From the NCBI GenBank assembly GCA_965637545.1, contig OZ281497.1, positions 2,356,001-2,420,000 of the forward strand: a stretch of DNA of 64,000 bases, read 5' to 3'. The position numbers and the translations under genes were made by a program. This stretch comes from Phallusia mammillata (Eukaryota). The notes beneath the pieces are model-generated. The model ran no database searches. It had not been told where the DNA came from and saw only the letters and a program-made list of their open reading frames with translations. Positions 1 through 64,000 of the stretch are shown in pieces. Numbering within the stretch: position 1 is the first letter of the stretch; every line of letters begins with the position of its first letter.

Positions 1-344
1 AAAGTTGTTGTGACTAACTCATGCAACCTTGTTGGTCTCGACATACATTAACAGGCAGTCGCATTTTTGATCAAAAACTTTTGACTTAAATTAACGCCAG
101 TCCGCACTCAGCGCAAAACTACTTTTGACGTAGATATATGTCAACATGTGAGACACCAACATTTAAAAAAATACAGAGGTTGATTCATACATCAGTTGAA
201 ACCTACATCTTTTTTCTAATATCCTGAAACTCAAATATTAATGGTTCATTAAAAGTTTGTGATGCACCCTTGTATACCTTTTCGTACTGGTGCATATTTT
301 GGTGCATCCTAGGGTGCACCGTGCACACCGGTTGAAGAGCACTG
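1..344 (-). mobile_element. hAT-type non-autonomous element (MITE), left end just outside the window
   Basis: Ends in GGTTGAAGAGCACTG (330-344). Positions 186-344 and 1-28 are reverse-complement homologous to the element at 48755-49215. Confidence 0.75.
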
Positions 345-429
345 TTTTAAGGTGTTGTGTTTTATATTTGACTAAACTTTGAGGTAAAATACTATTTAAA
401 CACCACATAACCTGTTTTTTATATCTTAG

Positions 430-2431
430 CAAGTTCAGTTTACTATCATTGTATTATCATGCTTCAATTGTACCCTAGCCAGCATTCTGCTTAGCATTTA
501 TACACCTTTGACAATGGACAGGCGAATTGCAGCTTGTGTATTTGGATTCCTCTTGTCATTGACATATGCCATTCAAGGATATCAACTGAAAAACAGAACA
601 TGTATACAAGAAATAAATACAGGTTTACAATGTAGCAAATATAAATGTTGACAAAAAAAACAGAAATATAACAATTTTGCATTTTGTTGGTTAAACTACT
701 AAAAAAATTATAAAGGCAATCTAAAAAGATATTTTCAAAACAGAGGCATTTAATTCTACTTTGAATGGATGTATTCATTTCATGACAATCGTTTTGGGTT
801 GTACTGCATTCTCACTAATTGCATCAAGTGGTTATAGTGGAGCTGTTACATGGGTGATGGCAGCTTACATTATTTCATGGTCATTATCAGTGCTTACAGC
901 TGGTCTGAATAAGGTGAGGATTTGAACAACAATTTGATAAAGTATACATTTCCTATTTGGCAAAAAACAGCAAGTTAGGAAGCAGGATTTTCAACACTTT
1001 GCTCTGCTTCCAAGACATTTACCAAATACTAAGCAAGGGCAGGGGTGGGAAACTTTTTGTTCATAGGTCAACAACAATTGGACGTTAAAAATATGTCAAG
1101 ATTTAGCTACATTAAAGGGTTGGGTTGGCCTGTACTGGGTTTAACTTAAAGAAAGTTGATTGCACTGCTTACCAACAGTCGTTTAAAAGCAAGGTAAGTT
1201 GTTGGTGTTATGACTACCTAATTGGTTGATAACAACGAACACCCGTTTAAATAGTAATGAGTACTTGTGTTTACCTTTTTCCAATTTATCAAAAGGAGTT
1301 CTCCATCGTTGTCTTCTCATTCTTCAATTGTATCCTGGCCAGCATCTTGCTTACGTTTTATACACCTATGAGTATGACGCTGGACAGACGAATGGCAGCT
1401 TGTCTGATTGGATTCCGTTTGTCATGGACATATGGCATTCGAGGCTACCAGTTAAAAGAAAACGCTCCTAAAAGCTTAAGTACGTTGTTCTGTACAAACC
1501 CTAAACAAGGGGCTTAAAAAAGTCCAAGTTGTAGGTTACATGCTGTGTTCTTTTCTTAATGAGTCTATCAAGAATAAAAGCTATGTCAATTGACTGCGAA
1601 TAACCAGTTTTGGTTTTACGTGTTGTTTTGCCCTAAAATGTCTAATTTTTAGACAAAAACTGTCCGAACATGCCTTGTACGTTTGCTAAACTTTAAGTAT
1701 CTTTGACGTAAACCTAAAAAAAGCAAGGTAGAGCTACTAATGTAAGAACTCGCAGTAGCCAGGTTTGGGAATTTCCGATAGGTATAGCGCAACGGAGCAT
1801 AAGCGTTTACCGTGGCGAATTTGCTGACTCAACAATTATTGCCATGGCAAACGCCTATGCTCCGTTGCGCCACCTATCAGAAATTTCCAAACGTGGCTAC
1901 TGTGAGTTCTTACGTTAGTAGCTCTACCTAAAAACAACAACCATGTTTTATTTTGATTTTTCAGAGTATCTGTTGACCAAACAGGGAGTACTGAAGTCGG
2001 TGATCTGTATTTTCGGATACACGGCGTTGTTGCTTCTAGTTACTGCCCGACAATGGTGTCCTTATGGGAGTGAGGGTCTTTGGATTTGGACAATAACCGC
2101 CTATAGCATGAATTGGGCTGTTTCTGTCCTTATCTTTGTGTTGTACATATCAGGATGGGTTATGAAGTTCGATTCGAGGCATGTCGATAATTCCGACAAT
2201 TCAGCTTTTGTCCAAATCGAAATATGGTGTTCATTTTTCTCGTATGTCCATTCTTTTGCTGCGGGCAATGGTGTTATTTTTATTAATTGCTATTCTGCGC
2301 TGGTAGACAGCGCGATGGGATTTGGGATTGCTTTGGCCGTTCTGTATTTGCTGGAGCTAAAGATTTTGGGGGCAAAAAGACGTTTGAGGGTTGCTTTAAA
2401 GTTGTTTCGTGCATTCAGTAGCTGTTTTTAA
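430..2431 (+). CDS. MYADM-like multi-MARVEL membrane protein, gene A (5' end outside the window; at least 3 MARVEL domains)
   Basis: In-frame GT-AG exons deduced at 430-622, 744-913, 1296-1479 and 1965-2431. Hydrophobic helices include LGCTAFSLIASSGYSGAVTWVMAAYIISWSLS, which resembles MYADM. Exon 430-622 is a paralog of exon 1296-1479 (FNCTLASILL..DRRIAAC vs FNCILASILL..DRRMAAC). Confidence 0.8.
1726..1929. mobile_element. Foldback MITE with about 80-bp inverted arms, in the last intron of MARVEL gene A
   Basis: Left arm AGGTAGAGCTACTAATGTAAGAACTCGCAGTAGCC... pairs with right arm ...GGCTACTGTGAGTTCTTACGTTAGTAGCTCTACCT. No clear TSD. Confidence 0.75.
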
Positions 2432-3241
2432 TATTTTTACTTTTATATTAAAGTATTACTTTCTGTCTTTGGACACCTAATATATTACAACCCAATTTTG
2501 CCACCAGGGCGCTTTTTTGCAATACTAAAGAAGAATATATCCAAACACCTTTTTGCAAAATTACAAAATGTAAATTAACAGCTATGTCGTAATAAAAACG
2601 CTGACCCCGACCATAAAAATGCCCAACTTCAGTCCTTTAAATTGTTCTTTACAACCAAATTGTTAAGGATAACAAATGTTTCCACAAATAATTTTCAGCC
2701 CCTTCCAAATTTCACGACAGCCGCTACAGCTTTCTGTATACCTTTTTTTTTGATGGTATATTCTTGGTAGCATTGTATTTTATACACGCAAATGTATTTT
2801 TGTTGCTAATACTGGTTTGTCCAAGTTTAAAAAACAGTCGGCAATGTTAATGCGAAGTGAATTGAGTCCTATTTAAAGACGCTTAATACAAAAAAAGAAA
2901 GTTTTAGTAAATTACAACAACCAGCCACTTTAGTGACGTCACAAACCCACTTGTGATCTCACAAAGGATTAAGAGCCATTATGGGTTGTTCTATAATCGA
3001 TTTGAACGACTCGTCAGCAATTGAGTTTTGGAAAGCAGCTGTACTCTGTAGTTTTATTCAGTATTTAGAAGTTGTGTTAATTAAATTACAGACTCGAAGG
3101 GCTTCTACTTAAAAAAAGAAATCCCTCTTATGAAGCTTGCTTTGGACACAACTGTTTACTATCTATTTTGTGTGTACTACAATTCTTACAAAACCGCTTA
3201 TTAAGTATGCAATACTTTAAACAGGTTTAGTGAGAGTATCA

Positions 3242-4389
3242 ATGGCGCCCGTTGGAATTGATTTCATTAATAGCATAGAAGGAAAAGTAAGGGTAGGGAT
3301 TGTAGGATTAGGATGTTTAGTAATAGCTCTGGTTGCAGCAAGTGACTTTCTCTACACAATCAGTGAAAGCGTTTTGATATGGGTGTTGATAGCTTACATA
3401 ATTTCTTGGTGCCTTTCAACTGCATTCATGATTTTGATCTTCACTGGATATTCTGAAAAGATAAAGTGGAAAATGCCCTTTAAGGCAAGTATGCTAAAAT
3501 TGATCTAATTTGTTTTTACAACAGTTTTACACATTTTTTGGACTTTACCTTATGACCAAAACTATGTTACTGATACTTCGGTTTTCTTGTTAAGACCAAT
3601 CAAAACTATTCTACTTGCTGCAGGCTTGGGATTACATTGCAACAATATTGTCTTTGGTTAACTGCACAATTGCAAGTCTGGTGCTGGCAATTCACACTGG
3701 TTCAAGAAATGGCGCGAGAATTGCTGCATGTTTTTTCGGATTTCTGTGGACAATCTTGTACGGCTACGAAGCTTTTTTAGGCCGTGACAATGCACCAACA
3801 GAATTAAGTAAGTTTTGCACGGCCGAAAGAATAGCCTATATTGTTTTTCTCTAAAATCTTACCAACCCGTGATTGCAACAGTTCAAAAACATTTAATTTA
3901 ATTTCTGCAGAGTTTTTATGGAGCAAAAAGGGAATTATAAAGTCAGCCGTTTGTATATCGGGTTGCCTGACAGTGGCCCTTCTTGATGCCGCCGGGTTCC
4001 ACTGCTGGGACCCCTCGGACAACTGTGACGCCGCCCGCACATGGGCTTTTTCCGCCTACGTCATAAGCTGGTCAGTCAGCGTCATAATACTCATTGTACA
4101 CGTCACAGGCCGGGCAGTTATGATCTCTGTCTTTGTGATCTTGGATTTTTTGTGGTCGGCGTTTTCTTTTGTCCACTTTTTGCTTGCGTCAGCGGTTTTG
4201 TCATGCTACATGAAGTGTGTGAGTTACAACCATTTCGATTGCGGTGCGAGATTGGCTGCTGTAATGTTTGGGATTTTAACAGCTGGATTGTATCTCTATG
4301 AGGCGTTTGTCCTTAAGGCGGATGTTAATTGGCCAATTTTAAAACCAGTGCCAAATAATCACGGTCAAAATAATCAAGCTGAGGGGTAA
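3242..4389 (+). CDS. MYADM-like double-MARVEL membrane protein, gene B (301 aa)
   Basis: Exons 3242-3484, 3624-3807 and 3911-4389 give 906 nt in frame. The first intron needs a GC donor (AAG/gcaagt). The middle exon is 184 nt, the same as in gene A, and the phase-1 junctions NAPTEL/KFLW and NAPKSL/KYLL match. Confidence 0.85.
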
Positions 4390-5811
4390 AGTTAGTGTTG
4401 ATTAATAACAAGATCAATTTGGTAAACAACCAACAAAGAGATTTGGTAAAAGTTGTCATAAATTTAACCTTTTTTCCGCTTGAAGTTTCAATCAGTTTTT
4501 GTCAATATTTTTTACACTGTGTTTGCATTTAGCGACTAAGGCAATTTTATACTTTTATAAAGCGTTGCTTTTACAATTAATACATCAATGCTGCACTGGC
4601 GTATTTGCTTTGACCGTTTGTTTTTGTTGTGCTCATGTTTAAGCTTGTGTAAAACGTATTGTCAATTTATATTTTGTGCTGTTTAAGAGGGAATTTCTCA
4701 GCTTAAATTGCGCTTCATAAGTTTATTTTATTTGACAAAATGTCGTGCACATAAAACACAATGAGAATTTCATTAAAAAACACAACTATTTGAAGAAAAG
4801 TTTGATTCCATTCCCCCCTGCTAATGTAAAAACTCGTGGTAGGAGCGACATCTAGTGGAAAAAATGTAGAGTTTTGCGAGCGGGTAATACCCAATCACAA
4901 TAAAACCTGCGATGCGTGAAAAAACAGTGACGTAAGGAAAAGTGCAAGCGACATAGAAATTGTACTCGTTTTGGACGGAACAGGATGGAACCTAAAGAAA
5001 TAATTAAAGAAACCATAGAAATGAAGTGGAACAAACAATTATAACGATGATAAAAAGTTTACAAACGGTCAAGGTCAATAGAAAGGGTGAATCCCCTATA
5101 CAAGCTTTCAACGAAGTAAAAATGTGAAGAAAATTCGTTGATCACAATGAAACATCTCGTAAAAAGTGGTGGCTACGTAAAAAGGGAAACCTACGTCATA
5201 TACTGATGACGTAATAGTGTTGTACAGTACTTAGCTGTGAGCTTGAACAGGGGGTGGTTTTGGGGGGTTCACAGTACAATCGGTTTGGCAGTGCACAAAA
5301 AGACACAGTAGGATTACTATTCCGCGCACATTTATCAACACACAAACTGGAACACCTATTGAAGATAACAGTCATGGTTTCGCTCGAGTACGTGTGAAAA
5401 TAAGGACCATGTGGTAAACCCGACTGTGGAACTAATGCTGGACGAAAAAGCAAATAAAAACTGTTGCTTGAAACACTGGTATAAGTACAACCCAAAAACC
5501 TTTTTTGAAACACTGCTTTCGACACTTGTGATAAGTTTCGCTTGAGTTTCCAAGTGTAGACACAACAAACACAACTTAAATATTGAGTTGGTGAAAAATA
5601 CGGAACTTCTTTGGCACAGGAGCAGTAAGAGCAAGTGCAGGGGTCGACTCCAGAACGGTCCACGCTCCGGAGCGCCAACGAGTGGACGCGCAAAAGCAAG
5701 CTCGATTGGGCAAAAAAGCGCAGAAGCAAAAAGGCTAACGTGCTACATACTGTACATTTAAATACAGCGCCATATCTTATATCAAAGCGACCTTTTGCGA
5801 ACTCCCGCTGG

Positions 5812-5885
5812 AAAATGACGTCATAAACAGACCCTATGACGTCATGAGCAGACCCTACGACGTCATAACCAGGCCCGATGACGTT
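5812..5885. repeat. Three to four degenerate ~21-bp repeats containing TGACGTCA-like palindromes, just downstream of the Glis stop codon
   Basis: cagaccctatgacgtcatgag / cagaccctacgacgtcataac / caggcccgatgacgttacatag. Confidence 0.7.
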
Positions 5886-8800
5886 ACATAGGGCCGTCGG
5901 CGAAGACCATGGACATTTGACTTGGACATCGGTCGACCACATTGAGTTGTAACATTCCCGTGGAATCGTGACTGCGCATGGACTCGGCGTTGGTGATAAC
6001 GCTGTAGGGTGAACTTGGGGGAAGTTCCAACCCTAGGGGTGAAAACGGGGTTAGTGACGTCACTGAGCAAGAGGGTAAAGTTTTCTCAAATTTTGTTGTG
6101 AGACAGAATGACAAACACGGTTTCGGACAGACGGATAGATTAACACTTACACACACAAACATAACAATATAGCCACAGACACAAACCGAACCTTAATCCG
6201 AATCGGAAGCTTGGAAATAGAAGTGGGTAAGAAAAATATAATGGTTGAGGAATGGGTATAATATAATAGGTAAGCCCTGTGAGGCGTAAAAGTCGAAATC
6301 CGACTCACAACGTAACACATAGTTTAGGCTTTTGCACAATTCTGTTAAACTTATAAGATTTCTTGATTGTCGACATAATGTATTGTAACAACTAACCTAA
6401 ATGGCCACGTCTGAAGCTTATTTCTATTTACCCCTAAAGCATTGACTAAGGCAGTGGTTCCCAACTAGGGGGAGATTTTGTAATTTGTTGGGGGGAATTT
6501 GTGTCATAATATTAATCTCTTACTGGTTGTCTGTGCTATGTGTTATTGCTGCATATGTGTTATTGCTGCACGATATTTCAGCAAACTAAATTGATAGGGA
6601 GAATTGGATTTGAATATCGACTAAAAGGGTGCACAGGACAAAAAGGTTGCACAGGACAAAAAAGGTTGGAAACCACTGGACTAAGGCATATTTATTACGT
6701 CAAAATTGGTATGCACAATGTATCAGTGTATCAATCTTTGGTAATCAAGAGATTTTAACAGACGTAGAAACAAGTTTAAACTGTCATCAACCTACCTCCA
6801 CGATCAATGCTGTTACTCCGTGCCGATAAAGCTCTCTGGACTGCTTCATACGTCATCCCTCCGCCTTCCATTTCACCATCTATGAAGTGGATGTTTGGAG
6901 CAAGATGATTGGGTCCGCTTGACGAGTAAACTCTAAGTTAAGGAAAGCAGATATACAGATGATGGTTAAAACACTCTTGGTTAAAACGGAATAAGGTAAA
7001 GGAATATATGTATATGCTTAACTTAAATCAGTGGTTCCCAATCGGGGAGGAATTTTGAAACTTGAAGGGAGGATTTTTTTTCAATTTTGACATGAGGTTT
7101 TTAAACAGAGACTAAGCTCTGGCAATATAACCTGTGAAGTTGTTAAAAGACCAAATTTGATTTATCTTTGTATGGTTTAGAATCTACTTATAGCATAGGA
7201 TAGCAAGGGATGAATAAAAATGTTTTAAATTGTTAAGGGAGGGATTCGTCGAAAAAAATAGGATACCAGTGGCTTAAATGGAAGCATCAGACTCTTATTC
7301 AAGCGGCACGTTCAGTTTTATCGTCCATTGTTTTACCCGTTTTATAGTTAAAAAAGGCAAACAGTGACATTTAGTTCAAACCATGCTGTTGATGGTTTTG
7401 ATCCATTGCTAAAACTATTGTATTGGTGTTAGATTTTAATGAACCTTTTTAAGACTTAAAAGTGAAAGTTCTGTATTGGTATTTACACAATGTTTGGCTA
7501 TCATTGTTAAGATCTAATAGTAAATGTAGTATAAGCAATAAAACAAATTGTATGTTACCTGAGTCTTCCGGTTTGTATGGTTGGTGTAACTGACATAGCG
7601 TGGTGTCGTTGTTGGTTGTGTTGATGTTGCACCGGTTGCTCTCGCTCGTGCGAAACTACAAAAGCAAAAACACATCGTTTAACACAAAACCATAATGCTT
7701 TGCGTCTTACGGGCGTCATTTTAAGACCTTGACGCACTGTTTGACAATATGTCTCATCGAAATATAGATTTAAATAGGATTTAAGCAACCAAAAATATGT
7801 ACAAAGTCGCAAAACGGGTACAGAAGTATAAATTGTGTGTAGTTATTTTATTGCGTATGTAAATAGAATCATTAATAAACATAATTGTAAAACACACACA
7901 TAACAGCAGACATACACATTCAGAGTAAAGAACCATGTCAAATACAACTGAACACACCAACCACAACTGAACACTAACATAAGAACTAAACTGAAACACC
8001 TTGGCAAACTGCCACATGGCAAAATCAGTCAACCATAAATAATTTCACTCATGCATAAAATAAAATCACTGATGCATTAAGGTGCATACGCAATTTAATC
8101 TAACAAATTGGATTATTGTGAAACTCACTTTGGAGAAGGTTGGGGGTAAGCATTGACCTTCGCGAACTCGGTCTGGGTGTAGTCGGGGGGTGTGGGGTCA
8201 ACCTTTGCTCCGCGTAGCCCCCGAAACCAGCGGGGTCATGCGGGGGCGCTTGGGGTATGGTCATGACGTCATGTACCTGTATATGGGGATTCCGGGAGTG
8301 GGGAATCCCCTCAACGTGACGTGGCGGCGGCGGGGGAGGTGGGGGCATTAGTTGTAAATCCGGGGGCTGGGTGTGGGGCACCGAAAAGCCCCCTTCGTGA
8401 AAGTTTGTCTGGCTTTCCGAGTACGCCGGGGGGTTAGGGGGTGCTTCGAAGTGCTGGAAGCTTGATGAAGTCATTGGGTTGCTTGCGGAGATGGGGGGGA
8501 GGTGGTGGTGTGGCGCGGGGTGTTGTGGTGGGTGAGGTGGGTGAGGTGGGTGAAATGAGGGGTGCATATGAGCGGGGGTGCGATGGGGGACCAGGGGGTG
8601 TTTGATCCCGTGGGTGGGATGCGGAGATGCGAGGGATGATCGGTTGCTAGGCAACAGGTGGCTGTTTTTTATGTGGTTCACAGGAGTTCCTATATGTGCA
8701 CCTGGTGAAAAATATTCAAAATGGTTATGTTTTGAACCCGGCATTTTGTGAAAAGCCAAAATCAATTTACCTGGATGCTCGGTATCGAAAACATCATCAT

Positions 8801-11800
8801 GCGGAAGAAGATTAAGAGGTTGGATCGTGAGGCAATCTCCCAACTTCTCTCCTCCAACTCCAAGAGGATCACCACCTCTCATCTTTAATTATTTTAATTT
8901 TTTGTGAGAAAAAATAGGTTCAATTAACTATTTATCGATGTTAAAACTGTGCTTTTACAGAAATCGTCCTGAACCGAGGAGTGTGTGCTGCTGTCGTTGT
9001 GTTAGTCTTTTATTATTATTTCACATCTTTCATTGCCTAATAACTTAATTTTAGATTTTATTTCTTGCTTAGAACTGAGGATGCTGTTAAATTGGCGAAA
9101 TCGATATTATTTACAATACATTGCAACACGAAAAACACAAATTGATTTAGGTGTTGTTCATTGGTTCCCTGTAAAAACTGAGCATTCTGATTGACTATTG
9201 GCTTACCTTCTTTCGCGCCTGTTGCTCTTTCGACATGTGACCTCCTTTCACGTGCTTACGTAAAGATGACGGATCTGTGTAGCGTTTCGTACACCCGGGA
9301 TACTGGCACGCATATGGTTTCTGTGAAAGAGATGCAAAAAACGAGCTTTTTAAAATGAGAATAGTACGGTTTAAGTCTTCTGATAATAGAATCAGATGTT
9401 TGTTACTATTGTATATACTTATAGAAAATGACCCTAAATAATGTATTTAGCAGTGTTAAGCAAAAACACGGTTTGCATTGCTTGGGTTGTTTAATGATAA
9501 GTTCCCAAAGTTGTACGTTAATTGTGTCGAACTACTGACTTTTTCTACAACAATTATACTAAAAATTGTCAACAAATTGTCAACATACATTATTTAATTA
9601 TTTATCAAGTATTTATGGAGACCTAAGTCAAAATACATCAATATCTTGTTGCATTAGGTACGGACGAAAGCACGAAAACCAAATAGCACCAATACATAGT
9701 TTAGAGTTTGACCGACCTAATTTGTTTTTAAGTGCAACAAGACTTCAGAAAAAAAGATCTTACCGTGTCTAAGTGAGTTCTTTGGTGTTTTGCTCGATCT
9801 GACGAGTTACTGAAGGCTTTATTGCAGCCTTGATTTTGACAAACGTAGGGCCTTTCCCCGGTGTGAGAACGGAGATGAATTTTCAGGTTTTCCAATCGCG
9901 AAAAGGCCTTGTTGCAACCTTCGAACTACAAAAACCAAAAAATATGTAATTTTAGCATAAAAAGAGCCTTATATAATACAATAGTGCAAATGCTTGAAAC
10001 AACGTTCGGTAAAAAAACAAGTTTGATTTAGCTTTTTTTCAAAAAAAAGAAACAAATATACGCTTTATAGGAAGTCATTGGTCATAAGTTTAAAGTCAAA
10101 CAAACATTATATTATCAGCCTAACTTTAACCTTTTTCATAACAGCACATAGGAAAGCACGTGTATATTTTTAGGCCCAGTCTTTTATTCGGGGTAAATCT
10201 AGCGCAAAAATTTAATTGGCAACATTGCTATTGTGCTGCTTTTATCACATAGAACTTAATCTCCTATATATAGAAGGCGAAGGTAAAACAGCGGGATAGA
10301 ATTGTCGGAATTACGTTGTCCATATACACAATAGAAAAGACACTTTTATCGGAGCTAAAATTGGTGAAGTTCAGTTAAGTTGGGTTTTTATTTGGCTCAG
10401 TGAATAAATCCAAGGTGACACAATGACACTAAAATAATCACAAAGTCGGAAATAGCTGGGTAAGTTTCTAACCCGCTTGTGGAAATTGTTCGAATAATTA
10501 AAGTACGGTAAAATGACATTTAAGTTTTAGTTAGGCATTAGCAGAAAAGAATTGCGTGGCGACTTTTATGCGCTAAATTGGAATATTGTGCAGCTAGGAA
10601 GTACATCATTTAAATAACGATTTGAAAACCGAAGCAGACCCAAAACAGACAAACAATAGAATGTTATTGCAAAATAGGGAGTAACTGCAATCATCCAGTG
10701 GGAAAAACTAGCACAACTAGCCGCGAACCGCAAGCAAAATTCCCAATCTTGCAATAAACAAGGTTAATTCAGCAAAAATAGTTTGCTTTGGGAGGCGCAT
10801 AACATTTCCATGTAACCAATTTTAAAACTTTCAACTGTTACAATTGCTATACAAAAAAACTTTTTTTTGTAAGAAATATGTGACGTCACAATCAATACAC
10901 AACATCCTATGACGTCACGACTCTGTAAGATCACCTAGCGGATGGAACGCATGTCAAGGAAGTGTCCTATATTTGACACGAAGTACAGAAATAACTCGTG
11001 TGTTGTACAGGACACGGCGTTTTTCGATGTTTAAAGCAGATGTCACTGCATATATTGAGTGGGAAGGTCAACAAAGTTACAACACCGCGGTAAATTTGGC
11101 GAACACCGTGTGCTTACAGAAGTCGGCTGTCGAATGGCCGTTAAACCCTTTTCCCAGAGGATTTTTTTTTCAACTTGTTCGCATATTTGCAAGTGTTTTT
11201 TAGGCAAATAGTACGAGATGCTTGTTGACAAAAACGTATTTACCACCCCAATAGATTTGAAAGGACGTTGAACCTTCCTAGAAGAATTTTTATCTTGTAA
11301 GGGTGTTTGCAAGTGTTTTTAGGCAAATAGTAATACATGCATGTTATTAGAAACGTAGTTACCACCCAAACGGCTTTAAAGGGACGTTGAACCTAATTCC
11401 TATTTTTTTTTATCTTGTCAGGATATTTGCAAGCGTTTTTGGCAAATAATAATATATGGATGTTGACGGAAATGTATCTAATAAATTTGAAAGCACGTTG
11501 AAACTATAGGGATTTTTTAATGTCAGCAAATCTGGATGCGGTTTTTAGTGAATTGAAAAATACGTTTTCAGCACCAACAATGGCTTCTTGGATGAACCTA
11601 AACTTGCAACAAAATAAATACACAAGCCTGAGAGTTTATAGTGATGTACCGAACCCGCTTTAAAAATCGAAAAACTATCAACCCAATTCGGTCAAATCTG
11701 AAAGACCTGTCCAAATGGATGTTTTTAGCAATGTAAGTAAATTTATGACTCCCAATACACCTTGTACAGTACACAAGTTGCACAAAACACCAACGCTATT

Positions 11801-14800
11801 CCAGACAACGCGCCTTAAGTTTTTAAGGAGCAAAGGTTAGGTAGCTATTATTGCCTTTAACTTGTAATTTGTGATACTTAAGGCGTTGATTTCATACAAT
11901 ACAAAATTTGTTCAGTATAATTTCTAAAAACCAAAACACTAAAACATCATGTTCGGGTTGTTAACAAGCCAATACTAATACAAGTAGAACATTTCCTAAC
12001 ACAGGACTATGATCAGAATTCAACACCATCATAAGGAGGTCATTAACCCTGTTTATGGCAAATATGCGATGGGCCTATTGACCCAGACGTCAAGCCAAAG
12101 ACTTCATCAAGTCGCCTCGATAATGTCGCACCCATAGCACAAGTTGAAGAACCAAAAAATCGTCGGAACCCATTAAAGCGGCTTCCTCAAGGTATCCTAG
12201 AAAGTCAATGGTCTTGTCCACACCGGCATTGTATCAATACACGAGCCTTGGAAGGCGTTGATTGAAATTCACTGAACAAACACCACCTTATGTAAGGATT
12301 CCACAGTGATGATGGAGGGATCGACGCTCGTTACAGGGAAAGGAATTTATGATATTGATTCGCCTAATAGGTTTGTGTATCTCCGCTTGTGTGTCTACTA
12401 AAGTGTGTGTGCGTTTTGTACGTGATTGTATGTATTCCGAGTGTCGCAAGTTGTGTTATTGTAGTTATAATATTGTAAAACTGTATGGTTTTATAAATTG
12501 GTTGTCTTATGTGTGTGTGTTTTGTGCGAGATTGTAAGTATTTCGTGTGTCGCAAATTGTGTTGTTGTAGTTGTATTGCCAAATTGTGTAGTTTTAATAA
12601 TGGCTTATCTTGTATTTGTGTGTGTTTTGTGTGCGATTGTCAGTTTTCTGTGTGATGCAAGTGGTGCTACTGTAGTCATGTTATATAAAACTGTGTGGTT
12701 TTATTAATTGCTTGCCTTAAGTGTGTGTGTGTGTGTGTTTTATGCGCGATTGTAAGTGTTCCGTTTGTCGCAAATTGTGTTATTGTAGTTATATAATTAA
12801 ACTGGGCATATCAACGGCTTACGTTGAATGTGTCTGTGTGCGTTATAAGTATTTGCGTGTGTCGCAAATTGTATTATTGTCGTTATATTGTTAAACTGTG
12901 TAGTATTAATAGTATACCTTTGTGTTTTTTTGTGTAATTCAATTGTTTGTGTAGTAAGTATCTGTTAATTACTCAATTTTAATGCGTAAAAATAATAAAG
13001 TACAGTTTGTGGCTACGGAAGTTTAGTTTACATCTCATAGCCAGTTTTAGTCAACCAACGCTAATACAGCACAACCAAACATAAACCAAAATCCCCATTA
13101 TAAATCAGCGTCGCTGAAAGTGATTGCAGGTTGTAAAGATCAGTTGTGGTTGAACATTACAAGTTTTATCACTCCGTTTCATGTGGTTCGCTTATCAAAT
13201 AAGTTACACGCTACCTGCTGTGGGAATAGATAGGCTTGTTTAACATTGCCACTTGATAACGAATCAATCCCTAATATAGGCCGCGTTACAAGTGTTAGAT
13301 CGCAAAGCTAAGGCGGTGCCGGCTTGTGTGAATAAAAACCATAGGATTAAGATATTGAATGTTAAGCACGATTTTGGGTCGGATTTTGGTGGGTTGTTAA
13401 TTGTGTTATGGCGGTTTCCATCCTTGAGGTAACAATATGTACGTTATATGGCTTGTTTGGCGTCAATGTCGCTATTGGTACCAGCCCGTATATCAGTGGG
13501 GTTTAAAATTTGTTAGACCCTTACCGCATTTACAAGGCTTTTTATAGCGGTACACGTTGTAGGCAAAAAACACGAAAAAGTGTTGTTTTATTGTACATTT
13601 GATGTAAAAAGTGAGACCAATATGGTAACAAATAGCATAAAGCACGAATTTCTTTTTTGTCTCAGCTTGTATCAAGGGCCTTATCTCTAGGGCTTTTTGG
13701 CGCCACCCCGCGACACGACACTGACTACAGCAAGTTACTTGAGTACAGGGTTAACAAGAAGAGCTTTTGTGTTTGTAGATAATATGCACATTGGTGCTAG
13801 GGCAAGATGTATACGATTTATGTTTGACCTTTTCCATAACACGTGTATTTCATCTATTTCGAGTCGGGCAAACAAGGTCCTGAACACAAACCAGATTGGC
13901 TTCTTGGAAAAACTGCACAGATTCCTATGTATAGAGATGTACCAATGGTTTGGTGCTGCGTGCAAAACTTGTTTGCTAATGATTCAAGGCAGTGCAACGT
14001 TGCATAAATGTCGTATTGACAAACCACTGGCTTTCAAAACCGCAGCACCCAACGCAGACCATAAGGGGAGTGTTAAAAATTATAAAAACCTGATTTTTTT
14101 TAAGTGTTTTATGAGTATATATTCAAGTGATATTTTCATATTGCTGTAGTTAAAACTATTACATTGTTTGTTTTGTTTGACATTGTGAAATAGTACTCAA
14201 AACGCAAGATATATAAACTTATCTACTTTCCAATTACCATTCAAATTAGCTGGTACAAACTACGTTACACAGAAAAATATTGGTCCTCGAAGCCGTTGTA
14301 ATTTGGACATCACAAGCTGTTTGCCAACCCTTACTCTATATTTTTTCCAATCCGCTTAAATCGAAGCCAAGCAAAGAAGCATATCATTAAACAGTCATGA
14401 AGCAGAGAACACAAGTATATTTACCGTGCATTTGTTTGGTCTCTCCCCTGAATGAACCCGCATATGTATAAGTAACTTGTATCTTGCGTTAAAAGGTTTG
14501 TAGTTTCTGGGACAGGACAACCAGTAACAGGTGAATTCCTCTCCCTTGCGCTGATCAATGTGACTTTTCTCGATGTGTTTCACCAAATCCTCCTGTTCCT
14601 GAAGTACAACATAGAAGAGCTTGGTATGTGGAAAATAATAGAATGAAGTCCAACCATTAATGCATAATTTGGTACAAATCTTATAGAGTTTGTTGGTGAA
14701 TACATTTTTACATATTGTAAGTGCAATGTCATAACAGACTACAGGAAAAAGTCTGTGCAACAGGGTGTAACCGATGGATCTGTCTTCACTTATCAAATAT

Positions 14801-17800
14801 AATTCGTACACATTCTATGCGTTTTAAAAATCGTATGTCACCACTAGTTCAAGGTCTCAGTTTTTATCACTCTGCTTTTTAAGTCCATGTCTGTAGTGTT
14901 CCTTTGTGACATAAAGAGTCCACAGATTAGTTGTGCTACTTAATACTCTAGAACGAATGCTATATTTAACCGTGGGACTATATAAAAACATACCGATAGC
15001 TGTTTTAAACCGGTGTCCTACATTCGTTTCCAATACACAAACCCACAATGATAGCAACTCTAACAAGTTATATTGAAGCGGCCTTGGAAATTGCCCACAG
15101 AGCAAACAGGGTCTTGCGAATTTACAAGCACCTTACCTGAAACATGTGGTTGCAGTCGACCCAGCGACACACCCACATACCGCCCTCTTTTGAGGTTGTT
15201 GACCCCTCCTGCCCGACCACGTGACCATGCGAGCCACCCGGTCCTCGGTGCGTCGGAAACTCGTTGTACGCGGGGTTACTGTGGGTCATATTGATCTGCG
15301 AAGTTGACACCGGGTAACCTTCGTGTTTGGGTTGCATGTGGCTAAATCCGTGATGATGATGTTGGTGTTCCAACGCGATGTTGTTTTCTTGTCGCGTCAC
15401 AATGAGCTGTGACGTAGTCTCCGGTTGGGGAAACTCCCCATGGGTGGCGGGTGAGGGGTAAGGCTCCATATGTTGGTACTCGCTCGTGGCCAGGTGGAGG
15501 TTATGTTGGTTTGACGGGTGACCCATCGATTCGTGGGTGAAGACGCTCGAGTAGGACCCACCCATGTACTCACCCCTACTTGAAACCGTGGGATGGTCGC
15601 CCATCATGCTACCGGGAGTTGCTACTAGCAACTGGCGCGAAAAAGCGCCTCCAGTGGGACTGTTTCTGGCGCCGAGGTGACCGTAAGTGCCCCCGCCGTC
15701 GAGGCCGATAGGGGGCAGCGGAGAAGTTCCAAACGAGGAGCGTCTTGAGGGGTTAAAGAGAAGTGAACTGGGGGATACACGAATAAGCGAGTTGATGTCA
15801 AAGTCCATAGATAGTGGTGACACGGAAAGGGTACGCTTCCTTGCAGCAGTACCCAGCCTGCTCCCCGATTTTGCCGAATGACGGGGGCTAACAAAGTTTG
15901 ACCCAGCCGGAGAAAGCCCCTGGAAAGGCGAGAGACCACTAAACCCACTGATGGTCGACATAGCGCTCGGGGGAGGGTGCAGCGCGTCGTCGGGGTTCAG
16001 ATGGTGAATTCCCGTTGGGGTAACAGGGGGAAGTACCTTGTAGGGGTTCAGTGAGCTCGGGGTGACCGGTTTAAGGAACTGTTGGTGTTGAGCCCCAGCT
16101 TGTGATTGCACGTTCAGGCTGGAAGTGTTGTGCTGAAACATGACCCCGTTTGACCTCTGTGATGTCAGGTCCCAATCACCATGGCCGTTGTAAGATTTCT
16201 GTTCAATTTTAGTGACGTCATGGGAGTTTTTTAAATCCGAGTCGACAGGGTTTTCTTGTTGTTGTTGTTGGAATCCGCCGGTGCTGTCTGCTGCTTCTAT
16301 CTTCACACAAACCCCGTTGTTCGCTAATGACGCGTTCGTGACGTCATAGTGATATGGCGTATCGTATGGGACGTCATCGCTGGTGTGACGTTGACCTGAA
16401 GTAATTTGATAAAGGTACAATTAGAAATCATATTTTCGATTTCATTAAAAAGGATCATATAAATAAATTAAATTGTTGACAAGAAAAAATTAACAAAACA
16501 CAGATGGGAGATTTTTCGAATAAAATTCTGAGGCAATGATTTTACGTCTGTAGCAAAAACGATTTTTATTGTTTATGCTTATTATGTAATTCTTTTCACA
16601 CAAAAAACGGCTCACAAATAGGAGAATTTGGCCCTTTAGAAATAAAATAAAATCCAATCCTGACTCATAAACTAATCGCAAAAAGTTCGAAAAAAAAATA
16701 ATAATCTGAAAAGCGAAGATTCGCAATAAAAGCGAAGATTCGCAATAAAAGTCTCTGAGCATAAGCGATTTTTAATGTTTACACTTTTCACATAAATCAG
16801 CCATAACTTTCTGTCTTAAAAAAGTTCTGACATGAAATGACTTCAAACGCAGACAAGGGAGAAAAAATAAATTGCCGTTTTGCATTAGGCCTGCGTTTGA
16901 CAGGTGAAAGGGCAACGAGTTATTCCACTAATCTACCACGTTCGGCGGATTTCAACGAACAACGCAATTCAGCGGAGAAAATGGTGTAGACACGACGCAA
17001 ACAAAATCTAAATGGGCAAGAATTTGGCGAACAAACACACAAGAAAAGCGAAATTCGATGTTATCGCCAGTTTGCATGAGATGAAAAGGACTCCACGGTA
17101 GCATAAGTTAATACAACCATTCGTGTGCAAATACTCCAAGATGACAGAAGCAGTGATGAATATGTTCGTGTTTGCAAGAGGTTTTTCATGTCACTGACAA
17201 TAGGAATTAAGTTTAAAAGTTTATTTTGTGCGGGCTTTGTACGTTTTTGAGTCCAATTTTGGCCTGATTACTTATGGTTTTATAAGTTTGTTCGGTAGAC
17301 TGAAAAATCAAACGAGGGCTTAGTGAAAGTTGCCCACGGTGCCATCTGTCAAATTGAGACTGTTCTTGCGAATAGTGAACAAACTGTCGAAACAATGCTT
17401 CTACTAAACATTGTATATTCTATTTTAGGGTTAAATCTTTTGTTACTGTGGGTAAATTACGTTGTGATGAGAAACTGTCTACAGATGGGGTCACCGACCT
17501 TTTTAAAACCTGAGGGCTACCTTAAAATTACCAAATGATGCAAGGGCTGCCAGTTCAAAACATACGTAGAAACATGTTGAAAATGCCAAAAAAACTGTAT
17601 TTAGAAAAAAACGTATTTAGTCTTATTTAAAACTGATAAATATAAAAGTCGCACAATGCTAAGTTAGATCTTTAGTGCTTATGGTTGGATAAATGTAAAA
17701 AAACATTACTTTCAACAGACAAAAAGGAGCCAACGAGGGACTGAGTGCCCGCGGACATAGGGTTGGCGACCCTTGGACTACAGACTACTGCACAAATAAA

Positions 17801-20800
17801 CCTAGATATGATACAGCCTATAATTACAAACACAACCGTTATTTATAAATGTCCTTTGAATAACTTGAGTCAAATTAAACGTATAAACCAATTTTTTAAA
17901 AAGCACTATAAACAACAACAAATTTTAAACGAAAAATTATAGATGTTTTGGTAATTCAATTTCTCAATTTGTTGTAACTCTCAATTTGTTCTCAATTAAT
18001 AGAAAACTATTGTAAATACTATCACATTTAGTGTCGTTTTAGTTGAAAAGGAGTTATAAGGAGAAAACAATTCACAGTTTGAATGGCAGACTACTAAAGG
18101 TGTAAATCAAAAGATTTAGGCTGAAATCTGTTAATATTTTACTTCTGAGTAAATGAAAGTTGTAAATGAGCGAAGAACAAATATTGGAGTGTCTTAATGT
18201 TGGGGGATTCTGGACTAATTTTGATTTTTCGGTATTGAATGTTTAAATTGCAAATTTTTTACAATTAATTGAAAATAGATCCGACAAACTGTTTACATTT
18301 AAAGAAACTACAAACTAATTAACATTCAAGATTTTAATGGAACAAAACTGACCAAATAATAGATAAATATAAAACAATCTGGACATGCAAAAGCAGTTTA
18401 AGACATATGAATATAGTTTGTTGTCCCTAGCCTAATCAGTGATTACAAGCGTGTATGACTGATAGAGCCTCATATCACTAATGGTGGCATGAGCTATTTT
18501 CCGCAAGGTGTGGATAATATAGCATGTCGCTTTTTATGTCTGTTTAGGCCGTTATGTTCGTCATTGATCGAATCGCTTACCGAAAAAAAAAATGTTAAAT
18601 AGGCATTTTAAAACGTTATTAAATATTCTAGACAAAATTGACAAGGAGAAAAACATATTTTGGTTTCCGATCTAGTTGGGAAGAAGAAAACTGAAATTCG
18701 CTTTGTCATTGTGTTGACTCGAATTTCAAAACATCTCCCTAAAGTCTGGGTGGAAAATCCCTCCGGTACTCGAGTACTCGGGAACTGGCTTAACTCGATA
18801 CGACAAGTACTCGATGTGATCAGCCAGATGAAAATGACAAGGCACGAGTAAAGTGGGTTGGGGAAAGACGGTTATTGCAGCTGACCACGAGATGAAACAT
18901 TATATATAGATTGTAAAGTAATCGCTGATGACGTGGCCTTGATATTTGTCACGTGGTTTTGTAGCTTGTCACGTGATACAGAGGCTCGCACGTGACTTGG
19001 ATGGTTGTGACGAAATTTTGCTGCATTTTTGTTGAAAAGTTATAAAACTTTTTCTTTGGATGAAAAAATGTAAATCTTTGAAGGGGTATGGTTTGCAAGA
19101 AGGGTTCAGAATTTTAGCTTTATGCAGTATATTGTAACACGTATGACATAAAACTAACTACAAACTTTCAAAACTACGGCATGAAACTAAATACAAATTT
19201 TAGAAAGCTTGACACAAAATACTACAACATAAACTAAACAAAAATTGTTTCCTCAAGGAGTGTAATTTTAATGCGCAATAAATCAATACAAATCTCTTAA
19301 AATCGCCAGGTATCAAAATTCGCAGGTGTTAAGAGTCAAGTAGAGCTACCCACACACACTTAAAAATCGACAAGTCATTTCGTCTACAACTTATATCGCA
19401 AAGTTTTTAATGCGGACAATAGAAGCCTAAACCTTAAACATTCACAACATTCCTACAAAAACTTCAAAATCCATTAGCAACATCCCATGCGCGGACGGAT
19501 TTACAACGCTAAATTCCGATAATCCGTACTTAAATCTACGACAATCCGAGCACGCCGAATAGACAATTGTCGGCCTCTTAAGCCTGCAGAGGGCCATTTT
19601 TGTGGGGAGGAGAGGGGGGGGGGGGGGAAACCTTATCCGAACATCGGCGCCCGCGTCGTTCCCGAGACGTTCCACAACTCGTTGCTATGGTAACTTTTAA
19701 AGCGTCGCCGGTGATGTAGTCGGTTTTGGTCGCTCGCACGCGATGGTACCTTTTACCTAAGTTTTATTGCCCTTGTACATGGGTTTGAATCTTTCACTGC
19801 CGACGACAAACCAGTTTTACAACTTGCACCGAATTTATTTTGCTTGATTGTTGTGGTACGTTGTTAAGAGCGATATTTTTTTTAATTACATTTTTTGCGA
19901 GTGCGTTCTAGTTGGTTCCCAAAAAATAGTTTTCGTTTTCGAAGGCTTTCAACAGGTCTTCGACAATTTTTTAACACCTAATCACGTTTATGAAACTAAA
20001 ATAGCTTAGAAGCCCGCTTTAAAATATAAGAACACGTATGCAAATAGATACACAAATTGCATTGACAAGTTTTTAGGAAATTTATACGTGATTTGTAAAA
20101 CACGAGAGCATGACGTCACAAGTAAGACGAGTTGCGGAGAAGCGTAGTCGGAAAGATTCAGTTTCGTTTTGACAAATTGACGTTCGGCTTGTCACAAGAC
20201 GCCTTATGACGTCATACGCACGTGTCCAGAGTGACGCCCTTGTCGAAAAAAATCCGGCGTCGCGAGTTTTTTTGAAGTGTTCTTGGCTCGAAACACTTCA
20301 ATCTTTTCGCTAGCGATAAGCGTTGCTTGGTAACGGCCACGTGTTTTAAGGGCGTTGTTTAAACTTCAAAAAACATTCGATGAATTTTTTTGTGCAAACC
20401 AAAGTGTTTTGCCCTTTATACGAACCTTCAAGAGAAACTTTAATGCAGGGGTCGGCAACCTTTTGGTTAGTCGATGCGTGCCAATTTACTTGTTATTTCC
20501 ATGTGTTAATGACCTCTTTTAAGACTTTTTTTACATGATAAAAAAAAAACTATAAATAAGCAGTGTAACAGGTTAAATTGTTACCTCAATATAAACCTTG
20601 GCACGCGTGCCAGGAGCTGCCGACCCCTGCCTTAATGCACGTAAGTTTTCAAATTTATGTATATTTTTTGGCAATCGTTTTGTTTAAAATATCCACCCAA
20701 TGACACACAATAGACAACGCCGTAAACAAAGCATTTCTAAACTTCTATATACATATTGTAGATGACAAACAGGAAATCAACACAAAATCCACCCCAGTTA

Positions 20801-23800
20801 CGTCACAATATACGATTTATGTCGCAACAATTGTAGACACGTTTTGAAACAAGCTAGTATCGTCATTTGATATTTCAAAATCCATTTACAGACAAGACAA
20901 GGTACATTATGCTTGGTAACACGATACCAGGGTACAGGATGGTTTAGAAACCTGACATCAAATACAGCAGCTAAATGTGTTTGTTGATTCCAGATATCTG
21001 CTTTATGACTCACTTGGTACCATTTAGTTCCGGTTCACACGCTACAAGCGTCTACACACGATTTCTATAAGTAGCTTCACGGGGGTGTTTACGTGCAATG
21101 CGATTTGGGTTCCTATTTTGCAGTGGTACATTCTTCTTTAGTTTTTTATAACTACTGTTGGTTATTTTTAAGGTCTGTAAACGTAAAAATAGTGTACAGA
21201 AAGCATACATATATTTTTTGTCGCAATTGGGCATAAAAAACACAATCATTTTAATCATACAATCGTTTTCTTTTAAAATCAGAACATGCTTGTAACTTGG
21301 AAAACATTACATTATACAGATTTCTGACGACCTCAATGACAGTTATGTTTTTGATAAAGTCACTTTTGAAGTTGGTGTCTACTGTTTCTATCAATTTACT
21401 TGAAAATTAATCGCAAAAACACTTCCAAAAGTATGTGCATCGTAATGTTTTCTGGCCGTTTTAACTCCAAAAATCAAATATAATCAGACACAATCCAGAA
21501 AACATAAGCGCAATAAATACATGGGAAAAACTGTTGTCATCAAATAGAGAATACATGTTCGGATTATACAAAAAAACTTTTTCAGTTAATTTTAAGCAAT
21601 GCTACGACGTACAAATTTACACCTTAAAGTTTTCACGCGCTCCAAACTTACAGGTGGGCGTGACGTCACGAGCCTATGACGTCATACACGCAGCATTGGC
21701 CACTCGAAAGCCACGGGAAAGTAGGAATCACGCTGTTATGGGGATTTGCACGGATTATAGTGGAGTTTAGGATTGTCTTTTTCGCTTCGTGTGCCGTTGT
21801 ACAGTTGTCAAGGAAACCTGCTGTCACGTGGGCGCAGTGAAAACGTCTCTTTCAGACTTTGCACTGTGTACTGTTGTTTGCGAGCTTGTTTACAACCTTA
21901 TCGATGCAAGTTCAATGTATTGGTGGTTTGGGAGTAAACAATACAAAGCTTTTAACATCGTAACAATTGTTTGTTACAACAATAATCCAGAAATAATTTA
22001 TATTCGATGGCGGTAAAAACTCGTTTTACGCGAATTCTACTCGTTATCCACTTTTTAGGGACAGATGCAAGAGTTGTAACTGGGTATTCCGTTTATGAAG
22101 ACAAATATTGCCCAACACAAGTTTAGGGGTCATAAATCAATAAGTATTTCAATTGATACGAACTGTTTAGGCGATTGATTATCACAGGTGCAGGTAACGA
22201 CTAGCATTATTTGCTTGGCTGGTTTACCATCGACGAATTCTCGTTTCGGCCTTCTTAACGATTCGTCACAAATGTCATTTGAATGACTCCATTTGTTGTT
22301 GTTTTTTCTGTACTTGAAAAGTCTTGTAGCCAAGGTACTCGTTTTGTAAAAGTTCTGATCACGGCACACTCATGTATAAATCATAACAGATCAGGCCAAT
22401 TGGAGGCATTATACCGAATCGAATCCGTCTTAAATCATTTCTTTATGCTAAAGATAGGCCCAAAAAATCTAGCCTGCGGTGGAATTCGAACCAAAGACAG
22501 GAGTCTTTTCGGATGGCTTTTAAGAGCGTTACGATAATTCGTACAGCAAGTGTTTCTGGCAGTTACGTTTAAAATATCGTTACACCTGACAAACTGGCCT
22601 TTGTCGCCGGTTACCAGCCTATTTTGTTGTTTGTAGCATTTAAACGAGTCAGGTTTCTTTACAAAGCGTCGGGGCGTTCGATAATCGTCGCTTCATTGTT
22701 TGTCATCAATAGGCGACACGCGACTGTACGTCACGTGACAAGAAAGCGGAGACGAGTTGGTAGTTAATCTTCTTGTCACCTTGCCAGCAGTTAAAGCGAG
22801 TCGGGAAAAATGGGGGTCAAATTATGCTTGGGAGGCTATACTCGTTAAAAGCGATAAAGACTTTAATAGTTGTCTTAAGGCGGTTTTAACCTTTCCAAGA
22901 CGTCAAACCTGTAGGTTAGTGTATGAACCGGAAGTTTGTAACTTCTTCACTCGTTTAACCTTTTTTCACTCGTTCAATCAGACAATTTCGAAGATAAAAC
23001 TTCTGAAATTCAATTGTTAACACATTATCTAAATCTTGGTTAATCCGGACCCGTTTCGACCAAAAATTGTCCGGATTAGGCGAAGATCCGGATTAACCGT
23101 TGTCGATTAGTTCAAGCCTTGCCACATTACAAATCATTTGTACCTCAAGTTTTGTCCAAATAGGCGAAGATCCAGATTAACCGAATCCGGTTTAACCAAC
23201 CATTACTGCAGATGAAACATACAGAAAAGCAACACACTGTATAACACATGTCAAAATCGACCAAAGGTTACTGAAACAGTCGATATTATAGGTTTAAACC
23301 TCAATGGAAAGTGTGATGTGAATTTTTTGCCGCATTTTAACTCCAACATCCCTAAGATCCTCAAACAAACTTAAAATTCAAACAATGTTTGATGATGGAT
23401 AAATAAAAAGTAAACCATTGCGCTATGATAAACTACACGTTTTTAATCAATTCATGTTTTTCTTAATATCTGACACACATTAAAAATACTAAAAATGAAG
23501 AATCTACAATTTGCAAAAGCTGAAAATTGTATTTACTTGGTCTAGTTCAATTTTGTTTTGAAACAAACTCGTGTATCTCAGAATATGTAGCATTATGGCG
23601 TGCGATAGGTTGACCGCGGTGAAAGGGTTAAACGCTTTGCCTCGCGACCAATATCCGAAAATTGTGAAGGAAGACATATCAAGTTGCAAAAAACATATTG
23701 TGACTGACGAGTGTCTGTAACTAGACGCTCCTTTGTCGAACTGAGTAAACCCCAACAAATACCAGTGATTTGCTACACGGAGATTGGGCATTGAAAACGT

Positions 23801-26800
23801 GTTTTAAACATTGGTCTGTGGTTTCCAACTAATATTTCTATCATAAGACAAAGAAATTATAGAACAACGCATTATATGGAAATGATTTACCTGCACTGAT
23901 GACAACAGCGATTGTTAAAACGTCTACATAAAGTATCCTATATACACAAGTACTCTGACAGTTATTTCTTTGATTAAATCACTTTTCAAGTCCGTGTAAA
24001 GTGTTCCTAAATTTACAACGCATTTTATAAACAACTAAATTTCCTTAGATTTGCATGATTTAAACCACAAAGAAGATTCATTTGTCCATCTTCCACAGAA
24101 CATTGGGCAAACAAGAAATGGCCTTGTACAAATTCAAAAAAGTGGTAAGTCTTCACATATATTTACCCCTCATTCATAAAACAGATCAAATACACGACAA
24201 AGTACCCAACTAAGGACCAGCAACAAATCCCTGTGGCACCCTGGGGGGTCAGGTGTCAGTTACTTGGTGACAAAAAGTTTGTGCAAAGATAACAGGGGCT
24301 GAAAATAAGTCATGACACCTGCTACAACGCCTACGAATAGCTCGGGCGAGCGCCAAAAATGTTACACCTCAGTGGGGGTCTTGTACATACTATTACATTC
24401 AGTCTTGTAGTTTTGAGAGGGACAAGGAGGAAACGATTGTACACCTACATGAGTTTCAAGTGCTTAAACCGGGTAAGGGCGGTACGGCTGCCTCCTGGGG
24501 GGGTGCCATGCCCTTCTGTTGATGGGTTCTATTTGCTGGATACGGATTTAGAATCGCCTTGTTGTTATTCCAATCGAACGTGGCTGCTGGTAATCGTAAA
24601 GGATTAATGTTTGAGCCATGTTTCCGGTTTAAAATTCTAAAGGTCATTTTTTGACCAATAAAACGCCTGTTAAGAAACACGTGATTTAAAACTGTTTTAG
24701 GCAAAAAGGTGATGTAGAAGTTGCTAATTTCCGAATAATCTCCATAAAGCAAGGTATTGGGCGTTTAATCAGGAACATATAATCCAGTTCAAATGAAAAA
24801 AATGTGCACAATTTTATTACATGAACTTTTTCATTCATTTACCAAAAAGCGATTGTAAACCATCAAGAAACGACAGAACCCGCTTGACTTACGAAATCTG
24901 TATTACAAAGTCCAAAACCGTTACAATATGAACACATTGACCACTTGAAACAGTTCTCACTATTACTTGAAGTAAGAAAACACAATGACTCAACAAAACT
25001 TGAAAGTTTTCAATATTCCGGAAATTAACACGGGGACAAACTCGATAGCGTGCGTTTGTAGCATTCAACAAACCGAAAAACACTTGATAAAACGTGACAG
25101 AATCAACTTCTACTTGCCGAACGAGGTTTCATGAAGCACGTACAACCTCTATAACTCACTACTAACGCCCTTAAAACGTCAAAAGGTAAAAAGTCAAACG
25201 TAAGTTACAACCACAACGTAAAGTGTCGCAGCACGTAGCCTGTATTGGTCTTAACGTGTCAATTCCATAGAGTACTAGAAAGCGATAACTGAAACTTACG
25301 GACATGCCTGGGCTATAACGGTCAGTTTCCGATCGTTTTAGATTATTTTAATTAATTATGAAAATAAATTTAGCAACTAATTTCCAAACAACACGTTTTA
25401 ACCCAGAGAAAGCGGGCTTTATTGAGTCTGTGAAAAGTTTTCATGAACACACGATACAAATGAGTCTGTGAAATGTTGTCATGACCACCTCACGGCACTT
25501 ATGAGTCTGTGAAAGGTTTCATAACCACCTCACGATACAAATGAGTCTGTGAAATGTTTTCATGACCACCTCACGGCACTAATGAGTCTGTGAAAGTTTT
25601 CATAACCACCTCACGATACAAATGAGTCTGTGAAATGTTTTCATGACCACCTCACGGCACTAATGAGTCTGTGAAAGGTTTCATAACCACCTAACGATAC
25701 AAATGAGTCTGTGAAATGTTTTCATAACCACCTCACGACACAAATGATTCTGCCATAAGACTCTGTGAAAAGTTTTCATGACCACATCAAGCACAAATAT
25801 GTTTGTGAAATATATTTAACCGGATAAATTAGCCTGTTTATTATTGAATTCCTAAATGCTGGACCCAGTAACAATACGGGAGTAGAAACAAACGAAATTG
25901 ATATTACTGAAGGAATTAAGGTATAGAAGTTGTTCCCCTTAAAATCATTAAGAATGCCGCTGCAGTTAAAACCGTAAGTCTCAAAACCAAGACAAAGGTC
26001 ACCGGACGAACGAATTTCAAATATCCGCAGCTGCAAGGCAATTTGTTTCAACAAAGCCAAGCTGCATGTGTCAAAGCCGCGGTCAGGTACATAATGGACA
26101 TCTGCAGGTTTCATTACCCATACACGGCTGCGAAAAACGATTAGAGATGTAATCAATTACAACAAACATCTTGCAAGGAATTCTGCATGAACGCGATTAG
26201 TATTTGCACCTGCTCCAGTCATCAATGTTTGTACGCAATACACCAGTCGCAGTAGTAATCAATAGCTGCGCACCTAACAACGTATTTGAATATTCTAGAA
26301 CAGTGGTTCTCCACAGTTTTTATTTTCGTTGCCGCTTGAGAACAGTTAGACGCACTTCATTTTACCCTTTCTTTCAAAAAAACTAAATTACGAAGTGGGA
26401 CGTCACAGAAAAATGACATCACTCAAGGATGACTTCACGAAACTAACAAATGATGATGTAATTCCCCCCTAAAACGTCAATTTGCACCTTGGGGAATGAT
26501 TACCAACGACTGTTTTAGAAACTGGGAATCTCTTGAACAATCATTTGTTTAAAATAAGAAGTACTTTAACGGGAGGAGTATAAATACACAAATAAACTTT
26601 GTTACTATTATCTCTTAATATTGTTACTATTATCTCTTAAGTAACAGATAACAGTACCTCCGTCTTGGACTATTTAAGAGCTAACTTTAAGCCACAGCTT
26701 TAACTTTTCCAAAATTGATTAGGTCTAAAGCAGGGGGGCACAACCTGCCGCCACACAAGTTTACAACAGAATAGATTCACTCTCGATCGGGCATTGATAA

Positions 26801-29800
26801 CAACGTGTCAGCTAATATGCTTCTAACACTGATCTAAAAGGACTATTTTGGTCAAGAAAAATGCAATATTTGTGTACTATAGGATAGGCCATATTAATGT
26901 TAAGTGCCCAGCTGCTAGACTTGTTATATTTGTTTAAATGGACACGATAAAGAAACAAAAACCTGTGACGTGCCAGAAAAAAAGCGAAAATGTTGTTAAC
27001 CTGTTGCCTAGAACGTTTCAAGACAGGGCTCAGAAAATAAACATAAGTTAACATAACATTAAACTACATATCGAACACGAATTCCAATCGTATCATCCCA
27101 ATGGATAAATATTAAATACTAGAAGGGAATGTGGGAGAGCGAAAAAATACCACATTCCGAGTTCTGATAAGATTTGTCACACAACTGGCATCGTCGCATT
27201 CCTACAACATGTATCTGGTGTCGTGTAACATGGGAGTAGAGATATACTGTGGTGATAAATGTGAACGCATAACCCAACTATGTCTTGGCTACTGTTAATA
27301 TTAAAGCCTTGCAAACTATTTACCGATTGCGTATTTTAGAAGAGGCTATATTGTGTACTGTATACTATAACTAGAATCTTCCAGCTCGTTGCTTGGTGGA
27401 TGAAGACTAAAACGAAACTTATTCTTAAGTTCTTAAGGATGAACGACTCAATGTGTTCATAAATTTGTGAAGAAGCGTTTAGGAATAGTATCTAATGGGG
27501 TAAAAAGACGCATAATGGTACAAGTCTAGAAAATACTGAACAGGCGTTTCGTCCACCAGGTTGCATATTTAACAAATTTGTCGTTCAACTGGTGTAATGC
27601 TAAACAAAATACTAATTGTTTTTAGTTTAACTAATGTTCTATGCCTATAAATTTATAGAACATCGGGCGAAAATCACTGGCTTAACACAATGGGCGTAAA
27701 TAGCTTTCTTTTGTAAAAAAATAATTATCCACTAACTTGTGTAATAATAAAACCTAATGAGGAACATAACGGCCCAAATAAACGTAAAAAGCGACATGCT
27801 TTATTATCCAAACGTTTCGGCAAATGCTAATGCCATCATCAGTGATATCGTTACAAGACTTGGTGTATAATAATCAGTATGTAATTGCGTTGTTGATCCG
27901 TAAGACTATTTTAATGCATAAAGTGTTCCGTGGCTCAAAAAAGGTTGAAAAACATTGGTATATACTATATAGCAATATAGAGCACAAAGTTTAGTACACA
28001 CATGTGCAATTTGACATCAAGACATCATGATGAAGTCATGATTTGTACATAGCAGCGCCAGAGTGGAAACCAAGGGCTAGAAAACATATGTACGGGTTCC
28101 TACCGACACGAAATAGTTACTTTCACACGGTACCTTGGTTTGAGTGGTGATGTTGGTGTTGCTCGATAAAGTTGTCGTTTGTACCGAAGTCGTATGTCCC
28201 CTGCAGTGACTGGTTGGACGCGGGATTGATGTATTCCTGCTGTTATAATACAAGGTTAAGGGGATTATTTTGGTGGAAGAAGCAAAATTAGCAAGTTTAT
28301 CCACCAATTGTGCCTTCCATTTTTTAGCGCTATTTAACGTTTCAACGTTGCGCATCAGCTATTTCTGGCTTGGTGATCGTTTTAATGTCAATTATGTCGC
28401 TATGTTGTCTTCCACCAAGCGAAAAAACTTAACTCAATTAGTTCACATTCGTCTAAATGACAGTTTAAAACATAAAACGCAAAATGTAAGCACAGTTTTG
28501 CCTATTTTGTGCAACGGAGGCTTATACATATCCACTATAACATTTAAGAGAGTATTTAAAGCAGCATTATATCATGTCAATATTAATTTCACATGGACAC
28601 TTTTAGGCATGCGTAAAAGGTGAGAAAAGTTTTGTACAATATGCCAAAGACATTAAAGCTTCTGATATTTCAGTTCTGTAATCTGTCGTCATTGGTACTT
28701 ATGTAAAATACCGACACATTCGATTATTTGCTGTTCAAACGTAGTTACCCCAAACCTAGTTAAAAGTGACTTTCTCCTCAAAACGTGATGTTCGGATTGC
28801 ACAAAAGGCATCCCTCTTAGCAGTGGGAAAAAGAGAGCAAGGCTGTTCTATTTGCACAGAGAAGTGATCGTAAATAGAAGTCCAAGGCCCGGCCTCTCTC
28901 CTCCTTTGCGACACTGAGGAACGCCGACACGAAGGTATTGTTTAGATAGGCGCGTGACGGCAAGAGACGGAGTGTGCATAAACCAACAGTTATTACAGGC
29001 TGCTTGAAACCTTCCCGGCTAAACCAACTGGCTCGCTACTTAGCAGTCTTTAACAATTGCAAGTTATGCGCCGATTTTGAGCGCTTTCGTTTGTTGATTT
29101 TTGTACAAAATTTTGGCATCATTTTTGTGGCGATCGCGCTTCCGGAGTCATGACAAGAACAATCTAAACACGCTACAGCGAACATTGAGGCATTGTGTTG
29201 GTCGATGTCAAAAAATAGTCGGCGAAGATGAATTGAAAATTGTTCAATTGCGAACAATAGTGTTATCGAGTCAACGTTTTCCTTATGTCTTTGTGACAGT
29301 ATTATACCTCTCCTTTAACGATTCAATATTTCGAAGTGATGTATTGCTTTATTGTGTTGAATCTGGGCCTGTGGTTGTCGAGTAGTAGTCATAATAAACC
29401 AACAGTGTTTATAAACCGCATATTGTTGGCTGGGGAAACTTGGTCGTGTAGTAAGATAAAACTACTTTCGGAAGGCAACATGCACAAACATTGTTATGAT
29501 AACAAATCCTTTTACAGCAAATTCAGTGCAAATGTTTTCAACTAGGCATAACTTTGCTCGTATATTGTAAATTTTACATACATAGCAGAAAGTTTTAAAA
29601 AAAGTGTACAGTATTATTGTGGTAAATAGTTATTGGGTAAATTCATGTTTGAAGTCTGCTGAGAAAAAAGCGTCCACCTACGACAAAAAGCGAATACTTA
29701 TTTGAACAGATGTACTCGTACAGGAACAATAAAGTACATGACACTAACGTTTATAGGTATAGCCGTTACGTATAAGTTAGCATAGTGTCCCTTAACTTTA

Positions 29801-30726
29801 CAGCCACAAATTAAACGCCAAGCGAAATAAAGAAATGCCATTGTGTTATGTTTTGCAGAAAGTACCGAAAAATTCCTTAAGCCTACCAACGGGTTGCACG
29901 TTTTATGATACACTGTTTTCTAACTCATACTATTCGACATTAAACAATAAACAACCGAGTTATGAAAGAGATTGTTGAAGTTATAGAGTAAGTTTGCTAG
30001 CAACGTGGGGGTGCTTACATACCTCCCTGTAAATTGTTGCTGGTGTTGTGTTTTGTTGCACACGAAGTTTCGAAAATCTTTCTTGCAGTTGACCGCGAGG
30101 GGAAAGTACATCGGTCTGTATGGTTTAGAAAAAGATTATTAAAATATACTGAAAGAGTTGCAATATGAAACAACACACAAACAGTGGCCAATAAGCAAAA
30201 CTACATCAGTTGAAAACATTGGTTTTAACATACAAGTTTCGATTTCCGTAATACAAAAAAATAGGATACATTTTCATGAAAGTAATGTGCCGAAACGAGA
30301 AAAAATACTTTAAGCTGGTTCAAAACAATGTAGATTACAACTAGAATTCGAAGCACACATGACAAAATCGCCTATATTATCAAATTTTCAAGCACGTACC
30401 GACATTATCATAGGCCCAGGCGTTCCACAGTTTGACGGCGGGCAAGGCGTCTCGGGCTGTACGTGAATTCGAGGACAGTTCGGTGCCTTGTCCGGCGAAA
30501 AACCGCCCGCTCCTCCGACAGGACTAAGGCTGCTGGAACATAGCGAAGGTGGAGAACTGTTTTCTTGCTGAATTCCTTGTCCGTGATGCAAAGACCCTCT
30601 CGGATGACCAGGCATCGAATCAGTCGAAAAGTTTGGGACTTGTTGTGTTTGGTGTTGACTTGACATTTGAAACATGGCGTCGGTCGCTTGCTGAGGGTTA
30701 TATATGTCTGAGTTAGGGTTATCCAT
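5884..30726 (-). CDS. GLIS3: Glis1/3 (GLIS3-like) Kruppel-type five-zinc-finger transcription factor, about 1102 aa, 10 coding exons
   Basis: Exons 30726-30400, 28239-28134, 16395-15137, 14598-14425, 9925-9764, 9320-9207, 8882-8129, 7655-7559, 6932-6796 and 6062-5884 are all GT-AG with compatible phases, totalling 3309 nt. Diagnostic peptides: [93 protein letters not shown] and C-terminal VDRCPSQMS. The zinc-finger and terminal exons are the most secure; the first two exons are less certain. Confidence 0.92.
6452..6678. mobile_element. hAT-type MITE in Glis intron
   Basis: TIRs CAGTGGTTCCCAAC / GTTGGAAACCACTG with a perfect 8-bp TSD GACTAAGG on both sides. Confidence 0.9.
7029..7271. mobile_element. 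Older hAT-type MITE related to 6452-6678
   Basis: Left TIR CAGTGGTTCCCAAT, decayed right end, flanks ACTTAAAT / GCTTAAAT. Confidence 0.65.
11140..11525. repeat. Degenerate ~120-bp tandem repeat, about 3 copies
   Basis: TTTGCAAG anchor at about 11187, 11307 and 11426, with shared ggcaaatagta and aacgttgaac blocks. Confidence 0.7.
12400..12960. repeat. TG-rich degenerate ~95-115-bp tandem repeat, about 5 copies
   Basis: Recurrent tgtcgcaaattgtgttattgtagtt and tgtgtgtgttttgtgcg blocks. Confidence 0.7.
18467..18570 (+). mobile_element. Decayed copy of the short hammerhead-bearing (Penelope-like) repeat
   Basis: gcctcatatcactaatggtggcatgagc...ggataatatagcatgtcgcttttt...ggccgttatgttc aligns to the copies at 27755-27850, 38885-38985 and 49297-49380. 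Confidence 0.6.
19681..19694. promoter_or_regulatory. RFX X-box-like palindrome in a GC-rich patch of Glis intron 2
   Basis: GTTGCTATGGTAAC matches the RFX X-box consensus. A second site, GTTGCTTGGTAAC, lies at 20322-20334. Confidence 0.45.
20446..20629. mobile_element. hAT-type MITE (184 bp)
   Basis: TIRs CAGGGGTCGGCAAC / GCTGCCGACCCCTG with TSD CTTTAATG / CCTTAATG. Confidence 0.85.
23030..23208. mobile_element. Tc1/mariner (pogo/Tigger-like) MITE remnant
   Basis: Inverted and direct GGTTAATCCGGA / TCCGGATTAACC subterminal motifs, ending in ...TTACTG. The left TIR is not recognisable. Confidence 0.45.
24241..24505. promoter_or_regulatory. Cluster of GLIS-binding-site-like motifs in Glis intron 2
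   Basis: CTGGGGGGTC at 24241-24250 is an exact match to (G/C)TGGGGGGT(A/C). Variants GTGGGGGTC at 24372-24380 and CTGGGGGGGTG at 24495-24505. Confidence 0.4.
25422..25790. repeat. Minisatellite of 40/41-bp units arranged as an 81-bp higher-order dimer
   Basis: ATGAGTCTGTGAAA... units start at 25422, 25460, 25501, 25541, 25582, 25622, 25663 and 25703, alternately ending in cggcact and cgataca. Confidence 0.9.
27755..27850 (-). ncRNA. Minimal type-I hammerhead ribozyme motif in a Penelope-like short repeat (best preserved copy, sense to the Glis pre-mRNA)
   Basis: The minus strand reads UCA-CUGAUGA-U-GGCA-uuagcauu-UGCC-GAAA-CG-UU-UGG. This gives an intact core, a 4-bp helix II and a palindromic helix III (AACGUU). 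Activity is untested. Confidence 0.55.
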
Positions 30727-33700
30727 TGTATTAATTTGCTTGTTTCAACTCTTTACGAAAAGATTCATGTTTTTTGCTTGACTCTAAGCCCTACGTCGTG
30801 TTTCATTCTGTAATAAACCAAACACCTTGTTAACAAATTGAAGCACAAGTGTTTGATAACAATGACCACTGTGCACATCGATTATATGTCGCTCACCAAA
30901 TATTAACAAACACTTGATTAACACACAATCACGGTAGGCAGCCCTTACCTGACTTCGCAAACAAACGCAACTCAATTATATCAACGCACCAATGTACAGT
31001 AGTAACGCCTAACACTGGAGTGAACGCTTATGCATCTTCCAAAAAAAAAATCAACATACTAAATGGCTGGAAACAGCTCAATATGAATTCTGACGTGAAA
31101 CATCCCACAATGAAATGAACAGCTGCTTAAACAGTCACTGATAATGTCAGCTAACCACACTAAATTCATTAAGCTGTCTATAAACTTTTTTAAAGTATGT
31201 TTTTCTAAGTGTATTAACTGACAACTACGCATGCTCAACATTATGAACTGGTAATGGCTACTTCTTTACCTGGCTAAGTCGATACATCCAAAAACCTGCA
31301 GAAAACAGTAATTTACATCATTTCCAAACCTTTGCCTTTGTCACATGAGCATAAACTTCCATAAGATATTTGTTTGCAAAGAAAACAGCTCTAAAAATTC
31401 CTTTTCAAGACATCACTACAGCCTTAACGTCCAGCCCGACAGGCAAACGCTTTTGCCGTGCTGATTAGCAAATAGGCACTGTTTGATTAAGTCTCTTGGC
31501 CCGACGGTGCTCGCTTTCTATGTTGGTGATATTTTACAGGACCAATGTTGACACAAAACTGCTTGATTTCGTCGTTAAATGCCTCTACCTTTTGCTCGTA
31601 ATGATTTGTCGACGAAGGTTATTTGTACATTGTGTAGCTTTGCCATTTATTCCAGCCTTCCTCAACGATCAAATGAGCAGTTTTACGAGGCAGTGACGCA
31701 AATGCCTTGCCCGCGAAAAAGGCAACCCCAATTTCGCAGCCTTCTAATTTATGTCCTATTTGTTTGGCACATAGCACTTGCTCTGAAACCTGTTGCCTGA
31801 CGAAAATGGATTGTTGATTCTCATTAAACCTGACAGTTCCAAAGGCTAACTAACCCCACGCGAAATATCCTCACAGCCGTACCTACAAGCGCAGTCATAA
31901 GAATAAATTCGACTCAAGGTTTTTCTGCTGAATGACGTCACATAACGGCGCTTTGTTGCCTCACAATGGACCAAGCGAGATAAAAGAATTAATTCGTTTG
32001 TTGGCACACGTATCGCGTTTTATGGAAGCGTTTTGTTTGACAACTGCTTTGCGTTATGTCCGGGCAATTTAAACCAGGTTTTTACACATCCTGCTATATT
32101 TAATATGCGGGTAAAAACATGATGTTAAATTAAATTTTCATCGTTGGCAACTTAACTAAAAAAAGTATCTAAAACTAAATGTTTTTTAATTATAAAAGAT
32201 CCTTTCCATCTATCTCAACCGTTCAATACGTTTTACATCGATTTTGTGGTTAAATTAAATTATAAATGCTTTTCCTTTCCGTGTATTTTTCAATTGCTTT
32301 TTTGAAGTTCCTTTAACTGGTATAGAACCTTAAGCGATAGGTATGTTTCAGCAATAACCTTAAAAATTTGAAGACTGACAATTAACAAACCAAAAAGACT
32401 TTTTTCAAAGTTGTTTAGAAAGTTCACATGGGACATAGTTGTTGCTTAAAAAATAACAAATAAGCCCACTCATAAAACAACATACATAATATTGAACTTT
32501 TCTTATAAGTGTCAAGTTTTCAACCAGTGAAAAAACAATTTACCCAGTAATTCCAGCAGTACCGGTTTGCCATCATTGTATCCCTAAAACACATTTACAA
32601 ATGAAATTGGTTTTATAAAACTGATGTAACGTTTCTGCTGCTCCCCTGAGGTCTACTGCCCTTGTGCGGCACCCGACACCTCTGACAGGCGACCACAAAA
32701 ATCAAACTAAATTGGCTCGCACAGTCTTGCACGTAAATATTATAACAGGAAAATATTATTTATCTTTAGAATAGTTAACAAACGGAAAGTCAACCAAAAA
32801 GTTTGTCCAATCACATCTAATTGACGACATTAAAACGTTACATGTTGCTAACACCCCGTTTACGACCTTTTTGCAGATTTTAAAACTATAATTGCTTTTG
32901 ACATTCAAGTGTATAGGCCCAGAATGTAAGGTGACTTGTTATTGATGGGTTTGAAGCACTGTCACAAAAATTGATAGCCAATTGGTAAACGTATATATGC
33001 AATCACAGCCGACATAATTCAGATGTTTAATGTGATAGTGGAAGTTAAAAAGCATAATCCGGTAGTGTAATAAATGAAGAAGGAAATTGTTTTTTTTAAT
33101 CCGACTTAAGCCACAGTCAAGTTATTTTAACTACAATTTTGAAGTTGTTTGGCTTGTATATGCGCATGTGAAAAGTTGAAAAGATACAAGGCCAGCAACA
33201 GCTTATAACCAAGACTTACAGGGCCTAACTATTTTTTGACTTTTTGTGCAGTGTTATAGGTTTTGAATTTACTGTGCAAATCAGTGGTGTAGATAAACGA
33301 CCATTGATGGTAAAAAATTTTGTCAAACATTGTTATCATGCAGGTAGATTAGGGAATTAAATGTTCCAAGCAGCTTTACACATTTCATGCCCCGCGGGCT
33401 TGCGTTGTTTCAGCATAACGAGTTAAACAATGGTGTAATGAATTCATGTTTCATTCTGCTAGGAAGGCAACTGGTTATATGGTTATGAGTGCTGAAAATG
33501 AGGTAGAAATTTGACATCTTTATATACAGCTAATAACAAAGGCTGTCGTAGTTTAGTTGTAGAAACTAGGTCACAAATTTTCTGTACTGATATATGTCCT
33601 TGTTCAGGTTGGTAGAGGGCCATAGGCTAAGGTTAGGTCCTTATTCACGTTTGGAAACATTGCGTTATCAGCCAACGTTAGGTTAAATGCAGAATAAATA

Positions 33701-33909
33701 AAAAGCGTAAACAGTTCTACTTAGAAGACTTGCTATTACTAATTTATTCCCTGCCTGTGTACTAAACAAATTGCCAATGAAATCGATGTAATGTAACTTA
33801 TACAACAAGCTGTTTATATTCATTTTGTCATATGATTTGGCAAAACCTGTATTAAGAGTTACTTCTCTACTTAAAAAATATTGTGTTTTTTTTTCATTCA
33901 GTATCAGCA

Positions 33910-36018
33910 ATGGAATTGTTCGGCTCTGTTTTAAAATTCTTAAAAGTGGTTTTTGCGGCGTTACTTGTTTTATCGAGCGCAGTGGTACTTTGGAATTACG
34001 TATATTTTAGTGATGTAATACATGACGTAACACCGACGTCACAGAGAACAGATTCCACAAATGAGAGAGTCATACAACTTCAAACAACTGTCAAAAAGAA
34101 AAAGGTTGCTATGCGAGAGAAAAAAGAAAAAAGGAAAGTTGTGATTCTCTTCACGAACAAACGCTCCGGATCAACGTTTCTGGGAGAGCTGTTTAACCAA
34201 AACCCCTTAACTTTTTACCTTTTTGAGCCTTTATTTCCGTACACAAGAACATGCGAGGTTCTAATTCAAGAAAGGGTTGATAGTTTACAAAAACTTGCCA
34301 TGTGTGACCTTCCCAGTCTGCGCCGAGACTACACAAATGCCTTTAAGGTCACAAAGTTCAATGACCAATACGCCAACTGTGCTAAGAACAATATTTGCTT
34401 TATTGACCGACATGCTCCACTAATGGAGCGTTACATCGACCTTTGTCAAGGTAATTCCCCAAGTGACGTTTCATGCACACTTCCAGTTAACATGACCTTG
34501 ATGTCTGACCTCTGCTTGGGATCTAAACTATCAGCTTTCAAAATATTGAGGATCTGCGACATTTCGAGTTTAAAATTTTTGTTTGATAATGACCTTGCCA
34601 AAAACGACATTGAATTCAAGGTCATACACCTTATACGAGATCCCAGGGCTATACTATCATCAAGAATGCAAGTATGGGATGCTGTTATTTTGGTTAAATG
34701 TTTTCTGAATGTAACCATTTTTTGTTGCAATAGTTACCATTGGACGAAGCTAATAAGGAGACTTTGCCTGAAGTTGCTCGTACTTTATGCGATCGATTAG
34801 AGAATAATATAAAGTTTGCTGACACACAATGGTCAAGTAAGTAAATTTATGGAGTAGCAAAAACAATTTTTTAGAATACATATGAACAGCAATCAACAAA
34901 AAACGTAAACTGCTTATCAAATGTTTACAAAGGTCCAGAAATCGACGTAAAAAGGTCATGTTTTAGTTGCAAATATCGCCTTTCAGGTCTAATCGTGCCA
35001 TTATTTATACCCAATGGGATTTCTGATGATAACCGTGTACAGATTTTTTTTTAATTTGAACATTTGTTAAACACCAAGAAAGAGGGGTATCATACAAACG
35101 ATAACAGGCCACTGCTTGATTTGCGCTCGCAAAAAATATATTTATACAGAAACCTAGTTCAAGTTTATCTTTAGTTTATCATTAATATCTTGAACTGAAA
35201 CTAGTGTTAAAATAACTGAAATGGTGTGCGTTACGCAATAAAGTTCAACAAGTAGGCTATTAGACGAAAGCCTAATATCTCACATTTCACTAGAAAACTT
35301 TTCGCATGTCGGTTATCTTCGAGTGAGGCACGAAGACATTTGTCGTCATCCGGTAGATGTCGCTCGTGGCATCTACAACTTTATCGGAGAAACTATGCCA
35401 CAAGAGGTTGCACAATGGATTCAAGATTCAGTCATTAAACAGGTAAGCTGAAGAAACGTTTCTTTACCACAAGAACTAGTTGCCTATGTTGAAATATTTA
35501 CTGGCTGAATTTTTGCTTGGGTTAAGAACACCTGACGTAGTACCTCGATTAAAATAAAATGTCAGACACCTAAACTAGTACATCTTACAGTCAATGCTAT
35601 GTAAAGCAGACGTTTTAACAATCCATTTTGTCAGTGCCACTATATTAGATATTGAACCATGCTTTATATATGCACTGAGCAGAAAATGAAATTAAACTAA
35701 TTTCTGTGCAATATATATTGTTGCAAAAATGATAGTAATTGTTTTAAATTGGTCTATCGTACATTTTTTTTAGTCACAACCAATCTTTTTCGCTTTTTTT
35801 TTCAGCAAAACAGCAACAAAAAGCCTCAAAAGTCTCCGTTTGCTACAAAACGGCGTATTGCTGACGTGTTGAACGGTTGGCGACGAAGATTGACCTTGAA
35901 ACAAGTTCTTGACATTCAGGAAAGATGTAGTGACGTCATGAACTTGCTCAATTACGTCAGCGTGACGAACAGTTCTACGTTACAGGATGAAACTTTAGAG
36001 CTCTGGCCATCAACTTGA
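33910..36018 (+). CDS. Golgi carbohydrate 6-O-sulfotransferase (CHST1/3/4-7 family), 408 aa
   Basis: Exons 33910-34671, 34734-34836, 35294-35442 and 35806-36018 are in frame (1227 nt). N-terminal TM anchor, 5'-PAPS-binding KRSGSTFLGELFNQNP..FYLFEPL, 3'-PAPS-binding VIHLIRDPRAILSSR, and VRHED. Confidence 0.9.
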
Positions 36019-36302
36019 AAGTTATAGCCTATTGTGTCGTTAAATTTTGCTATTTCTTCAATTCGTTTCACTGCAGATTATGAAATGAATAAATATATAT
36101 TTCAACATTGAAACAATAAGATATCAGTCGTTCTACCTTGTCAAGTAACGTCTAACGTGTTTTAACTGTGATTGCAACTAGAATTCAGTAATACACTACT
36201 TGGAAGCAAGGGATATTAACTATCGAAGGTAACAATGAATACTGACATAAATTAATAAATAACAAGACGACTCTAAAGACCTCTTGGGCCTATACTCTAA
36301 AG

Positions 36303-36713
36303 CAGTGCTCTTTCACCTTTTTTCGTTTTGTGTAGCGTTTATAACAGATGCCCGACTGACCAAACTGATCAGCCCTGTTTTGGGCGAAACTTGTGTCTTG
36401 GACATTGGTTAGGAATTGCTAACCTTATATAGGCCTATATGTCTTGGTTTGCAGATTCAAACAGGGTTTCGGCAGTGTTGGGATTCAGCCGGTTCGCACT
36501 GGTTCTGTAGAACTGCCTTACAAAATTTTATGAGATCAGCGATTACTGGTTACTGTCAATGGTCTTTTTGTAACAGAACTGACTAAAAAATATGACTTTT
36601 GTAACAGAGCCGGCTGAAAAATATGACTTTTGTGATAGAAACGAGTGACAAAAAATTGAATGCCACCACTAGGTTTAGGTATGTAGCAAAGAAAAAGTAG
36701 TTGGGAACCACTG
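36303..36713. mobile_element. Nested hAT-type MITEs between the convergent CHST and ATP5F1D genes
   Basis: Inner element 36473-36671 (CAGTGTTGGGATTC / GAATGCCACCACTA, TSD GGTTTCGG / GGTTTAGG) lies inside an older CAGTGCTC... / ...GGAACCACTG element. Confidence 0.6.
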
Positions 36714-36909
36714 CTATAAGAGTTTGATATCACCGGAAATGAAAACATATCATAAATGAAACGAACTTCTATTCGACGCACACCAAACTGGAACAGCAAA
36801 ACAGAAAAAAGGATACTAATTTTTACAGTCTGCAAATAATCGAAGCAAAAATAGTTGTGGATTTCATGAGCTGAACCGGTAAATTAGATTTAAAATTCTG
36901 TTAGATGTT

Positions 36910-39217
36910 TCATGCTGCAAGTATTTCCTCATAAGTTTGGATTGCAACTTGTGCCTCTGCTTTTTCAATGTCAGTAGATGCAGATGACAGCTCAGATTGT
37001 GCTTTATGTAAACACGACTTTGCAAGCTAAAAAAAAAATAAGGTCGCGTTTTTAAGTATTGTACAAATTTTAGTAGTGACTTTGGTTGCCTTTTTTTAAC
37101 CCCACCTTAATGGTAACATTAGTTTACTGTCTTGTTTTCATAAATATCATCAAAAGACTAAATCCACTAATTTTTATATATGGTAAAACTGAACCCATGA
37201 CAATAAAATAACAAAGTTAAACATTGCAAGTCTTTAAAAGAAAACAGTTGTTTGTGGTACAATTTAAACTAGCAAGAAAGCCTGGGGTGTAACTTTTAGT
37301 CTTTATATAAGCTATTGCTGCCAGGCCTAATTTTAGGTTTATTCATGTTGCCTTCATCAGGGTTAATAACACTGAATGAGCATAGTACAGTGCACGATAA
37401 ACAAAGGAAAAAAGAATTAAATGCAAGCACGCCGTTATATTACAAGAATTTGTTATAAATCACCACTACAATACAAAACCTAGACATTGTAGAATTGGTC
37501 CACCCTAAGAGACTGGTATGGCACATGACTTATGCAAAAAACAGCAAAATTTATGTCTTTATAGCATTGCAACAGCTTGTTCATAGGAAGTAGCATATGG
37601 TAAATAAGCAACATAGCATGCAAGTTTTACTTAACTTACCTCCTTATCCAGAGCATCAATTGGTACAGCTTCTTCAGCGTTTATTTGAACTGTAGAGTCC
37701 TCATTAATAGCATAAGTACCGCTACTCACTGTGTACAACATAAAAAGTAACAAGATAAAAATGCCAATAAAACAGATAACACCAACAAAATATATTTGAA
37801 CTGCAATTTTTATCATATGTTTTGACAAGACAAGGACAAACAAATAATGTATGTTTACAATAAAACACCAACGCACTGACTTTAATCCATAGCTTTTGTC
37901 CTTTGGGCATTGGTAATTGGTATGAAAAACATGTGAAATATAATTTTGGTAAAGGTGTACTCCACAGGGAAGAAACACTAACAGAGTTACAGTCCTTTAA
38001 CACTGTGAAGACATACCAGATGATCCTATAGAAATTTCAGAAAGCTATGAAAACATACCGAAGTATTTGTTAACTGCTCCTTCTGATTCCATTACTGTTA
38101 GAACACCAGGTTTCAAGACACCAAATGTGGGCACATGGCTTGCCAAAATACCAATAAATCCTGTTCCAGTTGGTACATCAACTTGCTTGACTTTGGTGCT
38201 CTCTTGATAATAAGCCTATTTACATGAAATATAAAAATGTCAGGTATATAAATAATAAGTAAGCTGCAGACAGTGCACAATATTTTGACCTATAAGGTAT
38301 CATCCGTGCTTCTGGTGACAAGGCATAGGCTGTATTGTGTAGCCATTTAATGGCATGGCTTTACAGCTACTGCTCCAAACAAACTGGAGTGCTGTTAGAT
38401 GGCTACAATAGCCAATCTAGGCTATGTCTTGTCCTCAGATGCACTGATGAGACCTTACTAGTTAAAACAGTTTGCACCAACATGAAAAATACTTTCTATC
38501 TCACACTTTTTGTTGATTTCCAAGCACAACAACCATATTATTTTCATAAAACTTTGTATGTTTATTTGCCAAGCTCTTGTGGTGAAATTGAGCTAAATAT
38601 ACAATGAAACAGAGTATTTTGTCAATAAATACATGATTTAAAATTTACAATCTTCCTGCAAATAAATTTTGAGTACATGATTAGGCATAAATCAAATCTG
38701 ATTCATCTGTGTATGTTAGATTGCAGAAATGTAGATTTTTGAAACTGATGTGGCCACTTTTAGCCTGGTTGATCCAACTGGTATTTTACAAAACTATACA
38801 TAGATCTGCTCATAAGTTTAATGACATAATTTTTATCAATCATTTATGTCACTCAAGTGTATATAAACGGGTGTAACTGATATGGCCCCTCATACCACTG
38901 ATGATGCCATGAGCATTTGCCGAAACGTTTGAAAAATAAAGCATGTCACATTTTTACATATATTTGGGCCATTAAGTTCACCATTGGGCCACTATATTTT
39001 AAGTGATCACTGCATAATGCTAAACATCCAACTACAAATACAAACAGTTTATTGGTACCTCATCAGGTGCAGCGAATGTGAAAACCATCTGTCCTGGCTG
39101 CGCAACAGGAGCTGCTGCAGCTTCAGCATAATTTCGAATTAATCGGGGTTGGGCAATCATTCTTCGACATATCGAACTAGTGGATTTGGAACAAAGTCTA
39201 ATCAAAGTTGAAGCCAT
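36910..39217 (-). CDS. ATP5F1D: Mitochondrial ATP synthase F1 subunit delta, 173 aa
   Basis: Exons 39217-39059, 38215-38059, 37728-37640 and 37026-36910 are in frame (522 nt). Transit peptide, then MVFTFAAP, VKQVDVPTGTGFIGILASHVPT.GVLKPG, KYFVSSGT..INEDSTVQINAEEAVP and EKAEAQVAI. Confidence 0.95.
38885..38985 (+). mobile_element. Copy of the hammerhead-bearing short repeat in ATP5F1D intron 1 (antisense)
   Basis: CCACTGATGATGCCATGAGCATTTGCCGAAACGTTTG has an intact core, but helix II is broken by a G>C change. Confidence 0.6.
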
Positions 39218-39858
39218 ATTTGCTTTAAATCTTTGTTACTGGATCCCACCTAACAAATGAATTATGTTTTAGCTTTAAGTTTTGGTTTACTTTTGGACCG
39301 TTTTTAGGCGGCCAAAAAAGTCAATCGCTTATGAATAAATGCGAAACAAGGCAGCGTAAATGACAAAGTGGTTGTATATAATTGTAAAATAAATAAAATA
39401 CATTGCTAACACAAATACCACGTTGAATAAAACGTTTTTATAACCAGAAAACGCAATGATGTGTAAAAGTAAACCGGTGGCCGACGCACAAGTCAAGGGT
39501 AGTACTTTTACTGTGACTACAGATGATTCTTCTAATGACGTTTACTAATTTTAAACGTTATCGTTACAGCAAAATAATTATCAAAGTTGGATTTGAAATG
39601 TACTTAAAACTAAATTGTGCTCTAAATGCAGCACTTCTTGCTGTAAAATATAAGTTTAACTGAACAAACTGTACTGCTAGATGGTACGTTAATTCCATAA
39701 GGTATCGATGGTCACGAAATCCGATGAGAATACACCTTCTCTACGGCAATAGGCAGCACTATAAAAACGGTCAAATTTACTTGGCGTTTAGGAGAAAGTA
39801 TTTGCAAGTCTTAATCATTCGTTGTGTTTTATCTAAGTAACAGGATATTAAGTTCAGA

Positions 39859-40281
39859 ATGGTGCATATGAAACTTTACGTTCGACCAACTTTCGAACAA
39901 GAACATGCAACGAAACTTAGATGTTTCTACCTGATAATTGACTACGAACATGTAGCTGAAGTTTACGAGACGGTAAAAAGGGTTTTTAAAATGCATTTCC
40001 ACCATCATGCCCCTTCCAGGCCATCTGTACCCAGGGGCAGCAAGGGTGTTGTCACAATCGAATTCAAGATTTCAAACGACTGCTGGCGCATACGAGAGTG
40101 GTATGATTGGGTCAACTTGGAGTTTATGAACCAACTGGAAAATATTGGATGGAATTTGACAGTGGGAATAGATGTTTATGATTCCGAAGGCCTGATTTTC
40201 AACAAACTGAACGTGGAAAAGAAACCGGAAATGACATTAGATGAAGTATTAGGAAAAGGAAAAAAGCGCAAAAGAATATAA
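39859..40281 (+). CDS. Uncharacterised small-protein family member A1 (140 aa, basic C-terminal tail)
   Basis: Intact ORF MVHMKLYV...NLEFMNQLENIGWNLTVG...GLIF...KGKKRKRI. Many synonymous differences from A2. Confidence 0.85.
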   Translation: MVHMKLYVRPTFEQEHATKLRCFYLIIDYEHVAEVYETVKRVFKMHFHHHAPSRPSVPRGSKGVVTIEFKISNDCWRIREWYDWVNLEFMNQLENIGWNLTVGIDVYDSEGLIFNKLNVEKKPEMTLDEVLGKGKKRKRI

Positions 40282-40639
40282 AGTTGTTGCAAAATTCAAA
40301 AAAATGTATAAAGCTCTACCCAAGCATTCTTTTTCATGCATAAAAGTACTTAAAATGTTAACACATATTGTCGTTTTCCAATTGAGGCGGGCCCAAGCTA
40401 AACTACTGGGCGAATAGAGTCTTTGTTTACAGTGCGCTCAACCAGCACAATAGAAGCAGTGGAGATGGTACGTTAATTTCAAAAGGTATCGATGGTCACA
40501 AAATCCGATGAGAGTATACTTTCTTTACGGCAATAGGCAGCACTATAAATAACGGTCAAATTTACTTGGCGTTTAGGTGAAAGTATTTGCAAAACCTAAT
40601 CATTCGTTGCATTTTAAAGTACAGGATATTAAGTACAGA

Positions 40640-41062
40640 ATGGTGCATATGAAACTGTACGTTCGACCAACTTTCGAACAAGAACATGCAACGAAACTCA
40701 GATGTTTCTACCTAATAATTGACTACGAACATGTAACCGAAGTTTATGAGACGGTGAAAAAGGTTTTTAAAATGCATTTCCACCACCATGCCCCTTCTAG
40801 GCCATCTGTACCCAGGGGCAGTAAGGGTGTTGTTACAGTCGAATTCAAGATAACAAACGACAGCCGCTGGATACGAGAGTGGTATGATTGGGCCAACTTG
40901 GAGTTTATGGACCAACTGGAAAATATTGGATGGCATTTGACAATGGGAAAAGATGTTTATGATTCCGAAGGTCTGATTTTCAACAAACTGAACGTGGAAA
41001 AGAAACCGGAAATGACATTGGATGAAGTATTAAGAAAAGGAAAAAAGCGTAAAAGAATATAA
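40640..41062 (+). CDS. Uncharacterised small-protein family member A2 (140 aa)
   Basis: The ATG at 40640 aligns with the A1 start; 13 of 140 aa differ from A1. Confidence 0.85.
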   Translation: MVHMKLYVRPTFEQEHATKLRCFYLIIDYEHVTEVYETVKKVFKMHFHHHAPSRPSVPRGSKGVVTVEFKITNDSRWIREWYDWANLEFMDQLENIGWHLTMGKDVYDSEGLIFNKLNVEKKPEMTLDEVLRKGKKRKRI

Positions 41063-41656
41063 ACTTGCTGCAAAATGCCAAAAATGTGTAAAGCTGTACC
41101 CAAGCATCTTTTTTACGTTTAAATGTACTTAAAATGTTAACACATATTGTCGTTTTTCAGTTGAGGCAGGCCCAAGCTAAACTATTGGACGAACAGAGTC
41201 TTTGTTTACTGTGCGCTCGACCAGCACAATAGAGGTAGTGAATAGAAATGAAATTCAACGCTCATAACAGCTTCGGTTGGTCGTTCTGCTTGGTTGATTA
41301 CAGGTTGTCAAACCATTGCACCAAACCTATTTTTTCTGTCATAAAGGGATCTACTTTCAAACTATTTTACTGCGATCCTCGTGTAGCCTACTACAGTAGC
41401 ATATATGACATATTTATAAAGGTGTATTTTCTTTTGCGTAATCTCTTTAATCAGCTAAATTTGAAGTCAAAAAAGGTTAAAAGAAACGTACGCTTGACTT
41501 GACATGAGCACCGCTACCATATTTGGCCTGCTTTGTAAAAACTTGTATGTATGTGTGTTTGATGGTTTGTATATTTTTCTAGTACGAGTATGTTTAACAG
41601 TACCAGATAAAAAATATATGTTTTACCACATAAACTAAAACCAAGAAACTTTAATT

Positions 41657-42082
41657 ATGCCTCACTTAAAAATCTACATGACTCCAAGTAACGAAGGAAA
41701 ATCGTTCGCTTACATCAGGAAAATTTTCATTATTGTCGATTCTGAACACAAGTCAAAAGTGTACGAGCAAGTAAAAACGGTTTGCTCAACCCAATACCAC
41801 CGAACTATCCCATCTCGTCCGTCTGTGGCCAGAGGTAGCAAGGGAGTCATAGCGATTGAAGTCAAAATACCTGGCGATTTTCGCAAAATATCGGAATGGT
41901 ATCACTGGTTCAATGTGGAATTGCTGGACAGACTTGAAACAAACGGATGGGATTTGCTAATGGGGGAAAATGTTTTTGATGAAAAGGGACTGATTTTTAA
42001 AAAGGTTTTTGTTGAAAACAAACCACAACTCACATTGGATGAAGTTTTAAAGGCCGGAAGAAAACGTAAAAGAAGAATTTAA
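41657..42082 (+). CDS. Uncharacterised small-protein family member A3 (141 aa)
   Basis: MPHLKIYM...PSRPSVARGSKGVI...NVELLDRLETNGWDLLMG...GLIFKK...KAGRKRKRRI is clearly homologous to A1/A2. Confidence 0.85.
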   Translation: MPHLKIYMTPSNEGKSFAYIRKIFIIVDSEHKSKVYEQVKTVCSTQYHRTIPSRPSVARGSKGVIAIEVKIPGDFRKISEWYHWFNVELLDRLETNGWDLLMGENVFDEKGLIFKKVFVENKPQLTLDEVLKAGRKRKRRI

Positions 42083-43328
42083 ACTTTTTTTAACGCTGTG
42101 TATTCGTTAACAATGAAATTTTTGTGGAAATACATTTTTTAAGTCATGCCAGAATTTTAATGGCAGTTACAATTTTCTTAAATCGAACAATTAATTAGGA
42201 TAACACACATAGATTCAGAATTTTTTAAATATTGAAGCAAGAATTTATAGCATTTTGAGTTTATTTCGCTTGGCGAAAGGACACTAAACAATTTCAATGC
42301 ACACGTAAACCAAACAAATAATTAAGATAACAAATTGGATTTAACAGGAAACGTTAATGAGCTCTACCGGTAAAACTACCAACCGTTTTGTCTGTTTATT
42401 TTCATCCACCAACACAATAGGCTTTCGTGGGTAGAAATGGAACCTTACGCTATACTGGGTTTGTCGTTCCGCTTCAGTGGTTTTGAGTGGTGTCATAACA
42501 AAGGCTCAACTGTTGTCGGTGAAATTTAAAAAGCATTTCAGCACAGCTAACGTATAACAGCTCAGAATCAGTTTAATGCTAAGTAAACGAAATAAAAATG
42601 CAGATCTGACATATGATATTGCCTCAATTTGTAATTAAAATCTAGTTAAAGGCCCAAATGTTGTACCAGACTGTAGCTACCCCTGCAAATGATGGCCTAA
42701 TATATAAAAGCAGACTGCAGCAAAAAAAAACGAAGTAAATGATAGCAAATGACTATACGCAAAATAGCTTGTCAAGCCTAAAATCAAATACGCCAGTTTA
42801 ATTAACATTCATTGCTAAGTTGAGATGAGAGATGAGATGAGTTTATTTTGCTTGGTGAACATAGCGACACAATAGCTCTAAAACAATCACCAAGCCGAAA
42901 ATAGCTGCGCAACGTCAAAACGTTATGGAGCGCAAAACAATGATGGACACAATTGGTGGATAATATGGCTGAACGCACTGCAGCTACACTGCATTATAAG
43001 GCGTCACAGGTGACCAGGGCACTTTTAATACGTCAATGGTAAAAGTGAGTCCCTCAAGGCTATTCAAGCAACTTTACATGTAAAGTATCTTTGAATGCCG
43101 TAGTATAGGGAAAAGACATTCTAAAAAATCTCGCAGTCCTGGTGGTTATTAAATTAAACAAAGCTTTTTTGTAGTTTTCATTGCATTCAGTTTCTATTTA
43201 TATCAATCGTTTCAACTTGAAATTACTTTTGTACGCAAAAGAATTTTAGTTCTTTAACTTTAACAATCTTTACAAACTAGACAGAAACAAATTGAACGTT
43301 TTTTAAACCAAACAGACACAGTTTCGTC

Positions 43329-43745
43329 ATGGGACACATGAAAATCTTTGTGGAGCCTGGCTATGAAGAAGACCCGAGCGCCACCACTCGTACCATGCAC
43401 GTTTCAATGGACCCCGAGCACAAGTTGAAAGTCTACGAACACATTCGCACCCTATGTCGAAACTACTACAACAGGGAAATTCCCACTGACCCCTATGTAC
43501 CCAACCGTAGCGACGGGGTTATCGGGATCTTTGTTGAAATAAAAGATCACCCCAAAAAAGAGAGGGAATTTTACGAAAGGTTTAATGTTGATATTATGGA
43601 CTGTTATGAACGGGACGGTTGGAATTTAATCCGGGGCCACACCGCATTTGATCAGTATGGAATGCTGTTTAAGAGAGAGAATGACAAAAAGGACCCAAGT
43701 GCCCCGGAGGAGCAAGTTTCGACCAGTAGGAAAAGAAAGAACTAA
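43329..43745 (+). CDS. Uncharacterised small-protein family member A4 (138 aa)
   Basis: MGHMKIFV...NVDIMDCYERDGWNLIRGHTAFDQYGMLFKR...SRKRKN. Confidence 0.8.
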   Translation: MGHMKIFVEPGYEEDPSATTRTMHVSMDPEHKLKVYEHIRTLCRNYYNREIPTDPYVPNRSDGVIGIFVEIKDHPKKEREFYERFNVDIMDCYERDGWNLIRGHTAFDQYGMLFKRENDKKDPSAPEEQVSTSRKRKN

Positions 43746-43905
43746 AAGTTTAAAATCAACACGAAGCTTACTGAACATTTTTGCATGTATTGGCTTTATT
43801 TGTGCTTAAGTCTTCAAACTAATATTTCTGAAATTAATCGTTTAAACTTTTTTGATTATTTCTCATTTATTTCGTTTGTATTGCATTTTGCGTATTGTTT
43901 GTGGA

Positions 43906-44157
43906 ATGGTTAATACAATCACGTAACCTATATCACGAACACTCTTAGTTTGGAAACTTTTTGCCAACCACAAACCTCAAGCTAATATGACAAGGTTTAA
44001 GAAAGGTGCCTATATTGTGAACGAAAAGTCGTTAAATGTTATCACCTTTGTTGTAATTTGGGGCAATATGTTAAAAAAACATTGAAAGTCAGGCCAGGGT
44101 TTTGTTTAAAGTGGATGCAAGGCTTTCCATGCGGATGAAATGCTTTTAAAAAAATGA
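43906..44157 (+). pseudogene. Possible highly decayed small-family remnant
   Basis: 44095-44157 translates to QGFV*SGCKAFHADEMLLKK*, resembling the family C-terminal motif. A weak MVNTIT* start lies at 43906. Confidence 0.3.
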
Positions 44158-44994
44158 AAACGTTTTTTTCAAAAACAAGGCCGAACAACAATAGTCATGA
44201 CTCATGACATAAAGGAAAATAGTAGAATCCGACTATGGCCATCTTCTATTCCGTTTACAGTGTCTTTGGTCACTTTGGTGATTAGGCGTGTTTCTATTGG
44301 AGCTTGAGTAACTCTAAACGCTTTTATGCATAGTCATTTTTTGCGGCACATTTTTATTGTATTTGAACATTATCTTTTGCATTTTCTTTTTGATGTATTT
44401 TATGGCGTGCGAAGGTTTAATCCAATTCCCAAGTAAGCTTCCAACCTGTATTTATTACTTACTTGTGTTGTTAATTACATTTTGGTACCCAAGTAAATGT
44501 GCCTGATGTTTGAAATAGAAAAGCATTATGAAAAGGCATATTCTCCACAATTGTATTTTTGCTGACAAAAGTCAAATTATCTGCTTGCATACCACACTTA
44601 AATTTATTTACACGCCTTTTGTCACGTTAATTATTGGCAATATTTACTGGTACAATCGCTAATCAGTCAGTTATAGTTTGAAATCAGCTATAAGCCAATT
44701 AAAGCGTTAAAGATATCAACTGGCATAACTATTTGGAAAAGGTTCATTGTACCAAACATAATTAAACTAGTTAATTTGTTCCAACCCATAGTTTTGAACA
44801 GTAATAAATTTGTTTTTGTACCAGTTGTGATTTTTTGTTTCGCATTTATATATACTATATTGCAAGGGGGGTGTTAAAAAAAGATGTTTTTCATTCAAAA
44901 AGTAATTTACGAAACAAAAAGTTTCTTCAACAAGTTTTTTTTAAGCTAAAACGTTTATAATTTGCGTTTTACAGCAAAGAAAAGACAGAACGCA

Positions 44995-45848
44995 ATGGTT
45001 TATTTTAAAATCTGCGCAGCAGAAAGTGGTAGGAAAACGCAGTTAAAAGCATTAGTCCCGATCCAGTTTGCTGAGGACTTACTTGAGTAAAGTTTTTCTC
45101 GGAGACTTTTCAAAGATATTCTTTCAGATTCACGACCAAAATGGTGGTGATACGTTTCGATATGACTACAAGTCAAACGGCAGGCTGGAATCTGGTTAAA
45201 GCAGTGGTGTTCAACCTTTTTTATGGGCGACCCCAATTTAAAAGAAAATTAAAACAGCGACCCCATTTTTTTCGATAGGGAGAAAAATATTTTAAGTAAT
45301 GACGAAACTGAAACTATATTCATGTAAATATACCCGCTTAATTTTCAAGTAGACTTTAAATATTAGCATTCAGAGTGCATTATTACGCTGAAATGTTGGA
45401 ACCCAAAAGTTTTATTTCATTTTGCCAATCTAATTCGTGTTAACCTCACTAGTTTGCAGAAATCAACAAATTTCTGTATTTTTACCTGTACCCGCTGTAT
45501 TATTTCGGACACAATATGTCATTCATAGGGCTGTGTCGCGTAACAATGGGTTGGACAACTTGTGTTGTATATGAATTATTGCATCACAATGATTAGATTG
45601 TGACACGAGTTACCAAGCTGTACTGCAAAACATGTTCAAAGGTTGCAAACTAGAACAAAAACGTATCATTTTCGGTAATAATTTAAACGCCAATAAATTG
45701 AATTTAAAGCGACCCCAGAAAAGGTTTAGGCGACCCCACTTGGGGTCGCGACCCACAGGTTGAAGACCACTGGATTAAAGAAAGTGACGCTTGGAACAAC
45801 ACTGGAATGCTGTTCAAGAAAAGCTCAAGTTATAAAATTTATTGTTAG
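44995..45848 (+). pseudogene. Small-family D-type pseudogene (D0) interrupted by a hAT MITE
   Basis: Starts MVYFKICAAESGRKTQLKALVP, with internal stops and a frameshift. Removing the MITE and one TSD restores GWNLVK/ESDAWNNTGMLFKK in frame. Confidence 0.75.
45202..45772. mobile_element. hAT-type MITE (571 bp)
   Basis: TIRs CAGTGGTGTTCAACC / GGTTGAAGACCACTG with TSD GGTTAAAG / GATTAAAG. Confidence 0.9.
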
Positions 45849-46159
45849 GTGCCAAACAAAAAACATATCGTCTTCTTGTATTTCGATAAAATCGTATTTT
45901 TTTGTATTTTAAGTCCTATTACGTGCAATGTAATAAAACCACATTTTTGTTTTATTAAGCCTTGGAAGGTTCTGCTGCAAGTACTTTTACCTGAATTATG
46001 GGTTTAGATTTGTCGAAAAGCTCCTATATGTTTAAAAATCCTTTGCTATCTTCCACTGAGGTCATTAACCAATTGGATTAAATATGAAAGCACCTAAAAT
46101 CCATGTGGTAATCGATTCAAACATTCATGTTATGTAAGTGCATAATAGCCACTAGATAA

Positions 46160-46230
46160 GTCGCGGACAAGGGAAACTTCCAGCAAAACTAAAATCTCGC
46201 CGTAAGTTTGTCACGTGATTTATAAAATGC
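46160..46230 (+). promoter_or_regulatory. kB-like + GTCACGTGA module, copy 1 (upstream of B1)
   Basis: GGGAAACTTCC at 46171, GTCACGTGA at 46210, then TATAAAA. Confidence 0.5.
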
Positions 46231-46282
46231 TTGACGCCAATCTTTTCGTAAATGAGGACTTATGCTCATTGCGTGTATGGGG

Positions 46283-46651
46283 CAGTGGCGTAGCCAGGAA
46301 GGGGCCAACGGGGCCATGGCCCCTTCTAAATTTTCAAAGTTGTGTATTAAGAAACTTTAATTTAGTGTAGTTTTGTCCCTTATCATTGTGGTTTCGTCTT
46401 TCAACTATCAAAGGAATATATTAAAAAAAACAAAAAAAAACTGTTGTCACCAAGTTGTAAGCTGATATCCATGCTTTTTATGGTGATGTAGACATGGAAT
46501 GAATCAATAAAGCGTTTGGCTGTCCCTTCGAACCAAAGTTGGCAAGTCACGTGTTTAGTAAAAGCACGCCTTACGCCGAGCATTAACAAAAAGTTGTATT
46601 AGACAGCAAACTATTTGGCTCTCCCAAAATTTTCGTCTGCCTACGCCACTG
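46283..46651. mobile_element. MITE with CAGTGGCGTAG TIRs (8-bp TSD, hAT- or P-like)
   Basis: CAGTGGCGTAG / CTACGCCACTG with a perfect TSD GTATGGGG. Confidence 0.9.
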
Positions 46652-47322
46652 GTATGGGGCAAAAAAACAAAACAAAAATATAAAGTCTTATATTTAATCC
46701 GAATAAACTATACATTATTTACTCCTGTAAGTTTTTGTTTCCGCTAACGAGAGCAACGATGATTTTTGTAAATATGCGATTAAACTAGCTACTTGTTTGT
46801 AGAGCGTAGCAGAACAGGAAATAAAATTCATTCAGATAAATGATTATCAAAAGTCATTTTAAAGGTGTTCTATTTCAAAAAGTCGTTGATAAAATAGCTA
46901 GTTAAACTTGCTTATACCCAGAATTAGCATACAAGACAATGTCAGTTTTTTAATTATGTTTCTGCAAGTTTTCAAATTGCATGACAAAACTTACATCATG
47001 ACAGTTTACTTTCCAAATTTACTCTTCCAGGCAAGCGTGTGCGTAGATCTAGTCACAGAATCCGGAAGTACGTGTGAAGGCATTGGACCGCTATCGCCTT
47101 ATGTTACTTGATTCAGTTTGTATTTCAGCAACATAATAAAATAAAACAGTAAAAGAGGAACAGAAAATAAAAGAAAGAAAAAAACCATGAGAAAATTATG
47201 TGAACGAAACCGTTTTATTTAACGGTATAGCGCAAACGAAAAACGACCAACAAGTACTTTACTATTCTGAACTCTTTTTACAGTATTTATATTATGGAAC
47301 GAAATTGTGCCTCAGTTTAAAC

Positions 47323-47637
47323 ATGGCTTACGTGAAAATCAATTTGGAACGGTTAGACTTCGTGGAACAGGATATGCTGTCCGTTATATTTCCAGAAGGT
47401 TTAAACAAATTTGTAAACGATGAGTTAACAAGGGGATTGGGGTTTCGCACATTACCTTCTGGTTCAGCCCTTAGTGGAATTCAGAAAGTTTCATTTGAAG
47501 TTTTCTCAAACAACGACCCGTTATACCAAATGGCAAATCTTCAAATCATCAACAAAATGGCTGAGCAAGGATTTAGACCTATAGATGGATTTAACGCATT
47601 CAGTAAAAATGGAATCTTGTTTGAACGAAGGCAATAA
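47323..47637 (+). CDS. Uncharacterised small-protein family member B1 (104 aa)
   Basis: MAYVKINL...ANLQIINKMAEQGFRPIDGFNAFSKNGILFERRQ. A splice acceptor lies about 40 nt upstream of the ATG, as in the other B copies. Confidence 0.85.
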   Translation: MAYVKINLERLDFVEQDMLSVIFPEGLNKFVNDELTRGLGFRTLPSGSALSGIQKVSFEVFSNNDPLYQMANLQIINKMAEQGFRPIDGFNAFSKNGILFERRQ

Positions 47638-48754
47638 AGTTAATGTCCTGTCATGGTCAATGAAGATGTACGACTAGATTACGGATTATTTTTTGTCAAA
47701 AATACGTGTGTGCACATGTAACAATATATTAAGACTAATATTTAATCTGATTAAACTATAACTTACATTATTTTCTCGTGTGTGTTTTTGCTTTTGCTAG
47801 CGACAGCGGCGAGGATTTTTGCAAACATGCGGTTAAGCTAACTACTTGTTTGTAAAGCGTAGCAGACCAGGGAAAAAAATCAATCAAATAAATGATTCTC
47901 AAAAGTCGATTTGAAGGTGTTCCCTTTAAAAAAGTCAAATTATCTGCTTTTTTAATGTTGAACCAACCATCAGTTGATTAGGTATTGCAACAATTTATTC
48001 CCAAAGTTAAATATTTACATTTGGGACTAGTATTACCTGTTGACTCATAGTGTACTCTTAAACATTATGTACTCAATTTTTTACGTTATGTACTCATCTA
48101 CTTAAAGGTTATGCACTCATTTTTTTTTCATTTCTAAATATTTGTCGTACGGTCGGCTGACAGCTTGGTACGCAAAGCCGTCACGCTGAATGCATTTTTG
48201 CAGAGGGTGCTGCTGCAAAACAGCAACTGCGGCAACATAAACGCTAAAAGTGACTATTGTTGTTGTATTATTTCTGGCTGTATAGCACTGGTTGTCTTTT
48301 AATTTAATGCAAAGAATGGGATGGTTGTATTAATGAGAGACTGAAGAATTATTGGGAGCATAATCAAGTGCAAAGATATTTACATTGAATAAATAGCTAG
48401 TTAAACTTGCTTATATCAAACGTACGTTTGATAGCTGGCAATATCATGATCAATGGCATATTTTACAGTTAACGTGAAGAGCCAGGAAGTACTTGGGACG
48501 GCGTAGAACCGCTATCGACTTATGCTGCTTGACTTAGTTAGTGTTCACCATTGAAAAGCACAAACTACTGTTGATTTTAAGTCGGTTTCAATGTATACTT
48601 ATTTTCTACTTAAATCAACCTATTGTTTATATTAATGTAACGTGTTGTCTTGCTAATGTGTTCTTAATAGTATTCTAACATGTGTTAAATTGTTGCGGTT
48701 AGTATGCAGCTGTCCGCCATACTTTGCACACAGACACAGGCATGTGTTCTACAC

Positions 48755-49215
48755 CAGTGCTCTTTAATCGGTGTGCACGATATACATGAGGTGCACCAGT
48801 ACGAAGGGGTATACAAGGGTGCATCACAAACTTTTAATGAACCATTAATATTTGACTTTCAGGATATTAGAAAAAAGATGTAGGTTTCAAATGATGTGAC
48901 CCAAGGTAAACTTTTTTAATGTTTTATCCCCGTGTCAAGTTTGATAGTGTCTGTGTTACAGTCGGGTTATATTAGGTCATCGAGTTTTGGCTTTTTTTCC
49001 GGTGTTTCACAGAAAATTCGCGAACATATGCTTGGAGTATTGGTAGCAATTCATGCAATTTTTGCGAGCTCCGCTCGGTTTGATTGACATGATGATATGC
49101 ATAATGATTTTTCATATCGCTTTTATCTCAGTTAACCTTTTTAAGTAAACAGGGTGCATGAGTTCGTCACAACAACTTTAAGGGTTCACCAAGCCAAAAA
49201 AGGTTGAAGAGCACT
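48755..49215 (+). mobile_element. hAT-type MITE, same family as 1-344
   Basis: CAGTGCTCTTTAA... / ...GGTTGAAGAGCACT, with internal homology to 1-344. Confidence 0.75.
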
Positions 49216-49296
49216 TTTTTTTTTTTGTTTTTTTTTTTTGTCACTGCTGCGCACAAGTGACTATAAAAGTGTTTACAAACGGCGTTGACTAATGTA

Positions 49297-49380
49297 GCCT
49301 CATACCACTGATAATGGGATGAGAATTTGCCAAAACTTTTTGAGCATATCGCTTTACTCGTCTATTTGGGTCGTTATACT
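49297..49380 (+). mobile_element. Decayed copy of the hammerhead-bearing short repeat
   Basis: gcctcataccactgataatgggatgagaatttgccaaaact...tatttgggtcg has a mutated core. Confidence 0.55.
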
Positions 49381-49434
49381 GCATGGTCTTTAGACTAATG
49401 GTGTTATTGATTTGGGAAACGTTTGATGAAAAAT

Positions 49435-49560
49435 TATTATTAAATATGAATAATTATATATAATTATAATTAAGCCTATTATTAAATATGAATAATTATA
49501 TATAATTATAATTAAGCCTATTATTAAATATGAATAATTATATATAATTATAATTAAGCC
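49435..49560. repeat. AT-rich 42-bp tandem repeat, 3 copies
   Basis: TATTATTAAATATGAATAATTATATATAATTATAATTAAGCC x3. Confidence 0.9.
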
Positions 49561-49728
49561 TGTCGCAGTTACCAACCAGCATATATTTTGTACTTACATT
49601 CAAATACTTTTGAAGGCAAAAATGGGAGTACTTGCTACAATTTGGTTAGAGTTGTCTGTTTAACATTTGGATTTCTTACAGATTTTTTTGATTGTTTACT
49701 TTTTTACTCCAACGTGCTGTATAGGAAC

Positions 49729-50061
49729 ATGGTGTACCTAAAAATCATCATAGACAGAATTAACTTGCGTTTATCCTTTCACGTTGCCGACGCATATGTT
49801 GAAGAAGTTGACGAGATTGTGACAAAGTTACTGAAAAACCCGTTCAGGCCATTTTATGAACCAAACCGCGAGGAACAACCCAGCCACCGGGAATCCCAAA
49901 GCCGAACAAAATGTGTCATAAAGGGTCTTGTCTACGTAGCTGATTGGCAACAGACTATGTCAGTGAGCTTAATGGATGAACTGGAAAAAATTGATTGGGA
50001 ACTGAAAAGCGGAAAAAGTTTAGCGGAAGACGACGGGCTGCTGTTTTACAAAGACGACTGA
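49729..50061 (+). CDS. Uncharacterised small-protein family member C (110 aa, divergent)
   Basis: MVYLKIII...SVSLMDELEKIDWELKSGKSLAEDDGLLFYK, preceded by the acceptor tag/gaacATG. Confidence 0.75.
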   Translation: MVYLKIIIDRINLRLSFHVADAYVEEVDEIVTKLLKNPFRPFYEPNREEQPSHRESQSRTKCVIKGLVYVADWQQTMSVSLMDELEKIDWELKSGKSLAEDDGLLFYKDD

Positions 50062-50127
50062 TTTATTCTAAAAAAGTGCTGAAAATTTGATAATAACTTT
50101 GAAAAATTGAGATTGCATTTTATAACA

Positions 50128-50286
50128 CAGTAAAATCAATGGACGATAAAATCCTTGGTAAAACAGAATCAGTCGGTTCAAATAAAGGAATATATGGGCT
50201 ATAATCGCACTTGTGGCATTATCAGTTCCTGGAAATCGAAACAAAAATCGATGTAAAAATGGATTTTATCGTCCATTGGTTTACTG
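50128..50286. mobile_element. Foldback element with ~27-bp inverted arms (Tc1/mariner-like ends)
   Basis: CAGTAAAATCAATGGACGATAAAATCC / GGATTTTATCGTCCATTGGTTTACTG-TA. The right part and its flank are also homologous to about 7315-7440. Confidence 0.6.
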
Positions 50287-51039
50287 TATTATAGTTAAAA
50301 AGGCAACCTAAGCCATGCTGTTGACGATTTTGATCTATTACTAAAGTTGTCATTTTGGATTTCATACAGACTATTTTCTGATTGCAGTAATGCTAAACCA
50401 AATAACCTTAACCTTTTTCTTTTGTTGATAACTTAATAGATTTCGAACCTAAAATTCAACCTAAGTTCTTTGAGGCGATAATTTAACTCAACTAAAATTT
50501 GCCTATAACTTTGATTTTAACCCATAACATATGTCAAATTTTTCCTGGTCAAAGAAAATTCTAGTTAATATGTTGGCACTGGTCACATGATTCTGTGAAT
50601 CGCCGTGAAAGTTTGATGGTTTTATTTTTTGAGATTACACAATAAATTTCTAAAGAGCGTTGTGTTTTTACTACTTTAATCTGCAGCGGGTCGATTTATT
50701 CGAGATAAAAGGGTGCTTGGTAGGAGAAACTAGTGTATGGAGTAGTTGTTGATTACTTTTCAAAAACGAAGCTTCGCTCACGTTTTGAAATGAATACAAA
50801 CTATTTAACCCTGGTCTGTCAATCATGTTCTGCATTTTCAAGTTTTATCTCGCTTTAAAGAACTGTTTCAGATTTGTTGTATCACAAAAACGATTTGTTG
50901 TTTCGTTAGTGCAGGTTTTGAGAGCGGATGGTTAAGTCAGCATTAACAAAATGATGTACAATTGCTGTCACGTATCGCCGCAGTTTGCAAACATACTTAC
51001 TAGTCCATTGCAAGCAAACCTTGCAAAAAATAAAGCGGT

Positions 51040-51127
51040 GCAGTCACGAACATGGGAAACTCCCTACGAAATCAGTCTCGACACGGGTTTGTCACGTGAT
51101 TCGCGTGAAGTCTGCGCCACCAATCAG
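51040..51127 (+). promoter_or_regulatory. kB + GTCACGTGA module, copy 2, with candidate 5'UTR donor (upstream of B2)
   Basis: GGGAAACTCC at 51054, GTCACGTGA at 51091, CAG/GTAAAC at about 51127. Confidence 0.55.
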
Positions 51128-52260
51128 GTAAACATTTGTAAGTAATATTATTGCGCTTGTTCTTATTACATGTAGAGTCAACAAAAGAAACAAGCTGGTT
51201 GGCTTTTATTAACGGAAAAACTGTACCCATGGTTTATCTTTCTCAAGCGCGTAAACGGTAAAAAGAGTTGCAAGCTTAAATTAAAAATCACAGGCTTTGA
51301 TTCGATACACTGGCATTTTTGTTACGTTTTTATTTTGTCATCTATTTACGACGTCATAACATATTTCTATGTCGTGTTCGCTGTAACGAATTGTCGAGGG
51401 GACGTGGCCCCACGCTGCTGAGAAACCGGCAAGTTGGAGTTGGAGTTGGTGTTGAACGGTGGTTGTGTCGAGACTGTATATCTGCGCTGCTTGCCTTTTT
51501 ATCGTTTTACTCTATTAATACAAGTTAATTTGGGTACTGACAGCCCGTTATTGCAGCAGAACCAAACAAAGGCGTAACATTTTCACCTACGTTTCGACTT
51601 GATTCGAGCTCGGCCTTTTTTAATTGGGTTCGGGCTGAAGTTGTGGTTTGTATTTTTCGGTTCCGGCCCCAATGTCATGCCCTATAGCTCTTACTACTTC
51701 GGGCGATGTTTCTTAACATGTTACTGCATAGTTGGGTCAATGGGCAGTTTTGATAATACAAATCTAATTAATGCGAAAACTATTATTTTGCAGACTTATG
51801 AAAAACTGGCTATTAGAGCTGGTGTTGCGTTTTTGTAATTAAACAACAATATAATCGGGTTTCATATAACCTCTTAGAGTGTATACCCCACATGCGGGGA
51901 ACATAAATATCATTCGGTATACCATGTCATGCGTTAACAGCCTTCACGAAAGAAGGCCAATTTAAACAAGATTGTAATATTTGTGCAGCAGCGGCTTGAG
52001 ATGCTAAGTTAAACACTAAACGCCATAAGATACTTCACAGCAGAAAAAGCAGCCTAGCACAAACGATGTACATGTTTTGAACAAAGATAGCTTTTGAAAA
52101 AAGGAGCGGATAAACAAAAGGGATTTGAAACAGTTTTGACGGTAGCGAATAAAAAAAAGGAAGGACAATAAATGTATGTAGCCTCAGGCCATTGTTATTT
52201 TTAATTCTTTTGATTTTGCAGTCTTCATATCATCAAACGAAGTTGTGTATTAGTTTTAAA

Positions 52261-52590
52261 ATGCTGACTTACGTGAAAATGTATCTGAGTCGGACCGGTG
52301 ACAAATCGTACCTGTCAGTTATATTTCCAAACGTTTTGGAGGAATTTGTAACTAATCAGCTAACACAGGGATTTGCAATTAGAGATTGTGAAGGTCCTTC
52401 CGGTTCAAAGGGTGTTGGAGTTCAAATAATTGAATTTGGACTTAATACAAACTTCAAAAACGAAAACGCCCCAAATGTCCAGTTGATGAACCTTGGAATA
52501 ATACACAAAATGGCAAATGAAGGATTTCGCCCCATAGATGGCTGTAATGCATTCAGTGAAAAAGGAATCTTATTTGAAGAATTGCAATAA
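52261..52590 (+). CDS. Uncharacterised small-protein family member B2 (109 aa)
   Basis: MLTYVKMYL...MNLGIIHKMANEGFRPIDGCNAFSEKGILFEELQ. Confidence 0.85.
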   Translation: MLTYVKMYLSRTGDKSYLSVIFPNVLEEFVTNQLTQGFAIRDCEGPSGSKGVGVQIIEFGLNTNFKNENAPNVQLMNLGIIHKMANEGFRPIDGCNAFSEKGILFEELQ

Positions 52591-52926
52591 AGTTGATGTT
52601 TTGTCATGTTCATGTAAAACTGTAAGATTTAACTGGAAACAATGTTTGACAAAAAAGCATCGGTGTAAAAGCATGTGGTATCTTTTCATTCGGTAATTTT
52701 ACGCAAATATATTTGTAACTTGATGAATTGTGTTTATTATTAATAAAACAGATTGTAAAAGTTGTAAAAAATTTCTAGATCCCCAAAACGACTTTTGATT
52801 GAAGGTTAATAACTTTTGACCAAAGGTAAATATTACAAACAAGCTGTTACATTGCTGATATCGCTGCAGTTGACAAGCAAACTTCACTTGCCTGTTGCGA
52901 ACAGACGTTTCAGTAAGTACAAAAGT

Positions 52927-53020
52927 GCAGTCGCCAACACGGGAAACTCCCTGCAAAACTAAAGTCTCGACACGAGTTTATCACGTGATGTGATAAATAA
53001 GTCTGCGTCACCAAGCAGGT
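52927..53020 (+). promoter_or_regulatory. kB + TCACGTGA module, copy 3 (upstream of B3)
   Basis: GGGAAACTCC at 52941, TCACGTGA at 52981, CAG/GTAAAC donor. Confidence 0.55.
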
Positions 53021-54165
53021 AAACGTTGACAAGTAATAAAAAATTGTCCTTGCTGCATAAAGAGTTAACTACAGAAACAATTTATTTGACGGCCAGAGGT
53101 GTTTAGGTGAGTGCTGAATCAAGCAACATTATATAATCTGATCTCGTTAACCTTTTGGAATTTATATTTGACATACTTGAACACAAATATCATTCGGTGT
53201 ACCATGCTGTGCGTTGACAGGCATCACGAAAGCAGGTCAATTAATACAATATTGTATAAATATTTGTGCAATAGTGGCTTCAGCTGCTGATGAAACATTA
53301 AACGCAATGAGTTACTTCAAAGCAGAAGAGCAGCCTACCACAAACGATGCACAGGTTTTAAACAAAGATTTAGTTCTTGAAAAGAGAAACAGAGAAACAA
53401 AAGAGACAGGAAATGTTGTGCTTTTAAGAACTTAAAAGAAGACTTGTGCTTTTAAGAACTTTAATACACTGCCATACATAGTTAACTGAATGCTTCATAC
53501 GCCACGCAACCAGCTGGGTGTTCTACAAACTAGGCCGCCGGTTGGAAAATAATCTGATAACGATTAGTTAACGTGTGTATTGGTCACGTTGCGTCAAGGT
53601 TCGAAATTGCTTGATACAGAAAAATGACTAAAAGCTTGGGACTGTGTGTCAACGTACGTATTAAAACCAGTAAAAATATGGATTTTGTGGTGGTGTAGGC
53701 CTATGCGTTACGGAACTATTTTGGGCTCAAACTATCGGGAATATCTCACCATCAAAGTCAAATATACAGCGCACTGGTTTAATATTAGGCGGTAAAACAT
53801 TATTAAAACTATAAAATCAACAGCAATAAAAATACGTTAAACCGAAAAGCTCGTGGCAATCTTCAGCCAACACCTCGAGTTACCTGCGCCATCCAGAGAA
53901 AAAGCCTTTTTTTTACAAAACAGAAGGTTGCTTCCTTAAGTACCTGATTGGCAAAGCAGCGCAACTTGTGCAGCTCCACAGGTAAAGGAAGGAAATGCTA
54001 ATAACGTTTCACAAATCAAACAAAACAGAAGAAAAGAAATGTGCGTGACAGTGCCAAATCAGGAAAACAATATACAACAAACGATTATAGTACGCCAGGC
54101 CTATTAAAGGCGTTTTACCGAATCAGCCGGTCTTCCCAGCATTCCCATATGGATAGAAAAGCCTA

Positions 54166-54252
54166 GGCTGGAATAATTTAGGGTTACTTTTCAAGAATAA
54201 GGCTTAGCTTTAACTTTGAAATGAAATTACAATAAAAACGTTTGTTGTTCAT
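54166..54252 (+). pseudogene. 3' remnant of a D-type small-family gene
   Basis: Translates to GWNNLGLLFKNKA*L*L*NEITIKTFVVH and aligns at nucleotide level to the 3' ends of D1 and D2. Confidence 0.65.
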
Positions 54253-54897
54253 TATTATATTGTTCATTGTTTGTTGTTCATTGTATTATGTTTGTGTGTT
54301 AAAACTTATTTGGCTAACAACAATGCACTGCATTGTTTGAATTTTATAGCGTTTTGTTGTTGAGCTGTTTGATGGCTATTTAGAATTCTGTTTGTTTTTC
54401 ATTTTGTTTGACTGTTTTCATATCGAACAATGCAAACAGCGACTAAGGTCAGGAGGCGAAATAATTTCCCTTTAACAACACTGTCAACGTATTTTGTGCA
54501 AAAGGTGAACCAGGCCTATTATGCAGGTTGGCGTTGTAGCTGGACCAGTATATAAATTACAATACGGCAGTAAGTCTGTTGAGCTAAGAGAAAACATAAA
54601 TGTTTTGCGCATAGATGTTTGAATGCATGGTCAAATTTGATTTGGTAAAAGTTGTAACAAGATAGCCAAATCACGTATTGTTTACAAATTATAATTAAAA
54701 AATATATACGAAAAACGGGAATTTAAAAAGAGGAGAGGGCAAATAAACAAGTAAAAAGTCAGTTTATCAGCCAGCAAGGAATGCTTTTTACCACACAATC
54801 AACTTGGTTACTTGAAAAAAAAATTGTAGTCTAATTATTAATTATTTTTTAGTCTTGATATCATCGAACGAAGTTATCGCAGTGCATAAGTTGAAAT

Positions 54898-55278
54898 ATG
54901 ACTTACGTGAAAATGTATCTGGATCGTCCAAGCGACAACCCTGGACCTTTGGGAACTGGTCAACCGGTTATGGTGGTTATATTTCCAGAAAGTCTGGAGA
55001 AATTTGTAAATAATGAGTTAACCACGGATTTGGGGATTGGAGATCGTAACGTTTTTTCTGATTCAAAACGTTGCGAAGTTCAGAAAGTTCAATTTGGACT
55101 TCCAACGAACTTCGTAAACAAGAACGACCTTTCAGCCCAAATGGTCAATCTCGAAATAACACACAGAATGGCTAAGCAAGGATTTCGGCCAATAGATGGG
55201 TTTAATGCATTCAGTACCAATGGAGTTCTGTTTGAAAATTGCGACAAGAAAGTTGATGTTATGTCATACTCCTCGTGA
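54898..55278 (+). CDS. Uncharacterised small-protein family member B3 (126 aa)
   Basis: MTYVKMYL...VNLEITHRMAKQGFRPIDGFNAFSTNGVLFE. Confidence 0.85.
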   Translation: MTYVKMYLDRPSDNPGPLGTGQPVMVVIFPESLEKFVNNELTTDLGIGDRNVFSDSKRCEVQKVQFGLPTNFVNKNDLSAQMVNLEITHRMAKQGFRPIDGFNAFSTNGVLFENCDKKVDVMSYSS

Positions 55279-56082
55279 AGCTGTGTAATGTAATTGCAAG
55301 CGATTTCAATAAAACTGCATCTGTATAAATGTATGTTGCATTTTGTAATTTGTTTGTTTTGCCCTGATAAATCTTGTACATGCAAAATAAAATGAAGTCA
55401 AGGTTTTATCGTTACTTGAACAGACGTTGTAGAAAAAAGTGGGGTTGCAAACGTGTGAAATTCTTGCGCAACCTAAGTGTATCACATGACTTATAAAAAG
55501 CCCAGGCCATCTATAGCGGTTCTCTTTAAATAAGAAACTGATACTGTTGGTAATGTCTAACGACGAAATGCTTGTGTTTCATGAACTAAATACACTGCAA
55601 TATAGTTCATTATACATATGCATACACCACGCCATTGCACACAAGACATAGGTAAACAGAACGCTTAACTCTAAGCAAGCGTTGTAGGCTAGGATTGGTA
55701 AAAAGTTGATCTACGTACTGAGCAAGATATCGCTTTACTGCGGAAAACCCCTCAAAATAGTTCAAAATGTTTTAACTATGTTTTTAGTTAGGTAAGTGTT
55801 GACATAACTTCAATAGAAAGAATAGGAAAGTCAGGTTTTCTTTATTAGCTTAGGCCATAACAACAAATGACTAAAACTTATGCCTTTCTTAACCATATGA
55901 ATCAAAAGAGTGCAGGCATTACAAAGGTTTTAAAACAAATAGATCTTTATATAATATTTTCTTTTAAAGACGTATATTTCAAAGGGTTGTTTGGAGGAAT
56001 CTTGGATTATTCAGAACAATTTAACATAATTTTATAATTTGCAGCAATTTAAAAGAATTGAAGGAATTGTTTACTAGCATAA

Positions 56083-56469
56083 ATGGTTTACATGAAAATC
56101 CATAAAGCAGACCTTAGAGATGTTCAATTTAACGCTTTAGTCCCACATCGGCTTTTAACTCAGGTTGTAGCAGATTTGAATATCGTAATGCTACCACAAC
56201 ACTTCAACCTGTCCAGAGATTTGTCACCAATTGATAATTCAAATGTCCAAATCAATGTTTTGGAGTATTCACTAATAAGTGATCATGAGGATGACAAATG
56301 GTGAAAAACATTTAACGTACAGCTGATCAATTTACTGGAGATGAAAGGATGGAATTCGGTGGACGGAACTAGTGTCTGGAATAATTCTGGATTACTTTTC
56401 AAGAAGGAAGCTTTGCTCCAGTTGTGAAGTGAAATTACAGTAAAATCGTTTGTTGTTCGTTTGACATAA
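56083..56469 (+). pseudogene. Small-family D-type gene D1 with in-frame TGA codon(s)
   Basis: MVYMKIHK... The frame continues through TGA 56302-56304 into NVQLINLLEMKGWNSVDG..WNNSGLLFKK. A second TGA is at 56425-56427. Confidence 0.8.
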
Positions 56470-56684
56470 AACGTCTGTCAATTATATACTGCCATTTCAA
56501 ATTTTATTGTGTTTTAATGTCAAGCTGTTTTAAAAATGACTTGCTGGTTCGTTAGTGCAAGTTTTGAACGCGGGGGGGTTGAGTGAATATTATCAACAGG
56601 GTGTAAAGTTGCTGTTATATCGCTGCAGTTGGCAACATACTTCACTTGACCTTTGCAAACAAACGTTGCAAAAAGTACAAAACC

Positions 56685-56746
56685 GCAGTCGCGAACATGG
56701 GAAACTACCGACAAAACTAATGTCTCGACACGAGTTTGTCACGTGA
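56685..56746 (+). promoter_or_regulatory. kB-like + GTCACGTGA module, copy 4 (upstream of B4)
   Basis: GGGAAACTAC (one mismatch) at 56699, GTCACGTGA at 56738. Confidence 0.45.
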
Positions 56747-57614
56747 TGTCAAAATTTTTATTCGGGATTGAAATTCACACGCGTGAGTGTTTATCTTAGG
56801 ACCGTGCGCTTTCGAGTCTGGGTCGGGTTGGGTTAGGGCTTCAGTCCCAATAACACAGGCTAGTTAAACATTAAACTTGGGAAAAAAATAAAAAATATAG
56901 ACTTTGTAGTGGTATATGTGTTACGGAATTATTTTGGGCCCGAACCCCGTCCTGTTTCTTAAATTTAGGGAATTGGCTTTGTTATGGATTTTGGGTTTGT
57001 ACTTTTGGGTTCGGGCCCCAATTTTATGCCCTCTTACAACTGTGAGCGACGTTTCTAACATGTTACTCCATGGTTAGGTAGTTTTAATAAACAAAAATCT
57101 ACCTAAAGCGAAAATTATTATTATGCAGACTTATGAAATGCTGGTGATTAAAGCTACTTCAGTTGGTGTTGCGTTTTTGCATTTAAACAATATTATAACA
57201 TCACATAAACTTTTGGAATTTATATCTCACATGCGGTACATACCTATTATTCGGTATATCATGTCATGCGTTAACATCTTTCACAAAAGAAGGTCAATTT
57301 GAACGAGATTGTAATATTTGTGCAACAGCGGCTTGAGATGCTATTAACTATAGTTAAACATTACACGCCATGAAGATACTTCACAACAGAGAAAACAGCC
57401 TAGCACAATCGATGTACATGTTTTGAACAAAGATTAGGCTCTTGAAAAAAGGAAAGGAGAAACAAATGAATAACAAGATCAAATGAACGAAACCTTTTTG
57501 AGGGGAAGGAAACAATCAACAAAGAATGTATGTAGCCACAAGTCGCACTTGTTTTTAATTCTTTTTATCTTGCAGTCTTGCTATCATCATACGAAATTGT
57601 GCATCAGTCGAAGC

Positions 57615-57932
57615 ATGTCGTACGTTAAAATGTATCGAGATAATGCTCCCGACAACAGACAGATTTTGTCCGTTGTATTTTCAAAAAAATGGAGTGGGTT
57701 CGTCACAAGTGGATTAAAGGAATTGGGCATAGAAATTCAATCCGCTGTTGATTCGGAAAATGGTCAAGTTCAGAAAGTTGAATTTAAATTTCCCATCGAC
57801 TTTGCAAATAATTGTTTCTTTGAAATGAAGAACGTTGAAATAATGCAACTAATGGCAAAGCAAGGATTTCGGCCCATAGATGGATTTAATGCATTCAGTG
57901 AAAATGGAGTTCTGTTTGAACTACTTCAATAA
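57615..57932 (+). CDS. Uncharacterised small-protein family member B4 (105 aa)
   Basis: MSYVKMYR...KNVEIMQLMAKQGFRPIDGFNAFSENGVLFELLQ. Confidence 0.85.
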   Translation: MSYVKMYRDNAPDNRQILSVVFSKKWSGFVTSGLKELGIEIQSAVDSENGQVQKVEFKFPIDFANNCFFEMKNVEIMQLMAKQGFRPIDGFNAFSENGVLFELLQ

Positions 57933-59511
57933 ACTTGATGTTTTGTCATGATCAGTGTAAAGCTGCACGGTATAATTAAAAATGATTTTTTAAACGCATT
58001 TGTGCAAATGTATGTGGCATTGTTTTTTCGTTAATTGACTTTGATAAATCCGTAACATGCTGAATGTGACTCCATACGGTTTTATCGTTATTTGAACAGA
58101 CGTGGCAGAAAAAAACGAGATGCTAAACCAAAACTCCTTGTGCAAAAAATGTATTTTACGTGACTTATGAAATAGGCCTATTTATAGCGGTTCTCTCATA
58201 AAAAGATACTATCAATGGTGTTAAAGTAATTTTTTTAAATTTCAAAAAAATAAAACAGAACGAAAAATGACTCATGCTTTCATGAACTTTGATACACTGC
58301 CATATAATGCATAGTTAATTGAATGCTTCATAGGCCACGCAAACAGTTGGGTGTTTCTACAAACTAGGCCGCCGGTTATAAAGTAATCTGACGATTAGTT
58401 AACATGTGTATGATTGGCCACGTGGCGTCCTTGTCAATATGGTTCGAAATCGTTTGACAAAGAAAAATGATTTAAAGCATAGGACTGTATGTCAACGTAC
58501 GTATTATCTATAAAATTTAAAAGAACTAAAAAAGATTGCTTATAGGGGCAAACGGTTTAGTTTTACATTTGCAATAAACCTCCTCTAACGTATGTCCAAA
58601 ATGATTTTCGCCTCACCCTATAGTTGCTTATTTGTAAATGGACATCTAAAATAATTAAAAAGTATAAGTTTATTTTTGTAACTAACACTCTAAAACAACA
58701 GATGCATGTCAAAATGTTATTTTTTTGTGATTGTTGCCATCTAACTTTGTTTTCCGATACTCAACTGCCAGAAACTAGACATAGGTAAACAGAATGTTAA
58801 ACATTAACTTAAAGCAAACTCCACACCACTTGCTTATCTAAGTTGTTCTACGTTTTAAGTAAGGTATTAATTTGCTGTGGAATGAGCCCATGAAATAATT
58901 AATATATATTTTTATAATTATATTAAATAATTAATATTAGTCGTATATTTTTAATTTTTAGAATTTTTTTGGTATGTTGTTTTCTAAGGTATGTTGTTTT
59001 CTGTTTTCTAAATTTTTTTAATATGTTGTTTTCTTTTTTTTGGTATGTTGTTTTCTTTTTTTGGTATGTTGTTTTCTAAGTGTTAAAATGACTTCAGTAG
59101 GGAGAATAGGAGAGCCAGGTTTACTCTATTAGTTTGTGCTGAATGACAGCATCAAAATTTCAAAAAATGACTAAAACTTATTTTTTTTACCATGTTAACC
59201 AGGAAAATGGCATTTTTACCTCAGGAAAAAAACATAACATAAAGCATTGTGCTTATCAGTAGACCATTCAACTTTTTACATGAAACCAAATGATTGTATT
59301 GTAGCAATTACAAAAAAGTTTTAACACAGCAAAACTGCAGGCATTACAAAGGTTTTAAAATATGTATTACCTTTTGTACAATAATTTCCTTTCAAAGACA
59401 TTTTACCTCGAAAGTGTTATTTCGAGAATATTCTTTTATTCTTAAATATTTAACGTAACTTTATGATTTGCAGCAATTGAAAAGATTTAAAGGAATTGTT
59501 TACTAGCATAA

Positions 59512-59894
59512 ATGGTTTACATGAAAATCCATAAAGCGGACCTTAGAGATGTGCAATTTAACGTTTTAGTACCACATCGTCTTTTACTCAGGTTGAAGCA
59601 GACCTGAATCTCGTAATGCTACCACAACACTTCAACGTGTCCAGAGATTTGTCACCAATTGATGGTGCAGTTGTCCAAATCAATGTTTTGGAGTATTTAC
59701 TAACAAGTGGTCATAAGAATGAAAAATGGCAAAAAACACTTAACATACAGCTGATCAATTTATTGGAGATGAAAGGATGGAATTTTGTAGGCGGAACTGT
59801 CTGGAATAATTCTGGATTACTTTTCAAGAAGGAAGCTTTGCTCCAGTTGCAAAGTGAAATTACAGTAAAAACGTTTGTTGTTCGTTTGACATAA
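59512..59894 (+). pseudogene. Small-family D-type gene D2 with a 1-nt frameshift
   Basis: ATG GTT TAC ATG AAA at 59512. CTTTTACTCAG versus D1 CTTTTAACTCAG shows one A missing near 59586. The rest is open (ORF 59616-59894). A sequencing error cannot be excluded. Confidence 0.75.
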
Positions 59895-60046
59895 AACGTC
59901 TGTCAATTATGTACTGCTATTTCCAGCTTCATCATGTTTTGATGTTGAGCTGTTTTTGAACTGGTTAAGATTGGTTGTGTCACAAAAGTGATTTGCTGCT
60001 TCGTTCATTATATCGATGCAGTTGGCAAGCAAACTTTGCAAAACTA

Positions 60047-60459
60047 CCGTATTTGCTCGATTGTAAGCCGCGGCTTATATTGTTTTTTAGCTGTCGTTTG
60101 TGCGGCTTATAATCGAGGGCGGCTTACAATCGAGGGCGGCTTATATTTTAATTTTATACCGAAATCATTTCTACACTCCAACATTTTAAATTATTTGGGG
60201 TTCAAAACATGTATGCATGTACAGATTATACGTCGATATACGTTCTGTCGGGTACAGTTATTAACGTAACTAACAGATATGGGCAAATAGTCATACCATA
60301 TAACTACAGAATGATGTATTAGGAAACAATCGTATCTAAAATTCCAGCGTGCGGCTTACAATCGAGGGCGGCTTACATTATTTTATTAACACCTCAACAT
60401 GCGGCTTACAATCGAGGGCGGCTTATAAACGAGGGCGGCTTACAATCGAGCAAATACGG
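60047..60459. mobile_element. Tc1/mariner-superfamily (pogo/Tc2-like) MITE, 413 bp
   Basis: TA-CCGTATTTGCTCGATTGTAAGCCGC ... GCGGCTTACAATCGAGCAAATACGG-TA, with subterminal GCGGCTTACAATCGAGG repeats. Confidence 0.9.
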
Positions 60460-60467
60460 TACATAAG

Positions 60468-60560
60468 TGCAGTCGCGATCATGGGAAACTCCCTACGAAA
60501 CTAAAGTCTCGACACAAGTTTGTCACGTGATATGATAAATAAGTCTGCATTATCAAGCAG
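60468..60560 (+). promoter_or_regulatory. kB + GTCACGTGA module, copy 5 (upstream of B5)
   Basis: GGGAAACTCC at 60483, GTCACGTGA at 60522, CAG/GTAAAC donor. Confidence 0.55.
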
Positions 60561-61894
60561 GTAAACATTGACAATAATAATAATAATAGTGTGCTTGTCC
60601 TTTTGCATGTCAAGCCAACAGAAGCGTTTCATTGACTTATTGATAATAACTCTCTGGCGAAACTAAAGTCATTCTTGTCAGTGTTTTATCTTTCACACGA
60701 TCGATCTGACAATTTTCTCACGTATGCAAGCGGCGAAAAGAGTTGCAAGTTGTACCCTGCGTTTTGGTTCGGTTTCTGACCTCTCGGTCAACACCACAGG
60801 ATTGATTTGGGCCTTGCTTTGCACTCGGTATCATTTTTGCTGCATTTTCGCCGACTTTTTGGACTGATTATATAGTTTTGCGTTTTTTTTAAATCGGTAT
60901 TGGGTCGGATTTCGGGCTTGTATTTTCAGGTTCAGGGCCTCAATTTCATGCCATCTTACAATTCTAAACGGTGTTTTTAAACTGCATGTTACTACATGCA
61001 TGGCATGGTAAGATAGCGCAGTTTTAATGAACAGAAATATGCCCAAAATGAAATTTACAATTTTGCAAGCTTCTGAAATGACGGTTAGAGCTCTCTAGGT
61101 TTGTTTCGGGTAACGAAATCCTACTCTGGTCTCATCAAAATAGTTTCAATGTTTACCTACAGTATTTCAACTATAAAACAATAAAACCAACGACAAAATC
61201 ATTGGCTTAACACAACCAGCCAGTTTCAAAAGAAGGAATATATATTTCGCCCAAATGGCACCACCAGTTTCTTATTAAAATAGATTCGGTCTCATATAAC
61301 CCCTTGAAGTGTGTATGTTTACATGCGGTAATATACTATAACGTTTGGTATCATGCAGTGATTAGCACCGACCTTTGCACGCAACAACTAGTCTAACGAA
61401 AGCAAGCCAATTTGAACAAGATTGCAAAAATGTTTGCGCAACACCGACACTATATTCTTGTGCTGCGAGTTAAATATTAAATGCCGTGAAACAACTTATA
61501 AAAGACACAGATTTCGTGGTGTTGTAGTTAGATTTGAAAATTTCAAACTGGACAGAATGTCTGTTGCGTTGTGATGCAGTTAAGTTTAGAAACAAGTTTT
61601 AAATATTTCAATGTAATGCTTAACTCTGTGGTCATAACTCTGAATAAATACTTCATTGTAAAAAGAAAGCATAAGTCCAAACGGTTTACAAGTTTTAATA
61701 AAAAAAATATTGACCAAAAAAAGACAGTAAAAGAGGAAAGAAAAGAAAAAACAAGTATAAAACCAAGGAAAAATTATGTAAACGAAACCGGTAGCGATAA
61801 TAAAATCGACCAAAGATCTAGTATTGTACTATATTGAACTATTTTTATTTTGCAGTCTTAATATCATCGAACGAAATTGTGCATCAATTGAAAT

Positions 61895-62200
61895 ATGGCT
61901 CACGTGAAAATGTATCTGGAACAACAGAATATACTGTCCGTAATATTTCAAGAAGATTTCAAGAAATTTCTAAACGATGAGTTAACAACGGGATTAGGAC
62001 TAGGACCTGCTCCAATCCCCTTCCCTTCAGAACTTGGTAAAGTTCAGAAAGTTACATTTGGAGTTCCCTCAAACTACAGCTCTTCAGCTCAAATGGCAAA
62101 CTTAGAAATCATCAACAGAATGGCAACGCAAGGGTTCAGACCCATAGATGGGTCTAATGCATTCAGCGAAAATGGAATCCTATTTCAACGACCGCAATAA
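61895..62200 (+). CDS. Uncharacterised small-protein family member B5 (101 aa)
   Basis: MAHVKMYL...ANLEIINRMATQGFRPIDGSNAFSENGILFQRPQ. Confidence 0.85.
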   Translation: MAHVKMYLEQQNILSVIFQEDFKKFLNDELTTGLGLGPAPIPFPSELGKVQKVTFGVPSNYSSSAQMANLEIINRMATQGFRPIDGSNAFSENGILFQRPQ

Positions 62201-62973
62201 AGTTCAAGTTTTGTCATGATGAAGAAAGCTGAGGGTATAATTGCAAGTGATTTCACGAAAATGCATATGTGTCAATAAATGTGCCGTTGTTTTAATCCGC
62301 TAATTTAACTTTAATAAATCCGCAACAAGCTAAATGATAGCAAGTAAGGTTTTGTTGTTATTTGAATAGACATTGTGTAAAAAAACAGTAGGGTAGTTAC
62401 AGTTAAATCTGTTTTACAAGGGGTGGTCTGATGTAAAAAAAAATCCTCTTTCTTATGCTGAAACCAAGACTGAGTATACGCAGTTATACGCAGTTGCACT
62501 TTTAATTGATAACTAATTATTTATGCATTTTTACCCGGGGTCAAAGGTTAGCGGGTAATTGCGTCACGTGACTTAAGAAAGAGGCTCAATCAGATTCGAT
62601 TTGAAAAGGGCACTGACAATGCTCACAGAGAAAATATAAATATCTGAAACCACAAGGACAAATGACCTAATGTTTTCGTAAACTTAATTACACTGCTACA
62701 AAATTCATTGCATGCTTCATACACCACGCAACGATCATATAGACTGTGGCAGACAGTTGAAAAAAACTGAATACAAGGACCTGGATCCTAAAATAACCCG
62801 ACAATTAGTTGAATGTTTGCTCAAATCCGTATTCACAACTTCCAAAAACCACAAATTAACGGCCGACGGCTCTTTGCTTTCACAGTAACTTGACCCGTAA
62901 GTGAAACTTGGGTTTTGCTTGTCACGAGGATTCATGAAACGCAAGTGGACTAAAAGACACAAGGTTGTGAACA

Positions 62974-63054
62974 ATGGCTTAACAAGGATTCAGACCCATA
63001 GATGGGTTTAATGCATTCAGTAAAAATTGAATTCTATTTGAACGACTGCAATAA
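62974..63054 (+). pseudogene. 5'-truncated B-type remnant
   Basis: MA*QGFRPIDGFNAFSKN*ILFERLQ* followed by a B-type 3' flank. The sequence upstream of it (about 62790-62965) is duplicated at about 63460-63665. Confidence 0.75.
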
Positions 63055-64000
63055 AGTTGTTTCGTCAAAGTCAATGCAAAAGCTGTACGGTATAATTACA
63101 AACAATTTAATCAAAAATGCATCTGTGCACATGTATTTGTCGTCGTTTCAATTCGTTAATTTGACTTTAATGAACCCGTAACATGCTAAATAGTATCAAG
63201 TATGGCTTTATCGTTATTTGAACAGACATTGCGTAAACAAATGAAAAAGTAGCGGGTAAATATAAGGACACGATGTGCGTCACTGTGAGAAAAAAACCTA
63301 AAGCATGAGATTGTATGGCAACGTATAATCCGTCTTTCAATTTTTTTAAAAAGTATGACGTTTAGGGGTAAACGGTTTAGTTTTACATTTGTAAAGATCC
63401 TTAACCGTATGGTACCACAATCTTCGTCTTTTTTAAGCACAAAAATCGTAAATACCTGCATCCTAAAATAACCCGACAATTAGTTGACAGTTTGTTCGAA
63501 TCAGCAACCGACATGGTCACGTGACGTTCCGCCGGGTAACGTTCAAAAGTCGCGAATTAACAACCAACGGCTCTTTGCTTTAATAGTAACTTGACCCGTG
63601 GGCGAAACTTGGGTTTTACTTGCCACGAGGATTCATGAAAAACAAGTGGACAAAAAGACACAACGTTGGGAGATCCTTGTTAATCCTACGTCTAGCATAC
63701 TGCAGAAGGTCGCAGTCTAATAGTAACTATTAACTAATTAGTGGGCATTGGTTAGTGCGGATATATTTAATGTACAATGAAAGGTTAAGTAAGTTTAAAG
63801 AGTCTCTCAGAGCGTTGTAAAGATGCAGGAAGATAAAAACGCGTTGTTTTAAAATGTGTTGAATGCAAACAATAAATGAGTGGAACACTATACACGAATC
63901 TGTTTTAAGTTTAATGATGGAAAGAAAAGTCCAAATAGAGTAGACGTAAAAAGTGACATGCTTTATTGTTTAAACGTTTAAGCAAATGTTTATGCCTCTA

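What the first reader, a model, noticed from the sequence alone, without database searches (positions are those of the whole stretch)
39859..63054. Unrecognised small-protein superfamily expanded as a ~16-locus co-oriented array undergoing birth and death
Seen in sequence: ten intact single-exon ORFs of 101-141 aa (A1-A4, B1-B5, C) and about six disrupted copies, all on the + strand within 23 kb. The subfamilies are very divergent, yet all begin M-x(1,2)-[HY]-[VML]-K-hydrophobic. All share [NS]-[LVI]-x-hh-x-x-[LMY]-x3-[GD]-[WF]-x4-G-x7-G-[LIMV]-[LI]-F near the C-terminus (e.g. NVELLDRLETNGWDLLMG..GLIFKK, NLQIINKMAEQGFRPIDG..GILFER, NIQLINLLEMKGWNFVGG..GLLFKK). There is no signal peptide or TM segment. 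I do not recognise the family. Inference: tandem expansion, rapid divergence, pseudogenes, TE insertions and shared kB-like promoters fit an intracellular immunity, allorecognition or stress-response system.
Basis: partly seen in the sequence, partly recalled or inferred. Interest (0 to 1): 0.9.

Follow-up and report, generated by a model that had tools for sequence, protein, structure and literature searches.

The report
Orphan small-protein gene array in an ascidian
A 23-kb stretch of a sea-squirt genome holds ten intact and six broken same-strand copies of a small soluble protein. It has no recognisable sequence relatives beyond one other sample, and its predicted fold best matches the trypanosome protein Q4D6Q6. 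The family is real and new by sequence, but the proposed immune role is untested.

Summary
**Observation: confirmed.**
- Ten intact + strand ORFs of 101-141 aa (A1-A4, B1-B5, C) and six disrupted copies (D1, D2, four fragments) form one family. All share the N-terminal M-x-[HY]-h-K-h motif and the C-terminal G-x7-G-h-h-F motif.
- None has a TM-like segment.

**Selection.** The family is under purifying selection.
- The A genes give dN/dS 0.09-0.21.
- The B genes give 0.28-0.70: about 0.14-0.26 in the C-terminal third and near-neutral values elsewhere.

**Relatives by sequence.**
- There is no Pfam or PDB sequence hit.
- An exhaustive profile search of 1.8 billion representatives found two proteins, both from one other sample (DRR090687).
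- Viral and metagenome scans found nothing.
- The neighbouring sulfotransferase places the genome among ascidians.

**Fold.** Two AlphaFold models (pLDDT 74-77) give a two-layer alpha/beta domain.
- All of these are ring-forming oligomers.

- The B genes probably carry a spliced 5' leader.
- The kappaB-like/E-box module belongs to the B genes only.
- The "TE insertions" are short dispersed repeats.

**Evidence gaps.** Transcript evidence is thin and covers A1/A2 only. The immune or allorecognition reading is untested.

The same scan had already noted the B-gene module (s1-355954).

The parts
39859..40281 (+). A1, intact 140-aa gene. Basic (pI 8.8), with a C-terminal KKRKRI nuclear-localisation-like tail.
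   Evidence: A 173-nt RNA-library contig lies on 39987-40159.
40640..41062 (+). A2, intact 140-aa gene. Recent tandem duplicate of A1: the 783-bp unit 39679-40461 matches 40463-41240 at 91%.
   Evidence: dN/dS 0.21, Fisher p 7e-5. RNA-library contigs lie on 40768-40940 and 40882-41067.
41657..42082 (+). A3, intact 141-aa gene ending in RKRKRRI.
43329..43745 (+). A4, intact 138-aa gene and the most divergent A copy (pI 6.3).
45774..45878 (+). D-like C-terminal fragment (pseudogene remnant).
46171..46219 (+). Conserved B-gene upstream module, copy 1: a kappaB-like site, 29 nt, then GTCACGTGAT. A donor-like GT follows at 46248.
47323..47637 (+). B1, intact 104-aa acidic gene. The splice acceptor ends at 47283, leaving a 39-nt leader.
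49729..50061 (+). C, intact 110-aa divergent member.
50675..50794 (+). D-like degenerate fragment with stops.
51054..51100 (+). Upstream module, copy 2: GGGAAACTCC, 27 nt, then GTCACGTGAT. The donor-like CAG|GTAAAC has its GT at 51128.
52261..52590 (+). B2, intact 109-aa gene. The acceptor ends at 52221.
52941..52989 (+). Upstream module, copy 3, with the E-box variant ATCACGTGAT. The donor-like GT is at 53019.
54169..54252 (+). D-like C-terminal fragment with stops.
54898..55278 (+). B3, intact 126-aa gene. The acceptor ends at 54852, and in-frame stops lie between the acceptor and the ATG.
56083..56427 (+). D1, a full-length D-type copy broken by one in-frame TGA at 56302-56304.
56699..56747 (+). 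Upstream module, copy 4 (kappaB-like site is GGGAAACTAC). The donor-like GTGAGT is at 56783.
57615..57932 (+). B4, intact 105-aa gene. The acceptor ends at 57575.
59512..59894 (+). D2, a D-type copy broken by a 1-nt deletion near 59586, with a stop at 59605-59607. Its C-terminal two-thirds are still open in another frame (59616-59894).
   Evidence: D1/D2 dN/dS is 0.58, not different from 1.
60483..60531 (+). Upstream module, copy 5: GGGAAACTCC, 29 nt, then GTCACGTGAT. The donor-like GT is at 60561.
61895..62200 (+). B5, intact 101-aa gene. The acceptor ends at 61855, and in-frame stops lie in the 39-nt leader.
   Evidence: Structure model mfbe1e3c65432.
62863..63051 (+). B-like C-terminal fragment with two internal stops (pseudogene remnant).

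Best explanation
This is a real multigene family, restricted to ascidians as far as public data show. It encodes small, soluble, leaderless proteins made of one two-layer alpha/beta domain (beta-beta-alpha-beta-alpha-beta-beta). The domain's closest solved structure is the ring-forming kinetoplastid protein Q4D6Q6.

Shown:
- The family grew by repeated tandem duplication of two units: an A unit of about 0.8 kb, and a D-module-B unit of about 2.7-4 kb.
- It evolves by birth and death. The A genes are under strong purifying selection. The B genes keep a nearly invariant C-terminal helix-hairpin (GFRPIDGxNAFSxxGxLF), while the rest of the protein drifts or diversifies. The D lineage is dying.

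Inferred mechanism (not shown):
- The proteins are non-enzymatic subunits. No polar residue that could be catalytic is conserved.
- They assemble into cyclic homo- or hetero-oligomers and bind partner proteins through the conserved C-terminal hairpin face. The structurally similar ring proteins (Q4D6Q6 tetramer, mt-SAF24 pentamer, KCTD C-terminal domains, GFRP) work this way.
- The basic A forms enter the nucleus through their C-terminal K/R-rich tail. The acidic B forms stay cytosolic.
- The B genes are transcribed from a shared promoter/first-exon module (a kappaB-like site plus a CACGTG box) and are spliced to a conserved 39-45-nt leader.

The confidence given is for the whole statement. 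The 'what it is' part I hold at about 0.85, and the inferred mechanism at about 0.3.
For: Family and array.

Selection:
- The A pairs give dN/dS 0.09-0.21 (A1/A2 p 7e-5, A1/A3 p 9e-14).
- The B pairs give 0.28-0.70, with 5 of 7 tested pairs at p<0.02.
- Within B, the C-terminal third gives 0.14-0.26 against 0.5-1.3 elsewhere.
- D1/D2 gives 0.58, not significant.

Orphan status:
- No Pfam family and no PDB sequence match.
- The word-index searches of the 5.8-billion-cluster collection returned nothing, then only P0002.
- The exhaustive profile search of 1.84 billion representatives returned P0001 (E 2.5e-28) and P0002 (E 6e-4). Both come from Logan contigs of DRR090687, and L001 is about 70% identical in DNA to A2/A3.
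- No viral or metagenome loci.
- Ascidian context: the neighbouring sulfotransferase is 47-52% identical to Ciona intestinalis proteins and 33% to Clavelina.

Fold:
- Two models, each built with a different subfamily member as the first sequence, reach pLDDT 74 and 77 and pTM 0.66.
- Q4D6Q6 is a propeller-like tetramer (PMC10899635). mt-SAF24 is a pentamer (PMC13759221). The KCTD1 C-terminal domain and GFRP are pentamers sharing one fold (PMC7618933).

Localisation features: pI and tails.

Gene structure of B.

Transcription of A1/A2: the three non-repeat contigs from two RNA libraries (X8, X9) that land on this 5.9-kb stretch all fall inside the A1 or A2 coding sequence.
Against: - Oligomerisation, partner binding and localisation are inferred from fold analogy and sequence features. 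None was computed or measured here.
- The models are of moderate confidence and rest on alignments of only 11-12 sequences.
- The RNA evidence is three short, low-depth contigs, and the tool itself warns that DNA can be present in RNA libraries. No B, C, A3 or A4 transcript was seen.
- The splice sites are predicted, not observed.
- The B genes' overall dN/dS of 0.5-0.7 could partly reflect relaxed constraint.
Confidence: 0.55

Rival explanations
1. One reading: an inducible intracellular immunity, allorecognition or stress-response system. The B paralogues diversify to recognise varied targets and are switched on through Rel/NF-kB and a bHLH-zip factor (TFEB/MITF/USF type) at the shared module. 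This concerns function and could be true alongside the structural explanation.
For: - The array is tandem and shows birth and death.
- In B, dN/dS is near or above 1 in the N-terminal and loop windows, next to a constrained C-terminus.
- Five fixed-spacing modules carry GGGAAACTCC-type sites and GTCACGTGAT, one ahead of each B gene. They are better conserved than their flanks.
- GTCACGTGA occurs 11 times in the window against 0.37 expected.
- From my own knowledge, GTCACGTGAC is the CLEAR/TFEB consensus.
Against: - There are no expression, induction or polymorphism data.
- No B transcript appears in the RNA contig sets listed.
- Only 3 of 5 kappaB-like sites fit the consensus.
- The motif copies share ancestry through duplication, so they are not independent.
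- The dN/dS windows span 15 codons and are noisy.
- The A genes evolve conservatively.
- Many non-immune families also form such arrays.
Confidence: 0.15
2. True but very remote homologues of the kinetoplastid Q4D6Q6/Q586B2 family, either through an ancient shared eukaryotic domain that is unrecognisable by sequence or through gene transfer. They might then share properties such as tetramer formation and leaderless secretion.
Against: - Sequence identity in the structural alignments is 9-14%.
- Neither the PDB sequence searches nor the 1.84-billion-protein profile search returned any kinetoplastid protein.
- The published survey found that family only in Trypanosomatidae and Bodonidae.
- Small two-layer alpha/beta folds recur by convergence.
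Confidence: 0.15
3. [quoted passage not shown]
For: - The language-model feature search lists a GFRP cluster for both A3 and B5 (scores 0.78 and 0.84).
- The proteins are of similar small size, and the first strand starts at the N-terminus.
Against: - No member matches Pfam PF06399, even at E up to 10.
- GFRP is absent from the top 50 structural hits for the A1 model.
- The Foldseek match to 1jg5 has probability 0.38 and TM 0.26-0.39.
- The feature scores lie in the range the tool says shuffled proteins reach a third of the time.
Confidence: 0.05
4. Not functional cellular genes: either neutrally decaying ORFs, cargo of a mobile element or virus, or exons of one larger gene.
For: - Six copies are already broken.
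- Transcript evidence is thin.
- Short dispersed repeats lie in and beside the array.
Against: - Ten frames stay open across synonymous divergence of 0.5 to above 2, with dN/dS significantly below 1. The D copies show what decay looks like here.
- There are no viral or metagenome relatives, no viral fold match, and no TE-like ORF was recognised in the array.
- Every copy ends in a stop codon, and the B genes have AATAAA/ATTAAA 30-152 nt downstream.
- In-frame stops lie between the acceptor and the ATG in B3 and B5, so these are not internal exons.
- An A-type orthologue is conserved in a second species.
Confidence: 0.05

Closest known systems
Q4D6Q6 (T. cruzi, PDB 6xyb/6xyd) and its T. brucei homologue Q586B2
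   Different: There is no detectable sequence similarity (9-14% identity in the structural alignments, no HMMER hit). Published surveys restrict that family to kinetoplastids. [quoted passage not shown] Tetramer formation and secretion are untested here.
mt-SAF24-type C-terminal domain in the T. brucei mitoribosomal small-subunit assemblosome (PDB 6sga/9hny, chains FQ-FU)
   Different: There it is one domain of a longer (>215 aa) mitochondrial protein. There is no sequence similarity. That the five chains are the pentameric mt-SAF24 is my reading of PMC13759221; I did not check it against the PDB entry.
KCTD C-terminal / H1 domains (KCTD1, 8, 12, 16) and GFRP
Lineage-specific tandem gene families of ascidians, for example the other arrays this scan noted in the same genome
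   Same: Same-strand tandem array, birth and death of copies, compact genes, shared duplicated promoters.
   Different: The protein family itself is undescribed, intracellular and very small. Its subfamilies differ in charge and in a nuclear-targeting tail.

Membership tests
GFRP (Pfam PF06399) | Significant match to the GFRP profile | tested here: not met
   No member matches at E up to 1 or up to 10. No GFRP chain appears in the PDB sequence searches.
GFRP (Pfam PF06399) | GFRP fold over the whole chain | tested here: inconclusive
GFRP (Pfam PF06399) | Pentamer that binds GTP cyclohydrolase I | not testable with these tools
   Multimer prediction and binding assays were not available.
KCTD proteins | N-terminal BTB/T1 domain | tested here: not met
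   The proteins consist of one 100-140-aa domain. There is no BTB hit in Pfam.
KCTD proteins | C-terminal/H1 domain fold | tested here: inconclusive
Q4D6Q6/Q586B2 family (kinetoplastid) | [quoted passage not shown] | tested here: met
Q4D6Q6/Q586B2 family (kinetoplastid) | Detectable sequence homology | tested here: not met
   No 6xyb/6xyd chain appears at E up to 10. No kinetoplastid protein is among the hits of the 1.84-billion-protein profile search. A profile-profile test could not be run because no Q4D6Q6 sequence was available by reference.
Q4D6Q6/Q586B2 family (kinetoplastid) | Propeller-like homotetramer | not tested
DUF4177 (PF13783) | Match to the profile | tested here: not met
   There are only language-model feature hits at 0.76-0.79 and no hmmscan hit.
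NF-kB-regulated genes | Functional kappaB site (GGGRNWYYCC) in the promoter | tested here: inconclusive
   A consensus site is present in 3 of 5 B modules, with near-matches in the other 2. Binding and induction are not testable here.

The most novel reading that the evidence does not exclude
The array encodes a chordate counterpart of the kinetoplastid Q4D6Q6/Q586B2 ring proteins. These would be leaderless, oligomeric signalling or recognition subunits, with nuclear (A) and cytosolic (B) branches. The B paralogues would mix into hetero-oligomers with diversified surfaces and would be induced through a combined Rel/NF-kB and TFEB-type promoter module. That would make it a previously unseen intracellular innate-immune or allorecognition module in tunicates.
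Probability: 0.08. Interest if true: 0.8.

Novelty: new variant of a known kind. Interest (0 to 1): 0.45.

Why it matters
- **An unannotated gene family.** Its genes are missing from the public protein collections searched, and public data show the family in only one other sample.
- **A fold known from parasites.** Its predicted fold links it to a small group of ring-forming regulatory domains. The best-matching one has so far been described only in kinetoplastid parasites, where one member, Q586B2, is a virulence factor.
- **If the fold match reflects homology,** that "kinetoplastid-specific" family is much older and wider than thought.
- **If it does not,** the array is still a compact natural experiment in how a small oligomeric domain diversifies. 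It offers nuclear basic forms, cytosolic acidic forms and dying copies side by side.
- **Experimental access.** The shared, sharply conserved promoter/leader module gives a handle for reporter assays in ascidian embryos.
- **The immune reading.** It would matter for the evolution of chordate immunity, but it remains speculation.

Tried and rejected
- **Pfam scans.** Eight members at E up to 1 and all twelve aligned members at E up to 10 gave only scattered single-member hits, with no family in common.
- **Protein collection searches.** The word-index searches with the family alignments found nothing, then only P0002. The exhaustive profile search found only P0001 and P0002.
- **PDB sequence searches.** Three profiles returned only chance-level hits.
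- **Viral and metagenome scans.** Scans with the A and B sub-alignments found no relatives. The whole-family alignment was too divergent for that tool.
- **Foldseek.** Searches against PDB, AFDB clusters, Swiss-Prot and viral models gave no hit at E of 0.001 or below. ESM Atlas shape searches gave only generic alpha/beta sandwiches at TM about 0.5.
- **GFRP and DUF4177 leads** from the language-model search were followed and not upheld.
- **Tautomerase-like N-terminal proline.** It is present only in A3 and P0002, so it is not a family feature.
- **Exons of one large gene:** rejected (stop codons, poly(A) signals, in-frame stops in the leaders).
- **Weak tblastn hit at 30209-30337** (E 0.007). 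It matches only the last third of A1, including its lysine-rich tail, so I judged it spurious.
- **RNA families and tRNAs.** Rfam and the tRNA scan of the window found nothing.
- **DRR090687.** The run is not mentioned in the paper library, so its species is unknown to me.
- **RNA runs for B3-B4:** none holds the region.

Full report
**1.

Between 39.8 and 63.1 kb the + strand carries ten intact ORFs of 101-141 aa:
- A1 39859-40281, A2 40640-41062, A3 41657-42082, A4 43329-43745
- B1 47323-47637, B2 52261-52590, B3 54898-55278, B4 57615-57932, B5 61895-62200
- C 49729-50061

tblastn and a family HMM run on all six frames of the window find six more copies, all on the + strand and all broken:
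- D1 starts at ATG 56083 and is full length, with a single in-frame TGA at 56302-56304.
- D2 starts at ATG 59512. It has a 1-nt deletion near 59586 and reaches a stop at 59605-59607. Its C-terminal two-thirds remain open in another frame to 59894.
- Four remnants lie at 45774-45878, 50675-50794, 54169-54252 (all D-like) and 62863-63051 (B-like).

Nothing comparable lies on the other strand or in the first 39 kb.

Every intact copy and both D copies start M-x(1,2)-[HY]-[VML]-K-hydrophobic. The two glycines and the phenylalanine of G-x7-G-h-h-F are invariant.

The subfamilies are only 15-26% identical to each other, yet each scores E 1e-27 to 1e-42 against the family profile. There is no TM-like segment: the highest 19-residue hydropathy mean is at most 1.04.

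**2. These are genes under selection, not chance ORFs**

| Comparison | dN/dS | Test |
|---|---|---|
| A copies | 0.09-0.21 | A1/A2 p 7e-5; A1/A3 p 9e-14 |
| B copies | 0.28-0.70 | 5 of 7 tested pairs p<0.02 |
| D1/D2 | 0.58 | p 0.33, not different from 1 |

- The A frames stay open across saturated synonymous divergence.
- Within B, the constraint is very uneven. The C-terminal third (helix 2 and the hairpin GFRPIDGxNAFSxxGxLF) gives 0.14-0.26. The N-terminal two-thirds give 0.5-1.3 in 15-codon windows. These windows are noisy.
- The D1/D2 result is consistent with decay.

A tree puts B with D on one side and A with C on the other, with good support for that split. It resolves B (96/97) and D (83/81) as groups, while the A/C side stays unresolved, with C and P0002 on long branches.

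**3. Architecture**

- A1/A2 is a 783-bp tandem duplication at 91% identity.
- The right half of the array is built from five rounds of one unit: a D-type copy or remnant, a conserved module, then a B gene.
- The module has fixed spacing. A kappaB-like site (GGGAAACTCC in three copies, near-matches in two) is followed after 27-29 nt by [G/A]TCACGTGAT. A splice-donor-like site (CAG|GTAAAC, GTAAAT or GTGAGT) follows 28-36 nt later.
- Each B gene has a textbook polypyrimidine-CAG or -TAG acceptor 39-45 nt before its ATG. The short leader after the acceptor is better conserved than the coding sequence.
- In B3 and B5 this leader contains in-frame stops, so the annotated ATG is the start.
- My reading, inferred only: the B genes have a short non-coding first exon next to the module and an intron of 0.8-1.8 kb. 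Alternatively, the acceptor takes a trans-spliced leader, as is common in tunicates.
- The B genes have AATAAA/ATTAAA 30-152 nt after the stop.
- The module was noted independently in this scan (s1-355954). I confirm it, but it belongs to the B genes only.
The first of them is abundant in RNA contigs.

**4. Where it comes from**

- The neighbouring intron-poor sulfotransferase ORF (33883-34800) has its best named matches in Ciona intestinalis (47-52% identity) and Clavelina (33%).
- The genome is therefore an ascidian, but not C. intestinalis itself. The run and organism names are coded.

**5. Relatives by sequence: essentially none**

- There is no Pfam family, even at E up to 10, and no PDB sequence match.
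- An exhaustive HMMER profile search of 1.84 billion representatives returned two proteins. P0001 is 141 aa and A-type (E 2.5e-28), with the same KRKRRI tail. P0002 is 111 aa and divergent (E 6e-4).
- Both come from short Logan contigs of one run, DRR090687. L001 is about 70% identical in DNA to A2/A3 over its coding part, so that sample is a related species. The A type therefore predates that split.
- Viral and metagenome scans were blank.

**6. Fold**

- Two AlphaFold2 models were built, one led by A1 and one by B5. They reach pLDDT 74 and 77 and pTM 0.66, and both give beta1-beta2-alpha1-(loop)-beta3-alpha2-beta4-beta5.
- Foldseek finds nothing at E of 0.001 or below in PDB, AFDB or viral models.
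[quoted passage not shown] KCTD C-terminal domains share fold and pentameric assembly with GFRP (PMC7618933, PMC6851490).

**7. What it most likely is and does**

Shown: a lineage-restricted family of small soluble one-domain proteins with a Q4D6Q6-like fold, expanded in tandem and turning over.

Inferred, at about one chance in three for the whole chain:
- The proteins are non-enzymatic, because the invariant residues are structural glycines and hydrophobics and no polar residue is shared.
- They form cyclic oligomers and use the nearly invariant C-terminal hairpin as an interface or partner-binding face.
- The basic A forms (pI 8.8-9.7, with a K/R-rich C-terminal tail conserved in the second species) are nuclear. 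The acidic B forms (pI 5.0-5.7) are cytosolic.

The kappaB-like site and the CACGTG box suggest regulated transcription. GTCACGTGA[C/T] resembles the CLEAR/TFEB motif; this rests on my own knowledge.

**8. Transcription evidence is thin**

- In two RNA libraries (X8, X9), the three non-repeat contigs that land on the 5.9-kb A region all lie inside the A1 or A2 coding sequence (39987-40159, 40768-40940, 40882-41067). Their depth is 3-5. The tool warns that DNA can contaminate RNA libraries.
- No RNA run listed holds the B3-D1-B4 stretch.

**9. Verdict on the interpretation**

- [quoted passage not shown] is supported.
- "Immunity, allorecognition or stress response" is an open guess with no direct support.
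- The family is new by sequence and new to annotation, but its fold is a known kind.
- Interest is moderate. Such lineage-specific arrays are common in this genome. The unusual points are the link to the Q4D6Q6 fold and the clean split between nuclear basic and cytosolic acidic forms.

Noticed in passing
window 47245-47322, 52183-52260, 54814-54897, 57537-57614, 61817-61894: The 39-45-nt leader between the predicted splice acceptor and each B start codon (consensus ...ATATCATCGAACGAAATTGTGCATCAGTTGAAA) is better conserved than the B coding sequence. It may be a translational or RNA-level control element.
   Followed up: partly
window 38892-38988 and 63941-63996 (related to 27753-27848): Copies of the ~100-bp dispersed repeat that another note (s1-355992) reads as a hammerhead-like element lie just outside both ends of the array. 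Rfam found no family at gathering score anywhere in the window.
   Followed up: partly
window 42833-42963 (related to 28297-28436, opposite strand): A short dispersed repeat between A3 and A4 is present at high depth in many unrelated contigs of three RNA libraries (depth 136-487). It is probably a SINE/MITE-like element carried in many transcripts.
   Followed up: no
window 22730-22739, 62563-62572, 63516-63525: Perfect palindromic GTCACGTGAC sites lie outside the B modules. GTCACGTGA occurs 11 times in the window against 0.37 expected.
   Followed up: no
window 40282-40639: A1 and A2 are only 358 nt apart, and no AATAAA/ATTAAA follows A1, A2 or A4 within 600 nt. They may use variant poly(A) signals or be co-transcribed. 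A TATAAA box lies about 100 nt before the A1 and A2 start codons.
   Followed up: no
window 41504-41654, 41810-41960, 43348-43498: Run X6, labelled as a different organism (B), holds 151-nt contigs identical to the window around A3 and in A4. This suggests a mislabelled, mixed or very closely related sample.
   Followed up: no
window 41530-41560 (upstream of A3): A CCATATTTGG element, which has the form of a CArG box, lies about 120 nt before the A3 start codon. It could be chance.
   Followed up: no
window 33883-34800: A long open exon encodes a carbohydrate sulfotransferase (Pfam PF00685/PF13469 relatives). Its best named matches are in Ciona intestinalis at 47-52% identity. It was used here only to place the genome among ascidians.
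   Followed up: partly

Follow-up and report, generated by a model that had tools for sequence, protein, structure and literature searches.

A conserved upstream module as the likely proximal promoter of a tandem orphan gene family in Phallusia mammillata

The 64,000-nucleotide stretch of Phallusia mammillata DNA analysed here (the window) carries five intact, small, sea-squirt-only genes of the B type, each with one common block of ~60 bases upstream. This block, or module, is most likely the conserved proximal promoter of the orphan gene family, whose members would be ordinary tandem paralogues that have kept their promoter. In its full form, to which we assign a probability of roughly 0.55, this reading takes the ~61–68-nt module to have been inherited with each duplication and kept by purifying selection, with transcription starting at a GTAAA just downstream and an outron being removed from the transcript. 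If it holds, the locus would offer a compact, naturally replicated promoter in five diverged copies with two invariant boxes, and a first way into the question of when an uncharacterised, tunicate-only gene family is active.

Each module combines a kB-like box with an E-box, and all five copies, counted from the first letter of the kB-like box, start where the preliminary description had placed them (46171, 51054, 52941, 56699 and 60483). The module cores are as follows:

46159-46221, + strand: unit 1 (B1), kB-like GGGAAACTTCC at 46171-46181 and GTCACGTGAT at 46210-46219 (nhmmer E=4e-20)
51041-51101, + strand: unit 2 (B2), GGGAAACTCCC at 51054-51064 and GTCACGTGAT at 51091-51100, with a 2-nt deletion between the boxes
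52928-52991, + strand: unit 3 (B3), GGGAAACTCCC at 52941-52951 and ATCACGTGAT at 52980-52989
56686-56749, + strand: unit 4 (B4), GGGAAACTACC at 56699-56709 and GTCACGTGAT at 56738-56747
60470-60532, + strand: unit 5 (B5), GGGAAACTCCC at 60483-60493 and GTCACGTGAT at 60522-60531

The start-to-start spacing from the first box to (G)TCACGTGA, given earlier as 37–39 nt, is 39, 37, 39, 39 and 39 nt in units 1 to 5. The decamer GGGAAACTCC is, again as described, exact in three copies (51054, 52941 and 60483) and near in the other two, where the boxes have one mismatch and read GGGAAACTTC (46171) and GGGAAACTAC (56699). An 11-mer reading of the first box gives GGGAAACTNCC, 10 of whose 11 columns are invariant across the five copies, and all five share GGGAAACT-N-CC, a quasi-palindrome of two G/C-rich half-sites. 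The second box has a GTCACGTGA(C/T) core with T/A flanks and occurs as GTCACGTGAT in four units and as ATCACGTGAT in the remaining one, its copy at 52980 being ATCACGTGA. Across the window there are seven kB-like boxes when one mismatch is allowed (1.9 expected) and ten matches to TCACGTGA (0.9 expected), five of the ten inside modules. Since the five copies derive from one duplicated unit, their fixed spacing is inherited and does not represent five independent events; it is the retention of the module, rather than this spacing, that goes beyond chance.

The module is confined to this locus. A strict module pattern is found in only these five places of the 240-Mb genome, with none in the control, and a DNA search of the genome with the module recovered only the window copies. 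A genome-wide transposon, named beforehand as a possible source, or any other dispersed repeat, is thus excluded, as DNA and pattern searches of the whole genome gave local copies only (five, plus two decayed ones in the cluster). Modules and intact B genes pair one to one, and in all five units the module lies upstream of its gene, at a distance of 0.9–1.9 kb. A broken, frameshifted sixth B gene outside the window (L021:3069-3353) has two decayed module copies only (L021:2038-2081 and 2240-2279), in which the kB-like box is lost. A 3' element of the upstream A2 gene was also considered and rejected, because the module at 52941 comes after B2 and not after an A2 gene.

Conservation of the module exceeds that of adjacent DNA, a comparison on which the original proposal was to stand or fall. 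Its JC distance between copies is 0.11–0.31 substitutions per site, against a dS of 0.47–1.1 for the B genes; the two boxes themselves lie at 0–0.1, and the flank 3' of the E-box ranges from 0.4 to saturation. The module also persists in the divergent B1 unit, as had been noted. Alignment of unit 1 with the other units is confined to 46159-46226 and the sequence from 47276 on, leaving the module as the sole non-coding island that aligns besides ~50 nt around the acceptor. These comparisons support a constrained, B-gene-specific block that is unique to the locus, as would be expected of a shared promoter.

A conserved acceptor does precede each B start codon, in the form of a T-rich tract and YAG 39–45 nt upstream of the ATG in all five units. 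The coding exons that begin there are:

47284-47637, + strand: B1 coding exon (acceptor AG at 47282-47283; 39-nt leader; CDS 47323-47637)
52222-52590, + strand: B2 coding exon (acceptor AG at 52220-52221; CDS 52261-52590; RNA-like contig 52223-52676)
54853-55278, + strand: B3 coding exon (acceptor TAG ending at 54852; 45-nt leader; CDS 54898-55278)
57576-57932, + strand: B4 coding exon (acceptor AG at 57574-57575; CDS 57615-57932)
61856-62200, + strand: B5 coding exon (acceptor AG at 61854-61855; CDS 61895-62200)

In unit 3, ~1.4 kb is inserted between module and acceptor. The encoded proteins are cytosolic-looking orphans: Pfam and word searches, carried out like every search here on single exons, gave no Pfam family and no named relatives, and exact-protein look-ups of B2 in assemblies found no spliced cDNA. 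A profile search of 1.8 billion proteins returned two matches, both A-type and both from run DRR090687. The AlphaFold model is confident (pLDDT 83) and has no convincing match in the PDB or Atlas.

Following three of the modules, the preliminary description had seen CAG/GTAAAC, which is indeed present at 51125-51133, 53016-53024 and 60558-60566. The sequence immediately downstream of each module holds these elements:

46221-46253, + strand: unit 1, TATAAAA at 46221-46227 and GTAAAT at 46248-46253, with A 46250 lying 29 nt after the TATA start
51125-51133, + strand: unit 2, CAG/GTAAAC, without a TATA-like box and with CCAAT at 51120-51124
52992-53024, + strand: unit 3, TATA-like GATAAATA at 52992-52999 and CAG/GTAAAC at 53016-53024, with A 53021 lying 29 nt after the box start
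56783-56788, + strand: unit 4, GTAAAC homologue lost; a donor-like GTGAGT 37 nt after the E-box, with an initiator-like TTCACA just before
60534-60566, + strand: unit 5, TATA-like GATAAATA at 60534-60541 and CAG/GTAAAC at 60558-60566, with A 60563 lying 29 nt after the box start

B1 has TTC/GTAAAT at the homologous place instead of CAG/GTAAAC. The distance from the start of the TATA-like box to the A of GTAAA is thus 29 nt in each of units 1, 3 and 5, the canonical TATA box being limited to unit 1. With a TATA-like box at this distance in three copies, GTAAAC becomes a candidate start site and could be read as such rather than as a splice donor. For comparison, Ciona TATA boxes lie at -32 to -29 (PMC4691747). 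In related A2-type genes, TATAAAA is immediately preceded by an E-box-like site (55483-55498 and 49250-49268). An E-box followed immediately by TATAAA is not enriched across the genome (13 occurrences vs 20 in the control), and this pair was rejected as a general design of the genome.

Transcription of the B2 exon from its acceptor is seen in the one RNA-like run with signal (X1), where a contig spanning 52223-52676 begins at the acceptor and carries neither an upstream exon nor extra 5' letters, contigs being unable to show RNA ends. The genome is of ascidian type: the Ciona spliced leader followed by GT has 3,789 copies, against 5 in the control, organised in 553-bp tandem arrays. Given ~3,800 genomic copies of the leader, the conserved B acceptor may serve trans-splicing instead of closing a cis intron; spliced-leader RNA genes are present in the genome, and all five units have the conserved YAG near the ATG. 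A conserved acceptor ahead of a start codon is, in organisms with a spliced leader, no proof of an exon further upstream. The part of the earlier model that cast the module as a promoter gains support, and its short non-coding exon and intron become one of two readings. An apparent 'allele' at 52980/52990/53005 in DNA run X2, most likely the unit-5 paralogue aligned on unit 3, was left unused.

As a proximal promoter, the module would act through box 1, an 11-bp quasi-palindrome of Rel-homology (NF-kB/Rel/NFAT) site type, and box 2, a T-flanked class-B E-box of USF/MiT-TFE type, with the likely start site ~80 nt downstream of the former and ~40 nt downstream of the latter. Units 1, 3 and 5 have a TATA or TATA-like box directly after the E-box, and transcription would probably begin at the GTAAA 29 nt on. 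From there to the conserved polypyrimidine-YAG acceptor the primary transcript would measure 0.8–1.8 kb, a leader that spliced-leader trans-splicing would probably remove as an outron; cis-splicing from a nearby donor is the alternative. This arrangement resembles the trans-spliced TATA promoters of Ciona troponin I (CiTnI; PMC3074122; PMC4691747) in having TATA ~30 nt before the start, which is putative here, an A+T-rich outron and an acceptor near the ATG (-58 to -64 in CiTnI, -39 to -45 in the B genes), and the 16-nt leader occurs identically in this genome. It differs from CiTnI in the length of the outron (0.8–1.8 kb, where CiTnI has 459 nt and Ciona outrons average 438 bp), in that no leader-bearing read was seen for the B genes and in having the canonical TATA in one of five copies.

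Several observations sit uneasily with the promoter-and-outron reading. The TATA-like box is missing from unit 2, the one unit detected in RNA, and the outron would be long by Ciona standards. CAG/GTAAAC is a plausible donor, with a strong GTGAGT at almost the same position in unit 4, and a model in which the module is an exon fits these letters equally well. The combination of E-box and TATAAA is uncommon in the genome, and B3 and B4, which carry the module, have no contig in the RNA-like run in which B2 is expressed, although contigs cannot prove absence.

The gene model of the preliminary description would place the start of transcription at the module or further upstream, the invariant GCAGTC of the 5' edge being one candidate, and make the module a ~90-nt non-coding exon 1, cis-spliced from CAG/GTAAAC to the acceptor; its conservation would then reflect downstream promoter elements or 5'-UTR function. 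We regard this as a tentative alternative, possible if on the unlikely side. GTAAA(C/T) is kept in four of the five units, preceded by CAG in three, and unit 4 has its donor-like GTGAGT despite the loss of GTAAAC. The RNA contig breaks exactly at the B2 acceptor, and GCAGTC fits a general initiator consensus. In such a model, however, units 1 and 5 would have no conserved sequence upstream of the module to act as promoter, the canonical TATA box would fall inside the exon, and three copies would carry an ATG and an upstream ORF of 7–15 codons in the leader. Conserved RNA structure in the module was rejected, there being no covariation (0 compensatory pairs), and no contig in X1 joins an upstream exon to 52222, where overlaps below ~31 nt may go unplaced. 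A donor-to-acceptor junction contig was found in none of X1, X4 and X5, modules 52941 and 56699 being uncovered and 51054 lying outside the part of the window that was compared with these runs. The module might instead be a distal enhancer or regulatory block, with the true B promoter within a few hundred nucleotides of the acceptor and a short outron as typical in Ciona, where outron lengths average 438 bp and their distribution peaks near 100 bp (PMC4691747). Units 2–5 do share a ~50-nt island with a CCAAT box, 275–460 nt before the acceptor:

51946-51993, 53226-53271, 57283-57330 and 61396-61446: CCAAT island of units 2, 3, 4 and 5, respectively

This island is missing from unit 1, and the TATA-like box with its fixed 29-nt spacing adjoins the module and not the acceptor, which renders a distal role improbable. 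A module devoid of function, made to look conserved by common ancestry or by recombination or gene conversion between tandem units, is quite improbable as well. Recombination between the units has taken place, which gives some colour to it: unit 5 has a module and downstream flank 88% identical to unit 3 and a coding exon closest to unit 1. Yet a recent conversion tract would be near-identical, whereas the unit 1 module is 75–82% identical to the others, with sharp edges and both flanks unalignable. Substitutions also avoid both boxes, and the broken sixth B gene is preceded by decayed copies. Finally, a repeated unit of ~60–110 nt with some reading frames open in some copies could be taken for a piece of a mobile element, for a small RNA gene or for a short exon with coding function, an idea that is barely conceivable for a sequence confined to one locus. 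An Rfam search of the module gave no match, and a known RNA family was rejected; the absence of structural covariation counts against a small RNA here too. A hidden coding exon was likewise dismissed, given the 2-nt deletion of unit 2 and the lack of any reading frame that stays open across the five copies.

Candidate factors for both boxes are encoded in the genome. Matches to the Rel-homology domain (PF00554, a family that also covers NFAT) lie above cut-off at two loci (C3:19.79 Mb and C1:8.01 Mb), and there is one MiT/TFE-family gene (PF15951 match, 44.6 bits, C2:21343686). NFAT sites also fit the letters of the kB-like box, as do weak Su(H)-type or IRF-type half-sites. Like known kB sites (GGGRNWYYCC and 11-bp p50-type variants), the first box has the exact decamer in three copies and the two-half-site quasi-palindrome in all five, in a genome with Rel-homology domains; unlike them, two copies depart from the 10-mer consensus at their ninth position, and the genome as a whole shows no excess of the decamer (302 vs 274 in the control). 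T/A flanks of the kind seen in the module E-boxes are preferred by MiT/TFE and USF factors rather than Myc-Max, and these E-boxes, together with the one MiT-family gene, agree with the CLEAR or T-flanked class-B element GTCACGTGAC (TFEB-TFE3-MITF, USF). CLEAR elements act on genes of the lysosome and of autophagy, but the B proteins are orphans, which Pfam, named relatives and fold comparison link neither to immunity nor to lysosomes or the autophagy network. Neither a particular binding factor nor the coordinated immune or lysosomal induction originally proposed finds support here. That this sea-squirt-specific family of small cytosolic alpha/beta proteins is wired by a 60-nt bipartite promoter to Rel/NF-kB and MiT-TFE (or USF) input appears doubtful; were it so, the B genes would form a lineage-specific set of inducible stress or immune effectors, and the module a minimal natural two-input promoter. 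Genome-wide, the E-box motif GTCACGTGAY shows a five-fold enrichment (4686 vs 917), which points to a site in wide use, perhaps a general USF-type promoter element, rather than to a special stress switch.

The window forms part of contig C4 (2,356,001–2,420,000) of the 240-Mb genome, and its small orphan genes make up a single locus, running from about 39.8 kb to the window end and some 10 kb beyond; a genome-wide search returned no further loci of the A/B family. Homology among the A1, A2 and B subfamilies is clear in alignment: their proteins begin with a common M-x-[YH]-x-K and close with a common G[FW]...G..AF...G[IL]LF.

Features of the locus (forward-strand window positions unless stated)
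39859, 40640, 41657, 43329: A1-type genes
49729; 56083–56420; 59616: A2-type genes, with additional copies in L021, the stretch beyond the window end
46171, 51054, 52941, 56699, 60483: starts of the modules of units 1–5
47323, 52261, 54898, 57615, 61895: ATGs of the five intact B-type genes (B1–B5)
about 62948–63076: C-terminal fragment of a B gene
L021:3069–3353, just outside the window: sixth B copy, frameshifted

Ahead of each intact B gene lies a module of two boxes, which the preliminary description had read as an NF-kB-like site followed at fixed spacing by an E-box, and this arrangement holds in all five copies. Modules 51054, 52941 and 60483 carry the kB-like decamer without mismatch, and those at 46171 and 56699 have one mismatch each, in agreement with the three exact and two near fits described, and TCACGTGA follows in 5/5 modules at a start-to-start distance of 37–39 nt. 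The aligned core common to the copies spans 61–68 nt with 42 invariant columns; its first box is better described by the 11-mer GGGAAACTNCC than by the decamer, and its second is GTCACGTGAT, with the variant ATCACGTGAT at 52980. The CAG/GTAAAC previously noted downstream of three copies was found in units 2, 3 and 5; the homologous position reads TTC/GTAAAT in unit 1, and unit 4 has lost its GTAAAC homologue and carries GTGAGT 37 nt after the E-box. The acceptor reported about 40–50 nt before each B ATG likewise stands, as a T-rich tract with YAG at 39–45 nt. Just upstream of module 60483, tandem GCGGCTTACAATCGAGGGC-like units (60340–60450) replace the DNA, and the usual upstream homology is shifted to 60008–60036.

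A strict pattern, TCTCGNCNNNNGTTTNTCACGTGA, has five matches in the genome, these being the five modules, and none in the control, and a genome DNA search matched the window copies alone; a dispersed repeat is rejected on these grounds, including the genome-wide transposon that had been raised as a possible objection. We also rejected a known RNA gene (no Rfam match), an RNA structure (no covariation) and a coding exon, since no frame stays open through 5/5 copies and 2 nt are deleted between the boxes of unit 2.

All five modules go back to a single ancestral unit, and their fixed box spacing is therefore inherited. The B genes differ from one another by 0.47–1.1 per synonymous site (dN/dS 0.31–0.77), the module cores by only 0.11–0.31 per site. 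The proposed comparison with adjacent DNA gave 0–0.1 in the two boxes and 0.12–0.6 in the spacer, against 0.4 to saturation in the 35 nt after the E-box, youngest pair excepted. When unit 1 was compared with each other unit by sensitive BLAST, two islands alone aligned: the module (46159–46226, 73–82% identity, E down to 1e-12), which thus persists in the divergent B1 cassette as stated earlier, and a stretch from 47276 onward that comprises acceptor, leader and coding exon, with the approximately 1 kb between them unalignable. Sequence upstream of the module shows no conservation in units 1 and 5. The units have recombined, with the 5' part of unit 5 resembling unit 3 and its 3' part unit 1; recent gene conversion fits poorly, because the modules diverge by 18–25% with sharp edges. 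A module profile search found two copies in decay, roughly 1 kb upstream of the frameshifted sixth B gene, the kB-like box lost in both and the E-box in one, and no copy with the B fragment at 62948. The module is real, locus-specific and retained by selection.

Unit 1 has a canonical TATAAAA (46221) directly after the E-box, and GATAAATA takes its place in units 3 and 5; counted from the first base of the TATA or TATA-like box, the A of GTAAA comes exactly 29 nt later in each of these units, a spacing that matches the Ciona TATA position of -32 to -29 (PMC4691747). Two A2-type genes likewise show, in their upstream DNA, an E-box-like site directly before TATAAAA, at 55483–55498 and 49250–49268 (ATCACATGACTTATAAAAA; CACAAGTGACTATAAAAG), and each has its own YAG acceptor about 39–49 nt before the ATG. 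This E-box-like site with TATAAAA may represent the promoter layout from which the whole A/B family started. In the A1 genes, a CACTATAAAA of their own precedes the ATG by about 100 nt. In the proposed layout, the kB-like box would sit near -80, the E-box near -40 and the TATA-like box at -29, with the start at GTAAA. We favor this classical layout because of the TATA box, the 29-nt spacing, the A2 and A1 relatives and the unconserved DNA upstream of the module, and give a promoter immediately upstream of a start at GTAAA a probability of roughly 0.55; the absence of a TATA-like box after the E-box in unit 2 counts against it. So do the fair match of CAG/GTAAAC to a splice donor and the GTGAGT of unit 4, which stands at nearly the same spot. 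The preliminary description had instead suggested a promoter, a short non-coding exon and an intron ahead of the single coding exon, cis-spliced from CAG/GTAAAC to the acceptor before the ATG. Trans-splicing is a strong alternative for the B acceptor, and we consider the first-exon model less likely than the favored layout. The module is best read as the proximal promoter of the B genes, one that tandem copies of an orphan family have conserved, and would be of modest significance.

The 16-nt Ciona spliced leader followed by GT has 3,789 genome matches compared with 5 in the control, including tandem arrays of 553-bp period (C3:11108338–11147465) that are presumably SL RNA gene arrays. This excess marks the genome as one of ascidian type whose owner trans-splices. 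The B acceptor may therefore be a trans-splice site, in which case the preceding 0.8–1.8 kb would form an outron and not an intron. Such an outron would be long relative to the Ciona mean of 438 bp (PMC4691747), and a working donor must be absent from an outron (PMC3074122). One 454-nt contig of X1, an RNA-like run, is identical to 52223–52676; it starts one base inside the predicted B2 exon with no upstream sequence attached, which shows that this coding exon is transcribed and fits an acceptor at the exon start, cis- and trans-splicing being indistinguishable from the contig. The comparison covered 6 kb (52050–58049), beginning downstream of module 51054 of unit 2, and within it X1 gave nothing else except a dispersed repeat, and no RNA contig for B3, B4 or their modules, so that RNA was seen for one of three sampled B genes. 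A short stretch at 54085–54132 has a DNA-run depth of about 73,000 vs. about 200 and recurs among many RNA-like contigs, a dispersed repeat of high copy number that has inserted into the interval from module 52941 to B3.

Two loci of the genome code for Rel-homology domains, a single MiT-family protein is encoded as well, and for Ciona an NF-kB response to LPS is reported (PMC11310991, PMC9960688). Genome-wide, GGGAAACTCC is not enriched (302 vs. 274); GTCACGTGAY is enriched five-fold (4,686 vs. 917) and hence seems a widely used site, with four more window sites outside the modules. An E-box running straight into TATAAA is, by genome-wide count, no widespread arrangement. Because the box letters fit NFAT and other factors too, the identity of the binding factor is a lead and not a result. 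The induction by innate-immune or lysosomal-stress signalling put forward in the preliminary description is a hypothesis.

The B proteins belong to no Pfam family, a word search gave no relatives, and no signal peptide was found by eye. The family profile, run against 1.8 billion representatives, had two matches, both A-type and from Logan run DRR090687 of another organism (contigs L022 and L023), the only outside relatives: one is an A1-type protein of 141 aa, with coding DNA that matches window 41723–42003 at about 70% identity, and the other a distant 111-aa family member. The module is absent from both contigs. The predicted fold is confident (pLDDT 83, pTM 0.73; strand/helix order b-b-a-b-a-b-b), and the best hits it obtained in PDB and Atlas were weak and mixed; the B proteins offer no hint of role.

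The A2 copies adjoining intact B genes appear to be in decay; that of unit 4 (56083–56420) is interrupted at 56302 by an in-frame TGA, and the copy at 59616–59894 lacks its N-terminal part. Downstream of B5, two perfect palindromic GTCACGTGAC sites (62563–62572 and 63516–63525) adjoin a 134-nt repeat pair (62837–62970 and 63538–63671) and the B C-terminal fragment (62948–63076). Unrelated to the module are an 81-bp tandem repeat at 25450–25752 (3–4 copies, 95–98% identical) and a GT-rich repeat at 12403–12798 (four copies, period about 106 bp).
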